IMG/VR virus record: IMGVR_UViG_3300036944_001289
Coordinates: 145,283 to 209,282 of that record
Length of the DNA stretch: 64,000 nucleotides
Direction: 5' to 3' (one strand)
This document shows positions 1 to 64,000 of this stretch, piece by piece (position 1 is the first letter of the stretch; every line of letters starts with the position of its first letter). Below the pieces are notes generated by a model. That model did no database searches and was not told the origin of the DNA. It worked only from the letters and a program-made list of their open reading frames with translations. A program made the position numbers and the translations under genes.

Positions 1-190
1 AATGATAATGATGAGTTAGCAAAAGCAATTACGGAATATAATTTTAATACTGAAGCATGTTACAATTTTGCATATGACAAATATCATATCAAGTGTGAGA
101 TACAAAAGTTATTAGATTTAAGTTTAAACATATTAAACAAATCTTGAATTTTTAAGTAAGTTATACTAAAATGTAAAAAAAATCTAAAAT

Positions 191-724
191 ATGAAAACAT
201 TAAAAACAAGAAACGATTTACTAAATTTAGTACCGAAAAACGCTACTATAGCAGAGATTGGTGTATTTAGAGGTGAGTTTGCAAAGTATATAATTCAAGT
301 AACACAACCTGAACATTTATACCTAGTCGATATATGGCAAGGTAGTTGGGGATCAGGTGATAAAGACGGTAATAACTATGTTAAAATAGAAAACATGGAA
401 GAGATTTATCTACAGCTATTTCACCAAGTAAAAAACAAACCAAATATTCATATAGTAAGATCATCCTCACATAACTTCTTAAAGAGTTGCTCTGAAAATT
501 ATTTTGATGCTGTATATGTTGATGGTGATCATACAGAGGAAGCAGTGTATCAAGATATGGTAGATTCGTTTAGAGTAGTGAAAGCAGGAGGTCTGCTAAT
601 GGGTCATGACTATCACCATCAAATTAAAATAGCAGTTGATAGATTCTGTATCAATTTTAATCAAAAAATAAAAATAGTTACAGATGATGGATGTCCTTCT
701 TTCCTAATTGAGATTATAAAATAA
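191..724 (+). CDS. Class I SAM-dependent methyltransferase (Methyltransf_24-like)
   Basis: EIGVFRG motif I; YVDGDH and GGLLMGHDY motifs. Confidence 0.85.
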   Translation: MKTLKTRNDLLNLVPKNATIAEIGVFRGEFAKYIIQVTQPEHLYLVDIWQGSWGSGDKDGNNYVKIENMEEIYLQLFHQVKNKPNIHIVRSSSHNFLKSCSENYFDAVYVDGDHTEEAVYQDMVDSFRVVKAGGLLMGHDYHHQIKIAVDRFCINFNQKIKIVTDDGCPSFLIEIIK

Positions 725-725
725 T

Positions 726-1562
726 ATGAAGATACTCATCATACAAGAATATAGCAGACACATTGAAAACGTTAAGTATAGAGAGTGTCTATGTTTTGAA
801 CGCGCATTCAAACGGCTCGGACATGAAGCGTATAGCTGGGGATTGGGACACCCTAATTTCGATAAAACTCCAGACTTTGACAGTTTCGACTTAATACTCT
901 GTTGTGAGAATTACGGAGATAATTGGATACCTAATCTATCGAAGTATAAAAAACCATATAAAATATTTTATGCAATAGACCCCCATGTTAGAGGTATTGA
1001 ACCATACGAAGCTATTGTACGTGATAAAGGTTTTGATTTTATGTTTGTAGCTGTTCATGATTTTTGTACAAAGTCTAATACAGCATGGCTACCACCTGCA
1101 ATTGATGAAGAATTATTCTATAATAAACAGATAAGACGTGATATACCTATAGGATTTGTAGGTCATGTTGCTACTGTTGAGCGTAGCCATTATTTACAGG
1201 TATTAAAATCGAGACTTAACTTATCCGTAAATCTTGAAGTTTTCGGTGACGCTATGGTTGATCTACTAAATCGATTTAAGATTTCTTTTAACAAAAATAT
1301 ATCTAATGATACTAATTATAGAAACTTTGAAAGTATAGCGTGTGGTTCTTTGCTTATTACAGATGATAATCCTGCGTTATATGATCTTGGATTTAAACAT
1401 GGTGAAAACTGTCTTATGTATAAAACAGTCGATGATATCGTATCGTTATTTCCTTTAGATGTAAACAAATACGATACGGTTACTAAAAACGGTATTGAGT
1501 TAGCTAAGAAACATACATATACAAAAAGATGTATAAGCATTTTAAATTTTTTAAATAAATGA
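726..1562 (+). CDS. Glycosyltransferase (GT-B, CgeB/Glyco_trans_1_2-like)
   Basis: GFVGH, KISFN, NYRNFESIACGSLLIT, HTY..R C-terminal motifs. Confidence 0.8.
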   Translation: MKILIIQEYSRHIENVKYRECLCFERAFKRLGHEAYSWGLGHPNFDKTPDFDSFDLILCCENYGDNWIPNLSKYKKPYKIFYAIDPHVRGIEPYEAIVRDKGFDFMFVAVHDFCTKSNTAWLPPAIDEELFYNKQIRRDIPIGFVGHVATVERSHYLQVLKSRLNLSVNLEVFGDAMVDLLNRFKISFNKNISNDTNYRNFESIACGSLLITDDNPALYDLGFKHGENCLMYKTVDDIVSLFPLDVNKYDTVTKNGIELAKKHTYTKRCISILNFLNK

Positions 1563-2530
1563 AAAAAATAGCGTTCCACACAAATGAGTTAAATTTACGC
1601 GGCACTAATGTTGCATTATACGACTACGCGCATTACAACGAACAAATACTCAATAATACCTCTTATATTATTTCAAATAAAAATGCAGACATGTCTGCGT
1701 ATAAGAAGTTTATTGAAAGATGGCCTTCTCGTGTATTTCTCTATGATAACTTTTCTGAGGTTGATGCCTTTCTAAAAAAAGAAAATATAGAGTTTATTTA
1801 TATTGTAAAAGCTGGTGGTGTAGATGGTAAGACAGTAAACAATGCAAAAAATCTTATACATGCTGTATTTCAACACTACGAACCGCACGGTGAAAAATAT
1901 GTATACATATCACAGTGGTTAGCGCAAAAAATGTGTAAAGATAGTGATAACTATATACCTTATATAGTAGACTTACCACCATCTAATGCTAATTTAAGAC
2001 AGAAATTAAATATACCTGAAACAGCTACAGTAATGGGTAGACACGGAGGTTATGATGAATTTGATTTTTATTACACAATACAAGCGGTAGTAGAGTCACT
2101 AAATAAGCGACAGGATTTGTACTATGTATTCATGAATACAAGGCCGTTTATTAATCACCCACGTGTATTTTTTATCGAAGGTACATATAATTTACAACAT
2201 AAGTCAAACTTTATATCTATGTGTGATTGTATGATCCATGGCAGACAGCAAGGAGAAACGTTTGGACTTGCAATAGGTGAATTCTTATTCTTTGATAAAC
2301 CGGTTATTCTATCAACACAAGGTATCGATGAAAATCACCGTTATATGTTAAGCGATAAAGGTTTTTGGTATGACGATTATTCTAGTTGTTTATCTATGTT
2401 ACTAGAGTTTGATAAGACTAAGCTTATACCTGGCACATACAAAGCACTAGTAAGTCAGTATACACCACAGAAAGTAATGGAACAATTCAATAGTAAATTT
2501 CTTGGGGGTTTAAAGACTGGTTTTTATTGA
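1559..2530 (+). CDS. Glycosyltransferase (GT-B/GT4-like)
   Basis: RGT..ALYDYA N-terminus; GETFGLAIGE (EX7E) motif. Confidence 0.75.
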   Translation: MKKIAFHTNELNLRGTNVALYDYAHYNEQILNNTSYIISNKNADMSAYKKFIERWPSRVFLYDNFSEVDAFLKKENIEFIYIVKAGGVDGKTVNNAKNLIHAVFQHYEPHGEKYVYISQWLAQKMCKDSDNYIPYIVDLPPSNANLRQKLNIPETATVMGRHGGYDEFDFYYTIQAVVESLNKRQDLYYVFMNTRPFINHPRVFFIEGTYNLQHKSNFISMCDCMIHGRQQGETFGLAIGEFLFFDKPVILSTQGIDENHRYMLSDKGFWYDDYSSCLSMLLEFDKTKLIPGTYKALVSQYTPQKVMEQFNSKFLGGLKTGFY

Positions 2531-2550
2531 AACTGATATTATTATAACGA

Positions 2551-3138
2551 ATGATCATTAAAAATCTCAAAAAATACGATGGTTCTTTGATTCATAAGAG
2601 ATTTGCTTATGAATACTTTAGAAAGAAAACATTACCTATCGGTAATATAGTAGCATTTCGTGGTGAAATGGATGTAACTACTAATCTTATCGATAGCGAA
2701 GATCTACTTAATAACGACTATATTCATAGTGAAGATGCAATAAACTTCTGTTGGGAGATTCCTAATCTCGACGCATTTGGTGCAGTAGCCTTTCAAAGAC
2801 TATTCAATACATATATTGCAAACATTCTATCATCAAAGTATCTCAAAAAGCCCATTGAAGTAGATGGTGATGACTTAATGGTGCATGATGAGTTTGAAGG
2901 TTCAGATGGTTCATTGCAAAAGGTTGGTAAGTGTAGTGTTAGCATTACATATTCTAAAGATGGTATTGCATTAGGGCATACTGGTATCAATATCGATGCT
3001 GGTAGAAAAGCTCCTAACTTTGCATATAGTACTAAGCTTACTGATGAACAAGCTGAACAGTTTATGAAAGACGTTATCGACGTATTTTACGCTACGACAG
3101 ACGATATTTTCATTGCCACGACGAAAGTTATCGTGTAA
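2551..3138 (+). CDS. DUF366-family protein (BPL/LplA-like fold)
   Basis: YDGS..., IVAFRG, FQRL, GDDL, KCSVSI, HTGINI pattern recalled for DUF366. Confidence 0.65.
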   Translation: MIIKNLKKYDGSLIHKRFAYEYFRKKTLPIGNIVAFRGEMDVTTNLIDSEDLLNNDYIHSEDAINFCWEIPNLDAFGAVAFQRLFNTYIANILSSKYLKKPIEVDGDDLMVHDEFEGSDGSLQKVGKCSVSITYSKDGIALGHTGINIDAGRKAPNFAYSTKLTDEQAEQFMKDVIDVFYATTDDIFIATTKVIV

Positions 3139-3181
3139 CAGTCACCCTATTAAGATTTCATCGTCGTTTGTATAAAAAAAA

Positions 3182-3538
3182 ATGACAATATTCGATCAAC
3201 TTAATAGTATTCTATTTACAAAAAAGAAAATTGAACTAAACTGTGATGATGAGTCACAGTTTAGTCCTTTTATGTTAAATAGATGGTTATCTTTTCATAG
3301 TAGTGAGATGACATTATTCATAAATGATACTGCAAACAAGTACCAGCACTTTTCTGATAAACATGAGGCTTACAATTTTTACTTCAACATATGTCCTAGA
3401 TTGAAGTTTAAGAGAATAAACTATATTAAAAAAGCTAAAAAAGAAGATACAAAAGAGGAAGAAGTAATATTACCTGACTTTTTGAGTAAAAAAGAATATA
3501 ATATGTATGTTGATCTATTAAAAGAGACTAATATATAA
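3182..3538 (+). CDS. Clamp loader small subunit (T4 gp62-like)
   Basis: F..LNSI..KK, PFMLNRWLS, YNFY motifs; size. Confidence 0.7.
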   Translation: MTIFDQLNSILFTKKKIELNCDDESQFSPFMLNRWLSFHSSEMTLFINDTANKYQHFSDKHEAYNFYFNICPRLKFKRINYIKKAKKEDTKEEEVILPDFLSKKEYNMYVDLLKETNI

Positions 3539-3543
3539 CGTAT

Positions 3544-3948
3544 ATGGCACTAAGTGTAGATATTCTAGAAACACAGAGATCTCTTATCGATCTCACATCA
3601 CATAGTGATGGTAACTTTGGTTTTGGCGAAGACTTTAAGTTGTCTTTTTTGTTTGAAGACATTGTACTCGTTGAATTTATCGATGAAGCAGATGATGGTC
3701 ATGGTGATGCAATCCTGAGAGGTGGTATCTTTGTACCGACCAATACTTTAACTAAAGCATGGAGAAAAGCTAAAGTTATTCTAGCTGGCCCTAATGCACA
3801 ATACGCTAAAGTTGGAGATATAGTTATATTTCCAAATGATAAGGGTGTATCAGTGTCTAATATTGAAATAGAAGGTCATGGTATTCTAAAGAAAGGTATG
3901 TTCCTAAACGAAAAAAGACTTTTCGGTATTTGTAAGAAGAAAGAGTAA
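3544..3948 (+). CDS. GroES-like co-chaperonin
   Basis: GGIFVP mobile loop; AKVILAGP...KVGDIVIF; FLNE. Confidence 0.75.
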   Translation: MALSVDILETQRSLIDLTSHSDGNFGFGEDFKLSFLFEDIVLVEFIDEADDGHGDAILRGGIFVPTNTLTKAWRKAKVILAGPNAQYAKVGDIVIFPNDKGVSVSNIEIEGHGILKKGMFLNEKRLFGICKKKE

Positions 3949-4328
3949 TGCCGCAAGTAACTATAGCATCATTAAAAAACCTGCTTAGGTCTAACGTTTG
4001 TGAGATAGAATTCTTACGGCGTAGACCTAAAGCGGGTCGCCCTTTGTATAGGAAAATGATGTGTACGTTATGTAATGATCTTTTAAACTCAACAAATGGT
4101 AGAATATCCTTAAACTACAGACCACCAGTTTATGGTTTACCATATAATGCAGAGTCAAAAAATCTATTACCGGTTTGGGACATCTTTATGCAAGATTGGA
4201 GAATGGTAAATATGGATGCTTGTAATCTTCTCAATACAATAAAAGCAGATGATTCATTCTGGAAACATTATAACGAAAATCTATATACTATGTCAGCGCA
4301 AGATAAAATCAATTATATGGACCTATGA
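3948..4328 (+). CDS. Conserved T4-like phage protein (SH3/Sm-like, DUF2693-like)
   Basis: VCEIEF..., RKMMCTL, VWD...WR pattern. Confidence 0.5.
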   Translation: MPQVTIASLKNLLRSNVCEIEFLRRRPKAGRPLYRKMMCTLCNDLLNSTNGRISLNYRPPVYGLPYNAESKNLLPVWDIFMQDWRMVNMDACNLLNTIKADDSFWKHYNENLYTMSAQDKINYMDL

Positions 4329-4669
4329 TAGACCCGCTAATAGAAAATAAAATCAATTCTTTTTTACAAAAAAAGATAAGCATCTTTGTAGAAGGTGCTA
4401 AGCCTATGAAAGAAGGTAAATTTTTAATATTCAGATTTAAAGAGTTTTATCTTAATTTTACTATCAAGCACAGTACAACATCTAAGATTATAGAGCTTCC
4501 ATATCCCTTTAAAATTACAGAAGAGCATAATTGTTTAAAGTTCTCATATAAAGTAGAAGAATTTGCTGCAGAGAACGAAGATTTGCAATTCAAGTTAATG
4601 CTATATAAACCAGAAAAGAAAAATAAATTATATAATTCTGTAGTGGTTTTATCTGCAATTGAAATATAA
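4325..4669 (+). CDS. Hypothetical protein
   Basis: ATGA-coupled ORF in operon. Confidence 0.6.
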   Translation: MIDPLIENKINSFLQKKISIFVEGAKPMKEGKFLIFRFKEFYLNFTIKHSTTSKIIELPYPFKITEEHNCLKFSYKVEEFAAENEDLQFKLMLYKPEKKNKLYNSVVVLSAIEI

Positions 4670-4676
4670 TTAACGG

Positions 4677-6308
4677 GTGTTAAAAAATCTAGTCTCTTTC
4701 TTTCCCGAAAATTATACACCCAGTAATCAGCAGCAAGCGCTCCTAGAAAAAATAGATAAAGCGTTTGAAGAAAATAAGTTTGTAATATGTAATGCACCTA
4801 CGGGTTCTGGTAAGAGTTTTTTATCTAAAACATTAGGTAATTACTCTACAGAATGTTCTTCCGAATTTAAACAGCTTATTACAAGTTATGATGCGTTTAA
4901 ACAGACATACGATGGTTCGTATGAATATGAACCTGACTGTATGGCAGAAGAACCTTTCGGTTCTTTTGTATTAACAATAACAAAATCTCTTCAAGATCAG
5001 TATCAAAAACTATTTCAAGAAGATGCTATTTTAAAAGGTAAAACCAATTATACATGTCAAGTAGATGATCAATTTGATGTAGACACCGCACCATGCTTAT
5101 TGACACCTAAATTAAAAGAGACATGTTGGCAAAAAAACATGTGCCCTTATTATAATGCGAGAAATGATATACTGACAAGTAGGTTCGGTATCTTAAATTA
5201 TAAGATGTTTCTTTCGTTGCCAGGTCATGTAAAAAGGAAGCAATTTATCATCTGTGATGAAGCTTCTGAATTGGAAGATACATTGGTTAGTCAATTTTCA
5301 GCTACGATTGACCCTGAAAAGCTTAGAATAGCAGGAGCTAAAGTAACACCTCTTATCAATCATACAGACTATAGTCAAGTTCAAAAATGGCTTAATAATA
5401 TATGCATTACGGTAAGTGAGGAAGCTGATCTATTACTTTCTAAACTCCTTTCAAAGAAGAACGATAAAAATGCTCAATCGGATAAAATTAAACTTAATTA
5501 TTTAAGAAGTATACACGGTAGTATTAAAATGATTTTAGACACATGGCACGAATGTGAATATGTAGTACAGAAAGAGGATAAGGTCGTTAAATTAACACCT
5601 CTAAAGGTAGATACTTTATCTAAACATATATTTGAACATGCTGATAAAGTGTTATTAATGTCTGCTACTATAATTGACCATAAGACGTTTGCTAAAACTC
5701 TAGGTATAACTGATTACAAGTATGTAGAGGTTGATAGTACTTTTGATCCTGCTAAAGCTCCAATCTTTATTAATACCAAGCTAAAGCTTAATCATGGCAA
5801 TCTAAAAGATAATCTACCTACGATTGCTAAACAAATACAAGCTATTTGCGATAAACATAAAAACGATAAAGGTATTATACATACACATTCGATGGCAATT
5901 ACTAGTTACTTGCAAGGTTCAATAAAAGGTAAGAGATTCCTTTTTAGATCTGAAGGTCAGAAGAATGAAGTGCTATTAACACAACATGCAGAATCTACAG
6001 AACCTACTGTTGTTGTAAGCCCATCAGTTGCATTTGGTGTTGACTTTAAAGATGATTTAGCTAGATTCCAGATAATAGTAAAAGCAGCATTTCCACCTTT
6101 AGGTGATGCAAGAATAAAGAAGTTATTTGAAATGGATAAACAATGGTACACTGATAAAATGCTTTGTAATTTTGTACAAGCATGTGGTAGAGGTGTTAGA
6201 AGTAAGGATGATCATTGTATAACGTATGTGTTAGATGCGTGTATATATGATGCTATTATTAAAAATAACCGTAATCTACCTAAGTACTTTCTCAATAGAT
6301 TCGTATAA
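4677..6308 (+). CDS. DinG/Rad3-like SF2 helicase
   Basis: APTGSGKS Walker A, Fe-S Cys cluster, DEAS, MSAT, QACGRGVR. Confidence 0.9.
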   Translation: MLKNLVSFFPENYTPSNQQQALLEKIDKAFEENKFVICNAPTGSGKSFLSKTLGNYSTECSSEFKQLITSYDAFKQTYDGSYEYEPDCMAEEPFGSFVLTITKSLQDQYQKLFQEDAILKGKTNYTCQVDDQFDVDTAPCLLTPKLKETCWQKNMCPYYNARNDILTSRFGILNYKMFLSLPGHVKRKQFIICDEASELEDTLVSQFSATIDPEKLRIAGAKVTPLINHTDYSQVQKWLNNICITVSEEADLLLSKLLSKKNDKNAQSDKIKLNYLRSIHGSIKMILDTWHECEYVVQKEDKVVKLTPLKVDTLSKHIFEHADKVLLMSATIIDHKTFAKTLGITDYKYVEVDSTFDPAKAPIFINTKLKLNHGNLKDNLPTIAKQIQAICDKHKNDKGIIHTHSMAITSYLQGSIKGKRFLFRSEGQKNEVLLTQHAESTEPTVVVSPSVAFGVDFKDDLARFQIIVKAAFPPLGDARIKKLFEMDKQWYTDKMLCNFVQACGRGVRSKDDHCITYVLDACIYDAIIKNNRNLPKYFLNRFV

Positions 6309-6311
6309 ATA
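6304..6311 (+). promoter_or_regulatory. T4 gp55-type late promoter TATAAATA
   Basis: Exact TATAAATA 5 nt before the GTG of the hydrolase gene. Confidence 0.7.
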
Positions 6312-6316
6312 TATTT

Positions 6317-6880
6317 GTGAAGTTCTCTACATATTACAAATTGGATGAGTCTCTCAAGACTAAACTAAAAGCATTAGGATTAGCAGGTCTAGCTGCTTTA
6401 ACACCTTACACTAAAGCTTCAGATATGAGTGTAAATTTTCAGATGCCTGCAACTATCGCACAGTCGCAACGTAATAGGACGGCTTCCAAAACTGCGACAG
6501 ATATAGATATTGTTGCTGCTACGTTATATAAGGAAGCTAGAGGTGAAGGTAAGAAAGGTATGGAGGCTGTAAATGAGGTTATACATAATAGATCTAAAAA
6601 GAAAAAAAAATCTCTATCTCAAATATGTACTGAACCTAAGCAATTCTCATGCTGGAATAATATAGCACCTACAAAAGATGTTATAGACTCTATTGCTAAA
6701 AAAGATCCAAAAAGTTTTTCAATAGCTAAGAAAATTGCATCTGATGATTTAACAAACCATACTAAAGGTGCTGAGTATTACCATACACTAGCTGTAAAGC
6801 CAACGTGGGGACCAAAACTAAAGAAAAGCGGCTACCAAACAGTAATTATAGGTAATCACATTTTTTATTATAAAAAGTAG
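6317..6880 (+). CDS. Cell-wall hydrolase SleB/Hydrolase_2
   Basis: EARGE catalytic Glu, V..VI.NR, QFSCWN, T.GA.YYH, IGNHIFY. Confidence 0.9.
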   Translation: MKFSTYYKLDESLKTKLKALGLAGLAALTPYTKASDMSVNFQMPATIAQSQRNRTASKTATDIDIVAATLYKEARGEGKKGMEAVNEVIHNRSKKKKKSLSQICTEPKQFSCWNNIAPTKDVIDSIAKKDPKSFSIAKKIASDDLTNHTKGAEYYHTLAVKPTWGPKLKKSGYQTVIIGNHIFYYKK

Positions 6881-6881
6881 A

Positions 6882-7109
6882 CTACTTTTTCTTCTTCTTT
6901 CTAGGTAATCTGAATGTTACTGTAGATATAGATGGATTTAGTCTATCACCTTTAAATCCACTGTACGCAGAGGGTGTAGACTTATTACCAATAAGAGGGT
7001 TCACAGTACCATGATTAGGCATATTAGGAACCTTTACAGGTCTTTTTGTATCTATAGGTGCTCTAAAACCACCCTCCAATAGAAATTTAACTAATTTATT
7101 GAACCCCAT
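6882..7109 (-). CDS. Small late protein with internal-protein-like leader
   Basis: TATAAATA upstream; MGFNKLVKFLLE leader. Confidence 0.55.
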   Translation of the reverse strand: MGFNKLVKFLLEGGFRAPIDTKRPVKVPNMPNHGTVNPLIGNKSTPSAYSGFKGDRLNPSISTVTFRLPRKKKKK

Positions 7110-7132
7110 ATTATTATTTATATAATAACAGA

Positions 7133-7495
7133 ATGACTAAAACTAAAACTTTAACCTGCGTAGTTACAGGAAGTACTACTGTTTACTCAGGTGAATTCCT
7201 TGCAAAGAAAATTGAAGAGTATGGTTCTGAAGAAAACTTAGAAAAACGATATATTTGTAAAGAAGTAAAAAGCTTTCTTAAAAAGAGATATAAGATTAAA
7301 GATATTAGAAAAGTATTATCTGTGGATGATAAGATACCACTACCTGATAATGAAACTCTGGTCTTTTTAGAAATGAATTTTAATAGCAGTATTAATACTG
7401 AGAACTCAGCATCTACAACAATAACAGAATTTACATACAATAAGTCAGATAAAGATGTTGAAGAATTTATCAACAAGTATATAATTCAAAAATGA
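7133..7495 (+). CDS. Hypothetical protein (paralogue of 60046..60354)
   Basis: Shared TC..(S/T)G...GS.E.L.K.Y N-terminus. Confidence 0.6.
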   Translation: MTKTKTLTCVVTGSTTVYSGEFLAKKIEEYGSEENLEKRYICKEVKSFLKKRYKIKDIRKVLSVDDKIPLPDNETLVFLEMNFNSSINTENSASTTITEFTYNKSDKDVEEFINKYIIQK

Positions 7496-8013
7496 TACCT
7501 ATATCTTTAGTAGATACACCTGTTAATGTGGAGGAATTTAAAATTTTAACACCAGCAGAAACTAAGTACGCGCTCTTTTTAGGATTTATTATTCGTAATG
7601 AATATGATAACAAAAGGCTAAAAATAGCTGAAAATTTTAAGCCGGTAAAGTTTTTACATGTAAAAAGAAAAGATAATCAAATAACAGAGTGTATACCATT
7701 GTATGGTGTATTATTAACACCTAATAGTGCTATTGTAAACTTAATGAAGACAGTGCGATCACAAGAAAAAGTAAAAGAAATGCCGCTTATAACATACAGA
7801 AACATACTTTCTCAGTATAATTTTTCATGTGATAATACATATTCATTATACAGCGATATGATATACCCAATTGATTTCACAAATTTAAAATCAGTTTGCG
7901 ATGATACATTTAACGAAGATAAAAAAGTATTTCAACACCTACTATCATTAGATGAAAAACATTTTGATTTCCAATCTTTTGCATCATTGAAATTATTAAT
8001 TCTTAACATATAA
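7492..8013 (+). CDS. Hypothetical protein
   Basis: ATGA-coupled ORF. Confidence 0.6.
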   Translation: MIPISLVDTPVNVEEFKILTPAETKYALFLGFIIRNEYDNKRLKIAENFKPVKFLHVKRKDNQITECIPLYGVLLTPNSAIVNLMKTVRSQEKVKEMPLITYRNILSQYNFSCDNTYSLYSDMIYPIDFTNLKSVCDDTFNEDKKVFQHLLSLDEKHFDFQSFASLKLLILNI

Positions 8014-8038
8014 TAGCAGATAAATAATAATCTAATTT

Positions 8039-9010
8039 ATGTTATTCGAAGAGCAAATATCACGCAAACCTAACTTGTACCCTTGGACAAAGGAATTTAT
8101 CAAAGCAATGCATAACGGTTTTTGGACAGAAGATGAATTCTCATTTAAATCTGATGTACAGCAATTTAAAGTAAATTTAACTAAACAAGAACAAGATATG
8201 ATAATCAAAGTTCTATCCGCTATAGGGCAAATAGAGGTAGAAGTAAAAACATTCTGGGGAGAGCTTGGTAAGAATCTACCACACCCATCGATTAAAGATC
8301 TTGGGTTTGTTATGGCTAACACCGAAGTTATTCATAATAACGCTTATGAAAAACTTTTAACACTTTTGGGACTAGAAGATATTTTCCAAGAAAATCTCAA
8401 GCTAGACTGGATTCAAGGTAGAGTTAAGTACCTAAAAAAGCACAATCATAGATTTTACAAAGACTCTAAAAAACAATACTTATACGCTATAATTCTATTC
8501 ACATTATATGTTGAAAACGTTTCATTATTTTCTCAGTTTTATATAGTCAACTGGTTTGCAAGATTTAAAAATCTCTTAAAAGATACTGATCAACAAGTCA
8601 AATATACACGTAACGAAGAAAATATACACGCACTAGTAGGTATTAAAATAATTAACACATTGAGAGAAGAATACCCGGAACTTTTTGATAATGAACTCGA
8701 AGAAAGAATACTAAGTGAAGCACGCGAATCTATTAAGGCTGAATCAATCATAATCGATTGGATGGTAGGTGATCTACGTGAAGAAAATGTATCACCAGAT
8801 ATTCTTAAAGAGTTTATTAAAAACAGAATGAATCAATCATTATTAAACATAGGTTTTAAGAGTATATTTGATATAGATCAAGATCTACTAAGCAAAACAA
8901 CCTGGTTTGATGAAGAGTTACTTGGTAATAATATGACCGACTTTTTTCATACTCGACCTGTCGAATACAGCAAAAAAGGGCATTCATTCTCTGAATCTGA
9001 TTTATTTTAA
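8039..9010 (+). CDS. nrdB: Ribonucleotide reductase class I beta subunit
   Basis: EVIH..AY radical Tyr; ENVSLFSQF; NEENIH; DFF...Y tail. Confidence 0.95.
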   Translation: MLFEEQISRKPNLYPWTKEFIKAMHNGFWTEDEFSFKSDVQQFKVNLTKQEQDMIIKVLSAIGQIEVEVKTFWGELGKNLPHPSIKDLGFVMANTEVIHNNAYEKLLTLLGLEDIFQENLKLDWIQGRVKYLKKHNHRFYKDSKKQYLYAIILFTLYVENVSLFSQFYIVNWFARFKNLLKDTDQQVKYTRNEENIHALVGIKIINTLREEYPELFDNELEERILSEARESIKAESIIIDWMVGDLREENVSPDILKEFIKNRMNQSLLNIGFKSIFDIDQDLLSKTTWFDEELLGNNMTDFFHTRPVEYSKKGHSFSESDLF

Positions 9011-9013
9011 TTT

Positions 9014-10660
9014 ATGGAAACAATATATTGGTTAAACGAGGACTCTAGAACGTACTTGCAGCGGGGATATTTATTACCTGGAGAGACTGCAGAGAATCGT
9101 ATTAGAGATATTGCGGTTTTTGCAGAAGGTATATTACAAATACAAGGATTTGCGAATAAATTTGAAGACTATTTAAAGAAAGGTTTTTATAGCTTATCAA
9201 GCCCTATTTGGAGTAATTTTGGCAGAAAACGTGGCCTACCTATATCATGTTTTGGTTCGTACATAAACGATGACATCAATGATATTCTATTTAAAATAGG
9301 TGAGGTTGGATCAATGTCTAAATCTGGTGGAGGTACTTCCGGTTATTTCGGTAAAGTTAGATCAAGAGGTTCTAAGATCTCTTCTGGAGGTGAATCAACT
9401 GGTGTACATCATCAGTTGACTGTCTTCAACGCTATTACAAACTACATCTCACAAGGTAACGTGCGCAGAGGATCATTTGCTGCATATCTACCAATTGATC
9501 ATGGAGACTTTGATGAGTTTATAAATATAAGATCTGACGGTGATTCTATTCAGGATCTATCAATAGGTGTTTGTATCACAAATGAGTGGATGGAGGATAT
9601 GATTGCTGGCAACACCGAGAAACGTCAACGTTGGGGTAAGGTAATTAAGAAGAGATTCGAATCAGGTTACCCGTACATATTCTTTACAGATAATGCAAAT
9701 GATCAAGCTCCTAAGGTTTATAAAGATAAAGGGTTAAAAATAACTCATTCTAACTTATGCTCTGAAATTATGCTTGCAAATGGTATTGATGAATCATTTG
9801 TATGTGACCTATCATCTCTTAATCTTGAAAAATGGGATGAGTGGAAAGATACAGATGCTGTAGAAGTGCTTACATTCTTTCTGGATGCCGTAATGACTGA
9901 TTTTATTAATAAAACAGAAGGTGACCTATTTTTATCTCACGCACGTAAATTTGCTATCAATCAACGTGCACTAGGTATAGGTGTATTAGGTTGGCATACA
10001 TATTTGCAATCTAAAATGATTGCATTTGAGTCTGTTCAAGCGAAATCATTAAATGCACAAATCTGGAAAAATATAAGAACTAAAGCAGATAATGCATCGC
10101 AGAAATTGGCTGATTTATTTGGAGAACCAGAACTACTTAAAGGTTATGGACGTAGAAATACTACTACACTTGCTATCGCACCTACAACGTCGAGTTCTTT
10201 TATTTTAGGTCAAGTATCACCTTCTATAGAACCATTAAATTCAAATTACTTTGTAAAAGACTTAGCAAAAGGTAAATTTACGTTTAGGAATCCACAATTA
10301 GTAAAGCTATTAGAATCTAAAGATAAAAACAAAGAGGATATTTGGAGATCTATTCTCGTAAAAGGTGGTTCTGTACAGCATTTAGATTTCTTTACGGAAG
10401 ATGAAAAGAATGTATTTAAAACATTTGGAGAGATATCTCAAAAAGAAATTATAATACAAGCTGCTACACGCCAAAAGTACATCGACCAAGGTCAATCCCT
10501 TAATATAATGATACCACCCGATACCAAACCTAAAGATGTAAGTGAACTAACGATCTTTGCGTGGAGAGAAGGTATTAAAGCGCTTTATTATCAAAGAAGT
10601 GCTAACCCAGCTCAGGAGCTGGCGAGAAACATATTAAATTGTCAGTCCTGCCAATCATAA
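9014..10660 (+). CDS. nrdA: Ribonucleotide reductase class I alpha subunit (short, no ATP cone)
   Basis: PISCF, SNLCSE, APTTSSS, LYY, C-terminal CQSC. Confidence 0.95.
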   Translation: METIYWLNEDSRTYLQRGYLLPGETAENRIRDIAVFAEGILQIQGFANKFEDYLKKGFYSLSSPIWSNFGRKRGLPISCFGSYINDDINDILFKIGEVGSMSKSGGGTSGYFGKVRSRGSKISSGGESTGVHHQLTVFNAITNYISQGNVRRGSFAAYLPIDHGDFDEFINIRSDGDSIQDLSIGVCITNEWMEDMIAGNTEKRQRWGKVIKKRFESGYPYIFFTDNANDQAPKVYKDKGLKITHSNLCSEIMLANGIDESFVCDLSSLNLEKWDEWKDTDAVEVLTFFLDAVMTDFINKTEGDLFLSHARKFAINQRALGIGVLGWHTYLQSKMIAFESVQAKSLNAQIWKNIRTKADNASQKLADLFGEPELLKGYGRRNTTTLAIAPTTSSSFILGQVSPSIEPLNSNYFVKDLAKGKFTFRNPQLVKLLESKDKNKEDIWRSILVKGGSVQHLDFFTEDEKNVFKTFGEISQKEIIIQAATRQKYIDQGQSLNIMIPPDTKPKDVSELTIFAWREGIKALYYQRSANPAQELARNILNCQSCQS

Positions 10661-10667
10661 CAATAAT

Positions 10668-10702
10668 AAAAAAAAGATATCATTTAAATGATATCTTTTT
10701 TT
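10668..10702. terminator. Bidirectional intrinsic terminator
   Basis: A-tract, GATATCATTT/AAATGATATC hairpin, T-tract between convergent genes. Confidence 0.75.
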
Positions 10703-10703
10703 A

Positions 10704-11063
10704 TTATTTTTTAGAAATATTATCTTTGATATATTCTATATCTTTTTGTATCAAACCTATATCTCTTTCCATATTTATGATTTTATTATCATAAATTATC
10801 TTACCATCTTCGGTAATGATATTGCTCAATCTCTTTTCAATATTTTTTAGTACCGGTACTATGTCTCCCATCTGTCTCTCAAGATTATTAGTCTTAGATT
10901 CTACCACGACTATTCTATTTGTTAACTCTTTAAACTCGTTTTGTTTAACGTAGTTACTGTTTAACCAAACAACACATGTTGCTATAAAAAAAGTACCTAC
11001 AACTTTAACTATATTGATTGTAGTAAACAACTCTGATAATGTAGAGTTACTTGATGACGGCAT
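10704..11063 (-). CDS. Single-TM coiled-coil late protein (possible lysis accessory)
   Basis: N-terminal hydrophobic helix, coiled coil, TAAATA promoter. Confidence 0.5.
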   Translation of the reverse strand: MPSSSNSTLSELFTTINIVKVVGTFFIATCVVWLNSNYVKQNEFKELTNRIVVVESKTNNLERQMGDIVPVLKNIEKRLSNIITEDGKIIYDNKIINMERDIGLIQKDIEYIKDNISKK

Positions 11064-11081
11064 ATAATCTATTTATTAGTT

Positions 11082-13367
11082 TCACTTACGTTCGTTGTGT
11101 ATACCTTCAGATACTGATCGTTGTGACCCATCGTTTAATTCTTTAGCAGCAACTCTTACAGCATCATTAGTTGCGAGTAATGTGAGAGGTAAGTTTGCAA
11201 ATGCATGAGAATGCGGATAACATTCAATTATATTAGTACCCGTACTGGTATATTCCAATGTTGCAGGACTTCCGTTTATTTTAACATTTACTACTGTACC
11301 TGTAACAAATTTACCAAATAGTGTAACTTGTTCAGTCACCTGATATTCCTTAGGTGCTGTTATATGCTGTATGTAAGTTTCACCTTCTACGTGTAGACCT
11401 CCACCAATAATAACATTATTATTAACACCGAGACTTTCGTTTATTAGTACTTGTCTTTGATTTTTATTTCTTAATCTTAGGATTTCAGCAGATATGTTAA
11501 TTGTTTTTGCATCTATATTAATTTCATTAGATGATGCAATATTTACTTGCTCGCCTACTATATTAGTAACAGTGCCTGTTATGTTAGTTTGTCCAAGAGA
11601 TTTAATATTGATGCCGCCAGCACCTACTAAAACGTTCATTCTATTACATGCTGTTATCGTATAATTACCACCTGGTAAGTCTTGCACGTGTACCAACTCT
11701 ACTAATGGACTCTCTTTTTTGTTTACATATACACCAAAATCATCAACAAGTACTTCATTGCTTAACATTTTACCGATACCATCGTATCGTATACTACCGA
11801 AATCATTAAACGTTAAACCTATAGTTTCAATTTTATGCTTGGCAATTTGCGATATCTCACTACCACCAACACCAAGTTGTTTTTCTATTTCTGTTAGCTG
11901 TTGTATATTAAGTTCTATTAACTGGTTTAAAATATCTTTTTGATCTTCTACATCCCAATTACCACCTTGTGAAGATGTGCTCTTACCTACACCACCAGGT
12001 CCCCATTCAGTGTTAGATTCAGCAAGATATCTTGAAGTAGGTGGTAATGATCTATCAACAGTAGAACCTAAATTATTATTAATATTATAAGCACCGTCAG
12101 ATGATGCATTTGTTGTTGTGTTATATGTGTCAAATGATTGACTACCTGTAATAGTATCATACGTTACTGATCCATCTGTTACTGGATGTGCAGCAAAAGC
12201 ACCTGATCTTGTTTGCAGTAAACTATTACGTTTTAGTCTTATATTACCGTCTGCATCTAAAACGTTATTATTATCCGTACGCTTAATTTCAAATAGTTGC
12301 TTATTTTCATGTATTATAGCATAAGTTAGTTTCCACTGATCAAATAGTTCACTATTTAATAACCCGACTTTTTTATACTTATCACGCATTACTATTTCAT
12401 CTAAGCTCTTACCGGTATATACATTATTAAAACCTCTTACCGTTTCATACTGATCATTTAGTACTAGCTTTTGGCTATTCTTTGTAGCGAGCTCTATATT
12501 AGATTGATTATTAAATTCTTTAAACGACCCTGAAAAATGCGTAAACTTTAACTTCTCATTTAAGTCTGTATTAACAACCTCTATAGTACCACCTTTTTGA
12601 TTTATAACAAATTTATTTCTGTACGTATCTACATTATTATTATATTCGGTTTGTATCTTATTTTCGAAACTACCAGGGTAATCTATACCACCATTTTCAG
12701 AATTAAAAATTCCCTGCCAATCTATATTACCGTATGTTGTGGCAAAATAAATAGGTGCTGTAGGGTTACCATCTCTGAAAAATACCCATACATGTGAACC
12801 TACACTTGGTATAGCGAAAGAGCCTTTTGCTTTATTAGAATATGATGAAGGTAAATACTCGTAAGATAAAGGATTAGGTCTATTAATATTATTTGAAGCA
12901 GAATCAAACGCGTCTTGAAGTCTATATGTTTGATCTTCGTAGAAAGCAGCAGGTTTCCCAGGTATATCTTTTGAGTCAATATCTGGCGATAGCTGATCTG
13001 CAAAATTAGAGTCCGAAGTAGTACCTACTTGCCTTGTATTATTATACCTACCACTAGTGTTCTCACCTACTAATGGGCATGCACATTCTGCCCAAGGTAA
13101 TATACGTTTTAATTCTTCAGCAACGTTTATGATTGTAGAACTAGTCGAAGATTCACCACCTGTCTCTGTTTGTTGCTTTAATATCTGTGTTAGTACAGAT
13201 TGTATATTATCACCTAAAAACTTAAATGATTTATTAGTTTTCTGTTGTATCCATCTTTCGTACACAGTAGGTGAAATATAAGGTATGAATACCTTAACTT
13301 TACCTGATTTGTCTGGATCGTTATTTTGTATAACTATACCTACATGATTGCCGTAATATTTTTTCAT
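11082..13367 (-). CDS. Baseplate hub/puncturing protein (T4 gp5/VgrG-like)
   Basis: GIV..NNDP...G.VKV.IP OB-fold, LPWA, P.VGSHVWVFF.DG...PIY, beta-helix region, C-terminal HSH. Confidence 0.8.
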   Translation of the reverse strand: MKKYYGNHVGIVIQNNDPDKSGKVKVFIPYISPTVYERWIQQKTNKSFKFLGDNIQSVLTQILKQQTETGGESSTSSTIINVAEELKRILPWAECACPLVGENTSGRYNNTRQVGTTSDSNFADQLSPDIDSKDIPGKPAAFYEDQTYRLQDAFDSASNNINRPNPLSYEYLPSSYSNKAKGSFAIPSVGSHVWVFFRDGNPTAPIYFATTYGNIDWQGIFNSENGGIDYPGSFENKIQTEYNNNVDTYRNKFVINQKGGTIEVVNTDLNEKLKFTHFSGSFKEFNNQSNIELATKNSQKLVLNDQYETVRGFNNVYTGKSLDEIVMRDKYKKVGLLNSELFDQWKLTYAIIHENKQLFEIKRTDNNNVLDADGNIRLKRNSLLQTRSGAFAAHPVTDGSVTYDTITGSQSFDTYNTTTNASSDGAYNINNNLGSTVDRSLPPTSRYLAESNTEWGPGGVGKSTSSQGGNWDVEDQKDILNQLIELNIQQLTEIEKQLGVGGSEISQIAKHKIETIGLTFNDFGSIRYDGIGKMLSNEVLVDDFGVYVNKKESPLVELVHVQDLPGGNYTITACNRMNVLVGAGGINIKSLGQTNITGTVTNIVGEQVNIASSNEINIDAKTINISAEILRLRNKNQRQVLINESLGVNNNVIIGGGLHVEGETYIQHITAPKEYQVTEQVTLFGKFVTGTVVNVKINGSPATLEYTSTGTNIIECYPHSHAFANLPLTLLATNDAVRVAAKELNDGSQRSVSEGIHNERK

Positions 13368-14446
13368 ACCAATGAACCTTTAATTGTTTTAATTACTAAT
13401 TTTTTTGGAGGTGTTTTAGCTTCACCTTCTTGTATTAAAGTAAGTCTTTCTCGTAGTGTTTTATTAATATTCTGTATATATGTTTCTGATGACATCGTAC
13501 CGTTAGTTTTTTGAACTGCAAATTTAACTATCATACACTGTTTATTGTTTACATCGAGATTAAATTTTGTATTATCTAGATCTAATTCATTCTGAGTATA
13601 TAATTTATCTAAACCGTTAACGTTTTCAACTAACGTGCTATACGTTCTCTTTATGATATTACCTGCAGTAATCTTATCGTCATCAATATATGGTTTAGCA
13701 TTAGTAAATAAGAAAACCAAACCTGCTTGTATGTCCTTAAGCAACAGAGTACTTTCGTTATAAAGATTATCTGTATCTTTTTCAAATTTTTCGTCTTGAG
13801 GTGCTGATACAGTTTGCAAAGCGCTTAGAGATGTTGTTTGTGTATTTACTATTTGTTTATTACTTTGTGAATCAGAAGCTTTTGTTGTACCTTTACTTAT
13901 AGTATCGCTTGTTATCTCTTGCGTTTTCTTATCTTTATATTCAGTATTTTCTGATACTTTTTTAATTTCACTGTTTGTTAAATTTTTAGTACTAGAAACG
14001 CTAGTAGACATAACTGAAGATTTTATAGCTGTAGTTTCTTGAGTCGATTGTAACGCTTCTGCAGTTGTTTCATCTTCGCAATCAAAAGCTGATTTCATAT
14101 TTTGATACTGTTTGGATATCTCATTTTTTGCAGATATAATACCATTTGCAATGCTTGTTTTGATTCCCTTTAAATCTTCAGGTATACCTGCTTTTAAATC
14201 AGTACCTAATCCCGATACTAAACCACCTAGATTAGAGAGTTTACCTGTAGCATCATTTGCAAAATTACCTATTTGGTTTCCTACCTGCCTTGTAAGATCT
14301 CCAGCCATGTCACCAAAACCTTCAGCAATTTTTTTTGCCTTTAATTTTGGTGATAAGCCTTCTAAGCTACTTGGTGTTAATTTCTTAAACTGTTCGTTTA
14401 TGTTAGATAAGCCTGGTAAGTTGGATAACTTATTTTTACATGACAT
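13364..14446 (-). CDS. Hypothetical protein, probably baseplate-associated
   Basis: Coupled to gp5-like gene. Confidence 0.55.
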   Translation of the reverse strand: MSCKNKLSNLPGLSNINEQFKKLTPSSLEGLSPKLKAKKIAEGFGDMAGDLTRQVGNQIGNFANDATGKLSNLGGLVSGLGTDLKAGIPEDLKGIKTSIANGIISAKNEISKQYQNMKSAFDCEDETTAEALQSTQETTAIKSSVMSTSVSSTKNLTNSEIKKVSENTEYKDKKTQEITSDTISKGTTKASDSQSNKQIVNTQTTSLSALQTVSAPQDEKFEKDTDNLYNESTLLLKDIQAGLVFLFTNAKPYIDDDKITAGNIIKRTYSTLVENVNGLDKLYTQNELDLDNTKFNLDVNNKQCMIVKFAVQKTNGTMSSETYIQNINKTLRERLTLIQEGEAKTPPKKLVIKTIKGSLV

Positions 14447-14499
14447 ATCAATATTTAAAGAAAATATTGATTTTTCAAATTTACATATATAATGAAACT

Positions 14500-15303
14500 A
14501 TGAATCATAAGATTTTAATTTCACATGAATCACCTATATCAATACTGACCGACTCCCTTCAGTTTAACGATTATGATTACTGTCTAGTACATCTTTTAGA
14601 ACAGAAACCTGAATATGCTGAGTTTTTTAAAAGGAGTAAAGCACTCAATCGTGAAATCCTACTAGATAATAGTATATTTGAATTAGGTACATCGTTCGAA
14701 CCTTCTAAATTTGCTAAGTATGTAGAATCACTACAACCTAATTGGTATATAGTACCAGATGTTTTAGAAGATGGTTATGCTACGATAGAATCGTTCAATA
14801 AGTTTACGTCTACATACAAAGATCTACCTGGATTAAAAATAGGTGCAGTACAAGGTAAATGTTATGATGAATTAGTTGACTGTTATAAGTATATGTCGCA
14901 AAATGCTGACTATATTGCTATAAGTTTTGATTTTAGCTACTATATCGGTACAGGTATTGGTTTATCAAAATTAGATAGATGGTGTGATGGTAGAAAGCGA
15001 TTTATTAAATCTTTGATAAATGATGGTGTATGGGATTGGAATAAACCACACCATTTACTAGGTTGTTCTTTAGCAAAAGAGTTTAGCTATTACGTGAATA
15101 ATAACATCTATAATATTAGATCGATTGATACATCAAACCCTGTTGTAGCTGGTATCAAAGGCATGAGATATAATGGAGATTTAGGGTTAAATGATAAACC
15201 TTCGATTAAACTTGCTGACTTAATTGACCACGAAGTAACAACTGATGAATTGGAAATTATTAATTATAATACACGTCAATTTAAAAACATATTAAAAAGA
15301 TGA
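14500..15303 (+). CDS. TGT-fold transglycosylase (DpdA-like, 7-deazaguanine insertion)
   Basis: LLDNS, IVPDV, AVQG, HHLLG, SIDTS motifs; next to queF; start moved to ATG 14500 after TATAAT. Confidence 0.7.
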   Translation: MNHKILISHESPISILTDSLQFNDYDYCLVHLLEQKPEYAEFFKRSKALNREILLDNSIFELGTSFEPSKFAKYVESLQPNWYIVPDVLEDGYATIESFNKFTSTYKDLPGLKIGAVQGKCYDELVDCYKYMSQNADYIAISFDFSYYIGTGIGLSKLDRWCDGRKRFIKSLINDGVWDWNKPHHLLGCSLAKEFSYYVNNNIYNIRSIDTSNPVVAGIKGMRYNGDLGLNDKPSIKLADLIDHEVTTDELEIINYNTRQFKNILKR

Positions 15304-15869
15304 TAATAACATTTACAGGTACACAATCAGTAGGTAAAAGTACTTTGCTTTCAGCTCTTCAAAAAGATGAAAGATATAAAGACTGGATGTTTGAACCGGA
15401 AATAACGCGTAGTCTAAAAGAGAAGTTTGGACTGAATATAAATGAATCAGGTGATTCAATAACGCAGTTATTCGTTCTAAATTCGCATTTAGAAAATGTA
15501 GTAAAACATAAGAACAATAATGTTATTTTAGATAGATGTATAGTTGATGGGCTTGTATATACAACATATCAGTATATGACAGGTAAGATTCATACAGATG
15601 TATTTTTGCATGCAAAGTATATGTTCGATCTTATTATAGATAAATATGATATAATATTTCATATTGAGCCTGAATTTCCTGTTGTTGATGATGGTGTAAG
15701 AAGTATAGATGAAAAGTTTAGAACAACTATAGCTTCATTGATAAACGAAGCCTTACAATCTAATAGTGTAGTTAGAACTAAGATAGTAAAGTTAACAGGT
15801 ACTGTAGAAGAAAGATTGAAACAAATAGATATAGCTATTGAAAACTTAAAAGCACAAAATATAATATAA
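15300..15869 (+). CDS. P-loop nucleotide kinase (AAA_28/NadR/dNMP-kinase-like)
   Basis: GTQSVGKST, LDR..D, DDGVR. Confidence 0.75.
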   Translation: MIITFTGTQSVGKSTLLSALQKDERYKDWMFEPEITRSLKEKFGLNINESGDSITQLFVLNSHLENVVKHKNNNVILDRCIVDGLVYTTYQYMTGKIHTDVFLHAKYMFDLIIDKYDIIFHIEPEFPVVDDGVRSIDEKFRTTIASLINEALQSNSVVRTKIVKLTGTVEERLKQIDIAIENLKAQNII

Positions 15870-15871
15870 AC

Positions 15872-16792
15872 ATGGCACTTAAAAAACTCGACAATAAAAA
15901 CATAAGCAAGCACCTTGGTAAGGTATCACAATACAAATCAACATATGATGCTTCTCTCTTGGTAAGAGAGCCAAGATCATCTAATAGAGTACATCTTAAT
16001 ATTAAAGATGATAACTTACCCTTTGTAGGTTATGATACTTGGAATGCATATGAAGTTAGTGCATTAACAGATAGTGGTTTACCTGTTGCAGGTGTAGCTA
16101 AAATTGTTTACCCTGCTTCAAGCAAATATATCGTAGAATCAAAGTCTATTAAACTTTACTTTAATTCTTTTAATATGACTAAACTAGGGTTTCATAGCGA
16201 TGCAGTTCTTGATAAAATAGCAATTACTGCTTCAGAAGATCTCTCAAAACTACTCGAAACAGATGTACAAGTTTACGTACATTCGAATGCTGAAGTACTA
16301 CGTCAACAAAGCACTGCATATACCGAATGGAATCACAAAAAATACTCAACAATAGAGGATGAGTATAATGTTAATGATGTAACCTTTGAAATCTATAAGG
16401 AAACACCAGAACTACTACAAGTAGTAGATAGTGTTAACGATACAGTTCACTATCATAGTGCTCTACTTAAGAGTAATTGTAGAGTAACATCACAACCAGA
16501 CTGGGGTGATGTATATATAACCATCACAAAAAAAGATAAAACTATTGACCCTATCTCTTTACTAAAGTATATAATATCATTTAGAGATGAGTGCCACTTT
16601 CATGAAGAGATATGTGAGACAATTTATAAACGCATATATGATAAGCTAACACCTGATGAACTTACGGTAAGATGTTTGTATGCACGTAGGGGTGGTATTG
16701 ATATAAACCCTGAGCGTGCAAATAAAGAGGTATTATTAAGTACTAATCTACAACTTAATTGTATACCACATATTAAAACACCTAAGCAATAA
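15872..16792 (+). CDS. queF: NADPH-dependent preQ0 reductase, bimodular
   Basis: WNAYEVS, ESKSIKLYFNSF QueF motif, C..T.QPDW, FHE, YARRGGIDINP. Confidence 0.92.
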   Translation: MALKKLDNKNISKHLGKVSQYKSTYDASLLVREPRSSNRVHLNIKDDNLPFVGYDTWNAYEVSALTDSGLPVAGVAKIVYPASSKYIVESKSIKLYFNSFNMTKLGFHSDAVLDKIAITASEDLSKLLETDVQVYVHSNAEVLRQQSTAYTEWNHKKYSTIEDEYNVNDVTFEIYKETPELLQVVDSVNDTVHYHSALLKSNCRVTSQPDWGDVYITITKKDKTIDPISLLKYIISFRDECHFHEEICETIYKRIYDKLTPDELTVRCLYARRGGIDINPERANKEVLLSTNLQLNCIPHIKTPKQ

Positions 16793-16819
16793 TAACTAAA
16801 TCAGTTAATAAATAATATT

Positions 16820-17407
16820 ATGGCAGATACAAAATTAACAGAGTTAGACGCACTTTCATCAGTGCAAAGTACCGACTTACTGTACGTTGTTAGTCTACAA
16901 ACTTTACCTTCAGGTGAATCCAAGAAAATCACTGTCAATGATTTTCTTGGCAATCTTAGTGATTCTATAGAGACGAGTAGCACGATTACAGCAGCTTCTA
17001 TATTAGCTAATACGGTAGCTGGTACTAACGTAAATGCAGTAGCATTTACGAGTAATACAATAAATACGTCTTACATAAATGCAACTTCTGGTAATTTTGA
17101 TAGTATTACCTCAGGCTTCTTTCCATTAACGGCAGTTACATCTATAACTGCTGATAATACATATGATAACAGTAGAGTATATAATTTAAATACAAATTCT
17201 ACTAATTTAAGTGTTATACTACCATCAGAACTTTCTAACGGTTTTAATATGGGTATAACAAATATAGGTACAGGTACTATATACATATCATCAACACAAG
17301 TGCCAATGATTTGTGCATTCTCCAATAGATGCTCCACACAATTCGGTAGCTTATTTATATATAAATCAAATAATATTCTTTTTGGTATAGGTGGCTTCGA
17401 TCTATGA
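16820..17407 (+). CDS. Virion structural/fibre-like protein
   Basis: MADTKLTEL...DLLYVV...SKKIT fibre N-terminal motif; late promoter. Confidence 0.55.
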   Translation: MADTKLTELDALSSVQSTDLLYVVSLQTLPSGESKKITVNDFLGNLSDSIETSSTITAASILANTVAGTNVNAVAFTSNTINTSYINATSGNFDSITSGFFPLTAVTSITADNTYDNSRVYNLNTNSTNLSVILPSELSNGFNMGITNIGTGTIYISSTQVPMICAFSNRCSTQFGSLFIYKSNNILFGIGGFDL

Positions 17408-18207
17408 TACTTAAAGATTTCATGATATTATGTTGCGCACAAACGTATGATTATGATGCGCTAAAATATATAAAAAGTGTTGAACAAGCAGATGGTCAAC
17501 CACTGGAAACTATTGTAAAAGATGCAATACGAACTTTTATCTTTAATTGTAAACGCGATAACACTTGGCAATACATTAACAATTCATGTTTATTGTGTGG
17601 CCCACACACTATTCAAGGTGCTTTAGTACCACTAAAAGGTGCTGCACCTATAAGTTATAATTTTACCTCATCTAATTATGATAGAAAAACTGGATTAGAA
17701 TCACCATCAACTTCTGTAAATGCTTATATCGATACAGGATTCGATTCAAAAAGCGTTGGATTAGATGATATACATATAGCAACATATGCTTCATCAATAC
17801 CTTTCGGATCTTTTGGTAATATAATGGGAGATATTACAGATTCAAATTCTAGAATGACATTATTTAGATCTACATTAGGTTTAGGTAGTTATTGCAGAGC
17901 TACCAACCCTGATGGATATTTTTCTACTGGTTTTGATTACACTAATAATCTGCTGGGTATTACAAGAGCATCATCCACTACATTTAATATGAGAGCTACA
18001 AGCACCAATAATTCTTTTACGCGTGGATCGAGAGCAACAACTACAGCAAGTAATATTTACGTATATACAAGAAATCTAGGCGGTGCTTCTAATACACCTA
18101 TAGGTATGACAAGACTACAATTTTATTCATGCGGTAGAAACGTAGATCTTCAAAAGATTGAAAATAGAATATCTCAATACGTATCAGCAGTTTCGTTATT
18201 ACCATGA
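17404..18207 (+). CDS. Putative tail-fibre/receptor-binding domain protein
   Basis: DA..YI..VE.ADG..LE, YIDTGF beta-rich domain common in phage fibres. Confidence 0.5.
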   Translation: MILKDFMILCCAQTYDYDALKYIKSVEQADGQPLETIVKDAIRTFIFNCKRDNTWQYINNSCLLCGPHTIQGALVPLKGAAPISYNFTSSNYDRKTGLESPSTSVNAYIDTGFDSKSVGLDDIHIATYASSIPFGSFGNIMGDITDSNSRMTLFRSTLGLGSYCRATNPDGYFSTGFDYTNNLLGITRASSTTFNMRATSTNNSFTRGSRATTTASNIYVYTRNLGGASNTPIGMTRLQFYSCGRNVDLQKIENRISQYVSAVSLLP

Positions 18208-18458
18208 CAACATATATCGACATAATGACAGCTACAGATTTAGAAAACTTTCGTTTTTTAATTTCTGATGAGTTAGGAAACGAAATTAATTTAGCACAAC
18301 AAGGAAGTAATATGAAGATTTCTCTCCATGAAATATCACCAGGTATACAATCTTTTACTTGTTATATTGTAAATGAAATAACAGAAACAGGTATATATAA
18401 TCATTTATATAGCGTACTAAAAAATAAACTTTCAAGTATAGAAGTAGAACCTGTATAA
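18204..18458 (+). CDS. Hypothetical protein
   Basis: ATGA-coupled ORF before terminator. Confidence 0.5.
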   Translation: MTTYIDIMTATDLENFRFLISDELGNEINLAQQGSNMKISLHEISPGIQSFTCYIVNEITETGIYNHLYSVLKNKLSSIEVEPV

Positions 18459-18481
18459 CTATTAAATCTAACCATTAGTTT

Positions 18482-18514
18482 AAAAAAGCAGCTTTTTATA
18501 GCTGCTTTTTTTTT
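18482..18514 (+). terminator. Intrinsic terminator
   Basis: AGCAGC/GCTGCT hairpin plus T-tract. Confidence 0.75.
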
Positions 18515-18539
18515 ATGTCTGTATTACAAATATAGACAT

Positions 18540-18568
18540 AAAAAAGAGCTGCTCTTTCGAGCAGCTCT
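18540..18568 (-). terminator. Intrinsic terminator of capsid gene
   Basis: AGAGCTGCTC-GAAA-GAGCAGCTCT plus T-tract on minus strand. Confidence 0.8.
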
Positions 18569-18603
18569 GAAGTTGTTTATGATTCGTTGTACTAGCGTTA
18601 AGC

Positions 18604-20058
18604 TTAGAAGTAAACTGACTGATTGCCAGGTGTGAATGCCTGACCGAGTCCGCTTACTATAATAACGTGGTAGTAGAGGTTTGCGCCGAAAATGTTGTCT
18701 ACAACACCGTAACGGGTTAATAGACCAACACGTGGTGCAAAGTCGTTCTGACCAATGGTGCGTTGTACCATAACAGGTATGTATGGGCAGTAGATGATAC
18801 CGGTATCGTAGAATTCTGGACCCTTGTAGCCAAGTAGTGCATATTCTGGACGATTTGTAGTATCAACGTATTGACCTTCTGTTCTGGTGTCTCTGTAAAC
18901 CTGGAAACGACCACCAAGGCTACCTACCTTAGCAACACCGACTGGCTGTGTGTTAACATTGCCTTGAACTGGTACCCATTGGAATTCAGGTAGCATTTCA
19001 AGGATTGCGCAAACGCGAGGTGTTGCAACAATGAAGTTTGCAGCGCCACGACGATTACGTACAGCAATACGGTTAGCTTCGATAATTAGTCTTTGATAGA
19101 AGTCACGGTTACGTTCGACCAACCAACGGCCATCTGCTGAAGCAGGAGACCAGATAGAATAACCAACGCCAGCACCTGCATTGAGGGCGACTTGGATCAT
19201 TCTAATAATCATTTCACGGTCGATTTCGGCCTGAATTTCATAGCTCATAGCGTTTGTTAATTCAGTGTCGATATCAATACCGTTCATGTTCTTGAGGTCT
19301 TGCTCAAGCTCTACGGACCAGCGGGCGCCTAAGCGTCTTGTACCAGCTTCAACAGCAGTCTTTTCAAATGAAACTTCAAATGTCGGAATGTTTTCCGAGA
19401 TTTCAAAGCTTGATAGAAGAGCTGCTACACCGTTATTTTGACCGTTATTAATAAAATTAACGGGCAATGCAGAGCTACCAGAAAGGTAGGCTGCGGATGT
19501 ACCGGTGTAAGCACTGTTAAGGTACTGATAGCCTGCTTCCTGACCAGCTGCAGAGGTAAGAATACCAGACTGACCGGCAGGAGCGTTGCCATTAGAACCT
19601 AAAGTGCTACCTGTGTAGCGATAACGAAGAGCGAATGCGAGACCTACTGGACCAGCCATTGGTTGAACGCCGACAATTTCGTTAGAGATAAGCTCTGGGA
19701 AAGTACGGCGGATCATGGGGATCAAGATTTTTGGAAGACGGTAGTCACCAGGTGCGTATGTATCTGTACCAGGTGTACCGGTAGAGTTCCATGAGTTCAT
19801 ACCTGCTGTGCCACCAACTGCACCACCGAAACCGGCAGTATTAACTGTACCGGATGGGTTGTAGTTAGGACCAGCTTCGTTAACCATACACCATTGCTCT
19901 TGGTTTTCCAATAGCATTGCTGTATTTAAACGGGTGTGGTTGTCTTCAATCGGAGCAACGTTCTTAGAAGAGTAATCCAAAACTGGACCCCACTTCTCAA
20001 GAAGCGCCTTTGCTCTTGATTCATTGATATATGCTTGTGTAGGACGAATAGTGTTCAT
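18604..20058 (-). CDS. Major capsid protein (T4 gp23-like)
   Basis: LLENQ, RR.FP.LI..EIVGVQPM.GPVGL.FALR, AEIDRE, IYCPY.P, TRYG. Confidence 0.97.
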   Translation of the reverse strand: MNTIRPTQAYINESRAKALLEKWGPVLDYSSKNVAPIEDNHTRLNTAMLLENQEQWCMVNEAGPNYNPSGTVNTAGFGGAVGGTAGMNSWNSTGTPGTDTYAPGDYRLPKILIPMIRRTFPELISNEIVGVQPMAGPVGLAFALRYRYTGSTLGSNGNAPAGQSGILTSAAGQEAGYQYLNSAYTGTSAAYLSGSSALPVNFINNGQNNGVAALLSSFEISENIPTFEVSFEKTAVEAGTRRLGARWSVELEQDLKNMNGIDIDTELTNAMSYEIQAEIDREMIIRMIQVALNAGAGVGYSIWSPASADGRWLVERNRDFYQRLIIEANRIAVRNRRGAANFIVATPRVCAILEMLPEFQWVPVQGNVNTQPVGVAKVGSLGGRFQVYRDTRTEGQYVDTTNRPEYALLGYKGPEFYDTGIIYCPYIPVMVQRTIGQNDFAPRVGLLTRYGVVDNIFGANLYYHVIIVSGLGQAFTPGNQSVYF

Positions 20059-20138
20059 CGATAATTATTTATTCCTTTTTTCTTCGACCCCAGGGTTTTT
20101 TACCAGGTAACTCAGGAAAAAATAGCCTAATTCTTCTC

Positions 20139-20993
20139 TTAGTACTTACCTAATTCTTTTAGGTAAGGAGAAATTTGTTGCACGCCTTCTGTGATCACTT
20201 CTTCTGTCTGTTCTGTAACAACATGATCAACATCTTGGCGCTCATTTAGTGCTTCTTCTTTCAAGACTTCGAGTCTATCTGTTAATTTCTTATTGAAGAG
20301 TTTGACTGTGTAATCAAAATTTTCATTTATAAATTCCAGCGATTTGCCAGCCATTACTTTCTTAACGTAATATTTTTCTTGATCGTTAAGTTTGGCGGTT
20401 TTTTGTTCTAGAATCAAACCAGCTTGTATTTGCTGTAGGGATTCTTTTAACATAGCGTTTTCGCTTTGGATAGACTCAAGCTTTTTAGAAGCTTCATTTA
20501 TTTGGTTTTTACCATCAAGCACTGCATCTTTGATAGAATCTCTTTCAAGTGCAGATGTGACAGCTAAAGTGTTTCGTAGTGATTCAAGTAGTTTGGCTGC
20601 TTTCTTGTTTTTAACAGCTTCTTGAATGTCAGCAGCAGGTACTATCTCTTCAAGATAAGCTTCGAGATAGTCACTGATAGATTCAACTAAGGTTTGTTTA
20701 AACTTCTTAGCATCTTCATTTAGTGTTCTCTCATACTTAGAAACAACCTTCTTAAGTTTGTTTGCTCTATCTAGTTCAATAGCTTCTACTACCTTTTCTA
20801 ATTTAATTGTATGATCTTTATCAATAGCTTCGAGTAGTTGCTCGAGCTTCTTAGTATAAAGTTCATCTTGTTCAGCAAGAGCTTTCTCAACATGGAGTTC
20901 AACTTTTGCTTTTACCTTTGATTCAATAGCCTCTTGAATCATTTTTAAAGATTCAGGTGAGAGGTCTTTTAATTGTTCGTTAATATTCTCCAT
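20139..20993 (-). CDS. Prohead core scaffold (gp22-like)
   Basis: Coiled coil, ISDYL, position between protease and capsid. Confidence 0.85.
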   Translation of the reverse strand: MENINEQLKDLSPESLKMIQEAIESKVKAKVELHVEKALAEQDELYTKKLEQLLEAIDKDHTIKLEKVVEAIELDRANKLKKVVSKYERTLNEDAKKFKQTLVESISDYLEAYLEEIVPAADIQEAVKNKKAAKLLESLRNTLAVTSALERDSIKDAVLDGKNQINEASKKLESIQSENAMLKESLQQIQAGLILEQKTAKLNDQEKYYVKKVMAGKSLEFINENFDYTVKLFNKKLTDRLEVLKEEALNERQDVDHVVTEQTEEVITEGVQQISPYLKELGKY

Positions 20994-20996
20994 AAA

Positions 20997-21191
20997 TTAG
21001 AAAAGTTTTGCGTTATTATTATTTATTATTTTTTGCTTTATTTTTTGTTCAATGGCAACTTTTATTGAGTCTTTAGCAGATTTAGGCTTATTACTCAATA
21101 TATTGTCAATAAAATTATGCAAGGACTCTTTAACTACAGAACGCTTACTGTGTTTTTTTACCTTTTCTTTTATCTTATGTTTTTTTCTCAT
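20997..21191 (-). CDS. Small head-assembly protein (gp67/68-like?)
   Basis: Position in head operon. Confidence 0.4.
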   Translation of the reverse strand: MRKKHKIKEKVKKHSKRSVVKESLHNFIDNILSNKPKSAKDSIKVAIEQKIKQKIINNNNAKLF

Positions 21192-21192
21192 A

Positions 21193-21855
21193 TTATAATT
21201 TATTTATAAAACTAAGAATCGCGCTACGTAGATATTGATCTTTATCGGAGCGAGGTAAAGTTATTAACTTCTTTTCAAAAGTATCATATAATTCTTCATA
21301 ATGTCCATTCTCTCTCAATACATATTGTTTAGATTCGAGAATACCATTAACAAACGCTTTACCGAAACTTGGATCTGCAACGCAATCGATTGCTACTAGT
21401 CTAAAATCTTTTACTCTATTACAACCGTTTGATTCAGGTATTAATTGCCCTAAAGCTCTAGAACTCATACCAACTTTAACACCGTCGTTAATAAGTGAGC
21501 GAACTATAAGACCTGTAGGTGTTGATAGTACTTTACTTTTACCGTAAAATACATTACCATCTCTTTTTAGTTCTGTAACTAAGTGACAGACTCTAGATAG
21601 ATCTACGTCAGCTGTGGTAGGGTGATTAAGTTCACCCATTGCTCTACCAGGCTTAATCATATCATCTTCGTAGCGCTGAACTTCACGGACCATTTCATCG
21701 ATAGGATATAGACGCTTATTTCTATTGACACCCTCTGCCATCATATATGGCCCCTTTATATAGAGTGTTCTAGGTTCATTAGCATTACGCTCTTCAACGA
21801 TATAAGAAAAATCGTTGTTATTAGTAGGTGTCTCAACTATTAGTCTAAAACTCAT
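21193..21855 (-). CDS. Prohead protease (T4 gp21-like)
   Basis: N.N.R.YP, GELNHP, GMSSRALG, DCVADPS. Confidence 0.95.
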   Translation of the reverse strand: MSFRLIVETPTNNNDFSYIVEERNANEPRTLYIKGPYMMAEGVNRNKRLYPIDEMVREVQRYEDDMIKPGRAMGELNHPTTADVDLSRVCHLVTELKRDGNVFYGKSKVLSTPTGLIVRSLINDGVKVGMSSRALGQLIPESNGCNRVKDFRLVAIDCVADPSFGKAFVNGILESKQYVLRENGHYEELYDTFEKKLITLPRSDKDQYLRSAILSFINKL

Positions 21856-21889
21856 TTAATATTATTTATATGATGGTGTATCATATCCA

Positions 21890-22339
21890 TTAAGTTTTTA
21901 TATTTAATTCTTTTTCTGTTAGTATAATAAACTCCATATTCTTTCTTTTAGCCCATTCTTTAGCTGCTATCCATTTTGCTTGATTGGTAATCCAGGTAGT
22001 TTGTTCGTATAGTATTGTTTTTTTATGTTTACCTTTTGTAGGTACTGGTTGTACCGTTTGTTTGCTAGGCTTAATTTCTATCAAAAGTTTTTGTTTATTA
22101 CCGTCTTTATCTTTAAAGACAACAAAATTATCTACAAAATATCTGTGAACTTTCTGATCTAAAGGGTTGATATATGGTACAATTATATTTTCACTACCCC
22201 ATGCTAATATATTAGGATTTGTATCAGCCCATCTAAAGAATTTTAACTCCCAACCACTACGATATACAGGATTGTTCTTTCCTAGATATTTTTCTATATT
22301 AATCGGTCGGTAAATTCCTTGCTTATATTTATTGGCCAT
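21890..22339 (-). CDS. Head completion protein (T4 gp4-like, TnsA-like fold)
   Basis: YRSGWE, WGSE..VPY, HRYFVD, IEIKP, NQAKW.AA. Confidence 0.9.
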   Translation of the reverse strand: MANKYKQGIYRPINIEKYLGKNNPVYRSGWELKFFRWADTNPNILAWGSENIIVPYINPLDQKVHRYFVDNFVVFKDKDGNKQKLLIEIKPSKQTVQPVPTKGKHKKTILYEQTTWITNQAKWIAAKEWAKRKNMEFIILTEKELNIKT

Positions 22340-22368
22340 AAATTAACTATTTAAAAAGTTAAATGTTT

Positions 22369-23214
22369 TCATTTTACAAACACACCACTATACATCATTG
22401 CATTACCCCATTTACTCGGATATAAAGACACATGTACATGTTTGAGACCATGGCTAATCAAATTAGCAGTAGTGTAGTTAGCATTTTTAACTTGTAGTAG
22501 GTTGTTCTTAATATTTTTACCTATGTTTATGTTAAACTCATCTATATATGCGTCTTCCGGTAACTCATAGAAATTAGCATCATCTGGTTCAGTAGTGTTT
22601 ATTGTATCACTCTCATCATACTTAGACCTATTAATTCTGGTATCTATATAAGACTTAGATCTAATTAGATTAGTGAATGTAACATGAATAAATCCATTAG
22701 GTGTAAGATTATTGAATACATGTGCTATCGCATCTATAGCCTCTGGTATTGCTGTAGTAGTAGTATCATAATCGACTATATCGAATAATATTGGTTTGTC
22801 TACAATATTATTATCAACAACATTGATGAATTTTTGCGGTTGTTGTAATACATTTTCAAACTTAACAATTTTTCTTTTTGTAAAAGGCACATACACACTT
22901 AATTTATTATTAGATGCATCTCTAATAAATCTTCGACCTTGTTCAAAAGCTTTAGTAGGGGTATAATCGACACCATATATCTCTATGGTTGGATTAGGTA
23001 GATTTGATATTATTTTACGTTCAAAATCATAGGTATCTGGGAGAGATGCTATTCTAACCACTGGCTGTGCATTTAATTTATCAAACACCCCAAGTCTAGA
23101 TAATATAGATATATAATTTTCTCTATCTTTAAGTTTGTTCTCGATAGAGAACCCAGTATGATACTCCTCTCTACGTTTACGTTCAATTAAAAAATAGTCC
23201 TTAAATGTTATCAT
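22369..23214 (-). CDS. Hypothetical protein with internal-protein-like leader
   Basis: MITFKDYFLIE leader; in head gene cluster. Confidence 0.55.
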   Translation of the reverse strand: MITFKDYFLIERKRREEYHTGFSIENKLKDRENYISILSRLGVFDKLNAQPVVRIASLPDTYDFERKIISNLPNPTIEIYGVDYTPTKAFEQGRRFIRDASNNKLSVYVPFTKRKIVKFENVLQQPQKFINVVDNNIVDKPILFDIVDYDTTTTAIPEAIDAIAHVFNNLTPNGFIHVTFTNLIRSKSYIDTRINRSKYDESDTINTTEPDDANFYELPEDAYIDEFNINIGKNIKNNLLQVKNANYTTANLISHGLKHVHVSLYPSKWGNAMMYSGVFVK

Positions 23215-23235
23215 TATTATTATGTGACCTAGTCC

Positions 23236-24384
23236 CTAGCCGACAAAGAATAGAGGAGGTTCATTATCACCAAGCCCGGGTGTAGCACCGGTATATAGTT
23301 GCTCTTCGAGTTTTTCCTTCTCAGCAAGACCTTCCGATAACATGTCTGCATTTACAGATCCACCACCGAATAATGTAGTACCTTGGTACTTACCACGCAC
23401 TCTTGCAAGTACTATTTTTGTTAATGCAAGAGAATATTGATATACCCACTGCTCTTGTATTACATCTCTTAAAGGCTTTTCAACATAACAGCTTATAACA
23501 CCATAATATTGTGAAGTGCTTTCACCAGCTTTTGGTTGAGGATATATTCTCATTAACTGAGTTCTTTCATTAAAGTCGTATGAAGGTTTAATTGCCAGTA
23601 ACTTCTCTCTATTGTTTAACCAGTCCTTTAATACATACCAGCTTATTAAATCAAAGCCGTAATTACCCATCGCATAACTGAAATAGGTTTGTTGTGCTAA
23701 TGTTTGTTCAATTGTAAACAGCGTATTAATACCTGTTGTAGATCCTTGTTCAAAGTCTGTAATAGCGATTACTTTACGATAATCCATTACGTCATAATCA
23801 AAAGAGTTATTATATTTTGTAGATGATACTGGTGTACCTAATTGTGTTATCTGTCTTTGAGATGTTTGTGTAAAATTAGCTGATAGAGATGAATTAAAAG
23901 CAGTAATTTGACTATATATTGTTGTATCAAATATTTCATTTACAAATAGACCACCACTTAGTGCTGCAGATAAACTTGTAGATGTATTAAAGTAACCTGA
24001 ATTTGTTGCTGTATTTACTACGTATGCAACAGTTTGCTGTGGTACGTAATTTGTATATTGAGGGTTAGAAGTTTTACCTTTTGTCTGATCTAACACACTT
24101 GCATCGTTTAATGTTACTAAAGAGTCTAGTCTAATACCAACATCTTTCTCATAAAGGTTACTATTGAATAATATATACTCTCTGGTATAACCGGCAAATT
24201 TAGTAAACATTTCACAAGCTATGCTAATATTTTCATATAACTGGTCTCTATGAACCTCTACATTTATAAATGGGTAACCAAGGCTTCTAAGAATTCTTTC
24301 TGATAATCTATTAAAAGAAGTTATCTTGTTTGAAAGATTAGTACTTTGAAAAGCAGAGATGGGTGTTATATCGCACTGTGACAT
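23236..24384 (-). CDS. Neck protein (T4 gp13-like)
   Basis: LRSLGYPFINVEV; WV.QY.LAL.K..L..VRGK; PPLFFVG end. Confidence 0.85.
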   Translation of the reverse strand: MSQCDITPISAFQSTNLSNKITSFNRLSERILRSLGYPFINVEVHRDQLYENISIACEMFTKFAGYTREYILFNSNLYEKDVGIRLDSLVTLNDASVLDQTKGKTSNPQYTNYVPQQTVAYVVNTATNSGYFNTSTSLSAALSGGLFVNEIFDTTIYSQITAFNSSLSANFTQTSQRQITQLGTPVSSTKYNNSFDYDVMDYRKVIAITDFEQGSTTGINTLFTIEQTLAQQTYFSYAMGNYGFDLISWYVLKDWLNNREKLLAIKPSYDFNERTQLMRIYPQPKAGESTSQYYGVISCYVEKPLRDVIQEQWVYQYSLALTKIVLARVRGKYQGTTLFGGGSVNADMLSEGLAEKEKLEEQLYTGATPGLGDNEPPLFFVG

Positions 24385-24423
24385 ATAGTTATTTATTAAG
24401 AGTCTATGATGTCAATGTTTTCG

Positions 24424-26193
24424 TTATTGTGGTGCGGGTGTTTCAGCTGGTGCTGCTTCTGCACCACCAGTTTCAACTGGAGCTTCTCCACCTACTTCAG
24501 CGGGACCTCCACCAAACTCCGGTGGTGAACCTGCTGGTGATTGTTGCTCACCCGCACCACCTATTTCACTACCTGCTGCTGCTTGATTTTGTTGACTCAT
24601 TGTCTGTAGTTGATCTCTCCAATTTGGACCAGCATTTGTAATATTATTAAGCTCCCACTCAAGCTCTTTATCCTTACGGAGGAATTCACGATTTGCCTTA
24701 ATGTCAATATCACTCCAACCAAGAATTTTCTTTTGTAAATATGTAGGAGAGATAGTAGGATTGCTCGCAAGGGTATTAAAGTTATTTGTTTTAAGTTCTA
24801 ATTTTTGGCTCTCTCTTAACTCATAAAAGTTAGTAGGTACATTAAATTCTAATGATATATGCTGTTCTTTAATGTCGTATTTTTCTACTAGACCTTTAAG
24901 ATTTAAGTGTGTTAAAAATCCATTTTTTAATGCACCTGCAAATTGTTGTTGTAAGCGAATAATAAACTTAGCAAACTTGAGCTCTTCTCTTAAAATTTCT
25001 GCACCATCTTTGAAAGTACTCTCAGAGTTAAGTCTATTAGTAGGTACTTTTAATGATTTGTAAAGTTTGTTTACAAAGTACATTAAGTCTGTTAGCTCAC
25101 CAAGATTTGCACCACCAGCTAATTGTGTAACAGATGTGCCTTCGCTACCTTGTCTTTTTGCAAACCAAAAAGAGTCCAACATTGATTGTGGATTAAATTT
25201 CTGAACTATACCAGATTGATTGACGTCGAAAGTCTTCTTGCTCCAGTACTCTTGAATTAATTTACGTAAATAAGCTTCAGCTTTTGGTGGTGGCATGTTA
25301 CCAACATCAACATTAAATACTAGACGTTCAGGAGCTCTTACCAATCTATATATTACTATAGAGTCTTCTATAAGAGATAACTGTCTGTAAGCTCTTCTTG
25401 AATTTTCAATAAACGGTAATCTAAAAGATTTATCTTGATTCCATATGCCAGAATTAATATATGTAACCTGGTTTTTATCCATAGGGATAAACTCATACTT
25501 AATTACTTTATTAGGCTTAGCAGGATCAAAAATAGGCTTTCTTAGAATATAACCTTTAATAATCATATTCTGAATATTATCAAAAATAGGATCGATTAAC
25601 TCCGTAGGCAACTGTACCACGCCAAGTATACCTTCTTCTGGAAACTTTTTATGAACTACATGTTCAAAGTAAACTTCACCCTCCACTATTAACTGTCTAA
25701 AATATTCCCAGCCTTTTCTTTCAAGATTAAAATATTCTACGTATTTTTGAAACTCTTTAATTATCTGTTCCTTATCTATATCTTTTAAGTCAATATTTTT
25801 AAATTGTAACTTAACAATATCACCTGCTTGATCTTTATTGATTGTTTCATCACAAATCTCATCTAAACAATCAGATATTTCAGAGAATGCCGCCATCACT
25901 CTGTAATCCATTATTCTCGCACCCTTATCAGCCTGTATATTGGCATATACCATATCATTGTATATGCCACCTTTTGCTATAGAACCAGATGGTGTGTTAT
26001 TATAATCATTATCAAAAAATACGCTATTACGAGCTAAAGCTTCGGAACGTTTAGACCCTGTGTCCTGGAATATTTGATACTTAGGATTTATCTGATTTAA
26101 GTATCCATTTAGATCAAGAGTTTGGTATGGTAACTTATTTACAAGGTTTTTAAAGAAACCACCGGATACTGTATTTTTATCGTCTGCAGCCAT
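24424..26193 (-). CDS. Portal protein (T4 gp20-like)
   Basis: IEDSIVIYRLVRAPERLVFNVDVGNMP; ILREELKF. Confidence 0.97.
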   Translation of the reverse strand: MAADDKNTVSGGFFKNLVNKLPYQTLDLNGYLNQINPKYQIFQDTGSKRSEALARNSVFFDNDYNNTPSGSIAKGGIYNDMVYANIQADKGARIMDYRVMAAFSEISDCLDEICDETINKDQAGDIVKLQFKNIDLKDIDKEQIIKEFQKYVEYFNLERKGWEYFRQLIVEGEVYFEHVVHKKFPEEGILGVVQLPTELIDPIFDNIQNMIIKGYILRKPIFDPAKPNKVIKYEFIPMDKNQVTYINSGIWNQDKSFRLPFIENSRRAYRQLSLIEDSIVIYRLVRAPERLVFNVDVGNMPPPKAEAYLRKLIQEYWSKKTFDVNQSGIVQKFNPQSMLDSFWFAKRQGSEGTSVTQLAGGANLGELTDLMYFVNKLYKSLKVPTNRLNSESTFKDGAEILREELKFAKFIIRLQQQFAGALKNGFLTHLNLKGLVEKYDIKEQHISLEFNVPTNFYELRESQKLELKTNNFNTLASNPTISPTYLQKKILGWSDIDIKANREFLRKDKELEWELNNITNAGPNWRDQLQTMSQQNQAAAGSEIGGAGEQQSPAGSPPEFGGGPAEVGGEAPVETGGAEAAPAETPAPQ

Positions 26194-26257
26194 TTTAAAT
26201 ATTTAATATAAAAAATAGATTTATCAATTATAATAAATCTATAGATTTTAATTTATA

Positions 26258-28510
26258 TTAAGTATATAAACCACCCGTTGCTGCTACACCAAGAGCATTA
26301 CCAAGTAAATAATTACTGGCACCACCATTTGTATAAATTAATGAATTATTCCATACATTATAATATTTACCTGAATAAACAGCGACACCAGAAAAGGTAG
26401 GTCTAGTTCCAAATGTTGGTGTAAGGTTAATTGTAGCAAGGTTACGTGCAACAGCAAAAGCATCTGTTAATGTCAAATTACCAGCACCATAAGCCAAATT
26501 AGACCCTGGATTAACACGTATATATCCATTGTTTTCAGCTAACATATGTGCATAAATTTGCGAACCACTTACGACACTTATATTCCAACTAGCATTTACC
26601 CATATTTCACCACCTTCTGTAGCATACAGATGAATTAACGCAGAATTACTACCTATAAACGTTATACCTGTACCTATTAACAATCTTGCTGTAGATCTTG
26701 CACAAGATGCAAATGTAACTAATAAGTTTGATATACTTACCTGACCTCTACCTATACGAAATGGATTAGTATTATTTCCTAGTGTAACTGTACCGACACC
26801 AATACCACTTAGTGTCGTTAAATTAACATTCGTTGGTCCAAGAAGAAGATTACTAGATATTTCATATGTACCTGGTTTTAATAATATTGTTGGTGATACT
26901 GATGTTTGTATAGCTAAACCACCAATGTAGTCAAATGCTTTTTGAACAGTTAAAAAAGGATTATCATCAGTACCGGTACCTGATAAATTACTACCTGTAG
27001 TTGAAACGTATAGTGTAAAATTAGTATCTATAGCGTTAGCTGTATTGACAGTTACATCTATATTTTGAGAACCAGCATCGGTAGCAGATATAGTTGTACC
27101 AACAAAATTAATACCAGTAACACCTACAACAACGGTAGTACCTTCATCCTTTATTGTTAACGATGATACAGCAAGGTTAGGATTAAAACTACTTAGAGTA
27201 TTTAATACTATTTTCTCTGCAGATGTTATTAAACCTTTTGTTGAGGTAGTAGCTAGATCAAGCATCGAAGTTACTTGTGTAGGTGTTAAATCCTCAACAT
27301 TACCGGTACCTGCTGTTATTCTACCTTTAATGACATTAGTTGATACTTGCGATAATTTAGTATTACCAATTACACCGCTATCAACAGTCCAAGATGTACC
27401 GCTACCTGATACAGTTATATCACCTTTATCACCGTCAGTAAGACTGCCTGAAACACTTACTGTAATATTACCTGGTGAAGATAATGATGATTGAACACTT
27501 GCACCAATAAAATTAATAGATGATACAGATGTGGATATAGTAATACCTTCATCTTTTACGGTTAAAGATGGTGAGATGATATTGGGGTTGAAACTACTTA
27601 GAGTATTTAATACTATTTTCTCTGCAGATGTTATTAAACCTTTTGAAGACGTAGTAGCTAGATCAAGCATTAAAGTTGCTTGTGTAGTCGTTAAGTCTTC
27701 TAGATTACCTGTACCTGCTGTTGTTCTACCTTTAAAAACACCTGAAGATACTTGTGATAATTTAGCGTTACTAACTACATTAGAATCAATTGTCCAAGAT
27801 GTACCTGAGCCAGATACAGTTATATCACCTTTATCGCCATCGGTAATTGCTCCAGAAACACTTACTATAATATTACTCGGTGATGATAATGATGATTGAA
27901 CGCTTGCACCAATAAAGTTAATCGATGTTACAGAAGTTGATACAGTAGTACCTTCATCCTTTATTGTTAACGATGATACAGCAAGGTTAGGATTGAAACT
28001 ACTTAGAGTATTTAATACTATTTTCTCTGCAGATGTTATTAAACCTTTTGTGGAGGTAGTGGCTAAATCAAGCATTGAAGTTATCTGTGCTGTAGTTAGG
28101 TCTTGTACATCGCCCATACCAGTTGATATTCTACCTTTAATAGTATTAGCAGATATAGTAGCTAATTTTGTATTTGTTACTGCATTAGAATCAATAGTCC
28201 AGGTAGCTCCTGAACTAGACACGGTTATATCGCCTTTATCACCATCTGTAATTGATCCAGAAACACTTACAGTTATATTACCAGGAGAAGAGATAGATGC
28301 TTGTACTGTAGCTCCGACAAAATTAATTGATGATACAGTAGTTGAAACTGTTGTACCTTCGTCTTTTATAGTTAAAACTTGTGGTATAGAAGACTTTATA
28401 TCTGAAAATGTAATTTTATTAACAACACCATCTGTGGTAGATATAGGAATAATATCACTATCACTTGGAGTTGTAATAGAAGATAAATCAATAAACTGTT
28501 TGTATTTCAT
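26258..28510 (-). CDS. Tail fibre/spike-like protein with three 135-aa repeats
   Basis: LTIKDEG..SINF.GA..DGDKGDITVS repeats; YVST.GS beta-helix C-terminus. Confidence 0.75.
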   Translation of the reverse strand: MKYKQFIDLSSITTPSDSDIIPISTTDGVVNKITFSDIKSSIPQVLTIKDEGTTVSTTVSSINFVGATVQASISSPGNITVSVSGSITDGDKGDITVSSSGATWTIDSNAVTNTKLATISANTIKGRISTGMGDVQDLTTAQITSMLDLATTSTKGLITSAEKIVLNTLSSFNPNLAVSSLTIKDEGTTVSTSVTSINFIGASVQSSLSSPSNIIVSVSGAITDGDKGDITVSGSGTSWTIDSNVVSNAKLSQVSSGVFKGRTTAGTGNLEDLTTTQATLMLDLATTSSKGLITSAEKIVLNTLSSFNPNIISPSLTVKDEGITISTSVSSINFIGASVQSSLSSPGNITVSVSGSLTDGDKGDITVSGSGTSWTVDSGVIGNTKLSQVSTNVIKGRITAGTGNVEDLTPTQVTSMLDLATTSTKGLITSAEKIVLNTLSSFNPNLAVSSLTIKDEGTTVVVGVTGINFVGTTISATDAGSQNIDVTVNTANAIDTNFTLYVSTTGSNLSGTGTDDNPFLTVQKAFDYIGGLAIQTSVSPTILLKPGTYEISSNLLLGPTNVNLTTLSGIGVGTVTLGNNTNPFRIGRGQVSISNLLVTFASCARSTARLLIGTGITFIGSNSALIHLYATEGGEIWVNASWNISVVSGSQIYAHMLAENNGYIRVNPGSNLAYGAGNLTLTDAFAVARNLATINLTPTFGTRPTFSGVAVYSGKYYNVWNNSLIYTNGGASNYLLGNALGVAATGGLYT
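27100..28375 (-). repeat. 405-bp tandem repeat, about 3.2 copies, in fibre gene
   Basis: Identical blocks recur at 405-bp period (about 27197, 27602, 28007). Confidence 0.85.
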
Positions 28511-28519
28511 TGTTATTAT

Positions 28520-29053
28520 TTATATAAGATAAATAGCGCTTGTGCTATCTACAAAAACATTATTATCGTTATCTACACATATGCTTAATAAAGACTCTGG
28601 CGTTAGGAATAACGATCTACCATCTGGTCTTCTATATGTAAAAGATGATACGGGTCTAATATAGGTTATTATTAATGGTGTTGTTACAGATATTACAGTA
28701 CTATTTGAAGATAAATATGGTGAAAATAACGTTTTAGAGCTCTCTGAGTACCCAGCAACATTATATGGTATGAATTGTATATCACAATCACCTATTAATC
28801 TAGGTACATTTATTAAAATATTATTTTTGTCTATAACAGTATAATCAACTAAAGAACCTGTAATAGGCTGCTGTCTTTTGAATATGTTTATACTAGTTAG
28901 TGATGGTAAAGAAAATGTATCGTTACTCGATAACATAACATTTAAAAGCTTATCAAAATTATATCCCTGTAAACCTACAACACTTAAATTATTTGTGTTT
29001 GTGGTTAACGTATCGTATAATTTTATACCATCGACTGTAATGCTGGTTATCAT
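28520..29053 (-). CDS. Hypothetical structural protein
   Basis: ATG 29053 overlaps gp15 stop (ATGA). Confidence 0.55.
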   Translation of the reverse strand: MITSITVDGIKLYDTLTTNTNNLSVVGLQGYNFDKLLNVMLSSNDTFSLPSLTSINIFKRQQPITGSLVDYTVIDKNNILINVPRLIGDCDIQFIPYNVAGYSESSKTLFSPYLSSNSTVISVTTPLIITYIRPVSSFTYRRPDGRSLFLTPESLLSICVDNDNNVFVDSTSAIYLI

Positions 29054-29808
29054 GGATTTGCTGATACTCCTACAAATTCCGTTTCTGTTAAAATACCTGT
29101 AGATACAGGCCATGTATAGGTATTACCTGAGAGACTATCATAGGTTGTTATCCTACTCTCAACATTAAAATTATTATTAATATAATATATTAATCCTTTT
29201 GGATTTTGCTGAGTCTTAAACAACCAACCTTTTATCGTAAAAGACGTGTCAGCTGTACATCTATATTTATCGGTACTTGAGATATCTGTAGGGTATGATA
29301 ATGCAATACCACCTTCCCAGAGAACTTCGCTTCTTATTTCTTGATTTAATGATAGACCTAAATCCTCTGGTACCTTCCAACCTATTATAATGTATGGATT
29401 AGCATAAGGTACAAAGTTACTTAGTATTTGATCCATGTCTGTCTGATATTTTGTTATTATCGACATACTTACACTTATATTAATAGGTACAGGTGATAAA
29501 AGATGAGATACACTATTTTGAGTACCATCGTTTTTACCATAATAGAAACCATCAAGTTTATTGAAAACTCTATTAACATCCCTAGATATATTTGTTATAG
29601 ATACAGATACTACTGGTAGTGTTAAGTTTTTAGCTTGGTTTATTATATCATATAATACACGCTGTTTAGGTGCATATACATATCTTACTTCAATTGACTG
29701 TTCTGTTTTTCTTTCTCTATTATATCGCTGAATTACAGTATCGTCAAACGCAGCAATAAACTGCGTTATAAGATCTTTTACTTCGAAAAAATACGTTTTT
29801 GATTTAAT
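29050..29808 (-). CDS. Tail terminator/completion protein (T4 gp15-like), probable ATT start
   Basis: Frame open 114 codons above track ATG: YFFEVKDLITQFIAAFDD, YVYAPKQR, LTLP, ISRD..R.FNK; AGGAGG 6 nt before ATT. Confidence 0.8.
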   Translation of the reverse strand: MKSKTYFFEVKDLITQFIAAFDDTVIQRYNRERKTEQSIEVRYVYAPKQRVLYDIINQAKNLTLPVVSVSITNISRDVNRVFNKLDGFYYGKNDGTQNSVSHLLSPVPINISVSMSIITKYQTDMDQILSNFVPYANPYIIIGWKVPEDLGLSLNQEIRSEVLWEGGIALSYPTDISSTDKYRCTADTSFTIKGWLFKTQQNPKGLIYYINNNFNVESRITTYDSLSGNTYTWPVSTGILTETEFVGVSANP

Positions 29809-29831
29809 GTTGCACCTCCTTATAATATTTA

Positions 29832-30224
29832 TTAGTTATAATGCTTTAATAGAGTCGCAAGCATTTCCAGTTTTGTTGTAATCTGACTATATTTTTTAAG
29901 CTTCTTCATTTCGGATACAGAATCAACAGTTTTATCTATCAAATTTTTTAGTTGATTTTTAGTCATCTTACCGTATCCTTTTACCATAATTTCTTCACTT
30001 TCACTAAACGAACCTGATGCTCCTGGAATACCTGCAGTGTTTGTTTTAGCTGAATTACCTGGTAAGTTACTAGTACTGTTAGCATTAGCGTAGCTGTTCT
30101 TTACGTCAGATGTTGGCATATTATTATGTGCTTGATTTTTTTGCTGTGTATCAGCAATAGCCCACATATTGAGACCGCTTTCATACAACATACCTATCTG
30201 CTTTATGTCATTAAGTTTATCCAT
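29832..30224 (-). CDS. Hypothetical late protein
   Basis: TAAATA upstream; LYE|S-type leader. Confidence 0.6.
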   Translation of the reverse strand: MDKLNDIKQIGMLYESGLNMWAIADTQQKNQAHNNMPTSDVKNSYANANSTSNLPGNSAKTNTAGIPGASGSFSESEEIMVKGYGKMTKNQLKNLIDKTVDSVSEMKKLKKYSQITTKLEMLATLLKHYN

Positions 30225-30238
30225 AATTATATTTACAT

Positions 30239-30274
30239 AAAAAAAGCTGGGTTGTTAACAACCCAGCTTTTTTT
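30239..30274. terminator. Intrinsic terminator
   Basis: AGCTGGGTTG/CAACCCAGCT hairpin with A and T tracts. Confidence 0.75.
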
Positions 30275-30288
30275 AAAATTTTTATATA

Positions 30289-30690
30289 TTATCCGTTAAG
30301 ATTCCAACGACGTCTATTATCTGGACCAATATTATCAAACCCACCAGCACTAACTCTTGCTATTATAGTTGAGCTAGAAGTTAGTACTGTAAATGAGGTT
30401 GTAAAGTTATTTGACGCTTGAAGGCAGAGTGTTACACCTGTAGCAGATCCGGATAGTAGTCTTACTATTGTAGATGTATCTCCAGGGCTTGAAATTGTTA
30501 CTACTTGTGTGGTAGACAGCGATGCTGTAAATTCTGTAGAATTGTACAATACACCCTCTACATCTACACCATTAAATGTACCAGCACTAGAAAGTACTAT
30601 TGCATTGTTAACACCACTCAGAGAGTAGATTAAAGGTGCTGGGTTACCCATTTTTGTTACATCGTATACTGCGTCTGTAAAGCTTGCCAT
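30289..30690 (-). CDS. Hypothetical virion protein
   Basis: S/T/G-rich; late promoter; own terminator. Confidence 0.55.
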   Translation of the reverse strand: MASFTDAVYDVTKMGNPAPLIYSLSGVNNAIVLSSAGTFNGVDVEGVLYNSTEFTASLSTTQVVTISSPGDTSTIVRLLSGSATGVTLCLQASNNFTTSFTVLTSSSTIIARVSAGGFDNIGPDNRRRWNLNG

Positions 30691-30746
30691 ATGTATTATT
30701 ATTTATTGTTTTTGATCAGAATTTATTGAATTTAATAAATAATTAT

Positions 30747-31397
30747 ATGAGCTTTCACGAAGAATTAAATAATCTTTACGCAAAACAAATAGCAGGTAAA
30801 TCTATACTTGTAAATGAAAATAGTCAAAAGACAGTAAATGAAGCATTCCCACCCTATGAAGCAGGTGAATATGCCCCCGAACATCCTACTGCTCGTGAAA
30901 AAATGTTAGCTTTAGCAAAGAGTACACATGAAGAAACACCAGAAGGTGAAAGACCACGTGTTGCATATCAAGGTGCAGAACCTGGTACACATACATGGCG
31001 CTTCTATTTAGCGTTTATAACAAAATTTAGAGAAATGTCACCAGAAACATCTGTTAAAGTTGCTAATTTAATTTTAACACAAATACTTGATAAACTATCT
31101 GAAAGCCCAGATGGTAGATTTATGGGTACAAATCTTCAATTTAGAGAGCAAGTAGTTAAGCCTATTGTTGCAAGAGCAATACCTGAAATGACAAAAGGTG
31201 ATGTAAAGATAGGTAAAACATATGTTGAGTATATTGCAAGAGGTATAACCGATGCTGCAGTACAATCAGGTATATTAAGAAACTTCTCTGATGACGAGTT
31301 TCCACGCAACAAACCAAAGGATAAACCAATTACAGATCCTGCAGGTCTAGGTAAGTACTCAGCACAAAATCTAGATAAATTACTCGGACTAGATTAA
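30747..31397 (+). CDS. Hypothetical late protein with internal-protein-like leader
   Basis: Start moved to ATG 30747 after AATAAATA; VNE|N and VNE|A sites. Confidence 0.6.
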   Translation: MSFHEELNNLYAKQIAGKSILVNENSQKTVNEAFPPYEAGEYAPEHPTAREKMLALAKSTHEETPEGERPRVAYQGAEPGTHTWRFYLAFITKFREMSPETSVKVANLILTQILDKLSESPDGRFMGTNLQFREQVVKPIVARAIPEMTKGDVKIGKTYVEYIARGITDAAVQSGILRNFSDDEFPRNKPKDKPITDPAGLGKYSAQNLDKLLGLD

Positions 31398-32092
31398 TGT
31401 ACGTTACACCTACAAGCGAGCTTGCTACTGCTGTACGTGAAAACTTACGTAGAGCAGTATTAAATAAAGAATCCTGCTGGGTGTTTGATAAAATCGAACC
31501 TTCAGGTAAGTACTTTACATCTTTTAAGATAGTCGATGAGAATAACATAATTATGTACGCTTACAGAAATGGTAACGTATATAAGCTAAATAATCTTAAC
31601 GGACCTGCATTCTATCACGTAAGAGGTAATAAAAAAATGTTCTTTATTGATAATGAAGCTTATTCTGAGTTTGATTATAGTAGACACTACGCTATTAAAT
31701 TTATCAAAAATTTACAGCTTAGAGATCCTAATCAACCTATAGTTGGACCTGGACGCTACAGATTAGTAAATAATGGTATACTTGAGATAAAAATAAATTA
31801 CAGCGGTGATATGTCATTAAAAACATATAATTCAAGAGGTAATCTACATAATGAAAACGGACCTGCAGTTATTGATTTTGCTTTCTATCATATGATAGAA
31901 TATTATAGAAACGGTGAATTACATAATTCAACAGGACCTGCAGTCCTCAAATTGAGTAAAGATTCTAATGTAGATACACAAGAGCTATTTTTTATAGGCG
32001 GTAAAGCGCTGACACAAAATGAATTCAAGTCATTTGCTAAAGGTTATGATTCTACTGACATTGACTTATACTCGGATTTAACAGGACTTTAA
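31397..32092 (+). CDS. HxxxGPA (MORN-variant) repeat protein
   Basis: LHNENGPA, LHNSTGPA; family C-terminal tag. Confidence 0.7.
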   Translation: MYVTPTSELATAVRENLRRAVLNKESCWVFDKIEPSGKYFTSFKIVDENNIIMYAYRNGNVYKLNNLNGPAFYHVRGNKKMFFIDNEAYSEFDYSRHYAIKFIKNLQLRDPNQPIVGPGRYRLVNNGILEIKINYSGDMSLKTYNSRGNLHNENGPAVIDFAFYHMIEYYRNGELHNSTGPAVLKLSKDSNVDTQELFFIGGKALTQNEFKSFAKGYDSTDIDLYSDLTGL

Positions 32093-32093
32093 T

Positions 32094-33725
32094 ATGAGTA
32101 ATATTTTAGAAGACTATCACATATACACAAGATATACTAATAACCTCATTCTTGAGTTTAATGAAGCTACGCTTAAAAAATTGAGCGTAACATACAAGAA
32201 AGAGAGACCAGAACTAACTGATGATGCTATAACAGCATACTTAGAGGCATATGAACAACTAAAAAACACTCCTAGGTTTATTGGTGTAGTTAATAGATTT
32301 TATCCTAAAATTAAAAACCCTAAGGATATATATTCATTCACTTGGGAGCAACTTGAACAGGTAATAGATAGTTTAAAAGATATTCAGATAAGTACCGATA
32401 CTAAAGTCGATAGTACTAAGTATAAAGAAATTTACGAAGACGATACAATAAAGATAATTCTAGGTAGAGATGCAGAAGAGTGGATATATATTCGTAATAC
32501 ATTATTACCAGCGTTACCACCATTTAAGGGTTCTTCATGGTGTATAGGCAACCCCGGTGGTAGTAATATGTATTACTCTTATAGAATTAAAAAGTTAAAT
32601 CAATATTCACCAGAACAATTCTGGTCACAATATCTTATTCATAGCAAAGTACCTACACCTTCTCCTAAGTATCAAAATGCAGTATTGATGATATCACAAG
32701 ATGGTGAGTATTATTTAACTTCTCAAGATAACAGGGATGATACACGCATGGAATGGAGCAGGGTAATACATCTTATACCTGCATTAAAAAATAAAGAGAA
32801 GTATATAAAATTTATACCATTATCGAAAAAAGAACAAGAAGAATATGCTGTCACAAAAGCTACACCGGAAAGTTTTGACAAACTAAGATATAGAGCAAAA
32901 CAGGTATATTGTCAAGTAGGTAAGCCATTATTTATAAAAGATTTTATAAACATGGATAAAGATCTACAAACCATGTACATAAATGGTAGATTTGATAGAG
33001 GTGGTTTTTCTCTGTACAATAAAAGTACATACGATTCATATAGTAAAAATCTATTTGCAATTCCTGGACCCAAAGAGATAGATTTACCTCAAGGTAATAT
33101 TCAATCACCTGAGTTTGTAGAGCGACTTAACAGCCTACTTGGAGATATTTCTATAGAAGATAAGTTTAGTATCTATAAACAACTCTTGTTTTATATATCA
33201 CCTGAGCTTAAAAACTTTCCTCAAGCAATACAAACATTCTGCAGACAATGTGAGAAGTATTTACCTGCATTAAAAAATACACTACTTTCAAAACTTATAT
33301 CAGAGTATAATATTAAAAATTTCAAAACATTACCAGATATGATAAAGTATACACTTTGCGAACTGCCTCAAATTTTCATAACAAGTTCTGATTTTATAAA
33401 CCTACCTGAAAAATCACAAAATAACTATATTAATAGTAGAAAAACGTTAAGACATTTAGTGTATTTATTTTTTACACCTAAGATGATAAAAAAGATAGAA
33501 TCTCTAAAACCATCTGAAATTAATGAACAAGCAATTACAAATATATGGAAAAATAACTCTGTAACATATAGACAAGTTATTGATATGGCTACAAGAGAAG
33601 GACAAAAACAAAAAGGTAAAGGGATTACATATTTGTTAAACTTCAATAATTTGAGCGGTGATATACCTGTACGAAAATTATACGCTTCAAAAGTCTTAGA
33701 AAAGATTAAAGAAGAAAACGAATAA
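32094..33725 (+). CDS. Hypothetical protein (SWCI..NMYYSYR domain)
   Basis: 543-aa ORF; ILE| leader. Confidence 0.6.
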   Translation: MSNILEDYHIYTRYTNNLILEFNEATLKKLSVTYKKERPELTDDAITAYLEAYEQLKNTPRFIGVVNRFYPKIKNPKDIYSFTWEQLEQVIDSLKDIQISTDTKVDSTKYKEIYEDDTIKIILGRDAEEWIYIRNTLLPALPPFKGSSWCIGNPGGSNMYYSYRIKKLNQYSPEQFWSQYLIHSKVPTPSPKYQNAVLMISQDGEYYLTSQDNRDDTRMEWSRVIHLIPALKNKEKYIKFIPLSKKEQEEYAVTKATPESFDKLRYRAKQVYCQVGKPLFIKDFINMDKDLQTMYINGRFDRGGFSLYNKSTYDSYSKNLFAIPGPKEIDLPQGNIQSPEFVERLNSLLGDISIEDKFSIYKQLLFYISPELKNFPQAIQTFCRQCEKYLPALKNTLLSKLISEYNIKNFKTLPDMIKYTLCELPQIFITSSDFINLPEKSQNNYINSRKTLRHLVYLFFTPKMIKKIESLKPSEINEQAITNIWKNNSVTYRQVIDMATREGQKQKGKGITYLLNFNNLSGDIPVRKLYASKVLEKIKEENE

Positions 33726-33738
33726 CATAAATATTAAC

Positions 33739-33987
33739 ATGGCAAAATTTGACGACTTAATAAAGCACATACTTAGTGAATCACCAGCACCTGCTATTAC
33801 ACCAGAAAAACCTACAGTAAAACCTGGCACAAAACCAGAAACACCAAGTAAACCATCTAAACCAGAACATCCTTTTGCACCTAAACCAGGTATAAAACCA
33901 CGCCCTGATGCAAAGAAGAAATCACGTGAAGAGAATGAAGAAAATGCTGATGTTAAGTTATTTTTATCACACCGTCGTAAAAAATGA
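33739..33987 (+). CDS. Pro/Lys-rich protein with internal-protein-like leader
   Basis: MAKFDDLIKHILSE; KP repeats. Confidence 0.6.
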   Translation: MAKFDDLIKHILSESPAPAITPEKPTVKPGTKPETPSKPSKPEHPFAPKPGIKPRPDAKKKSREENEENADVKLFLSHRRKK

Positions 33988-35141
33988 AATTTAATAAAAA
34001 AATATTCGAAGCTATAGATAAAGGTGATGCACCTAATCTCTTTCACAGTGATAAAGAGAAAAAATATAAACCATCTTTAGATGTAGAGAAGTTAATGCCT
34101 TCTCTATCTCAAAAAGAATCAAATTACATAGAAACAGTTACAAGTGCATCATATAAAAAGGCAATTGAAAGATTAAGAAATTATACCGGGTTAAATCCGG
34201 CTAGGACAGGTCTACCGCAACTACTAACAGTTGCAATGAGTGCTATACCTAAGATACAGCAGGTACAACACGCACACAAACAACATCTTGAAAAATTAGC
34301 AGTAGATACAGTTTTAAGTCTTCCAGAATTTGAGTTTTTTAAGCACATGATTGATCGTGGTCAGCTTAAAATAGTTGCTAAATTAGAGCAAGCAGATTTA
34401 AGTAATGCTATTACAAAAGAGGATCTTGAAAATAAAGAAGAAGAACCTGAAGAGGGCGAACTAACTAATGCTGAAGAAATTACATTAAACCTGGCCGTAG
34501 ATCTCGGAGATGCAAGCGATGATAAGTTAAAATGGAAGTTTGCAAATATGTTAAAACAAGGAAATGCATTTAATAAGACATACTTGTTTAATATGGTTTC
34601 TGATGAACTAAATAAAATAGATCCAAACTTAGTAAAATTATATGGCACATTATCATCAGTAATACAAGTTGCATACTATGCAATGCCTGATATACCTCTT
34701 AATATGCGTTCATCAGAATCTGAAATGGGTTCATCTGAAGTTGTTCCAGAAGACGATATTTATACTGTATATGCTTTATCACCTTTCTTTCCGGTATTGA
34801 TACATGAGATTGTAAAGGGGTTGTGGACATATCTAACCATGTCACTTGTAGGTCAAGGAGAACATGATGAAAGAACAATAGACGATGAAACTGTTGAGTT
34901 AATGACTGGACCTGAATTATACGCAAAATTCGTTGAGTTTATACCTTTCAAAGATTCAAAATATCTACCTCAGACAGTAATGCAATTAATAAAGACAAAT
35001 AAGATTGCTGATGTTCTAGGTGGTGGTGATAAAGCTAAATCAGCTGTATATACAGCTTTAGATCAGGTAAAACAAATAATGGCAGAGTACGAAGATCAAA
35101 TGGACGACTTTAACGGTGATAAATATAAGGATATAGAATAA
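33984..35141 (+). CDS. Large-phage hypothetical protein (FP.LIHEI.KG motif)
   Basis: 385-aa ORF; MKFNKKIFE leader. Confidence 0.6.
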   Translation: MKFNKKIFEAIDKGDAPNLFHSDKEKKYKPSLDVEKLMPSLSQKESNYIETVTSASYKKAIERLRNYTGLNPARTGLPQLLTVAMSAIPKIQQVQHAHKQHLEKLAVDTVLSLPEFEFFKHMIDRGQLKIVAKLEQADLSNAITKEDLENKEEEPEEGELTNAEEITLNLAVDLGDASDDKLKWKFANMLKQGNAFNKTYLFNMVSDELNKIDPNLVKLYGTLSSVIQVAYYAMPDIPLNMRSSESEMGSSEVVPEDDIYTVYALSPFFPVLIHEIVKGLWTYLTMSLVGQGEHDERTIDDETVELMTGPELYAKFVEFIPFKDSKYLPQTVMQLIKTNKIADVLGGGDKAKSAVYTALDQVKQIMAEYEDQMDDFNGDKYKDIE

Positions 35142-35525
35142 ATGGAAAATATTTTTCTTACACAATATATAAATGAAGCTTTTGATACAAAATCTTTAGC
35201 AGCTCATAGAAAAAGTCTAATATCTAAATACGGTAAAAAGGGTACGACAAGTGTAAAAGACGTAATAATAACTCCAGAGAAATTACAAATGCTCAAGACT
35301 ATCAGAAATGATATGGGATTATTTAATGAAGGTGAGCCTGCACCAGCTTGGAATAGTTTTACAGCAGCGCTACTAAACAATATAAAAACCAATCCAGTTT
35401 TTGTTAAGAAGATGCTATCTAACGAGCAAACAGCTAAAAAATTTATAGCGTCCTTTATATTAAAGTTTAGACGCGAAATTGAAAGTACTTCCAGCTACCT
35501 TAGCGAAAAATTAAAGACTGGTTAA
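35142..35525 (+). CDS. Hypothetical protein with INE|A leader
   Basis: ORF adjacent in operon. Confidence 0.55.
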   Translation: MENIFLTQYINEAFDTKSLAAHRKSLISKYGKKGTTSVKDVIITPEKLQMLKTIRNDMGLFNEGEPAPAWNSFTAALLNNIKTNPVFVKKMLSNEQTAKKFIASFILKFRREIESTSSYLSEKLKTG

Positions 35526-36329
35526 GTCGTTATACATTTGTATATCTTCTGTACTATACTGCTTAGTTAGTTGCTTAAACTCACCAGGTAATATTTGTTT
35601 ACCATCAATGTAATACTCCATAATATCAGGTAGAACTGAGCCTGATGGACTAGTCATACCATAAAAATTAATTATAATGGCAGGGCCTGTTAGACGGTGA
35701 AGCTGACCGTGTTTTAACCACTTTGTTTCCTTAGTTTTACTAAAAGAAGAAGGCTGTAAGATATAAGCAGGTTTATCATCTTCTCTGTGTAATCTATTTT
35801 GAGGATCACGATACTGTATAAGTTCTCTATTGCTGGCTGTTATAGAAGTTTGTTTCTTGTATTGTAACTTACCTTCAATATAAAAATCTTCATCTTTAAA
35901 CTTACCGCTTCCTTGTGAAATATATACATTTGCAGGTCCACCTATACGGTGATACTTGCCATTTTTGTACCATTCTTGTGATTCTATCTTACCATTTTTT
36001 ATAGTAGTTTTAGCAGGGCCATTCTCCCTGTTCAACTTACCGTGTGTATACCAAGCTTCAATATGATGTATATTGGGATACTCTTGTATAATCTCATTAA
36101 GATTTAACTCTAGAGACCATTCATTATCAGTTAAAATCATAGCAGGTCCATCATCTCTATGTAATCTACCTTGTTTATCTCTCCATGATTTTCTGGTATA
36201 TACTTCGTCGAATGCTGAACTATCTCTTTTAGATACGTGTGTTCGAGTAGTTTTCTCTACATCAGTAGGTGGTATAAGATACTTACTCTTAAGGCCTTCC
36301 TGTAAATAAAATTTTTTAAACGATAACAT
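35511..36329 (-). CDS. HRxDGPA repeat protein
   Basis: Five HR..GPA-type repeats; family C-terminal tag. Confidence 0.75.
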   Translation of the reverse strand: MLSFKKFYLQEGLKSKYLIPPTDVEKTTRTHVSKRDSSAFDEVYTRKSWRDKQGRLHRDDGPAMILTDNEWSLELNLNEIIQEYPNIHHIEAWYTHGKLNRENGPAKTTIKNGKIESQEWYKNGKYHRIGGPANVYISQGSGKFKDEDFYIEGKLQYKKQTSITASNRELIQYRDPQNRLHREDDKPAYILQPSSFSKTKETKWLKHGQLHRLTGPAIIINFYGMTSPSGSVLPDIMEYYIDGKQILPGEFKQLTKQYSTEDIQMYNDLTSL

Positions 36330-36706
36330 TACGAATTAAGGTCGTTTAGTATATCAAGATCTTCATCAGTGTAATCTTTAGCTGCTTGAGATACTTCATT
36401 AGGTAAGACTTCTTTACCTTTAATATAGTATTTCTTCTCGATGAGAGAACCGTCTTGATCATACTCTTCTAAAGCAGGACCTTTTATATTGTGTAATTGA
36501 CCATCTCTATAATGAGATATAAGTTTAGGCTTACCATCTTTATAGAATAGCTCTACAGCAGGACCACTCTCATTATGCAGTACTTTAGTACTTGGCTTAA
36601 AAACGACATTAACACCTACTACACCATTACCCCAATTTAAAGTGTAAGCATTACTACCAGTCTCAGACATTTCATTTAAGATTTCTAGAAGAGCGTTGAA
36701 ATTCAT
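36329..36706 (-). CDS. HxxxGPA repeat protein (2 repeats)
   Basis: LHNESGPA, LHNIKGPA; tag. Confidence 0.75.
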   Translation of the reverse strand: MNFNALLEILNEMSETGSNAYTLNWGNGVVGVNVVFKPSTKVLHNESGPAVELFYKDGKPKLISHYRDGQLHNIKGPALEEYDQDGSLIEKKYYIKGKEVLPNEVSQAAKDYTDEDLDILNDLNS

Positions 36707-36723
36707 ATGTTAATATTTATTAT

Positions 36724-37272
36724 TTATGAATTTAAGTCATCTAAGATATCTAAGTCTTCTTTATCATATTGCTTAGTTAGCTGTTTAAATTCATTTGGTG
36801 TTAGTTCTTTACCATCTATATAGTACTCTTCTTCTATTTTATCACCATTTTGATTCCACACTTGACTAGCAGGACCATCTAAGCGATGAAGCTTGCTATC
36901 TTTATACCATTCTTCACTTCGCCTTTTACCATTTTTATGCCATGATTGATAAGCAGGTCTATCTAACCTATAACGTTTATTATCTCTAAACCATTCTTCA
37001 ATATGTTTTTGACCATCTATATACCACAGTTGAACAGCAGGACCATCTAAGCGATGAAGCTTGCTATTCTTAAACCACTCTTCAAATTCTTTTTGACCAT
37101 TTTTATACCACCATTGACGAGCAGGACCATCTAATCTATGAAATTCACCATCTTTAAGCCATTCTTCAGACTTAAGCTTTGTATCATCCTCATCCCAATA
37201 CGTATGTATAACTTTAATATCTTGGTAATCTTCAATATTCTCTACTAATAAAATCAATTGATCAAACTTCAT
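36724..37272 (-). CDS. HRLDGPA repeat protein (4 x 28 aa)
   Basis: 84-bp repeats. Confidence 0.8.
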   Translation of the reverse strand: MKFDQLILLVENIEDYQDIKVIHTYWDEDDTKLKSEEWLKDGEFHRLDGPARQWWYKNGQKEFEEWFKNSKLHRLDGPAVQLWYIDGQKHIEEWFRDNKRYRLDRPAYQSWHKNGKRRSEEWYKDSKLHRLDGPASQVWNQNGDKIEEEYYIDGKELTPNEFKQLTKQYDKEDLDILDDLNS

Positions 37273-37280
37273 AAGATTAT

Positions 37281-37904
37281 TTATGAATTTAAGTTATCTA
37301 ATATATCCATATCTTCTTTATCGTATTGCTTAGTTAGTTGTTTAAGCTCATTTGGTGGTATTTCTTTACCGTTTATATAGTACTCTTCAATCATCTTTTG
37401 ACCATCTTCATCCCACTCTTGACTAGCAGGACCATCTAAGCGATGAAGCTTGCTATCTTTATACCATTCTTCAAATTCTTTTTGACCATTTTTATACCAA
37501 TCTTGACGAGCAGGTCCATCTAAGCGATGAGGTCTACCATCTATATAGTACTCTTCAATCATCTTTTGACCATTTGTATACCAGTATTGACGAGCAGGTC
37601 CATCTAATCTATGAAATTCATCATCTCTAAACCATTCTTCAATATATTTTTGACCATCTATATACCACAGTTGAACAGCAGGACCATCTAAGCGATGAAG
37701 CTTGTTATCTTTATACCATTCTTCAAATTCTTTTTGACCATTTTTATACCACCCTTGACGAGCAGGACAATCTAATCTATGAGGTTTACCATCTTTATAC
37801 CAATACTCCTCCTTAGGTTTTGTCTCAGCATCATCCCAGTACACTCTTTCAACTCGAATATTTTCATTATCTTCTGCTAATAAAACTAAATCTTTAAACT
37901 TCAT
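37281..37904 (-). CDS. HRLDGPA repeat protein (5 x 28 aa)
   Basis: 84-bp repeats sharing DNA blocks with neighbour. Confidence 0.8.
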   Translation of the reverse strand: MKFKDLVLLAEDNENIRVERVYWDDAETKPKEEYWYKDGKPHRLDCPARQGWYKNGQKEFEEWYKDNKLHRLDGPAVQLWYIDGQKYIEEWFRDDEFHRLDGPARQYWYTNGQKMIEEYYIDGRPHRLDGPARQDWYKNGQKEFEEWYKDSKLHRLDGPASQEWDEDGQKMIEEYYINGKEIPPNELKQLTKQYDKEDMDILDNLNS

Positions 37905-38059
37905 AAGATTATTTATAAGAAAACCTCTCTTTATATTTTTACGCCGCCCAAAAATTCCCGAAAGGCGTAATACTATCTATATTACCGAAAGTTCCGGGCC
38001 CTATATAGCGTTTCTATTTTTCTGCGCGCGTCGCGAGAATTTCCGAGGGTTCCGAGCTT

Positions 38060-38154
38060 TTTATGGTTCCGAGCGCTCTCTGCGGCGAATATAGAATTTC
38101 CCGCGACTTTTGCGGCGAGAATAGCGCTATTTATGGTTCCGAGCGCTCTCTGCG
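38060..38154. repeat. 25-bp direct repeat x2 in GC-rich non-coding patch
   Basis: TTTATGGTTCCGAGCGCTCTCTGCG at 38060 and 38130. Confidence 0.85.
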
Positions 38155-38555
38155 CAGAGAATTGGGCATGGGGCTCATTATACGAAAGTTCCTTTAACTA
38201 ATAAGTGAAAACTCCTTTGCCCTGGTCTCTGAAACCTTTTTATATGAAAACCTTTTTTGAACTAGAGGTTCCGACTTTTCCGAAAAAAGTTATCTGCGAT
38301 ATAACCACTATCTTTTCTGAAAAGGTTCCTTTTATGCAGCCAAAGGAACATCTATATAATTAATGTAACTATTTATTATGAAGCGACAACCATTAGCTTA
38401 TCCGAAATGTATAATATGAAATATTCTTTTAGGAGTTATATATCAAAGCTTTTCTGAAATGTATAATATGAAGATAGTATATAGCAGTTTCTGAAAAGTA
38501 TAATATGAAGACCAATTAAGGCTACAAATAATATGCAGCCCTAATAAGTGCTAAC

Positions 38556-38750
38556 TTATCCTTTATTACATTCTTCCCAACAAGTTAGCTCATCCTCGTT
38601 TTCTAATATTAATACCAGATCTTTTAAGTCATCAATTAGTTGTTGCAAATCTATTTTATCTTTAATGGCGTCTTCCTTTAATAGAGGATGCCCTTTAACA
38701 GGTTCTTTTTCTAGATATTTCTTTGCAAGTTCTAAATGTTTATTTGTCAT
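38556..38750 (-). CDS. Hypothetical protein
   Basis: Short ORF between iteron blocks. Confidence 0.45.
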   Translation of the reverse strand: MTNKHLELAKKYLEKEPVKGHPLLKEDAIKDKIDLQQLIDDLKDLVLILENEDELTCWEECNKG

Positions 38751-38986
38751 AATAATTAGGGTGCATAATAAGTATATACTTGTTCCATCCTATAAAGTGA
38801 AACATTATTATATGAAACCATTATTTAATACCGTTTCAGAAACGCTCTTATATGCAAAAGAGGTGATCAACCGTTTCAGAAAAGTATTATATGAAATATG
38901 TACTAGAGCGGTTTCTGAAAGCTACAAGAGGATATCAGATCAACAAACTTTTCAGAAATAAACGGATTTGAAAAATGAGTGAGAAA

Positions 38987-39025
38987 ATAATAGTAGGCTG
39001 CTTATATTAAGCAGCCTACTATTAT
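38987..39025 (-). terminator. Long hairpin/terminator
   Basis: ATAATAGTAGGCTGCTTA/TAAGCAGCCTACTATTAT. Confidence 0.65.
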
Positions 39026-39036
39026 GCTAATTACTT

Positions 39037-39399
39037 TTAGTCAATGCTGGGTTCTGAATCTTCGTCATCCGAATCCATATCTTCATCTTCTACATCCTCC
39101 ACCATATCATTCTTCTTAACCTTACCTGCCGCAATCAAACGACGCGCTTCCTTTTGCGCCTCCTTAAACTCTTCATACTTAGCCTTGCGACGAGCCTCCT
39201 TTTCCTCAGCCTCAATCTTATTCTTAGCTTCCGCTGCCAATTCCATCTCTTCCATATGCTGAATGGCCGCATCCAAAATTGCGGTCATCGTATCTTTTTC
39301 CGTCAAGTTAAGCTTCTTGCGGATTTCGATAATGCGATTCTTATCGGCTTCATGGAGTAGAGCTGCGGTGAACTTGGCTGGCACTTTTAGGGTCTTCAT
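39037..39399 (-). CDS. Putative RHH-like DNA-binding protein with acidic tail (paralogue of 48718)
   Basis: AKFTA beta strand, helix-helix, coiled coil. Confidence 0.5.
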   Translation of the reverse strand: MKTLKVPAKFTAALLHEADKNRIIEIRKKLNLTEKDTMTAILDAAIQHMEEMELAAEAKNKIEAEEKEARRKAKYEEFKEAQKEARRLIAAGKVKKNDMVEDVEDEDMDSDDEDSEPSID

Positions 39400-39453
39400 T
39401 TTAGTAGTTAGTTTGTTGTTGTTGTTAATAAGGGCTCTATCGGCCCTACATTT

Positions 39454-39469
39454 ATATTACTAAAGTTCC
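39454..39469 (-). promoter_or_regulatory. GGAAC-N5-TAnnAT phage promoter
   Basis: GGAAC TTTAG TAATAT. Confidence 0.65.
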
Positions 39470-39914
39470 GTTGTAAGAGTTGAAGGAGGATCCGAGGAAA
39501 AATAAGTCCTAAGCTTTTCAGAAAAGTAAAAAATGCAAGCCGCACTTTTCTGAAAAAATAGAATACACCTTTCATACCTGACTTTTCTGAAAAGCTTTGA
39601 ATGCTGCTTCCAATTCGTAAACCACTTTTCGAGGAACTTTGATATTATAAAGTTTAAGGGTCTATATTTTTCCTGTATACTATTTCAGTTCCTGCGTTTC
39701 GTACGCATTAAAATGCAAGGCTTTATATGATACTAATATAAAAGAAGCTTACAAGTACGCAGGAACAAGTACTTGTGCCTAGTAAGCAGGAACTGGAACA
39801 GAGTACTATATAGCCGTACTAAGAATCGGAACAATAAGAAAGGAGAGCCGCATAAAGCAGACTCTCCTTGTTCCTATATACTAGCTAACTAAAACTGTTC
39901 CTAGATACTATTGA

Positions 39915-40097
39915 TTACTTACTAATCTTATCATCGACCTTATTTGAGAAGTATAGCATGATATAACCGAATACTGCCATCTTAATGATTACTAGTACTT
40001 GCATTACTAGAGTAGTTTGTTGCTTGAATGTAGCTCCTTCTAAGATAGCCAGTATTAGAAAGAATAGTGTTAGTAGTAGATTGATAGCTGTACGCAT
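39915..40097 (-). CDS. Small 2-TM membrane protein
   Basis: Two hydrophobic helices. Confidence 0.45.
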   Translation of the reverse strand: MRTAINLLLTLFFLILAILEGATFKQQTTLVMQVLVIIKMAVFGYIMLYFSNKVDDKISK

Positions 40098-40228
40098 ATA
40101 GTATGATCTAATATGTATATGAGGTTCTTATATCCAAGAATAACAATGTGTTTCGGGGCTCTCAGAGCGCTGTTTGTCTCTGAGAGCTGGGCGGGGCTAT
40201 GATATCAGTGAGTGGGTTCTGTGAATGG

Positions 40229-40765
40229 TTAACTCATCTCGTCTAACCAGTTTTTGTAATAGGCTCTACCAGCTTTTGCTGCATTTGGACCACCTATAAA
40301 TAGTGTTAACCCACCTGAACCTACTACGAAACGTGGACCTCCACTTTGTTTATACAAAATCTCAGTGCAAGCCAAAATTGTAAGCTTACCACTAGCAATT
40401 GAATTAAAGAATGATAATGGATCATCCACGAGTGTGATGTCTTTTGTTTTGAATACTCCTTTAGCAATAGCATCTTCGATAGTTAATTTAGCCTCGTCTG
40501 CATCTGGACCTGGTTTACCAGTGTCGACGAATTCATAAGGCATATGTAGCATAAGGTCTTCAAACCCATAATTAGTGTAGATGTCTGAATTATTATCTTC
40601 TGGTAAAATTATAAAACAGGTTGGATCATCACCAAGACTATCATAGTTATCTTCGCACCTTACTACCGCGTTAGCTACTTTTGTTCCGTAGTCCTCGTCG
40701 GTGTTCTCTTTATAGATAGAAGCATAAGCTTCTGAAATTAACTTATAATCATGTTTGTCTTTCAT
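40229..40765 (-). CDS. Hypothetical late protein with ISE|A leader
   Basis: TAAATA promoter; LF..GP..AK shared with 41193. Confidence 0.6.
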   Translation of the reverse strand: MKDKHDYKLISEAYASIYKENTDEDYGTKVANAVVRCEDNYDSLGDDPTCFIILPEDNNSDIYTNYGFEDLMLHMPYEFVDTGKPGPDADEAKLTIEDAIAKGVFKTKDITLVDDPLSFFNSIASGKLTILACTEILYKQSGGPRFVVGSGGLTLFIGGPNAAKAGRAYYKNWLDEMS

Positions 40766-40962
40766 AGGTATATTTATTTATTCAGCGCTGCTCATAGATT
40801 TGAGAATCTTAGCTTGGGCTTCGAATTCTCTCTTGAAGCAGCATTATTTTTGTTTATATTTTGTTAGCATTCTGACATTTCTATGATCTCCCATACCTCT
40901 CTTGTAAATCCCTCTCCCATCCTCCTATAACCTTCCGGTGCCGCATTAGGTTTTTCGTTAAT

Positions 40963-41181
40963 TTAACTATGATTTTTAACTATTTTATTAACGTATTCCT
41001 TAGCTTCCTTATTACTTACCCCTACTAATACAGGTGTTTGATATAGAGGCTCTCCTACATATTCATATACTGTATATGTATTAAGAGCTACTTGCTTATT
41101 CTTCATCCATTGCTTTGTTACCGGGTTTTGTTCACTCACCCATTTATAGTCTTGTTCGATATGGAAGCTTTGATCGTTCAT
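40963..41181 (-). CDS. Hypothetical protein
   Basis: ORF in minus-strand array. Confidence 0.5.
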   Translation of the reverse strand: MNDQSFHIEQDYKWVSEQNPVTKQWMKNKQVALNTYTVYEYVGEPLYQTPVLVGVSNKEAKEYVNKIVKNHS

Positions 41182-41192
41182 ATGAGTAATAA

Positions 41193-41585
41193 TTAAAATA
41201 TACCATCACAGAAGCCTTGCTCAATACCATTAACAATTTCCAATACCTTAGCCTTATCTGGACCTGCTACAAACAATGCACCATCTACGCAAGTTGCATC
41301 TATATACTCTCCTTCTTCATCTACCTCATTTGGCGCCGTATAAAGTGCTACATAACCTGTCTTTGCTAACTTCTGGAAGTTAAGCATATTTGCTACTACA
41401 GTAACATTCTTAAGTTCTTTTACCCGTCCCTTAATATAATCCATATGATCTTTATACATATCCATCTCATCTGGATTACTTGTGCGTAAAGCATCCGAAA
41501 CCTCTTTAATGTTGCTAATAAAAGGACCAGGATCAGAGACTTCATGACCTTCATCACCGCCTAGGACTACTTTATAGATATTCAT
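41193..41585 (-). CDS. Hypothetical protein
   Basis: Downstream of GGAAC promoter. Confidence 0.6.
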   Translation of the reverse strand: MNIYKVVLGGDEGHEVSDPGPFISNIKEVSDALRTSNPDEMDMYKDHMDYIKGRVKELKNVTVVANMLNFQKLAKTGYVALYTAPNEVDEEGEYIDATCVDGALFVAGPDKAKVLEIVNGIEQGFCDGIF

Positions 41586-41622
41586 AATGTTTTAGATGTT
41601 ATTTGTTTTACTGTGCACTATA

Positions 41623-41638
41623 ATTATATGTTTGTTCC
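41623..41638 (-). promoter_or_regulatory. GGAAC-N5-TATAAT phage promoter
   Basis: GGAAC AAACA TATAAT. Confidence 0.7.
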
Positions 41639-41658
41639 GAGGGCTAACTAATTACTAA

Positions 41659-41907
41659 TTAAGCTTCCAAGTCAATATAAATCTCATCACCATTCTCATC
41701 CATAATAAGCTTACTAAGCTTATGATCTTTACCCACACCCCAATCACTCAGCTCATCAATAATACGCTGCACAGTGATAAGAGTCTTATCATTGTCGCCG
41801 AAACTAAAACTGTTACTTTCGCAGATGAAGTCGTATTGCTCATCACTGATATACTTTTCATCATACAAGGCACTTAGCTCTAAGATAGGTGTATATGTTG
41901 GTTTCAC
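41659..41907 (-). CDS. Hypothetical protein (GTG start)
   Basis: GTG 6 nt below GGAAC-N5-TATTAT at 41914-41929. Confidence 0.5.
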   Translation of the reverse strand: MKPTYTPILELSALYDEKYISDEQYDFICESNSFSFGDNDKTLITVQRIIDELSDWGVGKDHKLSKLIMDENGDEIYIDLEA

Positions 41908-41935
41908 GTTATTATAATATATTTGTTCCCTTTGC

Positions 41936-42118
41936 TTACTCTTCTTCGTCTTTGAAAAGTGCTTCAAGATACTCTCGATCCTGAGCTTTATCAAAAGCTT
42001 CATTGACAGATTTTACAAACTCTTTAAGCTGTTCAATAGTGTCTACATTATGTAGCGCTTCGCTTAAGTTATCCTTTGCGCACTCAATATAGGTTTCTTG
42101 TTTTTCTTTTTGAGTCAT
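41936..42118 (-). CDS. Hypothetical protein
   Basis: ATG 6 nt below promoter 42125-42140. Confidence 0.55.
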   Translation of the reverse strand: MTQKEKQETYIECAKDNLSEALHNVDTIEQLKEFVKSVNEAFDKAQDREYLEALFKDEEE

Positions 42119-42149
42119 ACCAATATATTATATTGGTTCCCGGGGCTTA

Positions 42150-42560
42150 CTATTGGCGTATCCCGTTTTTATATACAATTAGTTTTTTATTTGGATTATC
42201 TAATATAATATCCATTACATGATTAGTAATTACTTGTTCTGTATATGTAATTATTACACCGTTACTAAACATATTATTAAACCATTTATAGTACTTTGAA
42301 CTTTCGAGTATAACAACATAGTCTACAATATCAAAGGTAAGTATAAATACATTGTTATCTATACTCTTAAAAGCCAACCAATCTACTTCATCTGGGTCGA
42401 ACTGTCCTTTACTTTGTAGATTGTCTATATAGTATTGAAAGATACCATCTGATATCTCTTCTGGTGTATGTCTATTTTCTAGCTGATCTAGACGTGTATT
42501 AAAAAAGTGCTCAAGACTTGTAGTTGTTCTTATAACACATATTATAGCCTTGTTATTCAT
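42150..42560 (-). CDS. Hypothetical, local paralogue family
   Basis: SKYYK...LIVY.dG.R shared with 42557. Confidence 0.6.
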   Translation of the reverse strand: MNNKAIICVIRTTTSLEHFFNTRLDQLENRHTPEEISDGIFQYYIDNLQSKGQFDPDEVDWLAFKSIDNNVFILTFDIVDYVVILESSKYYKWFNNMFSNGVIITYTEQVITNHVMDIILDNPNKKLIVYKNGIRQ

Positions 42561-42955
42561 TTTATACGTTCTCCATCTCTATATACAATAAGCTCAGTAT
42601 TATTACTATCATGTATAAGCTTTAATATGTGTTCGTATATATCAATCCAATCGGTATTACTACTCACCATTTTCATGATTTTATAGTACTTAGATGTATC
42701 AGGAATAATATATACATCATTATATATTTCTCTTGTAATTTCAATAACACCATCATCAACCACCAAAAATGATACATTTTTAGGTATATATCCTTCTTTT
42801 TTAAGAATGCTATTAGCTACATAGTTATATACACCATCTAAGCCTGGGCGGCTGTTTAGTAGTCTTAAATCATTGCGATTTTCACTGTGCATATCCTCGA
42901 GTTCACGGTCAAACTCTCCAATACGCACTCTGCAATATATAGCGTCTTTAATCAT
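42557..42955 (-). CDS. Hypothetical, local paralogue family
   Basis: Same motif; ATGA coupling. Confidence 0.6.
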   Translation of the reverse strand: MIKDAIYCRVRIGEFDRELEDMHSENRNDLRLLNSRPGLDGVYNYVANSILKKEGYIPKNVSFLVVDDGVIEITREIYNDVYIIPDTSKYYKIMKMVSSNTDWIDIYEHILKLIHDSNNTELIVYRDGERIK

Positions 42956-43407
42956 ATACTTTTTACTATTAAACCTCCTGTTTTTTGTTCGTAATAATCT
43001 ACTATAACGTCAGTGGCATGTTCAATTATCTTAGATTGGCGATTAATTATACGTACAAAGGGTAATTCTTTAAAGGTTTCTAATACTGGGTCCATTATAC
43101 TATTTCTCCACATTAAGAATAACTGAATGGTTTGCTGATCCATAAGTTTTAAAGCTAAAGCCTTTTCATATGCTTCTTTAGGTGTACAGTTTAGCCAGAT
43201 TAGCGTATAAAAATTACTATATCTACCATATATCAAAGCAGGTAAACCTTTAAAGTAACCTAAAGCTGCATACTTAAGTTCTACAGAGAACATCTGATTC
43301 ATATCAAAGTCATACTCCAACGTAAACCCAGAATTTTCTAATGAATTACCTTTTACATATCTTGATTGTAAAAAGAAACCATTATTATTACAGCATAACA
43401 AATACAT
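42952..43407 (-). CDS. Hypothetical late protein
   Basis: TATAAATA upstream. Confidence 0.55.
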   Translation of the reverse strand: MYLLCCNNNGFFLQSRYVKGNSLENSGFTLEYDFDMNQMFSVELKYAALGYFKGLPALIYGRYSNFYTLIWLNCTPKEAYEKALALKLMDQQTIQLFLMWRNSIMDPVLETFKELPFVRIINRQSKIIEHATDVIVDYYEQKTGGLIVKSI

Positions 43408-43423
43408 ATATTTATTTATACAT

Positions 43424-43459
43424 AAAAAAAGGCTTTATATACTTATAAAGCCTTTTTTT
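43424..43459. terminator. Intrinsic terminator
   Basis: AGGCTTTATA/TATAAAGCCT hairpin with tracts. Confidence 0.7.
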
Positions 43460-43463
43460 AATT

Positions 43464-43652
43464 TTAATGTACGTCGTCGTACGGTATATAATTCTTGACC
43501 TTTTCTAGTGCTTCTACTATGCTATCATCTTTAGTAAACCCAGCCTTAAAGAGTTTATTTAAGGCTGTATCGATGTGCTTAGAAGTACTTTTATATGCCT
43601 TATATTCTTTAGCGTGTTGTTTAACACGCTTCATAAGATCATCTGTAGTCAT
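43464..43652 (-). CDS. Hypothetical protein
   Basis: ORF before terminator. Confidence 0.5.
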   Translation of the reverse strand: MTTDDLMKRVKQHAKEYKAYKSTSKHIDTALNKLFKAGFTKDDSIVEALEKVKNYIPYDDVH

Positions 43653-43859
43653 ATTAAAGGTCTTCAGTTACAACATCAGGATAACTAATGGCTACTGCCA
43701 GTGCAAACATCCCTTCTAGGACTGAGGCAGTCTCGCGAGTGCCTACAAATCCTTCACCTTGGACGTAGTATTTGTTAGTTTTGGTATTTTTAATAAGCAT
43801 ATTGTGTTTGGGTTAGCACAAAAATAATATCTTAGTTCCTAAGGATGTATTTTTCATTC

Positions 43860-44285
43860 CTAAACAGGTTGGTAAACTCTAGTACCATTACTGTTAGCCA
43901 ATACGTGTTCAGCAACAATAGCCATTATATTGCGTATTAACCTGTAGTCACCTATTTTTTCTAAACTAATTAATACTTGATATAATGGATTAACTTCTAG
44001 TATACCAAAAATTAATATGCCTTCAAAATCAACTGGATGTAAATAGTTTACCTGCCTTACAGTATACAGATGTATATTATCGTACTCATATTTCATCCAA
44101 TGCTTATTATTATCTTCTTCATGTGGATTAATAGGTTTATAATGGTACGGTAACTCTGCAACTATATAATCATGCCATTCTTGCACACTCATACCTGCAA
44201 CACCTAAACTTGGATGTAGAGTTATGATATTAAACTCATTATAATTTTCTGCATCAAACTGGCATACAATTTCAAATATTTTCAT
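43860..44285 (-). CDS. Hypothetical protein
   Basis: ORF; weak similarity to 42150 family. Confidence 0.55.
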   Translation of the reverse strand: MKIFEIVCQFDAENYNEFNIITLHPSLGVAGMSVQEWHDYIVAELPYHYKPINPHEEDNNKHWMKYEYDNIHLYTVRQVNYLHPVDFEGILIFGILEVNPLYQVLISLEKIGDYRLIRNIMAIVAEHVLANSNGTRVYQPV

Positions 44286-44408
44286 CTTTAGTAGTTATTA
44301 AAGAGTCTGCGATACATTTTAGTATCTGCTCATCAGACACACCTTTTACATCATCATTAAAGATATGCATCTTATCGTACCCACTATTGGCATATATTGC
44401 TAACATTA

Positions 44409-44840
44409 TCATACGTCGTGATACTTTCTTATGTTATCTAAGACTATATCCACAGTATGATTGCTAATTTTGTAATCAAGATCATTTAGTAACTCTACTC
44501 TCTGTAATTGATTCCAGAGTTCGTTTTTATTATTTAATATTAATAACCCATAATCTTTATATTTGTCGATACAAACAACATAGTCTCCTTTCACACCAAC
44601 CATTGATGGGTCTGCCCATTGATTTTTAATCATATCGTAAGCTACATCTGTAGCAGTATCCATATCTTCAAAATCGTTTGGTTGTTCGTCATATAATGCA
44701 TCAGCAAGGTGTTCTGCTGAATTATTCAAAGTATTATTATATACTACGTTGTAAGCTTCTTCTATATCATTAGTGTGTATATCACTAAAATAGAAGAAGT
44801 AATCACCACCATTTTTGTTTATTACAAGATATTTAGCCAT
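44409..44840 (-). CDS. Hypothetical late protein
   Basis: TATAAATA in upstream palindrome. Confidence 0.55.
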   Translation of the reverse strand: MAKYLVINKNGGDYFFYFSDIHTNDIEEAYNVVYNNTLNNSAEHLADALYDEQPNDFEDMDTATDVAYDMIKNQWADPSMVGVKGDYVVCIDKYKDYGLLILNNKNELWNQLQRVELLNDLDYKISNHTVDIVLDNIRKYHDV

Positions 44841-44910
44841 ATATAGACAATAAGAAACCTTATTGGTTTATATTATTTATAAACCAATAAGGTTTAATCT
44901 GTTTTATTTG

Positions 44911-45102
44911 CTAGTTATAGTTGGCTTTAATTGCTCTCCATACAGCACGAGCAGCAGTACGCTCATCAGGATCATTACTCATTAGTGCAGCTTTAATAGC
45001 AGCTACGCCTTGAGACGAAAGCGGCTTACTAGTTATAGCTTTCGCACGCTTATCAAGATTAACAGCTTTACAAGCCGCGATAAGATCTACATCAGTGCTC
45101 AT
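44911..45102 (-). CDS. Hypothetical protein
   Basis: Start moved to MSTDV. Confidence 0.5.
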   Translation of the reverse strand: MSTDVDLIAACKAVNLDKRAKAITSKPLSSQGVAAIKAALMSNDPDERTAARAVWRAIKANYN

Positions 45103-45103
45103 A

Positions 45104-45337
45104 TTACTTAGTATTGGTATTAACACCGACAAACTCTTGAATCTCTTCAAGGAGTGCAACAGGGTTAGCAATTGGAGATTCTGATGTAATCTCGTCTCCG
45201 TGCTGAGTATAGAGCCGGCTATCAACTATCTTATCCTTATCAGCCGCGTAGAAGTCCTTAAGAATGAGCTCACCATACTCAGGATGCTCAACAACGTATT
45301 CGATTACTTTTAGGGTTTGGATAGATACAAGTTTCAT
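45104..45337 (-). CDS. Hypothetical protein
   Basis: Below promoter 45358-45373. Confidence 0.55.
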   Translation of the reverse strand: MKLVSIQTLKVIEYVVEHPEYGELILKDFYAADKDKIVDSRLYTQHGDEITSESPIANPVALLEEIQEFVGVNTNTK

Positions 45338-45384
45338 ATGTTTGTTGCTTCCCCTAAATTATGTGTTAGTTCCTAAGGCTGCAT

Positions 45385-45798
45385 TTATAGCTTTACACCA
45401 CATTTAGTACCATTAGAAAATGTATAGTCTTCGAGTAGAGTTTCTCTTGTTACATGATATTTAACAATATCACCTGTTAGTCGTAGTGTTATCCAATTTT
45501 TACTAATCGAAAATACAACAAACTTGCTGCTCTTATTTTTACCGTCAAAAATATAGCAATCGAGATACTTGCATAGCTCAGTATTCGTAAACGGACGATA
45601 TAAAGGTTCAGGCTTTACTCGATACTCATCAGTATCCCAAGCCCAGATAGGTTCATCAGTATCATGCCACTTATCCTCGGTAATAGTACTATATTGAATA
45701 GCCTTACCTTCAAGAGCAGCCTTGATAATTTTAACCCTCTTAGGAATCTCTTCAAGCTCTTTCTTAGCAAGTTCTGGATTATTGATTTTCAGATGCAT
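45385..45798 (-). CDS. Hypothetical phage protein
   Basis: GK.IQ..W.D..P.W....YRVKP..RPF motif common in phages. Confidence 0.6.
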   Translation of the reverse strand: MHLKINNPELAKKELEEIPKRVKIIKAALEGKAIQYSTITEDKWHDTDEPIWAWDTDEYRVKPEPLYRPFTNTELCKYLDCYIFDGKNKSSKFVVFSISKNWITLRLTGDIVKYHVTRETLLEDYTFSNGTKCGVKL

Positions 45799-45803
45799 AT
45801 TTG

Positions 45804-46187
45804 TTAAAAAGTAAAGTCGTAGAACTCATCGCGTTCACCGATAATGATACCATTTGAGGATCGCATCTGTTTCCAGCGACCTTTATCACTCTTCATCACT
45901 TCAATCCACTTACCATTTTTAAACTTGAAATGATAGAGGTTACCATTCTCATTAGTCTCATACTTGTAATCTTGACTATCACTCATACCGTTATTATCGA
46001 TACGAGTAGCTTTATCTTGCTGAACTGTTACGATCTTGCGAATGTGATCGTAAGCAACTACAGTACCAGCATGGCGATCTTTTGCATAACAAATAGTTGC
46101 TCCTTCATTGATTGAAGGCTTGCGATGAGCAGTAACCTGAATACCAAGGTTACTGTGAAGATTGTAAGTAGGCTTAAGTAGTGACAT
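45804..46187 (-). CDS. Hypothetical phage protein
   Basis: GAT....DRHA.TV; G.R.E.YD.F. Confidence 0.6.
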   Translation of the reverse strand: MSLLKPTYNLHSNLGIQVTAHRKPSINEGATICYAKDRHAGTVVAYDHIRKIVTVQQDKATRIDNNGMSDSQDYKYETNENGNLYHFKFKNGKWIEVMKSDKGRWKQMRSSNGIIIGERDEFYDFTF

Positions 46188-46188
46188 A

Positions 46189-46563
46189 TTAGATGCTATT
46201 TAGTATGCGGTTTTGATCGAGAAACGTATCATCAACTTTTACAAGAAAAGGTTCATCACTATCTAGAATAGAAGGATCGATGAACAACGAAGGATTGTAA
46301 TAAAGTTCCTCGATTAGTTCATCGCGAGTGTTAGCAATAACAAACGGTACAGGATACTCATCCAAGAGATCTTGAAAACCAGTTGAGCTAAACCCATTAC
46401 TAACAGCCATCATAAGTTTTGCAACACATGCTGGTGTAAGCTTTTTATTGTTCTCCTTATAACAGATCACAATGTCAGTAATCAAATCCATTTGATATGA
46501 TCGAAGCGACTTAAACAGATCGTCTGTTGTGAGCTCAATGAGCTTTACGTTTGTTTGTTTCAT
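46189..46563 (-). CDS. Hypothetical protein
   Basis: Start moved to MKQTN below promoter 46576-46591. Confidence 0.5.
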   Translation of the reverse strand: MKQTNVKLIELTTDDLFKSLRSYQMDLITDIVICYKENNKKLTPACVAKLMMAVSNGFSSTGFQDLLDEYPVPFVIANTRDELIEELYYNPSLFIDPSILDSDEPFLVKVDDTFLDQNRILNSI

Positions 46564-46576
46564 GTTTACCTTAACA

Positions 46577-46795
46577 TTATTTGTTTGTTCCCTGATCGTC
46601 AGTTTCATCGTCTTCTTTATATGTATTATTATTCAATCTTCGGATAACTACTCTTAGCAAAAACGTATATATCCACGCATTTGCACTCCAAGTAGCGGTT
46701 GACCAATCTTTAGCACTAATAGATAGTACTAAGGCTAGCGATGAACCCATTAGATTAATTGCTGTTGCTATGTAAACCCACTTATAATACCTCAT
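46577..46795 (-). CDS. Small membrane protein
   Basis: Two hydrophobic segments. Confidence 0.45.
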   Translation of the reverse strand: MRYYKWVYIATAINLMGSSLALVLSISAKDWSTATWSANAWIYTFLLRVVIRRLNNNTYKEDDETDDQGTNK

Positions 46796-46941
46796 ATGTT
46801 TTTAGCATCTCCTCTAAATCTTTTACTATACCCTCTTTGCTTTTACAATTCTCTTCACCTTCCACATGTGGAATAAATACCTCTTCATTCCACTCTTCAA
46901 ATGCTGCACTTAACAGAACGTTATATATAGCTTCGGTAGTA

Positions 46942-47286
46942 TTATTCTTCATCTTCGTAATCGGATTCTTCAAAACTGTCTTCAGCCTCCTTAAAGGCAT
47001 GATCTTGGAGTTTATCCAGTTGGTCAGGTGTGAGATCAAAGAGGTCGTCGATATGTACCTTTTCTTCATCTATAACTGCATAGACGTTTCCGATCTCTAC
47101 ACTATACGACTCTTCATTACCGAACTCATGACCAAAAGAAGTATCTTCGATACTGTATTCGTAATCTAGTAAAAGCTCACAACCGTCATAAAAGGCATTA
47201 TCATCATCACTAGAAAGCATAAAGTACTCATTCAATACTTCTGCCTGCTTATCATTAACCCAGACATATTTATATGTAGAATTCAT
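46942..47286 (-). CDS. Highly acidic small protein (possible DNA mimic)
   Basis: Very D/E-rich; below promoter 47315-47330. Confidence 0.55.
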   Translation of the reverse strand: MNSTYKYVWVNDKQAEVLNEYFMLSSDDDNAFYDGCELLLDYEYSIEDTSFGHEFGNEESYSVEIGNVYAVIDEEKVHIDDLFDLTPDQLDKLQDHAFKEAEDSFEESDYEDEE

Positions 47287-47330
47287 AAAGATGTTTAATG
47301 TTAGTACAAACGATATTATCTATTTGTTCC

Positions 47331-47552
47331 TTAGCGATTGTTAATCTTCTTAACCGCTTCTTCTGCACAAGCAATCCAACAATTACCGTCGATTAGTCCA
47401 TTATTGAATACCTCAGGGCCGGCCTTGACTACTTGTGAGGAATAGTTGTAAATGGCTTCAATAATGAATGCTTGCATAAGCGGACCATTGTTGGAGAACT
47501 CCATCATATCAGTAATCATCTCTACATTAGTCTTGCGATTTTCGGTATTCAT
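47331..47552 (-). CDS. Hypothetical phage protein
   Basis: TNVE....M.FS..GPL.QAFIIEA. Confidence 0.6.
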   Translation of the reverse strand: MNTENRKTNVEMITDMMEFSNNGPLMQAFIIEAIYNYSSQVVKAGPEVFNNGLIDGNCWIACAEEAVKKINNR

Positions 47553-47557
47553 TTGCT

Positions 47558-47809
47558 TTAGTTGTTGTTGTTTATAGGAAGCATTGAAGGGTATGCTTCT
47601 TCTTTGCAGATATCATTGTGCCACTCTACCATATTATCAATCTCTGCTTGAGGAATACTTTCTTTAGCACGAGCTCGTTTGACGAGATCTTTTACCTCAT
47701 CAATCCATTCCTCACACAGATCGTTCATCATGTCTGTGAGATCTGACCGCAAAAATCGTAAAGTGGCTGCTGTTTCAATAAGATCTTGGATTGTATATTT
47801 CGTATCCAT
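47558..47809 (-). CDS. Hypothetical protein
   Basis: ORF in array. Confidence 0.5.
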   Translation of the reverse strand: MDTKYTIQDLIETAATLRFLRSDLTDMMNDLCEEWIDEVKDLVKRARAKESIPQAEIDNMVEWHNDICKEEAYPSMLPINNNN

Positions 47810-47822
47810 ATATTATATTATT

Positions 47823-48161
47823 TTAGTTCTGAGTAGGGTCAGTATATAGAGAACCAGTATCAATAATAAATCTAGCTGCTAAATCTTTACCATGCTCAGT
47901 TAGCTTATACTTACCATTATTTGTAGTAGTAAAAACATTATGAGTAATACCCACATCTATTAACATTTGATGATTTTTCGTAACTATTTCGCGAGGGATG
48001 ACGTCTTTATGTGAATCAGGTAGTTTATTAAAGATATAGTCTTCTATTTCTTGTAAACTAAATTCATCAAGCTTCCCTAGCAATGCATGCATTGCTAGGG
48101 AAGCCATCAATGAATGTTCTAGCGCATTACTATACATATTAACCGCTAACTCGAACTTCAA
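47823..48161 (-). CDS. Hypothetical protein (wHTH-like YKLTEHG end)
   Basis: ORF; true start probably MYSN. Confidence 0.45.
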   Translation of the reverse strand: MKFELAVNMYSNALEHSLMASLAMHALLGKLDEFSLQEIEDYIFNKLPDSHKDVIPREIVTKNHQMLIDVGITHNVFTTTNNGKYKLTEHGKDLAARFIIDTGSLYTDPTQN

Positions 48162-48468
48162 AGCTCATGTTCTCGACGTAATCACAAATTCGATTATCAA
48201 GATCAGACTCACAAACAAACTCATCACTATCCGATACTGCTTCTACAATAGCATCAGAGATATCTCTATCTTCTTTGATGAGCTTTAAAACCTCATCCTT
48301 AACAGCTGCACTGTTATTTGTGCCGTTATTCTGCAAATGAAGCTTAACTGCCTCATGAATCTTATCCTCTAGCGTAGTATTGATCTTAGCAACTACACGA
48401 TCTACAATCTCGTTAGTAACGTTTTCGATGAATGAGTTAATAATAGTATTCATAATGTTTGGGTGCAA
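48139..48468 (-). CDS. Hypothetical protein
   Basis: Below promoter 48473-48488; true start probably MNTII. Confidence 0.5.
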   Translation of the reverse strand: MHPNIMNTIINSFIENVTNEIVDRVVAKINTTLEDKIHEAVKLHLQNNGTNNSAAVKDEVLKLIKEDRDISDAIVEAVSDSDEFVCESDLDNRICDYVENMSFEVRVSG

Positions 48469-48717
48469 TTATATTTTAAGTTTGTTCCCTTTGCTTACGT
48501 TTATATAACTTTTTAGATATAAACTTAAATGTAGGCTTGGGCATAGGTTTGCGAATTGATTTGATCAACTCTACGATTTTAAGTTTACTATTCATAAAAT
48601 TAACATAGTGTCTAAAGAAACCTCTTTAGACACTATGTATGGGTATTCTGATGAATACCTCCACCACGTTACCTAAGCAACGAAAATAAAAAAAGGAGTT
48701 AATAACTCCTTTGTAGG

Positions 48718-49032
48718 TTAGCCTTCAATAGGCTGAGCAGCTACCTGCTTATCCTTGACGGCAATCCGAGCAGCAGCCCGAACCTCTTTCTGGGCCTGCT
48801 TAAGAGCCTCGTAACGCTCCTTCTTCTTAGCAGCCTTCTCAGCTTCATACTGCTCATTAATCGCAGCAGCTTCAGCAAGGATTTCATCCTTAGCAAGCAA
48901 CGCCTTATCGAGAATAATCTCCATAAGTTCCTTCTCAGAGAGCTTAGTCTCATCACGAAGGACCTTAAGAGCGTCCTTAGTCTTTTCATTTACCATGACG
49001 GCCGTAAACTTGGCCTTAGTTTCAGTACTCAT
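48718..49032 (-). CDS. Putative RHH-like DNA-binding protein (paralogue of 39037)
   Basis: AKFTA motif; own promoter 49073-49088 and terminator. Confidence 0.55.
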   Translation of the reverse strand: MSTETKAKFTAVMVNEKTKDALKVLRDETKLSEKELMEIILDKALLAKDEILAEAAAINEQYEAEKAAKKKERYEALKQAQKEVRAAARIAVKDKQVAAQPIEG

Positions 49033-49072
49033 ATGTTTTGGTTTGTTGTTTAGTGCCGTTATTGGCGACAAA

Positions 49073-49088
49073 ATTATATTTTAGTTCC
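49073..49088 (-). promoter_or_regulatory. GGAAC-N5-TATAAT phage promoter
   Basis: GGAAC TAAAA TATAAT. Confidence 0.7.
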
Positions 49089-49129
49089 TGATACTTATGT
49101 TGTTAGCGTATCTTAAGCAAACTTGATAT

Positions 49130-49327
49130 TTACTTCGTAAGTACGTCCATCATTACATTACGATACGTAATTGCATTTTGCAAAGCAAATGCTGTACCAC
49201 CATGTTGATTGTCACCGAACCACTTTGAGCGGTCCTGTCCTCCAATATGTGAGCGAACCTGCCAGCCATGCTGGTTGGTTAGTGAGATGTCGATACGATT
49301 GATGTTTTTTAGTGGCTTATTGTTCAT
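49130..49327 (-). CDS. AP2-like DNA-binding domain protein
   Basis: I.RID...HGWQVR...SKWF.D...G...AL..A..YR. Confidence 0.6.
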   Translation of the reverse strand: MNNKPLKNINRIDISLTNQHGWQVRSHIGGQDRSKWFGDNQHGGTAFALQNAITYRNVMMDVLTK

Positions 49328-49328
49328 A

Positions 49329-49733
49329 TTAAATATTTTCGATTATTCCGCTGAATTTTTCAAGATCTGATAGTTCTTCCTTATATGGTGTACGCATTAC
49401 TAGTTGATATATCTCTTCAAATGTAAATTCTCCTGGAAGAAATGCATAACAACCTCTCTCATTCCAAATATAATTCATCTGTTCCTCGAAGTGATTTGGT
49501 GTTGGGTTGTCAGTAAAGTAAAAGTTTCGATGATCGTATTCAATCATCTTCCACATAGATAAGTCTAGCTCATCATGTTTATCTTCTTTATGTGTGTTTA
49601 TTACTTCTGTGTGTATTTTAACATTGCAAGGTGTTTGGATACTTTCAACTTTATCATAGTTATATGCACAACCAAAAAGAAAACCTATATAAGCTATTGC
49701 GCAATTTATAATTATATTAGATACTTTTATCAT
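49329..49733 (-). CDS. Hypothetical membrane-anchored protein
   Basis: N-terminal hydrophobic helix. Confidence 0.5.
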   Translation of the reverse strand: MIKVSNIIINCAIAYIGFLFGCAYNYDKVESIQTPCNVKIHTEVINTHKEDKHDELDLSMWKMIEYDHRNFYFTDNPTPNHFEEQMNYIWNERGCYAFLPGEFTFEEIYQLVMRTPYKEELSDLEKFSGIIENI

Positions 49734-49960
49734 TTACAGGTATTCTTAGAGAAGTTTTTAACTGCAGATCTTGCACCGTTTGCTACATAATACTTCTTAG
49801 TAGACTCAAAAGAGTCAGCGGTAAAGATCTCTACCTCACCTCCCGTCTTATGAGCAAACGTCATACGACCAAACCTATTCTTAGATGTTTCACGAGGCTG
49901 AAAGTTCGGATTAGGTAGGATACCCATCTCAATTAACTTCTTAGTCTTATCTTCGTTCAT
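49730..49960 (-). CDS. Hypothetical protein
   Basis: Below promoter 49973-49988. Confidence 0.5.
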   Translation of the reverse strand: MNEDKTKKLIEMGILPNPNFQPRETSKNRFGRMTFAHKTGGEVEIFTADSFESTKKYYVANGARSAVKNFSKNTCK

Positions 49961-49964
49961 ATGT

Positions 49965-50375
49965 TTATGGGAATTTTGTTAAAGTTCCTTTGGCATCAGT
50001 ATACCATACCCTTTTCAAGTTATATTGTCCAAGATAAAAAGCGCAGTTAGGGCAAGGAATACTATTATCTACTTCTCCATTGTTGTTAATGCGGATGTTA
50101 ATCATCTCAATCTTAGAAAAGTCATCAATAGATTTACCCTTACCAAGTGCATCCATTTCAGAGTGGATACCAGCAATATAATCCTTTTTATACTCTCTAG
50201 TACACTTATAAGTAGCAGAGATACGATTAGTCTTCTTATAATGGTTAGTACCGATCTCGATTATCTTTCCTTTTCTAACTAGAAATGATACATGAAAGCA
50301 TGGGCCAGATTTGTGCTTCTCAATCTTGAGAGCTCGAGCAATATCAATTAATCTATTGAATTGCTTGTTGTTCAT
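49965..50375 (-). CDS. Cytidine/dCMP deaminase-like zinc protein
   Basis: HSE...PCPNC; start moved to MNNKQ because upstream is tRNA sequence. Confidence 0.75.
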   Translation of the reverse strand: MNNKQFNRLIDIARALKIEKHKSGPCFHVSFLVRKGKIIEIGTNHYKKTNRISATYKCTREYKKDYIAGIHSEMDALGKGKSIDDFSKIEMINIRINNNGEVDNSIPCPNCAFYLGQYNLKRVWYTDAKGTLTKFP

Positions 50376-50384
50376 GTTTGAAAA

Positions 50385-50425
50385 TGGCGCCTCCGGTTGG
50401 ACTCTAACCCAGAATAAAAGCTTAA
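50385..50425 (-). pseudogene. 3' half of a tRNA (degenerate T arm, acceptor, CCA)
   Basis: GGTTAGAGTCCAACCGGAGGCGCCA. Confidence 0.55.
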
Positions 50426-50501
50426 TGGTGCCTTCGTTGGGATTCGAACCCAAATAAACGCTTTAGAAGAGCGTTGTCCTAATCCATTGAACGACAAAGG
50501 C
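50426..50501 (-). tRNA. tRNA-Arg(UCU)
   Basis: Full cloverleaf; ACGCT-CTTCTAA-AGCGT; TTCGAAT; encoded CCA. Confidence 0.92.
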
Positions 50502-50505
50502 ATAT

Positions 50506-51177
50506 TCATTTTACTAAAAGTGATTTTATATACTCCTCAGTTAGTTGTTCTTTAGTAAGAAAAATAATATTATTATACTGTTCCTTGAGATGTTGAATTT
50601 TTGTTGACTGTACTTGCCTAGCAAAGGGGTTCTTAGGATCTAGGAATAGGTTATAATCTGGTAAAAAAAAGTCACTAAAATAATTATGTTCTATACCTTC
50701 ACTATCTTTCCATCTTATTGGTTTGGGACGTATCCATAAAACTTTTAAATTATCAAGTATATTAGCAAGATTTAACTCCCAACTAGAATCTAGCAGTACA
50801 CCTTTGTACTTAATAGTTTTCTTCTTTAACCGTCTATGTGGTGAGTTTAGTGCTATATTTCGTAATTTTATTTTTGTCTCTTCAGATTGTGATCTTTTTC
50901 CATATTTTACATAAATCAATGCTGCATTCTCTTTTCGATTTCGTTTTTTAATTAGCCCATTTTTAGATGCTTTGCATATAGTTAAGGCTGTGCAGTTGAA
51001 TTTAGTCGCACATTCAGCATAACTTTTACCAGTATCATAATAGTTTTGGACTTCTTCCCAATTTATATCATCATAACGAGTATATGAACATGTTTTACAC
51101 CATCTTAAATGATTTCTTTTGGCGCCAACTTTAAGTCCACTTATATCTTTATCACATGTAGGACAGTATATTATCAT
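50506..51177 (-). CDS. Putative homing endonuclease (Zn finger, HTH, NUMOD-like, PD-(D/E)xK)
   Basis: CPTC..HLRWC; SEETK.KL; SSWE..A..LD; YFSDF.L...LDPK. Confidence 0.7.
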   Translation of the reverse strand: MIIYCPTCDKDISGLKVGAKRNHLRWCKTCSYTRYDDINWEEVQNYYDTGKSYAECATKFNCTALTICKASKNGLIKKRNRKENAALIYVKYGKRSQSEETKIKLRNIALNSPHRRLKKKTIKYKGVLLDSSWELNLANILDNLKVLWIRPKPIRWKDSEGIEHNYFSDFFLPDYNLFLDPKNPFARQVQSTKIQHLKEQYNNIIFLTKEQLTEEYIKSLLVK

Positions 51178-51207
51178 GTAACTATTTATCGGATAGAGCA
51201 ACGAATC

Positions 51208-51242
51208 AAGGCGCTTGCTCTATACAACTGAGCTACAGTGAC
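51208..51242 (-). pseudogene. 5' half of a tRNA (Arg-like, A20), truncated in the anticodon loop
   Basis: GTCACTG-TA-GCTC-AGTTGTATA-GAGC-A-AGCGC-CTT. Confidence 0.6.
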
Positions 51243-51250
51243 ATAAAATG

Positions 51251-51571
51251 TTAAACTAGTTTTTCGATTTTGTATCGAGAGTTCTGTGTGGTTGCAATGC
51301 CATCCTTATACTCAATAACCTTTGAGGTAGAAAATACACCGTCGCGACCAGCTGGATGTTTCTTATTCGCAACACGAGCAAGCCAAATAGGTGAACCTAC
51401 TTTAATCTCTTCTATAAGAGAACCAAGAGTCCAGTAATCGTCGGTGATTGAAGAGGCTTTACTAAACTCGTTAAGTGCCTCAATTTTGGTGATCTTATAA
51501 AGAGTTATACCAAACCTAGCAAAGCGGCTATGAGCCTTTACAAACTCATTGATGTATTCTTGTTCGGTCAT
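51251..51571 (-). CDS. Hypothetical phage protein
   Basis: F.TS.V......T.NS.Y motif; promoter 51578-51593. Confidence 0.6.
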   Translation of the reverse strand: MTEQEYINEFVKAHSRFARFGITLYKITKIEALNEFSKASSITDDYWTLGSLIEEIKVGSPIWLARVANKKHPAGRDGVFSTSKVIEYKDGIATTQNSRYKIEKLV

Positions 51572-51677
51572 TTTATAATTTTATGAAAGTTCCACCAGCC
51601 CGTTTTTATTGAGGTGGTCGCTGGCTCTCCCTCAGTCGATCATATCCCCAAGCTTTATGGGCTTGGTTCTTGAATGG

Positions 51678-52106
51678 TTAGCTGACAAATACGTTCTCGG
51701 GATTAGCTTCAATATACTCCCCGATTTGCTTAAAAGTTAACTCTCGGTCGTTCATATCTGCAAGACTACCAAACTTATCACCTTGAACAGTTGCAGCTTT
51801 CTTAAACTTACCAACACAATTGCGTAATTTAAGTAATGTTCTTGCGCTATTAGGTAATGTATGACCATCAATATCATATTTAATAAAGGGTAATGCACCA
51901 TGTGGCTCCTCTATCGTTTTGGGTAGCTTTAATTCACCTGTTTCGTTAGCAAGTTTGCAAGCTAGACCAAGACAGCAATACACAGCTGTCTTATTTAACC
52001 GATTAACGGTATGTAGTCGGCTCTTACCTTGACGAAAACGTCCAGATTTAAGAGCATCAATCCAGAGACGTTGAAATGGTGTAAAATTATATGGTTGTTT
52101 GTTCAT
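51678..52106 (-). CDS. Hypothetical, tandem paralogue
   Basis: W.DAL.SG.F.QGK..L; YCCLG.AC; ND. Confidence 0.65.
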   Translation of the reverse strand: MNKQPYNFTPFQRLWIDALKSGRFRQGKSRLHTVNRLNKTAVYCCLGLACKLANETGELKLPKTIEEPHGALPFIKYDIDGHTLPNSARTLLKLRNCVGKFKKAATVQGDKFGSLADMNDRELTFKQIGEYIEANPENVFVS

Positions 52107-52489
52107 GTTATATTATTGAAGTAACGTTGAGGATTTTGTCGAATTTTAGCAGCAAGACATTTATGAGATTCACCCATATCGTTCAATACTGCGAGATCAT
52201 CTCCGCGTTTATCTACTAAGTTAAGCGCAGTTTGAACTGATTTTGGTAAATAACTTCTCCCACCATCAAAAGACACAACAGGTTTACCTAATGCAGCTGA
52301 TACTGACATTTTCTTTGAAACCTTTACTCCATTCTCACGTGCAACAACACAAGCAACACCGAGACAACAATAACTAACCGTCTTACGTTTTATATTGCGT
52401 GTTGCAAGGTGATTTTTACCTTGACGAAAACGTCCAGTTTCGAGAGCATTAATCCAAGCTTCTTGTAAAGGTGTAAAATTGTATTTCAT
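52103..52489 (-). CDS. Hypothetical, tandem paralogue
   Basis: Same motifs; promoter 52498-52513. Confidence 0.65.
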   Translation of the reverse strand: MKYNFTPLQEAWINALETGRFRQGKNHLATRNIKRKTVSYCCLGVACVVARENGVKVSKKMSVSAALGKPVVSFDGGRSYLPKSVQTALNLVDKRGDDLAVLNDMGESHKCLAAKIRQNPQRYFNNIT

Positions 52490-52546
52490 ACTTGTATATG
52501 TTATTCTTGTTCCTGATGCTATTCAGGATGTATGTAATTAAAAAAT

Positions 52547-52631
52547 TGGTGCCGCAGGCCGGACTCGAACCGGCACGCCGTTAAGGCAACAGATTTTAAG
52601 TCTGTAGTGTCTACCATTCCACCACTGCGGC
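52547..52631 (-). tRNA. tRNA-Leu(UAA)
   Basis: Type II cloverleaf; ACAGA-CTTAAAA-TCTGT; long variable arm; CCA. Confidence 0.95.
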
Positions 52632-53035
52632 ATTAATCTCTCAGGTGACACTAACTATTAACCCATTACTCTAATTATTAACAAACAACATTATCACCTG
52701 AGAGAAAATTAAAAAAAGAACTAAATGAAGGATATCAACTTTTATAGTGGTTTAGCCTATCTTCAATGAAGTCAGCGTTAGCTCATAGGTTATATCCATT
52801 ACCACCTTGTATCGCTTAGAAAGCGATTAGCATTTTCAATTAACTTATCTTTTATATGACATAATTTTATAGAAGTTCCAAGGTTAAAAGATTTGATAAT
52901 CTCCATGGTAGTTATTCTGCTATAGTTATTTCAGGAGGGTTTCTCTCTACTGCTGCTGTGCTGCTCACAACATTTGGAGCATCCTAAGACTACCTTAATC
53001 ATCCTAGGCCATTCTTACGAATCGATTATCAAAAT

Positions 53036-53145
53036 TAGTGAAGTGTTATAAGACTCGAACTTATATGTTGTGACTAAATCAACCGGCCCGCTAAGTGTAT
53101 ACGTCATATACCACCGCCTATGTTTACCATTTCATCAAACACCTC
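53036..53145 (-). ncRNA. tRNA-like RNA with 8-bp acceptor and extended anticodon arm
   Basis: Leu-type D arm; ATAAG-TTCGAGT-CTTAT T arm; ends ACTA. Confidence 0.65.
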
Positions 53146-53503
53146 AAAAAACTAATCACATAACAATCAGGTAATCTTCTGCCGCTGGTTACCGGTTACC
53201 TCCGATCCGAGACTTATACATGATAGTTTAAATTGCTATGTGAAGATTATATGAAAGAACAAAAAAATAAAGCCCAGATAGGTTTGACCTGCGTTACCTA
53301 TTATTCGTTTCATCAGCAGGTGAGTCATCCACGAATATATCTATCGTTAGAAAGAACTGGATAAATCAATAAAGAACAAAAATGTTTACGGTTACTTTAC
53401 AATGGCTGTTTTTGATGACTAGTCAGCCCAATTTCCACGAATTTCACCGTTGGATAATTCCGGTTAGAGGTCAATCTTTCCTTGTTACCCTAAGCTATTA
53501 AAA

Positions 53504-53582
53504 TGGTAGGCAGAGTGGGATTCTAACCCACGATCCGAGTGTTATGAGCACTCCGCTTTGGAACGGGCTAAGCTATCTGCCT
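53504..53582 (-). tRNA. tRNA-CAU (Ile2 or elongator Met)
   Basis: GAGTG-CTCATAA-CACTC; compensatory U19-A56; CCA. Confidence 0.88.
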
Positions 53583-53949
53583 GAAAGATTTACAAAACTT
53601 ACAAAGAACAAAAATAATTCTCAATATAGGCCGTTCATACAATACTTTTGCTAATGTACTATTGTATACATCGCACCGTGCGTAGTTCAATTATCCGTAG
53701 CATCGGAATTTTGTAACCACTTATATTGAGAAAAGAACAAAATTAGTGCGTTGTACGTAGGAGCTACCAACGCTAATAGCTGTACTTCACCAGCCTACTC
53801 TAGCTTTCATTACCACTCTGCGCTTTCAAAGTATCGGTAACTACTCATTATACATTTCACTTAAGACAATCACCTGCGGGTGTGTTGCAATATATAAGTT
53901 TCTATCAATTACTATCTAGAAATTGTTAACGAACTCTCTTAACACCTAA

Positions 53950-53965
53950 ATTGTATTAAAGTTCC
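53950..53965 (-). promoter_or_regulatory. GGAAC-N5-TACAAT promoter of the RNA array
   Basis: GGAAC TTTAA TACAAT. Confidence 0.65.
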
Positions 53966-53981
53966 TAGGCTATAATTTTTA

Positions 53982-54305
53982 TTAGCTCAATTTAATGCAG
54001 CAATCCAGATCATAGAAACCTTGCTTATCAAAACCTTCTGAAGCCAATACCTGCGTGTTGATAAAGTCAGCAAGGTTACGAGCATCACCTTCCAGTAGTT
54101 TCAATTTATTAGCTACATAATCCCAATGAGCAAAATGGCTAAAGGTATATGCTCCTTTTCCCATGATACCAATAAAGAAAGATCCTTCATTGCGTATAAA
54201 TCCTACTTGAAACATTGTCCCATTGCCTAGTGCAAGGTTAATAAAACCATGCGTTGAATCTAGGTATTTAAACTCCTTACTCTCAAAAGGTCTAATTGTT
54301 TCCAT
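53982..54305 (-). CDS. Hypothetical protein
   Basis: ATG 5 nt below promoter 54311-54326. Confidence 0.6.
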   Translation of the reverse strand: METIRPFESKEFKYLDSTHGFINLALGNGTMFQVGFIRNEGSFFIGIMGKGAYTFSHFAHWDYVANKLKLLEGDARNLADFINTQVLASEGFDKQGFYDLDCCIKLS

Positions 54306-54502
54306 GTTTTATTTTATATCAGTTCCTGCGGATTAACCAATCTCTTTACCTCTAAAGTAAGCACATAAAGCCATCCAAAAAGCTGTTAAAAACGTACAGA
54401 TTGCATAACCTGCACCCATATTCTTGTATATAAGTGCAGATACTGATCCAAGTATAATACAAGGTACTGTACCATCTAAAGCGATGTATCGTAGTATTCT
54501 TT

Positions 54503-54709
54503 TCATTTTGTTTTATATTCTGAGTTACTAGGCAAGCTCTTAGTTAACTGCTTAAGGTGTATAAGTAGCTGAGTAAGCTCATTAACCTCATCGTGCGGCC
54601 ATTCTTCATTATTATTTTCTTCTAATAAATTGATAATCTCTTCCATCTTGGAAGAAGCTTCAGCACGTGTATAAGAGATATCTATCTCTTGATTTGTTTG
54701 AGTGTCCAT
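54503..54709 (-). CDS. Hypothetical protein
   Basis: ORF in array. Confidence 0.5.
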   Translation of the reverse strand: MDTQTNQEIDISYTRAEASSKMEEIINLLEENNNEEWPHDEVNELTQLLIHLKQLTKSLPSNSEYKTK

Positions 54710-54735
54710 AAAAGTATTGGGAAAAGGAAATCGGA

Positions 54736-54822
54736 GGCTAACCAGTCGTTGCAGAAAATGCGGTTAAATGTCACAGGTCATGCGGAGCAGCTAGCCCCGC
54801 ATTTCTGAACTTGTCGTTAGGC
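54736..54822 (+). mobile_element. Integron attC site (87 bp)
   Basis: R'' GGCTAAC, 5-nt spacer, L'' GTT(G)CAGA, stem AAATGCGG/CCGCATTT, L' TCTGAAC, 5-nt spacer, R' GTTAGGC. Confidence 0.8.
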
Positions 54823-55016
54823 ACGGGGAACCGTCCTGCGTGTAGTCGGCAAAGGTGCATTCCGTTGAAGTTCCCGCACGCAGACGCTTTGCACGGTCTG
54901 CTTATCCATGCGCCGCCCCTTCGCTCCATAGGATAGTATCCTTCACAGAGCCTAACAAGGCACTGGACGCGAAGCCCTTTGCGGGTCGCGGGTTGATCGG
55001 AAGCGTTGTTTTTCAT
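54771..55016 (-). CDS. Cys/His-rich small ORF spanning the cassette, antisense to attC
   Basis: C..C..C..C..H; GC-rich relative to genome. Confidence 0.45.
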   Translation of the reverse strand: MKNNASDQPATRKGLRVQCLVRLCEGYYPMERRGGAWISRPCKASACGNFNGMHLCRLHAGRFPVPNDKFRNAGLAAPHDL

Positions 55017-55117
55017 CGGTAGTCAGGTAGAGCGCGGCTTTTTTCTGACGCATTGAGCGCCTGAGCGACCTTGGCTTGGGATTCGGGACTTAGTTTGGGA
55101 TTCATAAATTATTCATT

Positions 55118-55717
55118 TTAGAATGATTCAATAACCATCTTCATCCCGGCCTTAATATCTTTAAGATCTTTTACGAGCTGCTTACGGTTATAAGAGTTAT
55201 ACTTAATTGTAAAGTCTGCCAAGAACTCTGCAATGGGTCGATCTTTAAGCGATGCACTAACAATCTTTTGCCAATATTCACTTTGTTTGCATAACTCTAC
55301 AATCGAAGCTTCTGTCTTTACAGTACCATCACTATCTATAAAACACTCAATACGTTGACCTATATCGTAATACATACTATCAACGTAGTAACCTCGCATA
55401 CGATATGATAAATCACAATCTTTACTTACTAGTGTTGATAGATTATAGCCTGTACGTTTTGCAGGTGACTTATGATACCATTTATGGTATTTTTCATCGA
55501 ATTCATTTAAACTTCCATTCTTTACGAAACCAAACTCACTTGTCAAAGACACTGCAGTATCTAGCATGCACCAGAATTGCCAATGATTGTATGGTTGAGC
55601 ATTTTCCCATGCACCATCACTAAGTTGACCTTTGATTTCATTATCAAAGATAGCCTTGAGTCCTTTATTGGGTAACAAAAATAGGTGTTGTTTCATATCG
55701 AAAATATTGTAGTACAT
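55118..55717 (-). CDS. Hypothetical phage protein
   Basis: E..GQLSDG.WEN..P..HW motif; true start probably MKQHL. Confidence 0.6.
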   Translation of the reverse strand: MYYNIFDMKQHLFLLPNKGLKAIFDNEIKGQLSDGAWENAQPYNHWQFWCMLDTAVSLTSEFGFVKNGSLNEFDEKYHKWYHKSPAKRTGYNLSTLVSKDCDLSYRMRGYYVDSMYYDIGQRIECFIDSDGTVKTEASIVELCKQSEYWQKIVSASLKDRPIAEFLADFTIKYNSYNRKQLVKDLKDIKAGMKMVIESF

Positions 55718-55938
55718 TTCCCCTGGCGTAAATTGTAAACGTATTGCTTCCTGTGGTTACCTTTCTTAACTAGTACTGTACCTACATCTCCAGATACATT
55801 AGTATTAATTATATCACCATCAGTATGCATTACCGATTTAGTACATCCTGATTTGTTCTCAATTATTAAGAAAGAGTTAACAGTTCGAGGCACTATAGAA
55901 TAATCACTCATAGTTTGTATATCTGATAAAGAATCCAA
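55693..55938 (-). CDS. Hypothetical protein
   Basis: ORF in array. Confidence 0.45.
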   Translation of the reverse strand: MDSLSDIQTMSDYSIVPRTVNSFLIIENKSGCTKSVMHTDGDIINTNVSGDVGTVLVKKGNHRKQYVYNLRQGKCTTIFSI

Positions 55939-56480
55939 TGAGCAAAGTCAATATGCTTATTAGCTAACCAAGACAACCTTAATCTTAGATGGTATCTAAT
56001 ACTATCTATAGTACGCTCAAACCATTTTCTATTATTATGCTTTATCGTTTTTTCTCTGAACTCTCTTTCTCTTTTCTTTCTTTCAGAGTTGTCACTAAAA
56101 TCAAACTTTACTAGCTTAATATCTTTAATGTTACCATCAACAATATGTGCTGAATATTCTAACCAGACATCTGAATCAGGTGTAATATCATTCCATAGGT
56201 CATAGAAGCAGATGTAGTCAGTTATATCTGCTCTCTTAACCCACTTTACTGTATCTGGTTTCTCTTGACAATATCCACCTAATAGATGTGTTTTATCTTC
56301 TACAAAGATACGTTCTGACTTTCGTTCTTGAATCTCTCCGTCTTTAAAACGATACTCTGCAAGTAAGCAATTCAAATCTTTAGTCTGATATGATCGTTCA
56401 TGAAAATTAAACGACTCAAAGTTATCTGGTTTAGGTAAGTCAACTGACTTATCAATTGTTATAGAATCAAACATTCCCAA
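55908..56480 (-). CDS. Phage protein, MGMFD...QTKD family, TTG start with SD
   Basis: GGAGG 8 nt before TTG. Confidence 0.65.
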   Translation of the reverse strand: MGMFDSITIDKSVDLPKPDNFESFNFHERSYQTKDLNCLLAEYRFKDGEIQERKSERIFVEDKTHLLGGYCQEKPDTVKWVKRADITDYICFYDLWNDITPDSDVWLEYSAHIVDGNIKDIKLVKFDFSDNSERKKREREFREKTIKHNNRKWFERTIDSIRYHLRLRLSWLANKHIDFAHWILYQIYKL

Positions 56481-56541
56481 AATCGTACCCTCCGTTTAAT
56501 GGTGAATGTTCGATAACATGTGATTTAGTATAAGTAATTAT

Positions 56542-57162
56542 ATGTCTCATTTTTATATTTTATATAAGATAGTAAATAAAGTCAATAATAAATTCTATAT
56601 AGGTGTACATAAGACTGTCGATATACACGATAACTATATGGGTTCTGGTCATCTTATAAAGGCTGCTATTGCAAAATATGGTATCGAGAATTTTACAAAA
56701 GAAATAATAAACGTATTTACAAATAGTGTAGATGCGTATAATAAAGAAAGAGAAATTATAACAAAGGAGTTATTAGAGAGCAAGCAGTGTTATAATATAA
56801 AGGAAGGTGGTCGTGGTGGGTTTGAACATATAAGACAGAAAAATCTACATAAGTGGTCTAAAGGTAAGGTAATTATACATAACCCTTTAACTGGGCAGCA
56901 AACTAAAGTATCGACTGATTTATTACAATCTTATTTGGACAAAGGATGGTTAAAGGGATTTAAGCCTGAAGCACTAAAACGGATGTCGGAGTCTGGTAAA
57001 ATTAAAATACAAACAGCAGAACATCGCAGTAAGAACTCTCAAACCAAAAAGGGTTGCAAAAAATTAATACCACCAGAACATAGTATGTATAAACAGAGAT
57101 ATAAATTTATTAAAATTGAGAAGGTAGAAGAATATATAGCTGCAGGTTGGAGACTGTTTTAG
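56542..57162 (+). CDS. GIY-YIG homing endonuclease (Seg-like)
   Basis: LYKI.N.VN.KFYIGVH; YMGSG; KYG.ENF.KE; YN...GG. Confidence 0.88.
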   Translation: MSHFYILYKIVNKVNNKFYIGVHKTVDIHDNYMGSGHLIKAAIAKYGIENFTKEIINVFTNSVDAYNKEREIITKELLESKQCYNIKEGGRGGFEHIRQKNLHKWSKGKVIIHNPLTGQQTKVSTDLLQSYLDKGWLKGFKPEALKRMSESGKIKIQTAEHRSKNSQTKKGCKKLIPPEHSMYKQRYKFIKIEKVEEYIAAGWRLF

Positions 57163-57221
57163 ATCAATAACGATGTTCAACCTAATCTTTAGTTAGATGT
57201 AAACATCTTTCATCACCATAA

Positions 57222-57833
57222 TTAGTCCTGTGTTAAAGCTGTATTTTGTGGATTTATATTAGAGCTCTCTGCATGCCATGTGATTGGGCTCATTACTTTA
57301 TAATTTATTTCCTTTGGCTTAACAAAAGAGAAGTCACGCCAAACAATTCTATTATTAGGTTGAGCTGCTATTTGACCAGATCCATCTCTAAGTAATAGTA
57401 CGTGATAACATTTATGTTCTGGCGGATATTGACTGAAGCCATTATCGGTATGGTCTAAAGTAAACCAGTACTGACCTTCTACAGGATTACCTTTACGCTG
57501 CTTATAAGTGCAGCACATCTCACGTATATATTCATACTGTACAGTAGAGAAGTCCCATCCGTGATTGTCCCACATCTGTAACTCATGCAGCTCATGAACT
57601 ACTTTACTCTTAGGTAGCTCCCATCTAAGCATATGTATAGGTATACGAGCCCATTGTGCACCACTCTCACACAATATGCTAAAATGTAGACATCTGCTTG
57701 GTATAGATGTAACACCAAAAATAACGCAAGGTTCATATTGTCCTTTATAAGAAGCATCCATACCATATAGAATTTGTTTATCTACAAATCCGTATAGATG
57801 CTGAGGTATTGAAGCGTTTAAACAGTTATGCAT
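57222..57833 (-). CDS. Hypothetical phage protein
   Basis: LNA.IP; GA.WAR.PI; FT.D; EHK; G.IAAQPNNR. Confidence 0.65.
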   Translation of the reverse strand: MHNCLNASIPQHLYGFVDKQILYGMDASYKGQYEPCVIFGVTSIPSRCLHFSILCESGAQWARIPIHMLRWELPKSKVVHELHELQMWDNHGWDFSTVQYEYIREMCCTYKQRKGNPVEGQYWFTLDHTDNGFSQYPPEHKCYHVLLLRDGSGQIAAQPNNRIVWRDFSFVKPKEINYKVMSPITWHAESSNINPQNTALTQD

Positions 57834-58063
57834 TATCTATAGGTTATCCAATCTTTAATTAGCTGTATACTAAAATCAATAGCTTCTTCGTCGGTTAGTG
57901 TATCTTTTTCATATACACGTTTAATTTCTGCCTTAAGATCTCGAAATGTATTACCATCAATCTCGATACTAACTGGCCATTCTACTGTTTCTTCAAAAGC
58001 TTTTTCAGCTTGTTTTTCTATCTCTGGGGGTGTTTCTAACTGAGTAGTTTCGGTGGGAGACAT
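57833..58063 (-). CDS. Hypothetical late protein
   Basis: TAAATA upstream. Confidence 0.5.
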   Translation of the reverse strand: MSPTETTQLETPPEIEKQAEKAFEETVEWPVSIEIDGNTFRDLKAEIKRVYEKDTLTDEEAIDFSIQLIKDWITYR

Positions 58064-58211
58064 ATAAATTATTTAGCTTGAAGACAGAGGCCAATATTGC
58101 TTATTACAAAGCCAATAAATACAAGGAAGGTAGTCTTATCACCCTTGTATAAGGAGGCAGCAGCAACACATAGCTGTATTGTAGCGATTAAAATTATTAG
58201 CTTACTGCTCA

Positions 58212-58433
58212 TTAAATTACGCCTAGACCTTCAAACTTTAAAATGTTATCGTAGATAAACTTTACTAAACGTTGATGGTCTTTAATATTGTATTGTACTC
58301 TTACCATCATTGCTCTCTTATCTTTATCGGTTATATTACTATTACGGATATGTTCTAGTGTGATACTCTGAGCTTTTTCAAAGTCAGGCTCGTTCTGTAC
58401 TTGTTCAGCGATTGAACGTAAGAATGATTTCAT
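58212..58433 (-). CDS. Hypothetical protein
   Basis: ATG 5 nt below promoter 58439-58454. Confidence 0.55.
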   Translation of the reverse strand: MKSFLRSIAEQVQNEPDFEKAQSITLEHIRNSNITDKDKRAMMVRVQYNIKDHQRLVKFIYDNILKFEGLGVI

Positions 58434-59083
58434 AATAGATTGTATTGTTGTTCCTTATACTTTAACATATATAACCAGCCATCACTAAGCCATTTAAGGT
58501 AATCTTCTGCTTTATAAGTATCACCATACCATCCACAAGAGTAAGGATGATGCGCTTCTATAAGCTCAAGACCATTAAGTGTCATTCCAACATCTAGTGT
58601 ACCATTCCAATCCTTTGGTATTTTAATTGGTATCTTTGGAGCAGGTAGCTCTTCTTTACCTAAATACCACCAAGCGGAGATTACCTTCCCTTTAGAGATG
58701 TAATACCTCCACTCATTTTCAAACTCTACGAATTCAGAGCAAAGATGTGGACCAACCTCTACGCTACCATCAGCCATTCTACCTTGATAGCGCTTATAAC
58801 GATCAGCAGGCTTAACATGTATGCCGTTATTGGGCCATTCGTTCTGTACCCATGTATTACGTTTAACTAAAGACTTCGTAAAGTGAGGAAAGTAGTTAGG
58901 CTCAATTTTAAGATCTAAAATAGATTCGATCCAAAGAGCATTACCAAATGGTGTATAGCCTTCTGGAATGCTCTTTGGATCGCTAACTATTACATAAGGT
59001 ATCTTTTGCATAGAGCATGTAGCTACAATCGATACACCATTACGAGTATCTTTAACATCATGCTCTATTGCAAACCCTTTCAT
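58430..59083 (-). CDS. ATP-grasp protein (DUF4343/R2K-like)
   Basis: VKP....K..G; SE.V.F..EWRY; LDVG...G..LIE. Confidence 0.7.
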   Translation of the reverse strand: MKGFAIEHDVKDTRNGVSIVATCSMQKIPYVIVSDPKSIPEGYTPFGNALWIESILDLKIEPNYFPHFTKSLVKRNTWVQNEWPNNGIHVKPADRYKRYQGRMADGSVEVGPHLCSEFVEFENEWRYYISKGKVISAWWYLGKEELPAPKIPIKIPKDWNGTLDVGMTLNGLELIEAHHPYSCGWYGDTYKAEDYLKWLSDGWLYMLKYKEQQYNLL

Positions 59084-59694
59084 TGTACTAAGTTCAGACC
59101 ATATGGTGTTAGATCAACAGTCTTAGATAAGTCAAAGATATTATCATGACTATCGACTGTGTCTAACTCCATCTTAGCTTTAGCAATAGCTTTAACTAGA
59201 TGCGCCTTTTTAGCTTTGCGCAGCATATTTACAGCAATTGCTTCACATTGCTCAAACGATGGTAGTACTTTACCCCAGCGTGCAATGATATGATAGATAT
59301 CATCTGACCATTTATAACCGTTAGACTCACGCCAATTCTTTACGATACCTACTAGGATAGGATCATCGATGCGTGCTTCTGCGGGATACCAAATCTCAAA
59401 CTTGGAGTATAGTCCGCACTCTACAGCTCTGTTTGCAGCTTCTAGTACTCGTACAGGTATAGCATCTACACTATAATCTTCCATAACACACGATTTAGGG
59501 CAAAGAGTCTTATACACAACCATCTCATGTGCGTCCATCACACGGTATGGATTACGTGTAATAGTTTCACCGTTCATGGCCTTTTTCTGACCCTTGAGAC
59601 CGAGCTTTTCAATAAGCTCATTTGCTACTGCATCATTAGCCATTTGAGAGGCTAATGATGTTGAGGTTTCTACTTCAAAAGTTTCGATTTGCAT
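59080..59694 (-). CDS. Hypothetical phage protein
   Basis: LGL.GQ; IP.RVL; DPILVG; IARWG. Confidence 0.6.
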   Translation of the reverse strand: MQIETFEVETSTSLASQMANDAVANELIEKLGLKGQKKAMNGETITRNPYRVMDAHEMVVYKTLCPKSCVMEDYSVDAIPVRVLEAANRAVECGLYSKFEIWYPAEARIDDPILVGIVKNWRESNGYKWSDDIYHIIARWGKVLPSFEQCEAIAVNMLRKAKKAHLVKAIAKAKMELDTVDSHDNIFDLSKTVDLTPYGLNLVQ

Positions 59695-59695
59695 A

Positions 59696-59989
59696 TTAGT
59701 CTACGACTTCAGATTGTTTGAAATAACGAACAGCTCGAGAACGCATCTCAAGAAGTTCACTCTGAACAATGCGAGGAATAACAACCTCGGGCCCAGTACC
59801 GGTATTGGCACGATTAAGAGCAATCATTTTACCCTTATCACGATTAAAACGATCTCCTTTCTTAAGAGCTGTAAAAGACCAACCAATACCAACCTTAGCA
59901 GGATCATTGGTAAGCTTAGTAGCGGCAACAACACCAACATGAGCATTGGTGCGGGGATCGTGAATGTATTTAATAATGGTATTGTTCAT
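59696..59989 (-). CDS. Hypothetical phage protein
   Basis: GWS....D.F....G..IAL.RA; promoter 59999-60014. Confidence 0.6.
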   Translation of the reverse strand: MNNTIIKYIHDPRTNAHVGVVAATKLTNDPAKVGIGWSFTALKKGDRFNRDKGKMIALNRANTGTGPEVVIPRIVQSELLEMRSRAVRYFKQSEVVD

Positions 59990-60045
59990 AGCGAGTTGAT
60001 TTTATTTTTGTTCCGGTTGTTGATTTTATTCTACTGAAAAATTCG

Positions 60046-60354
60046 TTACTTATCGTAATTTGAATACACTGTGCAGGTTTGCACATCTCCATCAATAGTC
60101 TTACCTACCACAGTAACACTAGATGGTTCTGGTTTGATATCATTATAACTAATTTTAGCAGCAGGTTCTACTTTAAAGGTAGGGGTAGTAGCAGGTTCTT
60201 TCTTCTTTGCACCTTTTGCAGTGTAATTTTTAAGAAAGCTCTCTAGTGATCCGTGCTTAGTTATAAGCAGATCAATGTAAGGACGATGATAAAGCTTTTG
60301 CTTACGTCCCGATATATTACAAGTGACAATCAGAGGTGTGTTATATTCGTTCAC
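60046..60354 (-). CDS. Hypothetical protein (paralogue of 7133)
   Basis: GTG 5 nt below promoter 60360-60375. Confidence 0.55.
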   Translation of the reverse strand: MNEYNTPLIVTCNISGRKQKLYHRPYIDLLITKHGSLESFLKNYTAKGAKKKEPATTPTFKVEPAAKISYNDIKPEPSSVTVVGKTIDGDVQTCTVYSNYDK

Positions 60355-60380
60355 ACCTTATTGTATGGTTGTTCCGGGTG

Positions 60381-60635
60381 TTACTTCTTTTTGATAGAAG
60401 GTTTGCGGCCTTTTTTCTTGGTTAGTACTACAGGCTCTAGAAGAACAGTTGTAGTTACTTCTTTATCAAGATATTTTTTAGGTAGCTTTTGATCTTGAGC
60501 CTTCTTTAGGATAGGGTCAAGCTGAATAGTTGTATTGATATTCTTATCATTATTGTATGAATAGAAATAAGTCTCTTGCTTTTGAGTAGTAAATAATGAT
60601 TTGAATAATTTGATAATAGATTTAATAATGGCCAT
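60381..60635 (-). CDS. Hypothetical basic late protein
   Basis: TAAATA upstream; KKKGRKP. Confidence 0.5.
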   Translation of the reverse strand: MAIIKSIIKLFKSLFTTQKQETYFYSYNNDKNINTTIQLDPILKKAQDQKLPKKYLDKEVTTTVLLEPVVLTKKKGRKPSIKKK

Positions 60636-60644
60636 ATAGTATAT

Positions 60645-61121
60645 TTATTTATTTTTATTTTGTTCCCAAGGAGTGTAACTATTTGCTGCGGCTTCTTCAG
60701 GGCATAATACCTTAACCCAACCACCTCTTATATGTAGTTTACCAGGCTTACCAGTCTTTTCGCAAGTAATTAGTGACATATAGTGAGCCATTTGCTCACA
60801 GCCAAAAAGAAATTGTTTAGCTTTATCTACGTGTTTAATGTATTGATTTATATCAATATCATGTAGCTTAGTCCATTTATCATCGTAAGATAAATTGTAA
60901 TGTATTCTAATAGTACCAAATTTTTGCTTTACGCTAGTGAGCTCGATATTTGGCATATCGAGCGTTACACTTTCTTTAACATAAAAGCGTGTAGATTTTG
61001 TTGCTAAACAAAAAGCATGAACGATTTGATACCATCCATCTCCACACTGACAGCCATACTCAAGATTTGCAAATAGCTCTGGAAACTCTTCCTTTAACTT
61101 ATTATACACTTCAGGTGTCAT
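60645..61121 (-). CDS. Hypothetical phage protein
   Basis: CGDGWY; K.KFG..R; TCE..G.PG...GW...LC. Confidence 0.65.
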   Translation of the reverse strand: MTPEVYNKLKEEFPELFANLEYGCQCGDGWYQIVHAFCLATKSTRFYVKESVTLDMPNIELTSVKQKFGTIRIHYNLSYDDKWTKLHDIDINQYIKHVDKAKQFLFGCEQMAHYMSLITCEKTGKPGKLHIRGGWVKVLCPEEAAANSYTPWEQNKNK

Positions 61122-61122
61122 A

Positions 61123-61674
61123 TTACTTACACATTAGGTTAAAACCTTCTTCGATCTTACTGACAAGATCATTTATTACATTCTCTGTTAACTCGTCTTT
61201 ATAATGACCATAATAGTCTTTAATCTTTACATAGTGAGCTTTACCAAATGTTTGTAAATAACTTATCTTATCACGTGCGTTAGTAAAACCTGGATGCTGA
61301 TTATCTACAAGAACAGAGTAACAAGGCTCATCAGTAAACTTATGAGATCTTGGTGTTTTCATATATAATGCATGCCATAGATCTCTACCAATAATTTGAT
61401 TCTGAGTAAAACCTAGATTGAATGCATCATTCATCCCTTGACCATACTCTGATGTAGCTGCAGTGAGCATATATACATTTGGATATAATCGCCTCAAAGT
61501 TTTAAGAAACTCGTGCGCATTTGGGCGAAGTCTTACCCCATAGCTTTCAGTTGGTTGCATATCCCAACCTCCGGCATCTAGAGTAAAATCTACACGCACT
61601 CTATCCTTACCGAAGTTATTCCATTCAGCATGGATTAGCGTTTCATCTAAATCTAAAAATAAGAACTTATTCAT
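61123..61674 (-). CDS. HAD-superfamily phosphatase (FCP1/NIF-like)
   Basis: LDLDETLIH; RP....FL; TAA; LVDN. Confidence 0.8.
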   Translation of the reverse strand: MNKFLFLDLDETLIHAEWNNFGKDRVRVDFTLDAGGWDMQPTESYGVRLRPNAHEFLKTLRRLYPNVYMLTAATSEYGQGMNDAFNLGFTQNQIIGRDLWHALYMKTPRSHKFTDEPCYSVLVDNQHPGFTNARDKISYLQTFGKAHYVKIKDYYGHYKDELTENVINDLVSKIEEGFNLMCK

Positions 61675-61799
61675 TTGTGTTTACTGTTTTGGCTATCTCT
61701 TCCAAAAGGGTTTGTTTTTCTTCAAATTCTTCTGGTAGAAGCATATAAAAGTCTATGGCTTTTTCTAGAGAGCTCATAAATCTATTTTGTTTTTGTTCC

Positions 61800-62264
61800 T
61801 TAATGTAAAGGTGTGAGATGTTGCTCTGAAACGACGTAACAATCAGCGAATCTTTCATCTTCAAGCATGTTTAAAGTAAAATTTTCTAGTGTTATTGCTC
61901 CTACTAATAATATTTTGCTAATATTCTTAGCATCTACTGCAGCTAATACTAGTTGTTTAATACCTATCTTTTTATATTTCTCTAAGTCTTTCTTAGATAC
62001 TTTTAAAAGTTTATTAGGACCAGTCCAAGTCACCGTTTTAACTTGCGTGTTATCTGGAAAATCTATACCACCGTCACCTTTTACTGATTCGTATATCGTT
62101 AGATCCATTGGAAGGCCTGAGTATTTACTATAGGCCATTTCACCAAGATTACCGACTATAAAATTTTCTAGATTGATCTTCTGTTTGGAAGCGTGTGAAT
62201 ACTTCTTTTTAAATGCGTTAGATAAACAGATATTAAGTTCTTCCGCAGTTAAGATAAACTCCAT
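61800..62264 (-). CDS. PD-(D/E)xK-like nuclease
   Basis: G.LGE.A; DGGIDF; QVKT; TATAAATA promoter. Confidence 0.5.
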   Translation of the reverse strand: MEFILTAEELNICLSNAFKKKYSHASKQKINLENFIVGNLGEMAYSKYSGLPMDLTIYESVKGDGGIDFPDNTQVKTVTWTGPNKLLKVSKKDLEKYKKIGIKQLVLAAVDAKNISKILLVGAITLENFTLNMLEDERFADCYVVSEQHLTPLH

Positions 62265-62463
62265 CTACTATATTTATAGCAGATGGAATTGATTTTTCAA
62301 GTATTAATTTCTCTTTCTAAGATAATTATCATAGATGAATAATTGATAGATGATTGATTAAAAGCGCACATATGCTTTACACTCCATCCATCTAACAGAT
62401 AGTCATTAATTGCTGATAAGTTGGTTGTACTTTCAATTTTAATCGCTTTTTCTTCTGTCGTTT

Positions 62464-63474
62464 TCATTTATTAGAATCGTAGTATTTGTTAATGACCTTA
62501 AATGATCGAATATCGGGATGATTCTCTACATTGATGACAACACCTTCAAAAGGTGTACCATTGATATCTTTAAGTTCTTCATCATACTTTTGAATTAGCT
62601 CTGGAGAAAGAACTACGTCTTGCTCAAGGAAAGGTACAGTTGGAATACCAAGTTCATTAGCAACATTGAGGAAGTAGAACTGTTCACCTTTACGAGTATA
62701 TCTATGTTCATCAATCAGATAGATTGAGAATATAGCAAGGTCTTTATTCTTAGTTGAGTGAGGATTGAGTTTGAAAGCTTGAATACCTTGACCGTAGGAC
62801 TCTCCACGGATAGCAATAGATACATTATGTTTTAAAGCATATCTGGTTAGCTTCTCAAGTATACTATATTTCTTGTTAAGAAGTGTATAGTTATTAGTAA
62901 TATCATCTTTGAATTCTAGAGTACGACCACAGATACCAGTTTTGATAGACTTATCATGGTCAAACTTAACATAGGCGGTCCAAGACTGCCCATCAATCTT
63001 TAGAGTAACATCAACCTTACTACCATAAGGTACAGAGATGTTCTGGTACCGCTCTTCGTCTGTCTTAGGTATTCCATAAGGAAGGAGACCCTTAGCTGAA
63101 AGATCAGCAGGAACAGGCGGTTCGTATTTGATGACACCAATGTAGGCGGAAATCTCCAGACCCTCGGAAGGAATCACTGGGTAGGTCTGAGCATTATCTC
63201 CAAAGATGTTCTCGATGGGTTCCACAATACCCATGGACCACTCACCGCGAAGCTTTACAGCTTTTACACGAGATGACTTCGACTTATAGAAGGCGGCCCA
63301 CGCAGTGTTGTCAGGTAGAACAGTGTCGGGCTGAATAAAGACAATCAGGTCATCAACCTTGTATTGGTCACGCTTGACAATTGACTTGTAGCCCAGAACG
63401 CCTACAATATCGAGAGCATCGGCATTGGGATGTTTAGTGGCAGTGTGAATCTTTTCAATGGAAGCTAGTTTCAT
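62464..63474 (-). CDS. RNA ligase (DRB0094/Rnl family with N-terminal OB-like domain)
   Basis: HPNADAL; LRG..S.G; PKTDEER.QN; KIDG; GE..G.GIQ; EGVV; FKVI. Confidence 0.88.
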   Translation of the reverse strand: MKLASIEKIHTATKHPNADALDIVGVLGYKSIVKRDQYKVDDLIVFIQPDTVLPDNTAWAAFYKSKSSRVKAVKLRGEWSMGIVEPIENIFGDNAQTYPVIPSEGLEISAYIGVIKYEPPVPADLSAKGLLPYGIPKTDEERYQNISVPYGSKVDVTLKIDGQSWTAYVKFDHDKSIKTGICGRTLEFKDDITNNYTLLNKKYSILEKLTRYALKHNVSIAIRGESYGQGIQAFKLNPHSTKNKDLAIFSIYLIDEHRYTRKGEQFYFLNVANELGIPTVPFLEQDVVLSPELIQKYDEELKDINGTPFEGVVINVENHPDIRSFKVINKYYDSNK

Positions 63475-63636
63475 AACATTATAAGAAAATAAATTGCAAG
63501 GATTATAAGCGGGATGATTAAAGGAATCTTTATCACTGTAGGTTTTCTCCGAATCTTATTTTTCTTGATTCTTGGAGAATACTTGAGAGTGTCGGTAATA
63601 TGAAGACTTCTACGACCCGGTGAATGATTCATCTTA

Positions 63637-64000
63637 TTAAGCTTTTTTCCATTCTACAACAGTTGTTTTAACATATCTCTGACCGTTCATTTTAACCTCT
63701 GTAATTTCTTCGGGTAGATTTGATAATTCAGGAGGGAGTTCATCTTTATTTTTACCGGAGACCTTGGCATTATCACAGACAAAGGCATTACCACAGACCA
63801 AGGCATTACCACAGACCACGGCATTACCATAGACCTCGGCATTACCACAGACCTTGGCATTACCATAGACCATGGCATTACCACAGACCCCGGCATAACC
63901 AGAGACCCAGGCTTTACCATAGACCTCGGCATTACCACAGACCTTGGCATTACCATAGACCATGGCATTACCAGAGACCCTGGCATTATCACAGACCAAG
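63637..64000 (-). CDS. Hexapeptide-repeat (left-handed beta-helix) protein, 5' truncated
   Basis: V.GNA. repeats encoded by 18-bp tandem units. Confidence 0.8.
   Translation of the reverse strand, partial: LVCDNARVSGNAMVYGNAKVCGNAEVYGKAWVSGYAGVCGNAMVYGNAKVCGNAEVYGNAVVCGNALVCGNAFVCDNAKVSGKNKDELPPELSNLPEEITEVKMNGQRYVKTTVVEWKKA

Follow-up and report, generated by a model that had tools for sequence, protein, structure and literature searches.

Probable targeting of proteins to the phage head

The question raised by this locus is whether 12 genes in a 64,000-nucleotide stretch of phage DNA (the window) encode proteins that are addressed to the interior of the phage head by a short N-terminal peptide. 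The source genome is that of an uncultured T4-like phage of 209 kb, obtained from shale-gas metagenomes. The analysis makes it likely that most of the 12 proteins bear an N-terminal propeptide of the T4 type (a capsid-targeting leader). This would be a known mechanism met in a distant phage, and most of the bearers are probably head-internal.

According to the proposed mechanism, the leader proteins would be made late in infection and anchored by their leader on the scaffolding core during prohead assembly. A protease of the gp21 family would cut after the Glu of a hydrophobic-x-Glu site, usually before a small residue, and the mature protein would be freed inside the head, from which some of the freed proteins may exit with the DNA at infection. 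Core binding, cleavage, residence in the virion and injection are steps that we infer, and several members, encoded by conserved genes near those of portal and protease, may serve in assembly instead of being cargo.

The leader genes and their promoters

All 12 N-termini listed in the original prediction were present at ORF starts. Each of them ended in [L/I]-x-E (12/12), with the Glu at residue 9–15, and their resemblance to T4 leaders was borne out by a comparison with the T4 genome sequence itself. The leaders were mostly 11–13 residues long, and in 9–10 of the 12 a Phe or Tyr at position 3–4 was followed by a hydrophobic residue three positions on; the leaders of the genes at 29832, 35142 and 40229 fitted this spacing less well. 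Different synonymous codons were used for the residues that the leaders share, which argues for selection on the peptide.

The promoter motif agreed with the expectation that most of these genes follow late promoters: eight of the 12 have a late-type NTAAATA box that ends 5–7 nt upstream of the start codon, and the remaining four (at 22369, 33984, 35142 and 35511) abut or overlap an upstream gene on the same strand. By promoter motif, the leader genes are therefore predicted to be late, eight with their own box and four as members of operons. Across the genome, 40 genes have a late box whose end lies exactly 5 nt upstream of the start codon, and hardly any SD motifs were seen.

The number and the grouping of the genes needed some revision. 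The 12 genes are real, but they amount to only nine independent families, since four of them are MORN-repeat paralogues. Within the 29.8–38 kb proposed for a cargo set, a run of seven consecutive leader genes was seen at 33.7–37.9 kb. Upstream of the first of these, in the same operon, a 543-residue protein (32094–33725, + strand) that was outside the earlier list may have a short leader, weakly indicated by I-L-E at residue 6; its homologue in a related locus (L107) has a leader-like peptide at its start. The run also includes a basic protein of 127 residues (35142–35525, +) with a leader-like N-terminus. The least secure of the 12 is an acidic ORFan of 178 residues (40229–40765, −), which has a late box and a weak leader and for which a homologue search returned nothing. 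Most of the candidates could not be assigned to a family by PHROGs or Pfam.

Is the leader pattern more than chance?

The motif statistics depended strongly on how the leader was described. A bare [LI]xE with Glu at residue 8–16 occurred in 52 genes against about 32 expected (1.6-fold), and a loose leader pattern occurred in 20 genes against 10.5–12 expected; about half of the loose-pattern matches here are attributable to chance. The strict pattern, defined as an aromatic residue at position 3–4, a hydrophobic residue three positions later and then hydrophobic-x-E, was found in 10 of 325 genes, compared with 1.25 in shuffled sequences and 1.43 in internal windows, and none of 1000 shuffles reached 10. 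Five of these matches lay within 8 consecutive genes (permutation P<0.0002). One strict match outside the 12 was discarded as a false positive, as it represents a HAD DxDxT motif. The [LI]xE motif was also commoner among genes with a late promoter (18/55) than among the others (34/270; P=9e-4).

The residue that follows the leader Glu was not used in the selection of leaders and is therefore an independent feature. Of 32 non-redundant leaders, 10 have Ala at this position and 18 have Ala, Gly or Ser, compared with 4.8% and 15.9%, respectively, after internal sites (P about 1e-6 for the excess in leaders). As a control, the patterns were run on 61 kb of T4. The loose pattern found ipII and ipIII, missed ipI and matched five other ORFs (lysozyme e, segE, 30.1, cd.3 and gp2), while the only match of the strict pattern was lysozyme e. 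Given this control, the pattern was rejected as a stand-alone classifier. Because it is unspecific in T4, the case rests on clustering, conservation and the residue after Glu. The leader is common to nine unrelated protein families, other leader genes that are non-homologous occupy the same slot of the head module in relatives, and the cut-site signature is kept in homologues of the 385-residue, 130-residue, MORN, 82-residue and hydrolase families.

These results bear on two ways in which the shared N-termini could arise without any targeting peptide. The simpler one is chance acting on composition: the genome is AT-rich, start codons abut promoters, Lys, Phe, Asn and Ile codons accumulate behind the ATG, and the tripeptide L-x-E is common. 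The modest enrichment of the bare motif and the loose pattern, together with the false positives of the patterns in both T4 and this genome, are what such an explanation would lead one to expect. It does not readily account for a clustered set of 10 strict matches against 1.3 expected, for a site kept in homologues down to 26% identity, or for the bias towards small residues after the Glu; moreover, 37 of the 55 late genes share the same promoter arrangement and lack the [LI]xE motif. We regard this explanation as improbable. Even less probable is that the shared N-terminus acts as a signal in the RNA, for example in translating late mRNAs that are leaderless, rather than in the peptide. The fixed 5-nt distance and the scarcity of SD motifs described above would suit it, but the shared residues are written in differing synonymous codons, four leader genes lack their own promoter, the conserved Glu is encoded 27–45 nt downstream, and in fusions the same junction is retained deep inside the protein. 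A peptide leader remains the preferred reading.

The head machinery

A leader of this kind would need a matching protease and core, and the genome encodes a head set that comprises a gp21-family prohead protease, a gp22-like scaffold and a gp23-like capsid protein. The head region gave no match to cultured phages by megablast. The portal protein (24424–26193, −) was used as the anchor for the head module. The protease (Peptidase_S77; 21193–21855, −) matched PF03420 at 104 bits and PDB 5JBL at E 7e-17, and its N-terminal L-I-V-E|T/S-P was invariant across 24 relatives, similar to the L-I-E at residue 9 of T4 gp21 (PMC9026906). Between the protease and the scaffold lies a basic protein of 64 residues (20997–21191, −), which is kept in relatives.

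The gp22-like scaffold (20139–20993, −), identified by a PHROG match, contains 19 [LIV]xE sites in 284 residues, a density comparable to that of T4 gp22 (20 sites in 269 residues) and the highest of the proteome (shuffles 10.3 ± 2.6, P=0.0025). The gp23-like major capsid protein (18604–20058, −) has a conserved I-x-E at residue 13 and a conserved [L/I/M]-x-E near residue 61. The latter is followed by a variable Gly-rich linker, at a position near that of the T4 L-T-E|A cut. Predicted T4-like cut sites are retained in the capsid protein, the protease and the scaffold.

Conserved leader-bearing families

The best-supported predicted processing site is that of the 385-residue protein (33984–35141, +), which has a 9-residue leader ending in I-F-E|A. 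Among 66 homologues down to 26% identity, the column of Glu-9 is Glu in 62; of these 62, Ile or Leu stands two positions before the junction Glu in 45, and Ala follows it in 49. The part upstream of the Glu varies from 5 to 103 residues, fusions included. The AF2 model agrees with such a junction, as residues 1–9 are disordered and order begins at residue 11. An S77 protease was encoded in 4/4 records tested that carry this family. In IMG/VR the family has at least 447 relatives, in records of up to 365 kb, and gene arrays that share the leader adjoin portals in relatives. With tblastn, the protein and two distant family members matched unannotated huge-phage records only.

An invariant motif, H-E-x-x-K-G, characterises the family. 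A zincin-type metallopeptidase identity was considered and rejected, as the motif is not H-E-x-x-H. Foldseek comparison of the model with PDB gave nothing at E<=0.001, and the top rows of a wide VIA-align search were zincin-type peptidases at Z<=4.7, which is below the meaningful level and serves as a lead only.

The 82-residue Pro-rich basic protein encoded just upstream (33739–33987, +) also has a leader, and in other phages it is fused to the product of the next gene, the 385-residue protein. The 130-residue conserved protein (29832–30224, −) adjoins a gp3-like gene, and its family retains [L/I]-x-E at residues 9–15 in 39 non-redundant homologues. These three families are widely conserved and in many relatives lie beside the portal and protease genes; judged by sequence, they seem to fit conserved proteins of the head core or head interior better than a variable cargo set.

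The methyltransferase-fold protein and the MORN-repeat paralogues

Other members of the set have the appearance of folded domains. A 281-residue protein (22369–23214, −) with a leader is encoded in a variable slot of the head module. Residues 1–22 were disordered in its AF2 model, and the fold matched 304 PDB chains at E<=0.001, all of them methyltransferases, as well as ESM Atlas entries at TM 0.5–0.61, which indicates a class I SAM-methyltransferase fold. The Pfam family Methyltransf_31 was sub-threshold (E 0.045; 13.9 bits against a cut-off of 27), and G-x-G-x-G, the SAM-binding motif I, was not seen at the end of strand 1 of the sequence. Given that both motif I and a family-level match were missing, we refer to a methyltransferase-fold protein and not to a methyltransferase. 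A homologue search returned near-identical relatives only, and a 224-kb phage encodes a homologue of 24% identity whose leader is of the same type. The P1 head protein DarB contains a methyltransferase domain and offers a precedent.

The four MORN-repeat-variant paralogues, all with leaders, are encoded side by side on the minus strand and have lengths of 272 (35511–36329), 125 (36329–36706), 182 (36724–37272) and 207 (37281–37904) residues; the fold of the last resembles YwqK-type MORN_2 proteins. Pfam MORN_2 was below its cut-off (E 1e-3; 19.5 bits against 29.6), tandem repeats were obvious by eye, and structural comparison in the ESM Atlas gave TM 0.66–0.80 to MORN_2/YwqK clusters. A search with a MORN paralogue returned only weak partial matches.

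These families allow a further reading to be weighed, in which the propeptides are real yet many bearers are core or assembly proteins of the prohead, like T4 gp67, gp68 and gp22, that are degraded or retained in the head instead of being injected as effectors. We consider this a serious possibility, although somewhat short of an even one. It draws on the conservation and frequent portal–protease neighbourhood of the 385-, 82- and 130-residue families, on the short L-x-E leaders with which T4 gp67 and gp68 likewise begin, and on the small basic and Pro-rich proteins, which resemble DNA-associated internal proteins. The methyltransferase fold, the MORN repeats and the 385-residue domain are, in contrast, folded enzyme-like or repeat domains unlike scaffold, and the expansion of paralogues and the variable slot recall the plasticity seen at internal-protein loci in T-even phages (PMC3012670, PMC9026906).

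The cell-wall hydrolase and its divergent neighbour

The first of the 12 genes encodes a cell-wall hydrolase of 187 residues (Hydrolase_2; 6317–6880, +), with a GTG start and a late box 5 nt upstream. Its leader is followed by a Gly/Ala-rich, weakly hydrophobic segment and the catalytic domain. At least 10 divergent homologues retain the leader, the Glu and the hydrophobic segment, the leader ahead of this segment being conserved, acidic and 11–17 residues long. A syntenic copy is present in a related locus (L088). Transcribed divergently from the hydrolase gene is that of a very basic protein of 75 residues (pI 11.2; 6882–7109, −), which has a leader and its own late box; its positional analogue in L088 is a 115-residue basic protein, also with a leader and a late box. 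No second PG hydrolase was found in the genome among 8 common families searched, and no holin was identified.

By its sequence, the hydrolase is ambiguous between a head-delivered hydrolase and a signal-anchored endolysin. That it is the phage endolysin, exported by a signal anchor or by signal-arrest-release, with an N-terminus that only mimics a leader, seems to us an even proposition. It is the sole PG hydrolase detected among the families searched, its N-terminus runs into a weakly hydrophobic segment, other hydrolase homologues have classic signal peptides, and T4 lysozyme e itself is a false positive of the pattern. An acidic leader ending in Glu before the hydrophobic segment would, however, be unexpected on the cytoplasmic face of a signal anchor, and it is kept in the divergent homologues. 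Furthermore, Pfam detects no lysozyme domain in the gp5-like hub protein, a gap that a virion-borne hydrolase would fill, and the leader-bearing basic protein is a conserved divergent neighbour. In its Gly/Ala-rich weak membrane segment, which precedes the wall-hydrolase domain, the protein recalls both signal-arrest-release endolysins and ejected wall hydrolases of the T7 gp16 type. The present protein differs from these in its conserved acidic leader ending in Glu, and it has neither the homology nor the size of gp16.

Implications for packaged proteins

Proteins carried in the head meet the host first, together with the DNA, and anti-restriction factors are among those of T4 and P1. Should the leaders act as in T4, a simple signature would list the head-carried proteins of phages that cannot be grown, and new candidates for roles of this kind would be the MORN/YwqK-like repeats, the methyltransferase fold, the 385-residue H-E-x-x-K-G domain and the wall hydrolase. 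That the junction is so strongly conserved even between distant phages suggests that the T4 protease specificity and loading mechanism are old and widespread, in which case the leader could be attached to foreign proteins as a portable tag for loading them into other phage chassis.

A bolder and, in our view, rather unlikely extension is that the leader and its [I/L]-x-E|Ala junction form a deeply conserved loading code of a very large assemblage of uncultured T4-like and huge phages; in the present phage, the expanded YwqK/MORN set, the methyltransferase-fold protein and a head-delivered wall hydrolase would then be injected counter-defence or entry factors. The YwqK/MORN-type fold is one used by immunity proteins. 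If such a code existed, the packaged proteome could be read directly from genome sequences.

Comparison with known systems

The T4 capsid targeting sequence was reportedly the subject of work by Mullaney and Black in 1996. Ten leader residues are enough for packaging in T4, with residues 4 and 7 acting in targeting and residues 8 and 10 in processing (PMC9026906), and most leaders described here have aromatic or hydrophobic residues in a T4-like spacing. They resemble those of T4 IPI, IPII, IPIII and Alt, in which a short leader has aromatic or hydrophobic residues about three apart and ends in L/I-x-E, often before Ala; in the T4 sequences, E|A cuts are found in ipI, ipII, ipIII, gp23 and gp67. 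The unrelated bodies, the genes predicted to be late and the gp21-family protease are further likenesses to the T4 internal proteins, whose function has been described (PMC9026906, PMC3012670, PMC5694885). The differences are that no homologous body was found here, that the leaders are mostly longer than the 10 residues of ipII and ipIII, and that the bearers, predicted from sequence, include conserved multi-phage families, a four-member MORN expansion and a methyltransferase fold.

The short L-x-E leaders are also reminiscent of the T4 prohead core proteins gp67, gp68 and gp22 and of gp21 self-processing (gp67 at residue 6, gp21 at residue 9), as are the dense sites of the scaffold and the placement of genes in a portal-protease-scaffold-capsid module. 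Neither gp67 nor gp68 had a detectable sequence homologue here, and the module differs from that of T4 in having a 382-residue protein, a gp4-like protein and the 64-residue basic protein in the gap between protease and scaffold.

The Dar system of P1 belongs to another phage lineage, in which a signal of no more than 30 residues at the N-terminus directs the large enzyme DarB into the head, to be delivered along with the DNA (PMC9024508). DarB shows no homology to the proteins studied here, and no L-x-E cleavage of it is reported in that work (PMC9024508). A further comparison is with the inner-body and ejection proteins of phiKZ, 201phi2-1 and SPN3US, where a gp21-related protease cleaves many head proteins behind a Glu and conserved N-termini are common to paralogues (PMC5694885). 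Their sites are S/A-x-E and their propeptides mostly exceed 100 residues, whereas the leaders of the present phage have Leu or Ile two positions before the Glu and are short, as in T4.

Phage and head module

The virus record is 209,282 bp long with direct terminal repeats, and the window spans its bases 145283-209282. Runs with near-identical DNA carry the label shale gas metagenome, and no close cultured relative of the phage was found. The major capsid protein is ~34% identical to cyanomyovirus gp23 and matched T4 gp23 structures at E 3e-36. The head module is encoded on the minus strand, in the order portal (24424-26193), 382-aa protein (23236-24384), 281-aa leader protein (22369-23214), gp4-like head-closure protein (21890-22339), Peptidase_S77 protease (21193-21855; 104 bits, PDB 5JBL at E 7e-17), 64-aa basic protein, gp22-like scaffold (20139-20993) and capsid protein (18604-20058).

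Between the portal and gp3-like genes lies a 750-aa late gene (26258-28510, minus strand) that has no counterpart among 80 related loci; its product gave only weak tail-protein and PTS-IIA-like matches. The gp3-like sheath-stabiliser gene (29050-29808, minus strand) exceeds its ATG-called ORF. Its frame is open from 29808 and aligns with relatives from their residue 1, with an apparent ATT start five bases 3' of a strong SD, among the genome's few. Three tRNA genes (Arg-TCT, Leu-TAA, Met-CAT) were located within 50426-53582 (minus strand).

Occurrence of the leader

All 12 peptides of the original prediction were identified as ORF N-termini, and each terminates in L/I-x-E, the final Glu falling at residue 9-15. 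Promoter motifs agree with the late promoters claimed for most of these genes: in 8/12, a late-type NTAAATA box has its end 5-7 nt upstream of the start codon, and the other four genes directly follow or overlap the upstream gene.

Genome-wide statistics were calculated on 325 ORFs from a simple caller. The bare tripeptide ([LI]xE, Glu at 8-16) was mildly enriched, with 52 genes against ~32 expected, and was commoner among late-promoter genes (18/55 vs 34/270 others, P=9e-4). A loose leader pattern occurred in 20 genes (10.5-12 expected), and the strict pattern, comprising an aromatic residue at 3-4, a hydrophobic residue three later and hydrophobic-x-E, in 10 genes (1.25-1.43 expected), a count reached in 0/1000 shuffles. 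The strict matches were clustered, five lying within eight consecutive genes (permutation P<0.0002). The match at 61123-61674 was rejected as a false positive, being a HAD-type D-x-D-x-T active site. More leader-like ORFs lie outside the window, at whole-genome positions 38960-39148, 39677-40009, 72396-73010, 83197-83388, 94073-94498, 126812-126973, 131315-132505 and 136716-137231. Some have late boxes, two encode very small basic proteins, and 83197-83388 has most of its leader in common with that of the hydrolase gene.

As a control, T4 genes were read from NC_000866. T4 ipII and ipIII have a common 10-residue leader ending I-A-E, then Ala; ipI opens with a heptapeptide much like theirs, followed at residue 19 by I-T-E then Ala. 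Comparable sites are present in gp67 (L-I-E, residue 6), gp24 (L-R-E, residue 10), Alt (I-T-E, residue 6), gp21 (L-I-E, residue 9) and gp23 (L-T-E, residue 65). Applied to 99 T4 ORFs, the loose pattern recovered ipII and ipIII, missed ipI and also picked gp2, lysozyme e, segE, 30.1 and cd.3, while lysozyme e was the sole strict match. The pattern was thus rejected as a stand-alone classifier, and the case for the leader must therefore rest on other evidence.

One line of such evidence is the residue after the Glu, a feature outside the leader selection criteria. Ala directly follows the Glu in 10/32 non-redundant leaders, against 4.8% after internal sites, and Ala, Gly or Ser in 18/32 against 15.9% (P about 1e-6, a somewhat generous test as some of the 32 leaders are related). 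Mutual homology among the 12 is limited to four genes at 35511-37904; the other eight lack pairwise similarity. The shared residues are encoded by differing synonymous codons, which argues against an RNA-level signal or a recombination remnant.

The 385-aa family

Judged from sequence, the 385-aa protein (33984-35141) is the strongest single case for a functional leader. A word search gave 17 homologues and IMG/VR at least 447. When 66 non-redundant sequences with identities as low as 26% were aligned, the Glu-9 column held Glu in 62/66; among these 62, Ile or Leu stands two positions before the Glu in 45, and Ala directly after it in 49. The stretch upstream of this Glu varies from 5 to 103 residues, and includes 43-residue propeptides bearing further sites and fusions with a Pro-rich protein, which is a separate 82-aa gene in the window. 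A variable prefix before an invariant hydrophobic-x-Glu|Ala junction has, in these alignments, the look of a maturation cut. The AF2 model (pLDDT 78.6) showed residues 1-9 disordered and order from residue 11 on. The family often adjoins portal and protease, and an S77 protease is encoded in 4/4 records tested. Cleavage of the 385-aa protein at the predicted Glu is very likely.

The 82-aa and 385-aa genes (33739-35141) overlap by 4 nt in the window and at loci L003, L089, L090 and L107; a number of other phages (L091, L093, L096, L098, L102) have them fused, with the hydrophobic-x-Glu junction retained inside the fusion. Two further invariant features of the 385-aa family are H-E-x-x-K-G and, 27 residues downstream, a Glu. 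The top structural rows were zincin peptidases, though weak (Z<=4.7), and the protein may contain a zincin-like domain with Lys replacing the second His.

Other leader proteins

Cleavage at the predicted Glu is likely for each of the 82-aa protein, which is very basic, the 130-aa protein and the MORN set. The 130-aa protein is the product of a conserved gene adjoining the gp3-like gene, and L/I-x-E is retained across 39 non-redundant homologues. In the four MORN paralogues (35511-37904), MORN-variant repeats are flanked by a leader and an acidic C-terminal tail, both conserved. Their fold resembles MORN_2/YwqK clusters (TM 0.66-0.80), and at least three copies occur in the relative L007. The tail, of ~25 residues, is common to all paralogues here and in L007; C-terminal processing also occurs in T4 Alt and gp21 (PMC9026906).

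The 281-aa protein has a class I methyltransferase fold, with no recognisable glycine-rich SAM motif and no Pfam match above cut-off. A homologue in a 224-kb phage is 24% identical and has the same kind of leader, and cleavage is fairly probable. It is somewhat favoured for the very basic 75-aa protein, whose gene has a leader-bearing positional analogue at the distant syntenic locus L088. For the 127-aa protein, supported by just one close relative, the chances are even; for the 178-aa protein, an ORFan, cleavage is doubtful.

The gene at 6317-6880 encodes a Hydrolase_2 wall hydrolase. An exhaustive search gave at least 10 divergent homologues with the same layout of Glu-ended leader, Gly/Ala-rich weakly hydrophobic segment and catalytic domain; other homologues start with a classic signal peptide or lack one. 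A search for eight common families gave no second wall hydrolase, which favours an endolysin role. In the gp5-like baseplate hub (11082-13367, minus strand) the OB domain (Phage_base_V) was present and a lysozyme domain was not detected, which would leave room for a virion-borne enzyme. Cleavage of the hydrolase at its Glu is possible, at slightly under even chances.

Leader genes in relatives

Among the 80 related loci (portals 68-95% identical), at least eight further unrelated families carry the same leader. Within the closer subclade, the position between the 382-aa and gp4-like genes either has no gene or is taken by different leader genes. A 337-392-aa family is one such occupant, and the 281-aa protein fills the position in the window; in L007 a 321-aa MORN protein lies one slot away. 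Beside a portal gene at locus L101:1868-10158, nine paralogues and one 385-family member open with nearly the same 10-12-residue leader; that record has an S77-type protease domain within a 1549-residue open frame.

Promoters

Across the genome, the end of the NTAAATA box lies exactly 5 nt upstream of the start codon in 40 genes and 6 nt upstream in 10 (in the window, for example, at 6317, 6882, 29832, 33739, 36724, 37281 and 40229), and a -10-like box abuts 26 more starts. An SD-like motif was present in only 19/325 genes. Assuming T4 promoter geometry, this suggests that the mRNAs are largely leaderless and start at the ATG itself, whereas T4 keeps an SD between late box and ATG. The leader-gene cluster is separated from the next block by 1.1 kb without convincing genes (37905-39036), with a palindromic TTTCnGAAA box that is present five times and followed by a -10-like box, two GC-rich 29-nt repeats and a perfect 18-nt hairpin (38987-39025). 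This stretch may serve as a regulatory or promoter array, or as an origin.

Proposed processing and comparison with known systems

In T4, the first 10 residues are enough to bring foreign proteins into the head; targeting relies on residues 4 and 7, processing on residues 8 and 10, and the internal proteins are bound to the scaffolding core and released by gp21 (PMC9026906, PMC5694885, PMC3012670). The leader proteins would similarly bind the scaffolding core, and the gp21-family protease would cleave the leader, freeing proteins that would reside in the virion and could be injected into the host. Sites in the known substrates also count in favour of a functional leader. The protease N-terminus itself, L-I-V-E|T/S-P, is invariant across 24 relatives. 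In the capsid protein, [L/I/M]-x-E is retained immediately before an indel-rich, Gly-rich linker, at a position aligning near the T4 maturation cut. The scaffold has the highest [LIV]xE density in the proteome (19 sites vs 10.3 +/- 2.6 in shuffles); T4 gp22 has 20 such sites in 269 residues. The large set of injected cargo originally proposed stands in part: several leader bearers, such as the 385-aa protein with its frequent portal and protease neighbours, may belong to a conserved core and not be effectors injected into the host.

T-even phages are already known for internal proteins with leaders and for plastic loci that encode them, and phiKZ-like phages and P1 for ejection proteins with propeptides (PMC9026906, PMC5694885, PMC9024508). 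The phage described here is a distant addition to these systems, contributing comparative evidence on the breadth of junction conservation and new cargo types.

Follow-up and report, generated by a model that had tools for sequence, protein, structure and literature searches.

GGAAC boxes in a block of small genes and tRNAs

We analyzed a 64,000-nucleotide stretch (the window; positions 145,283 to 209,282 of IMG/VR record IMGVR_UViG_3300036944_001289) of a 209-kb phage genome (G000) from a shale-gas metagenome. The phage is a distant T4 relative, with a Gp23 capsid protein, a Gp20 portal protein and a single gp55-like late sigma. One minus-strand block of the genome holds small ORFan genes and 27 tRNAs, and just upstream of these genes lie copies of the motif GGAAC-N5-TAnnAT. 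A sequence-only reading had listed 22 such sites, most of them in front of small genes and none in front of structural or replication genes, and this observation was confirmed. An exact search returned 20 matches in the window, compared to 0.74 +/- 0.79 in dinucleotide-preserving shuffles, in which the largest count was 3. Genome-wide, we found 33 matches, 30 of them on the minus strand. Of the 22 listed coordinates, 18 matched exactly, while the other four (45358, 46576, 47315 and 49973) carry GGAAC-N5 followed by a hexamer whose first base is not T, and are hence variants of the pattern. Two exact sites had been missed, 39677(-) and the doubtful 46294(-), and further variants lie at 50569, 60651 and 61784. 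The sites and variants in the window are as follows (distances to start codons are downstream of the site):

38177..38192 (-): GGAAC-tttcg-TATAAT, in the ORF-poor control region (37,950-39,950); the next minus-strand CDS is 272 nt downstream and has its own late motif
38345..38360 (+): GGAAC-atcta-TATAAT, facing an array of TTTCNGAAA palindromes
39454..39469 (-): GGAAC-tttag-TAATAT, 54 nt upstream of the ATG of ORF 39037-39399 (120 aa)
39633..39648 (+): GGAAC-tttga-TATTAT, divergent from 39677(-)
39677..39692 (-): GGAAC-tgaaa-TAGTAT, 101 nt upstream of ORF 39408-39575
41623..41638 (-): GGAAC-aaaca-TATAAT, 37 nt upstream of the ATG of ORF 41193-41585 (130 aa)
41914..41929 (-): GGAAC-aaata-TATTAT, just after the stop of ORF 41936-42118; next ATG 49 nt downstream
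42125..42140 (-): GGAAC-caata-TAATAT, ATG 6 nt after the hexamer (ORF 41936-42118, 60 aa); leaderless layout
43824..43839 (-): GGAAC-taaga-TATTAT, ATG at 23 nt (ORF 43654-43800, 48 aa)
45358..45373 (-): variant GGAAC-taaca-CATAAT, ATG at 20 nt (ORF 45104-45337)
46294..46309 (-): GGAAC-tttat-TACAAT, inside ORF 46189-46608; doubtful, possibly a chance match or an internal promoter
46576..46591 (-): variant GGAAC-aaaca-AATAAT, at the end of ORF 46577-46795
47315..47330 (-): variant GGAAC-aaata-GATAAT, ATG at 28 nt (ORF 46942-47286)
48473..48488 (-): GGAAC-aaact-TAAAAT, ATG at 19 nt (ORF ending at 48139)
49073..49088 (-): GGAAC-taaaa-TATAAT, 40 nt upstream of ORF 48718-49032 (104 aa; paralogue of 39037-39399, homologue in the relative G007)
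49973..49988 (-): variant GGAAC-tttaa-CAAAAT, ATG at 12 nt (ORF 49730-49960, 76 aa, conserved in all five complete relatives)
50569..50584 (-): variant GGAAC-agtat-AATAAT, 67 nt upstream of tRNA-Arg (50426-50501)
51578..51593 (-): GGAAC-tttca-TAAAAT, ATG 6 nt after the hexamer (ORF 51251-51571); leaderless layout
52498..52513 (-): GGAAC-aagaa-TAACAT, ATG at 8 nt (ORF 52103-52489)
52864..52879 (-): GGAAC-ttcta-TAAAAT, 232 nt upstream of tRNA-Leu (52547-52631)
53950..53965 (-): GGAAC-tttaa-TACAAT, at the head of an ORF-free stretch that contains tRNA-Met (53504-53582)
54311..54326 (-): GGAAC-tgata-TAAAAT, ATG 5 nt after the hexamer (ORF 53982-54305)
58439..58454 (-): GGAAC-aacaa-TACAAT, ATG 5 nt after the hexamer (ORF 58212-58433)
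59999..60014 (-): GGAAC-aaaaa-TAAAAT, ATG at 9 nt (ORF 59696-59989)
60360..60375 (-): GGAAC-aacca-TACAAT, GTG 5 nt after the hexamer (ORF 60046-60354)
60651..60666 (-): variant GGAAC-aaaat-AAAAAT, ATG at 15 nt (ORF 60381-60635)
61784..61799 (-): variant GGAAC-aaaaa-CAAAAT, 109 nt upstream of ORF 61123-61674 (NIF-like phosphatase)

The geometry of the motif is strict. Across the genome, 33 sites had a spacing of 5 bp, compared to 0-6 at every other spacing from 0 to 25. GGAAC was the only enriched pentamer at that position (33 observed, 2.0 expected), no single-mismatch variant of GGAA was enriched, and only the fifth base may be A. No other position from -30 to +50 is conserved and there is no -35, so the copies are independent short motifs and not repeated DNA. 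Within the hexamer, A at -11 and T at -7 are kept even when T at -12 is lost, as in a sigma-70 -10 element. In total, 36 of 38 sites are co-oriented with the genes.

Structural and replication genes use other promoters. None of 48 called genes in window 1-37904 has the motif within 60 nt upstream, whereas 21 have the late ATAAATA motif and 5 have TTGA-N18-20-TAnAAT. Canonical sigma-70 promoter matches, in turn, are not enriched in window 40000-59999 (78 found, 84 +/- 9 in shuffles), so the GGAAC class is the only non-late promoter class of the small-gene block.

Conservation and exchange with the -35 element

The design recurs in many uncultured aquatic relatives, at about 41% core-protein identity. 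The relative G007 has 77-81 sites of the form AAGGAA(A/C)-N5-TATAAT, 56 of them with ATG exactly 6 nt downstream (a leaderless layout), and the relative G011 has 28-37 sites (AGGAAC-TCTGA-TATAAT). Dozens of IMG/VR fragments carry up to 26 co-oriented sites in 12 kb, and the larger fragments carry Gp23. Overall, 625 unique sites came from 104 sources; in 441 of these, ATG lies 5-6 nt after the hexamer, with T favoured at -1. G011 and half of G007 carry G at -14, or TG, that is, an extended -10.

In two relatives the box coexists with a correctly spaced -35: 12 of 81 G007 sites (about 1.4 expected) and 6 of 13 sites in G006 also have TTGA at 16-18 bp spacing. At one orthologous gene, the sister phages G001 and G002, which lack the box, have TTGAC plus -10; G000, G007 and a further genome, G012, have GGAAA plus -10; and G006 has both.

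These data bear on whether the motif is a promoter at all. It could instead be an RNA-level signal, for processing or translation of polycistronic RNA, or a recombination cassette boundary like the PeSL elements of T4-type phages. In line with this, AAGGA resembles a Shine-Dalgarno core, the G007 box reads TAAGGAA, resembling a Shine-Dalgarno sequence, almost every small gene has its own copy, and T4-type phages shuffle genes through promoter cassettes (PMC2839356). However, the box lies 17-19 nt from the ATG, too far for a Shine-Dalgarno sequence, and these phages do not use such sequences at all. In G000, the distance to the start codon varies from 5 to more than 50 nt, while that to the hexamer never varies. 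Copies also precede tRNAs, the TATAAT, TG and TTGA partners are promoter elements, and there are no extra stem-loops upstream. We therefore consider this reading very unlikely. PeSL cassettes (early promoter plus stem-loop flanking ORFan genes; Arbiol et al. 2010, PMC2839356) share the modular layout, in which nearly every small gene of unknown function has its own early-type promoter, but differ in promoter architecture and in the stem-loop, for which we saw no enrichment upstream of the promoters.

Searches for a phage-encoded reader

The sequence-only reading had inferred either a phage activator or sigma-appropriation system, or a lineage-specific host promoter element, and our results support this interpretation in part. 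The sites form a distinct class of putative promoters, which fits neither a T4 MotA box nor ECF spacing, as had been proposed. A sigma-appropriation system of the T4 kind, in contrast, was not supported. We found no AsiA or MotA C-terminal domain (MotCF) match, even at E <= 10, no sigma other than the gp55-like late sigma in G000, G007 and G012, and no transcription-factor-like protein whose presence follows the motif. Moreover, AsiA-type remodelling of sigma region 4 would prevent use of the -35 present in the G006 and G007 composite promoters. T4 middle promoters likewise retain a sigma-70-type -10, replace -35 with a phage-specific upstream box and occur in dozens of copies ahead of non-late genes. 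Here, however, the box lies at -20, not -30, has a different sequence, coexists with a functional-looking -35 and marks the ORFan and tRNA block, which looks early and not middle.

A different phage protein might still read the box, either made from the few canonical promoters or delivered in the virion. It would bind GGAA(C/A) and recruit or stabilise host RNA polymerase, working like MotA but at -20 and compatibly with sigma region 4; the sites would then be a delayed-early or middle class. GGAA is almost invariant, as in activator or ECF boxes, and T4 sets a precedent for replacing -35 recognition. The box is confined to the lineages G000 and G006/G007/G011 and absent from G001 and G002, which use -35; this fits a phage-lineage-specific factor as well as it fits different hosts. 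G000 hexamers are often weak (TAAAAT, TACAAT, TAACAT) and lack both TG and -35, so the box must supply much of the binding energy. Three families of unknown function follow the motif's distribution: a 98-aa protein with a late promoter (G000 33998-34294), a 95-aa protein and a 158-aa early protein (window 60645-61121). Yet genes specific to the motif-bearing phages are metabolic or of unknown function, and none of the motif-specific families has a DNA-binding signature, although fast-evolving small early proteins could hide a reader from BLASTP, phmmer and Pfam. The small-gene block has no other non-late promoter class from which an activator could first be made, and none of the roughly 12 genes behind canonical promoters is specific to the motif-bearing phages. 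Composite promoters carry a correctly spaced -35, and G011 promoters, with TG plus a perfect TATAAT, should fire unaided. Finally, we infer from helix geometry that the GGAA major groove faces the polymerase, which leaves little room for an independent protein. This reading remains possible, but tentative.

Alternatively, a host or unrecognised phage sigma might read the whole 17-19 bp block from AAGGAAC through TATAAT as one compact promoter, with its upstream-reading domain next to region 2 and not on the beta flap. GGAAC is the classic ECF -35 word, the block from -24 to -7 is continuous, in many phages the spacer is also biased (TCTGA), and the class is kept strictly apart from late promoters. 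We nevertheless consider this unlikely. The -10 is the primary-sigma consensus TATAAT, with TG in some phages, a 5-bp spacing is not known for any sigma-70-family member, no extra sigma gene was found in G000, G007 or G012, and the box coexists with TTGA at primary-sigma spacing. ECF promoters (-35 GGAAC, 16-17 bp spacer, -10 CGT-like) share the identical and equally stringent pentamer; here, however, the spacing to the downstream element is 5 bp, nothing is conserved at +16/17, the -10 is TATAAT, and no ECF sigma was found in G000 or G007.

A putative early promoter class with a box in place of -35

The reading we favour, with a probability of roughly 50%, is that these are promoters for the host's multisubunit RNA polymerase carrying a sigma-70-family (primary-type) sigma, most likely the early class of this distant T4-like phage. 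This corresponds to the lineage-specific element read by the host polymerase that had been offered as the alternative, and it remains unproven. In this view, the TAnnAT hexamer is the -10 element. With the hexamer at -12 to -7, the GGAA(C/A) box lies at -22 to -18, one helical turn upstream, and would supply the upstream anchor that -35 normally gives. We propose that a surface of the holoenzyme itself reads the box, the candidate being the region that already touches the spacer around -21 to -17, namely the beta' zipper and zinc-binding domain, and sigma domain 3. The analysis itself establishes the motif, its strict geometry, gene context and conservation across relatives, its coexistence and exchange with -35, and the absence of recognised MotA/AsiA or further sigma genes; promoter activity, early timing, the start point and the protein surface that reads the box are inferred.

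The closest precedent is the Z-element of the T7 early promoters A1 and A2, where it was first found (Yuzenkova et al. 2011, EMBO J, PMC3173786). This 5-bp spacer element lies at -22 to -18 from the start point, and 4 bp upstream of a -10-like element in lacUV5. It acts through the beta' zipper, can replace -35 when the -10 is strong, and acts together with -35 when both are present. The box described here lies 5 bp upstream of the hexamer, mostly without -35 and sometimes with it. Its sequence differs, however (GGAA(C/A) against AACCT and AACAT), it is offset by about 1 bp, and dependence on the zipper is only proposed by analogy. GGAA is also essentially invariant over more than 600 sites, whereas the Z-element consensus is described as loose, with single substitutions costing less than 2-fold; such strictness is more typical of a dedicated sequence-specific reader. 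In addition, late promoters never carry the box (0 of 54 in G000, 0 of 191 in other loci at N4-N6), which a purely core-enzyme contact would not obviously predict. Nor was the box enriched in 401 genomes of one phylum or in five metagenome-assembled genomes (MAGs) that hold related phage contigs, none of them an established host, and no public RNA run holds this phage. Extended -10 (TGn) promoters are likewise independent of -35 and have a consensus TATAAT, and TG at -15/-14 is present in G011 and in about a quarter of all sites. G000 itself, in contrast, has almost no G at -14 (2 of 33), and its conserved element lies further upstream, at -22 to -18.

If the holoenzyme does read the box, naked phage DNA could be transcribed immediately after injection. 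In the many copies with a start codon 5-6 nt after the hexamer, transcription should, in this view, begin at the A of ATG and give leaderless mRNAs.

Enrichment and geometry of the box in the window and the genome

An exact search for GGAAC-N5-TAnnAT returned 20 sites in the window, compared to 0.74 +/- 0.79 (maximum 3) in dinucleotide-preserving shuffles, so that the enrichment proposed by the sequence-only reading was confirmed. Of the 22 sites proposed there, 18 matched the pattern exactly, while the remaining four (45358, 46576, 47315, 49973) carry GGAAC-N5 followed by CATAAT, AATAAT, GATAAT or CAAAAT. Two exact sites had been missed: 39677(-) and 46294(-), the latter located inside an ORF and doubtful. 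The window forms the last 64 kb of a 209,282-bp IMG/VR record (hereafter G000), whose 118-bp terminal repeat marks a circular assembly, and the whole genome contains 33 exact sites, 30 of them on the minus strand. Spacing is strictly 5 bp, with 33 sites at N5 against 0-6 at every other spacing from 0 to 25, and GGAAC is the only enriched pentamer at this position (33 observed, 2.0 expected). No single-mismatch variant of GGAA is enriched, and only the fifth base may be A. Nothing else from -30 to +50 is conserved, indicating that the copies are independent short motifs rather than repeated DNA and lack a -35. Every hexamer reads TAnnAT or nAnAAT; T at -12 is dispensable, whereas A at -11, A at -8 and T at -7 are kept, as in a sigma-70-type -10.

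The genome is 33% G+C and gave no nucleotide match among cultured phages. It encodes a Gp23-type major capsid protein, a Gp20-type portal, a tail sheath, baseplate proteins, family B DNA polymerase, gp41-like helicase, gp47-like nuclease, UvsY and one gp55-like late sigma (phrog_234, E = 8e-28). It is therefore a very distant T4 relative, its capsid protein being at most 34% identical to that of any cultured phage, with cyanophages as the best matches. The record came from a shale-gas metagenome; among public sequencing runs, only DNA runs (shale gas, freshwater) hold the sequence, and two RNA runs were linked to it only through a related protein. The sites lie in one continuous minus-strand block (genome 183-209 kb and 1-51 kb, joined across the assembly junction) that holds small, mostly unannotatable genes together with 27 tRNA genes, all on the minus strand.

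Only two words are strongly enriched upstream of genes, namely GGAAC and ATAAATA, the T4-type late promoter; a further candidate, TGATTAA, turned out to be stop-codon context. In window 1-37904, none of 48 genes has the box, 21 have the late motif and 5 have TTGA-N18-20-TAnAAT, in agreement with the claim of the sequence-only reading that structural and replication genes do not use it. Canonical sigma-70 promoter matches are not enriched in the small-gene block (78 found, 84 +/- 9 in shuffles). Start codons have no Shine-Dalgarno sequence upstream (22 of 337 genes, equal to random positions), and G is depleted there. The following features of the window and the block accompany the sites:

Window 38200-39960, both strands: an ORF-poor control region with about 10 copies of the palindrome TTTC(N)GAAA, several of which abut TGTATAAT-ATG, an extended -10; the region also has five GGAAC sites in divergent orientation and two 29-bp G+C-rich direct repeats at 38056 and 38126, and looks like an operator array or an origin region.
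Window 39037-39399(-) and 48718-49032(-): two paralogous small charged proteins (120 and 104 aa) of unknown function, each directly behind a GGAAC promoter, with one homologue at the end of the early block of the relative G007 and none in the relatives G001 or G002.
Window 50426-50501, 52547-52631, 53504-53582 and G000 37.5-45 kb: tRNA genes of the block, some of them downstream of GGAAC sites.
Window 52900-53950: about 1 kb between two GGAAC promoters with no ORF of 40 aa or more and no Rfam match other than tRNA, which may encode an unknown non-coding RNA.
Window 56542-57162(+): a SegE-like GIY-YIG homing endonuclease gene on the opposite strand inside the minus-strand block.
Window 58430-59083(-), 61123-61674(-) and 62464-63474(-): early-block enzymes, namely an R2K-clade ATP-grasp protein, a NIF/CTD-like phosphatase and an RNA ligase.

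Box-type sites in relatives and their relation to the -35 element

The capsid protein has more than 600 relatives in IMG/VR, from which we retrieved four complete genomes (G001, G002, G006, G007) and two fragments from one sample (G011, G012). A tree of 50 single-copy core proteins gave (G000,(G001,G002),(G006,(G007,G011/12))), with 40-50% pairwise identity. All of them share the late motif and lack Shine-Dalgarno sequences.

Table. Box-type promoter sites in relatives of G000.
G007: 77-81 sites, AAGGAA(A/C)-N5-TATAAT, 73-76 on one strand; 56 have ATG exactly 6 nt after the hexamer, with T at -1.
G011: 28-37 sites with the tight consensus AGGAAC-TCTGA-TATAAT, which adds an extended -10 TG.
G006: 13 sites.
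G001, G002: none above chance; they use TTGA(a/c)-N16/17-TATAAT-N6-ATG.

To assess the distribution more globally, we scanned IMG/VR for AAGGAAC-N4-A-TATAAT-N6-ATG. At least dozens of contigs carry several hits, and the retrieved stretches hold up to 26 co-oriented sites in 12 kb. Pooling yielded 625 unique sites from 104 sources with the consensus wwAA-GGAAC-tctgA-TATAAT-AA, ATG at 5-6 nt in 441 sites with T at -1, TG at -15/-14 in 161 sites and a TTGA -35 in only 32 sites. The position of the ATG, with T at -1, gives indirect support to a transcription start 6-8 nt downstream of the -10 hexamer. The presence of the same promoter in unrelated phage types would have favored recognition by the host; however, every multi-site contig looks like a fragment of a genome of about 170-220 kb, and the larger ones carry Gp23. 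Similarly, a limited BLAST search of cultured phages with one promoter gave only single chance hits, and literature searches for this motif in phages found nothing relevant. The design is therefore a hallmark of a widespread aquatic T4-like group, and we found it in no other phage type.

We next examined the relation of the box to the -35. No conservation was seen from -40 to -27, and TTGA was present at 0 of 38 sites in G000 and 32 of 625 pooled sites. In G007, in turn, 12 of 81 box sites also have TTGA at 16-18 bp spacing from the hexamer (about 1.4 expected), as do 6 of 13 sites in G006, in the layout TTGAnn-N5-AGGAAA-N5-TATAAT-N6-ATG. At one conserved gene (the G000 92217-92459 family), G001 and G002 have TTGAC plus a -10, G000, G007 and G012 have GGAAA plus a -10, and G006 has both. 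On this comparative evidence alone, the box and the -35 appear as alternative or additive upstream elements of one promoter type. The -35-type promoters of G001 and G002 also show weak spacer conservation (A at -21/-20, T at -18 and C at -16), of which C at -16 is shared with the box-type consensus. An apparent 25-copy motif in G002, which first looked promoter-linked, was instead a 42-bp tandem repeat at 86.6-88.6 kb and 193.1-193.8 kb (core CTTACAGAAGTATA, 12 exact copies of the core), most likely within coding sequence.

The leaderless layout is not restricted to box-type sites, as TAnAAT-N6-ATG occurs 32-87 times per genome in all relatives, whatever the upstream element, and late ATAAATA motifs also sit 4-6 nt from the ATG. 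Together with the lack of Shine-Dalgarno sequences, this predicts leaderless mRNAs on a genome-wide scale and a host that does not depend on Shine-Dalgarno sequences.

Comparison with described promoter classes and search for a reader

The closest precedent is the Z-element of T7 A1 and A2, a 5-bp spacer element at -22 to -18 from the start point, and 4 bp upstream of a -10-like element in lacUV5, which is sensed through the beta' zipper and can replace -35 when the -10 is strong (PMC3173786). The position of the box, exactly 5 bp upstream of the hexamer, matches within about 1 bp and the logic is the same. In contrast, the sequence and the stringency differ: the consensus is GGAA(C/A) rather than AACCT or AACAT, with only the AAC trinucleotide shared at an offset of about 1 bp, and GGAA is essentially invariant, while the Z-element consensus is loose.

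Other classes fit less well. With respect to T4 middle promoters, nothing is conserved around -30, where the MotA box (TGCTTtA) is centered, and neither PF09158 (MotCF) nor PF09010 (AsiA) gave a match at E <= 10 in G000, G007, G011, G012 or G006. The pentamer GGAAC, invariant in G000, equals an ECF-type -35 box, but the spacing is 5 bp to TATAAT instead of 16-17 bp to a CGT-type -10, nothing is conserved 16-17 bp downstream, PF08281 gave no match in G000 and TIGR02937 matched only the gp55-like gene in G000 and G007. A sigma-54 promoter (-24 GG/-12 GC, GG-N10-GC) was rejected because the GC position is occupied by TA within TATAAT. The T4-type late promoter, TATAAATA at -10 with no upstream element, is a separate class in the same genomes, and TATAAATA never has the box at N4-N6 (0 of 54 in G000 and 0 of 191 in other loci). 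A Bacteroidota primary-sigma promoter (-7 TAnnTTTG, -33 TTTG) is likewise not matched, as the hexamer TAnnAT is followed by A or T and no TTTG-containing word is enriched upstream of genes. A Shine-Dalgarno-like signal was rejected because the box is 17-19 nt from the ATG, its distance to the ATG varies in G000 and copies precede tRNAs. Finally, no stem-loop of the kind expected in a PeSL cassette was apparent, since the folding energy of the 45 nt upstream of the sites equals that of local controls in G000, G007 and G011.

We then searched for a phage-encoded reader. Searches of G000, G007, G011, G012 and G006 for sigma region 2, sigma region 4, ECF sigma and gp55-like families found only the gp55-like gene, except that G006 alone also encodes a complete ECF-type sigma at 34511-35014 (195 aa, 49 bits to TIGR02937), in its early region near its RNA ligase. 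Comparing gene presence across the genomes by BLASTP and phmmer found nothing resembling a transcription factor that follows the motif. The only clean G000/G007/G012-specific protein is a DenV-like glycosylase, and the other lineage-specific families are phosphoesterase, ThyX, YopX, NTP-transferase, DNA ligase, a methyltransferase and three small families of unknown function. One of the latter, a 158-aa early protein, has no informative relatives, and the most widespread small early protein (76 aa) is also present in phages without the box.

Attempts to link the phage to a host were negative. Five GTDB metagenome-assembled genomes holding related capsid genes are taxonomically scattered (Bacteriovoracaceae, Terrimicrobiaceae, 'Proteobacteria', an archaeon) and show no motif enrichment. 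In 401 genomes of the phylum of two of them, the only phylum covered, box counts equal the reversed-pattern control, with at most 4 per genome. A search with the NTP-transferase gave no host signal. The lack of Shine-Dalgarno sequences had first suggested a Bacteroidota host, but this is weakened because relatives use TTGA/TATAAT promoters and none uses TAnnTTTG.

Interpretation and implications

We conclude with high confidence (about 0.85-0.9) that these are promoters with a sigma-70-type -10 in which the GGAAM box at -22 to -18 would do the work of -35; they are probably the early class, and many are predicted to produce leaderless mRNAs. What the analysis establishes is the motif with its geometry, context and conservation, whereas promoter activity, start point, timing and the identity of the reader, including any dependence on the beta' zipper, are inferred from sequence without transcript data. 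With moderate confidence (about 0.5), we favor direct reading by the host holoenzyme, as no other non-late promoter class exists in the block, the box is compatible with a -35, G011-type promoters (TG plus a perfect TATAAT) should fire unaided, no phage factor is detectable and, by our inference from helix geometry, the GGAA major groove faces the polymerase. A phage-encoded or virion-delivered reader remains a serious, albeit less likely, rival, given that GGAA is extremely stringent, the hexamers of G000 are weak and sister phages do without the box. The interpretation offered by the sequence-only reading is thus partly supported: an unusual promoter class, which extends well beyond this window, is right, sigma appropriation of the T4 kind is not supported, and a polymerase-read element at -20 is the best current reading.

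There is a real chance, although it is less likely than not, that a dedicated and so far unknown reader recognizes the GGAA(C/A) box at -20 with near-absolute specificity and thereby replaces -35 recognition. Such a reader could be a small phage protein riding on RNA polymerase, or a lineage-specific surface of the host polymerase or sigma, and would operate across a widespread, uncultured clade of aquatic T4-like phages whose early genes would be expressed as leaderless mRNAs. This would be a new mode of promoter recognition and the first natural, genome-scale promoter class built on the -22 to -18 spacer position.

T4-like phages outside the T-even group lack MotA and AsiA, and how they organize non-late transcription is poorly known. 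Our analysis defines a compact putative promoter of about 18 bp (AAGGAAC-N5-TATAAT) that can be recognized by eye and occurs dozens of times per genome in many large uncultured aquatic phages, providing a ready annotation tool for gene starts, operons and the early class. It also offers a natural test bed for the proposal, so far resting on two T7 promoters, that contacts with the spacer at -22 to -18 can stand in for -35, and short, strong promoters that need no -35 are useful parts for synthetic biology. Finally, the fixed TATAAT-N6-ATG layout predicts mass use of leaderless mRNAs, which, together with the complete lack of Shine-Dalgarno sequences, constrains what the unknown hosts of these phages can be.

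Follow-up and report, generated by a model that had tools for sequence, protein, structure and literature searches.

An array of structured RNA modules in the tRNA-gene region of a distant T4-like phage

Phage T4 carries eight tRNA genes together with the homing endonuclease gene segB and two genes for stable RNAs, rnaC (species 1, 139 nt) and rnaD (species 2, 119 nt), all on one strand. The biological roles of rnaC and rnaD are unknown, and no trans-acting small RNA has been functionally characterised in T4 according to a 2010 review (PMC3014915). The two small RNAs have had no known function for about fifty years. T4-like phages also carry PeSLs (promoter-early stem-loops), mobile regulatory cassettes that join an early promoter to a terminator stem-loop, flank protein-coding ORFs in hyperplastic genome regions, and mark the end points of insertions, deletions and replacements between close relatives (Arbiol 2010, PMC2839356; Comeau 2014, PMC4122927). 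GOLLD, ROOL and other large RNAs of 500-800 nt are often found beside tRNA genes in phages and prophages, and their function is largely unknown. Other non-coding RNAs, including the bacterial Y RNA YrlA and tmRNA, contain tRNA-like domains. In rRNA operons, boxA, the binding site of NusB/NusE that also occurs in lambda nut sites, is necessary and sufficient for the rRNA antitermination complex, for which a chaperone role has been proposed (PMC10250234).

Architecture of the array

The locus lies within a window of 64,000 nucleotides from IMG/VR record IMGVR_UViG_3300036944_001289. The genome is that of a distant T4-like myovirus: its portal protein matches PHROG 213 at E 7.5e-104 and is 31-32% identical to gp20 of cyanomyoviruses, and RNR and helicase genes are also present. 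Positions 52490-53981 contain no ORF above 40 aa. On the minus strand, which is also the strand of the genes, this 1.4-kb stretch holds tRNA-Met, tRNA-Leu and nine other units (A-I), head to tail. A preliminary description from sequence alone had reported a promoter-driven chain of about eight structured RNAs interleaved with tRNAs, and this observation is confirmed. The stems that it named are all present on the minus strand within 1 nt of the coordinates it gave, namely TCTCTCAGGTGA / TCACCTGAGAGA at 52638-52705, TTTGATAATC / GATTATCAAA at 52892-53033 with a GUAA loop, CACATAGCAAT / ATTGTTATGTG at 53157-53242, and TTCTCAATATA / TATATTGAGAA at 53618-53732.

ARAGORN and Rfam find only tRNA-Leu(UAA) at 52547-52631 and tRNA-Met(CAU) at 53504-53582, both with an encoded CCA. 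Rfam covariance models were run at gathering scores on the window and six relatives, and at E up to 10 on 52400-54100, returning only tRNAs and noise. No unit matches an Rfam family, including the GOLLD, ROOL, HDV/theta, Y RNA and small ribozyme models that the preliminary description had named. A blastn search of the region against 50,697 phage records in near and distant modes found only tRNA-Leu matches.

The array lies behind two copies of a strand-specific promoter-like motif, GGAAC-N5-TAnAAT. GGAAC alone, which the preliminary description had taken as the promoter, is not enriched (58 sites against 62 expected), but the longer motif GGAAC-N6-ANAAT occurs at 21 sites against 0.64 expected, 19 of them on the minus strand. 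Most of these sites stand 3-40 nt before an ORF start, whereas the two in this region have no ORF behind them. The upstream copy, P1 (GGAAC TTTAA TACAAT, 53950-53965), has a predicted start at about 53943, the 5' end of unit A, and is conserved in the relatives L126, L130 and L144. (Labels beginning with L denote phage sequences compared with the window, and X3 to X15 denote freshwater metagenome runs that hold parts of the array; the array-bearing relatives were recovered from freshwater metagenomes.) The internal copy, P2 (GGAAC TTCTA TAAAAT, 52864-52879), is present in L130, L144, L146 and L148 but absent from L126, whose array therefore has only the upstream motif. A possible further non-coding RNA behind the promoter motif at 60375 was rejected because a 102-codon GTG ORF starts there. 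No terminator-like site lies in the region.

The units are separated by an array-specific spacer, UUUUGUUCUUU. The sequence TTGTTCTTT occurs 9 times in the window against 1.6 expected, and 6 of the 10 minus-strand copies of GTTCTTT in 64 kb fall inside this 1.3-kb stretch. Spacers lie at 53732-53742 (S1), 53603-53613 (S2), 53371-53381 (S3, with a second GUUCUUU copy at 53351-53357), 53254-53264 (S4) and 52715-52721 (S5, GUUCUUU followed by a U run). The spacer is conserved at every junction in seven haplotypes and is mostly above the median in predicted single-strandedness. An IMG/VR scan for two spacers 100-130 nt apart returned more than 120 chance hits in T-rich DNA, including a protein repeat in L064, none of them related to the cassette.

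Whole units come and go between close relatives at the spacers. Joints at 53731 and at 53368-53371 recur in independent runs and contigs; the former is seen in X4, X5, X6, L126, L130 and L144, and S3 is the left edge of the indel that comprises units D and E. Unit B plus one spacer copy is likewise the unit of an indel. An HNH_2 gene follows tRNA-Met inside the array of L130 and L146, and in the window an endonuclease-like ORF at 50506-51201 lies beside tRNA-Arg and is absent from relatives. IMG/VR scans with conserved 22-26-mers of units A, G and F returned only the source contigs, and a scan of GTDB genomes with the F core found nothing. Distant homologues of the flanking proteins (L005/L129, L132-L135, L142) lie in unrelated phages with no array.

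The units and their comparative support

Thermodynamic support for the units is uneven, with z-scores of -6.9 for I, -3.95 for B, -2.1 for G, -1.8 for E and -0.7 for A, while C, D and H are at or above 0. Between the window and L126, units A, G, H (H3) and I are 0.93, 0.90, 0.87 and 0.92 identical, against 0.66 and 0.65 at third codon positions of the two flanking genes. Many G·U pairs and A-U to G·U changes fit only the minus-strand RNA. Part of the high identity could reflect recent recombination rather than selection, since F and I, for example, are 100% identical between the window and L130. Covariation rests on only 2-5 haplotypes per unit, all from one phage group, and some of the many paired changes in hairpins could arise in one step, by template switching in quasi-palindromes, rather than by selection on the RNA.

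Unit A (53741-53945, about 205 nt) is the first RNA of the array and is present in every relative. It is 92.7% identical to L126, and its five-sequence consensus fold has 49 pairs, 8 with changes on both sides; GCGUUG/CAACGC becomes GCGUUA/UAACGC in L126. Unit B (53618-53731, about 114 nt) is a closed multi-stem RNA with conserved loops AUGCU and UUAGCA that could pair with each other. Against its L146 counterpart (B', 82% identical), all 33 pairs are kept and 7 changed on both sides, compared with 0-1 in slid controls. Unit B is absent from L126, L130 and L144. The tRNA-Met that follows S2 scores 60.2 bits with the Rfam model. Unit C (53380-53503, about 124 nt) contains a hairpin at about 53413-53425 with the invariant loop CUAGUCA on a hypervariable stem, and four haplotypes carry four different stems: UGA/UCA, CUUG/CAAG, CCUG/CAGG and ACGA/UCGU. 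The consensus fold of C has 27 pairs, 9 with changes on both sides, and a pair-count test found 8 such pairs against 0-3 in slid controls.

Units D and E are seen only in the source phage, and their structures are read from its sequence alone. Unit D (53263-53350, about 88 nt) might form a pseudoknot (ATTCGT/ACGAAT interleaved with CCTGC/GCAGG), but it has no stable minimum-energy fold (z +1.0); it is absent from X3, X4 and L144 and replaced in X6 and L130. Unit E (53157-53242, 86 nt) is closed by a 12-bp stem. Lacking homologues, D and E may be junk or very recent acquisitions.

Unit F (53038-53145, 108 nt) is a tRNA-shaped RNA without an anticodon arm. It has an 8-bp acceptor stem, a D arm with GG, a long irregular arm (hp1), a 4-bp arm (hp2) with the invariant 9-nt loop AUUUAGUCA, and a T arm with a UUCGAGU loop, which fits the tRNA form UUCRANY. 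In place of a 5-bp anticodon stem with a 7-nt loop, the anticodon position holds a hairpin of about 34 nt with a 3-6-nt loop, and the 3' tail is ACUA rather than an encoded CCA. The unconstrained minimum-energy folds of F and of its L146 counterpart (F'') give the same five-helix shape; of 25 pairs, 15 changed on both sides and none is broken, and the acceptor, D and T arms are all kept through such changes. The D arm of F shares 19 nt with the tRNA-Leu of L126. F is not hit by the Rfam tRNA model RF00005 at E up to 10 or by ARAGORN at default settings. ARAGORN calls it only at relaxed thresholds and with an invented intron of 18-30 nt, readings that were rejected because the anticodon stems are poor. 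Shared 8-9-mers between units and tRNAs suggested that units C, D, E and X might also derive from tRNAs, but their number is about what chance predicts, and a tRNA origin was rejected for all units except F.

Unit G (52890-53035, about 146 nt) has a 10-bp stem closing a four-branch fold with a GUAA tetraloop hairpin. Of its 43 pairs, 2 changed on both sides, 5 show one-sided compatible changes and 1 is broken; the paired change 52896 A>G with 53029 T>C also appears in X3, X4 and X6. Unit H (52716-52858, about 143 nt, with a conserved core at 52716-52812) has a five-sequence fold of 17 pairs, 4 changed on both sides, and a hairpin of variable length at AGC-loop-GCU. Unit I (52635-52707) is a long hairpin of about 70 nt that ends 5 nt before tRNA-Leu. 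It is 91.8% identical to L126, no pair has changed on both sides, and it is absent from L146. The adjoining tRNA-Leu(UAA) is only 65-67% identical to the tRNA-Leu(UAA) at the same place in L126 and L130, so the gene has been replaced.

Interpretation of the array

The best explanation, held with moderate confidence, is that this is the tRNA/stable-RNA region of a distant T4-like myovirus, expanded into a modular array of non-coding RNA genes. The analysis itself establishes the head-to-tail arrangement of nine non-tRNA units and two tRNAs without ORFs, the selected secondary structure of at least six units (A, B, C, F, G and H), the tRNA shape of F, the conserved array-specific spacer, and the differences between close relatives by whole units, with the breaks at the spacers and HNH endonuclease genes inside some arrays. 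The remainder of the model is inferred and rests on no transcript evidence, including promoter activity, co-transcription, cleavage, stability and function. In this view, the array is transcribed early from the GGAAC-N5-TAnAAT promoters as one or two long untranslated precursors, host RNase P cuts at the tRNAs and at unit F, an endonuclease cuts in the U-rich single-stranded spacers, and hairpin I may be an RNase III site. Individually folded stable RNAs would thereby be released to act in trans during infection, most plausibly by binding or diverting host proteins that handle RNA or tRNA, and the spacer would also serve as the short shared sequence at which modules are exchanged or deleted by recombination.

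The interpretation in the preliminary description is partly supported. A chain of distinct structured non-coding RNA genes interleaved with tRNAs downstream of phage promoter-like motifs is borne out, as is the parallel with T4 rnaC and rnaD, but the alternative of one large ornate RNA is not supported. Its suggestions of processed transcripts and of decoy or anti-defence roles remain hypotheses.

A boxA-like role for the spacer, which the preliminary description had raised, is possible but doubtful, and it is compatible with the main explanation. In this reading, UGUUCUUU would recruit host NusB/NusE (S10) so that RNA polymerase becomes resistant to Rho while transcribing a long untranslated operon, and might help each module fold as it is made, as the rRNA antitermination complex does. 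GUUCUUU matches 6 of 7 bases of the E. coli rrn boxA core GCUCUUU (UGCUCUUUAACAA), is concentrated in the untranslated array, and lies between structured units where it tends to be single-stranded. However, the 3' half of boxA (AACAA) is absent and the bases after GUUCUUU vary, six copies occur in 1.3 kb where rRNA operons use two, there is no boxB or boxC, and the comparison is with E. coli rather than with the boxA of the phage's own, unidentified host. Literature searches for a GUUCUUU variant of boxA found nothing usable.

A more speculative and unlikely reading, though of high interest if true, is that the array is a recombining library of trans-acting structured RNAs, a kind of 'RNA integron' for phages. 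One conserved 11-nt boxA-like spacer would then let RNA polymerase run through the untranslated operon, mark where each module is cut out, and form the junction at which modules are swapped between phages. The modules would be decoys or inhibitors aimed at host tRNA-targeting or RNA-guided defences and would be under diversifying selection, including a tRNA mimic without an anticodon and hairpins with an invariant UAGUCA loop on hypervariable stems.

Other explanations are very unlikely. The units might matter as DNA, either as mobile regulatory or recombination cassettes like the PeSLs or as targets and relics of homing endonucleases, consistent with indels that end at a short repeated motif and with HNH genes inside the array. 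DNA elements do not, however, explain G·U-compatible, strand-specific compensatory changes across 100-200-nt units, and the units sit in line with tRNA genes behind promoter-like motifs. Alternatively, the region might be a graveyard of decaying tRNA genes and other non-functional intergenic DNA in which the stems are chance or relic features. Unit F is visibly derived from a tRNA-Leu, D and E lack homologues, D lacks a stable fold, tRNA fragments occur in the relative L147, and unit content is very unstable. This reading is nonetheless strongly disfavoured, because the units are far better conserved than synonymous sites of the neighbouring genes, substitutions are concentrated in compensating pairs with loops invariant, and F keeps all five helices at 76-82% overall divergence. 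A single large RNA of the GOLLD or ROOL type, or a long structured leader, would suit an ORF-free structured region next to tRNAs and the single promoter motif of L126, but each unit closes on itself and units B, C, D, E and F are independently present or absent in phages that are 87-97% identical elsewhere. Very small proteins are the least likely alternative, since although ORFs of 20-40 codons exist on the minus strand, the two that overlap unit G are destroyed in L126, one by loss of its start codon plus a 1-nt deletion and the other by ATG-TAG, while the base pairs are kept and the substitution pattern follows pairing, not codons.

Comparison with described systems

The spacer resembles PeSLs as a short conserved repeat at the end points of indels between close relatives, but it is 11 nt long with no hairpin, promoter or -10 element, flanks RNA modules rather than protein-coding ORFs, and is confined to the RNA array. 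Like boxA, the spacer sits in stretches, here predicted to be single-stranded, of what would be an untranslated operon that makes several RNAs, although its binding by Nus factors is only conjectured from the similar core. The array shares with GOLLD and ROOL the setting of phage-borne structured RNA next to tRNA genes, but it consists of many small independent modules of 70-200 nt. Unit F, like the tRNA-like domains of YrlA and tmRNA, has the acceptor-type stem, D loop and T loop with which it could form the tRNA elbow that RNase P and other tRNA-binding proteins recognise. It matches no Y RNA, tmRNA or tRNA model, its 5' and 3' ends form the acceptor stem itself, and two hairpins replace the anticodon arm.

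The closest known system is the T4 cluster. In both phages, tRNA and non-tRNA small RNA genes lie head to tail on one strand with no ORFs between them, and a homing-endonuclease gene sits inside the cluster, which here is seen in relatives. T4 rnaC, like unit F, ends in a canonical T arm enclosed by a terminal stem and has an enlarged middle part, but there is no sequence similarity to rnaC or rnaD; blastn finds only a 13-nt T-loop match (E 0.2-0.4). This phage group shows the T4 arrangement on a larger scale, with at least six unrelated RNA families that have comparative support for their structure. Together these provide concrete candidates for working out what phage stable RNAs do, with defined boundaries and natural gain and loss variants, and a simple sequence element whose role in processing, antitermination or recombination can be tested directly. 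Non-tRNA units here outnumber tRNAs nine to two, whereas T4 has two to eight; the units are separated by a conserved 11-nt spacer that is not found between the genes of the T4 cluster; and unit content turns over between phages that are about 90% identical.

Sequence features of the array

The array is carried by IMG/VR contig IMGVR_UViG_3300036944_001289 (209 kb; window G+C content 34%), which is found in two shale-gas metagenomes. Its portal protein matches PHROG 213 and is 31-32% identical to gp20 of cyanomyoviruses, and RNR and a helicase are also encoded; the contig therefore derives from a distant T4-like myovirus with no close cultured relative. From about 38 kb to 64 kb nearly all genes lie on the minus strand, and the array is accordingly read on that strand. 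The observation made in the preliminary description, a chain of units without substantial ORFs, most closed by their own stem and interleaved with tRNAs, holds. No ORF above 40 aa is present on either strand in region 52490-53981, and every closing stem that had been named lies within 1 nt of the position originally assigned to it. ARAGORN and Rfam identify tRNA-Leu(UAA) at 52547-52631 and tRNA-Met(CAU) at 53504-53582, while a permissive Rfam scan (E up to 10) adds only noise.

On the minus strand the region is divided into unit A (53945-53741), unit B (53731-53618), tRNA-Met, unit C (53503-53380), unit D (53350-53263), unit E (53242-53157), unit F (53145-53038), unit G (53035-52890), unit H (52858-52716), unit I (52707-52635), and tRNA-Leu. 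Folding energies compared with dinucleotide shuffles give z-scores of -6.9 for I, -3.95 for B, -2.1 for G, and -1.8 for E, whereas the remaining units are not distinguishable from shuffles by energy alone.

Although GGAAC, proposed earlier as a promoter, is not enriched by itself, the longer motif GGAAC-N5-(T/C/A)AnAAT is real, with 21 sites against 0.64 expected, 19 of them on the minus strand between 38 and 62 kb. Most of these sites are followed within 3-40 nt by an ORF start, but the two sites in the array region, at 53965 and 52879, are followed by none. The predicted start after the first site falls on the 5' strand of the terminal stem of unit A. The motif is a promoter by inference only. 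At many sites (54311-54326, 58439-58454, 51578-51593, 61784-61799, 59999-60014, and 60360-60375, all minus strand) the start codon lies only 3-9 nt after the -10-like hexamer; if the motif is a promoter, these early mRNAs would have no leader or almost none. A dense cluster of GGAAC-containing repeats, for example gcgctcGGAACcataaa, lies at 37990-38350 (minus strand), at the start of the minus-strand gene block, and might be an origin, a terminal region, or a stack of promoters.

The units are separated by a recurring spacer. TTGTTCTTT occurs 9 times in the window against 1.6 expected, and on the minus strand 6 of the 10 GTTCTTT copies in 64 kb lie inside the 1.3-kb array, each between two units. 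The consensus is a(a/u)UUUUGUUCUUU(u/a). In local folding most copies are more accessible than the median 11-mer (percentiles 0.6-0.96), though the copies beside unit D are not (0.30 and 0.46).

Turnover of whole units among relatives

Searches of phage records with blastn and pattern scans of IMG/VR returned only tRNAs or the source contigs, but public sequencing runs from lakes hold partial, roughly 90-95% identical copies. Alignment of the contigs from these runs (X3-X6) to the window reveals that relatives differ by whole units. Positions 53152-53367, comprising units D and E, are skipped in X3 and X4 and replaced by 391 nt in X6; positions 53566-53730 (unit B) are replaced in X4 and X6; and X5 jumps from 52811 to 53731. 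The joint at 53731, directly after a spacer, recurs in three forms.

Retrieval of contigs through the flanking 107-aa, DUF8296, and 106-aa proteins gave six further haplotypes, designated L126, L130, L144, L146, L147, and L148. L144 carries A, tRNA-Met, C, F, G, H, I, and tRNA-Leu. L130 carries A, tRNA-Met, an HNH gene, C, a new unit J, F, G, H, I, and tRNA-Leu'. L126 carries A, tRNA-Met', a new unit X, G, the H core, I, and tRNA-Leu'. L146 carries A', B', F'', tRNA-Met, an HNH gene, H', tRNA-Leu', and a new unit K. L148 carries H'', C'', and others, and L147 carries tRNA fragments.

The tRNA-Leu(UAA) that ends the array (52547-52631, minus strand) is only 65-67% identical between the window and its relatives (L126:1925-2010 and L130:2529-2614) although the flanks are 86-100% identical, so the tRNA gene itself has been swapped; L144 carries the version of the window. 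In L148, a divergent relative, a tRNA-Leu(UAA) at 620-950 is split in its anticodon loop by about 250 nt. The insert gives a weak match to the Rfam group I intron model (659-862, 20 bits against a gathering score of 50, E 0.016), and the exons would restore a normal tRNA-Leu ending in CCA. In L147 (296-660), a tRNA 3' half comprising T arm, acceptor strand, and CCA directly follows a reverse-strand ORF, and a tRNA-Leu-like sequence has a 5' acceptor strand that does not pair and is not called by ARAGORN; these look like broken tRNA genes in the same region. A 231-aa endonuclease-like ORF at 50506-51201 (minus strand; PHROG 15137 and 9019, no Pfam hit) lies beside tRNA-Arg in the window and is missing from L126 and L130. 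L130 and L146 instead carry an HNH_2 endonuclease gene directly after tRNA-Met (L130:922-1455 and L146:702-1235, opposite strand), which looks like homing-endonuclease traffic in the tRNA region, as with T4 segB. The 128-aa ORF just downstream of tRNA-Leu (52103-52489, minus strand) is an extra paralogue of the neighbouring DUF8296 gene (51678-52106). It is absent from X3, X4, X6, L126, L130, and L144, while L146 keeps only its 3' end (about 1820-1973) behind another non-coding unit.

Selection and covariation in the units

Between the window and L126, third codon positions of the two flanking genes are 66% and 65% identical, whereas units A, G, the H core, and I are 93%, 90%, 87%, and 92% identical. 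The units are therefore far more constrained than synonymous sites. Short ORFs are not what is conserved: in L126 one ORF overlapping unit G loses its start codon and gains a frameshift, and the other becomes ATG-TAG.

Comparison of unit B with its L146 counterpart (82% identical) shows 33 of 33 pairs kept and 7 changed on both sides, against 0-1 when the partners are slid by 1-3 columns. The two loops that, as suggested earlier, might kiss (AUGCU and UUAGCA) are conserved while the stems under them change. The consensus fold of unit C, drawn from 4 haplotypes, has 27 pairs, 9 changed on both sides; a pair count in which one helix was shifted by a column found 8, against 0-3 in slid controls. 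One unit C hairpin (53413-53425, minus strand, and the homologous sites in L144, L130, and L148) has four different stems (UGA/UCA, CUUG/CAAG, CCUG/CAGG, and ACGA/UCGU) under an invariant loop, CUAGUCA, and all five differences between the window and L144 in this unit fall in that stem. This pattern could reflect diversifying selection or one-step template-switch mutation in a quasi-palindrome.

In unit G, 43 pairs include 2 changed on both sides, 5 with one-sided changes that keep pairing, and 1 broken. The closing-stem change from A-U to G-C is also seen independently in runs X3, X4, and X6, as 52896 A>G with 53029 T>C. Unit A (5 sequences) has 49 pairs, 8 changed on both sides, but with several breaks in L146, and unit H (5 sequences) has 17 pairs, 4 changed on both sides, and a hairpin of variable length. 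Unit I is conserved, but without changes on both sides of any pair. Units D and E have no homologues anywhere, and the comparative support therefore does not extend to them. Many pairs are G·U or change between A-U and G·U; because these would be A·C mismatches on the plus strand, the RNAs are minus-strand products.

Unit F is a tRNA-shaped RNA and not a tRNA. Its first 26 nt share a 19-nt run with the D-arm region of the tRNA-Leu of L126, and it ends in a canonical T arm plus acceptor strand. The unconstrained minimum-energy folds of F and of the divergent L146 copy both give an 8-bp acceptor stem, a D arm with GG, a long irregular arm (hp1), a 4-bp arm with a 9-nt loop (hp2), and a T arm. 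Across these five helices 15 of 25 pairs changed on both sides, 2 changed on one side, and none is broken, while GCGGGCC, UGAUUUAGUCACA, and the T loop stay fixed. However, the Rfam tRNA model does not score unit F, default ARAGORN does not call it, it has no 7-nt anticodon loop, and its 3' tail is ACUA rather than CCA. The invariant hp2 loop shares UAGUCA with the invariant loop of unit C, a similarity that remains unexplained.

Interpretation and comparison with known systems

What the analysis itself establishes is a modular array of selected, structured RNA genes interleaved with tRNAs, a tRNA-shaped RNA among them, a dedicated conserved spacer, turnover of whole units, and endonuclease genes inside some arrays; early polycistronic transcription, cleavage at the spacers and by RNase P, and action of the products in trans are inferences drawn from this. 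The interpretation offered in the preliminary description is thus supported in part, since a chain of distinct structured RNAs interleaved with tRNAs is borne out but its alternative of one large RNA is not. A graveyard of tRNA genes, one large RNA, and small ORFs are each contradicted by the comparative data.

The core of the spacer matches the E. coli boxA core at 6 of 7 bases, and boxA drives the rRNA antitermination complex (PMC10250234); against that, the 3' half of boxA is missing, there are six copies, and the comparison is made without knowledge of the host. The indel pattern resembles PeSL-mediated shuffling in T4-like phages (PMC4122927), but the spacer is neither a promoter nor a terminator.

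The T4 record shows eight tRNA genes, the homing endonuclease gene segB, and the stable RNAs rnaC and rnaD, whose roles are unknown (PMC3014915), on one strand without intervening ORFs. T4 rnaC folds into a terminal stem, a long arm, a hairpin, and a canonical T arm, which is the plan of unit F, although there is no sequence similarity and T4 lacks the spacer between its genes. The array is a variant of the T4 tRNA/stable-RNA cluster, with several RNA families that are not in Rfam.
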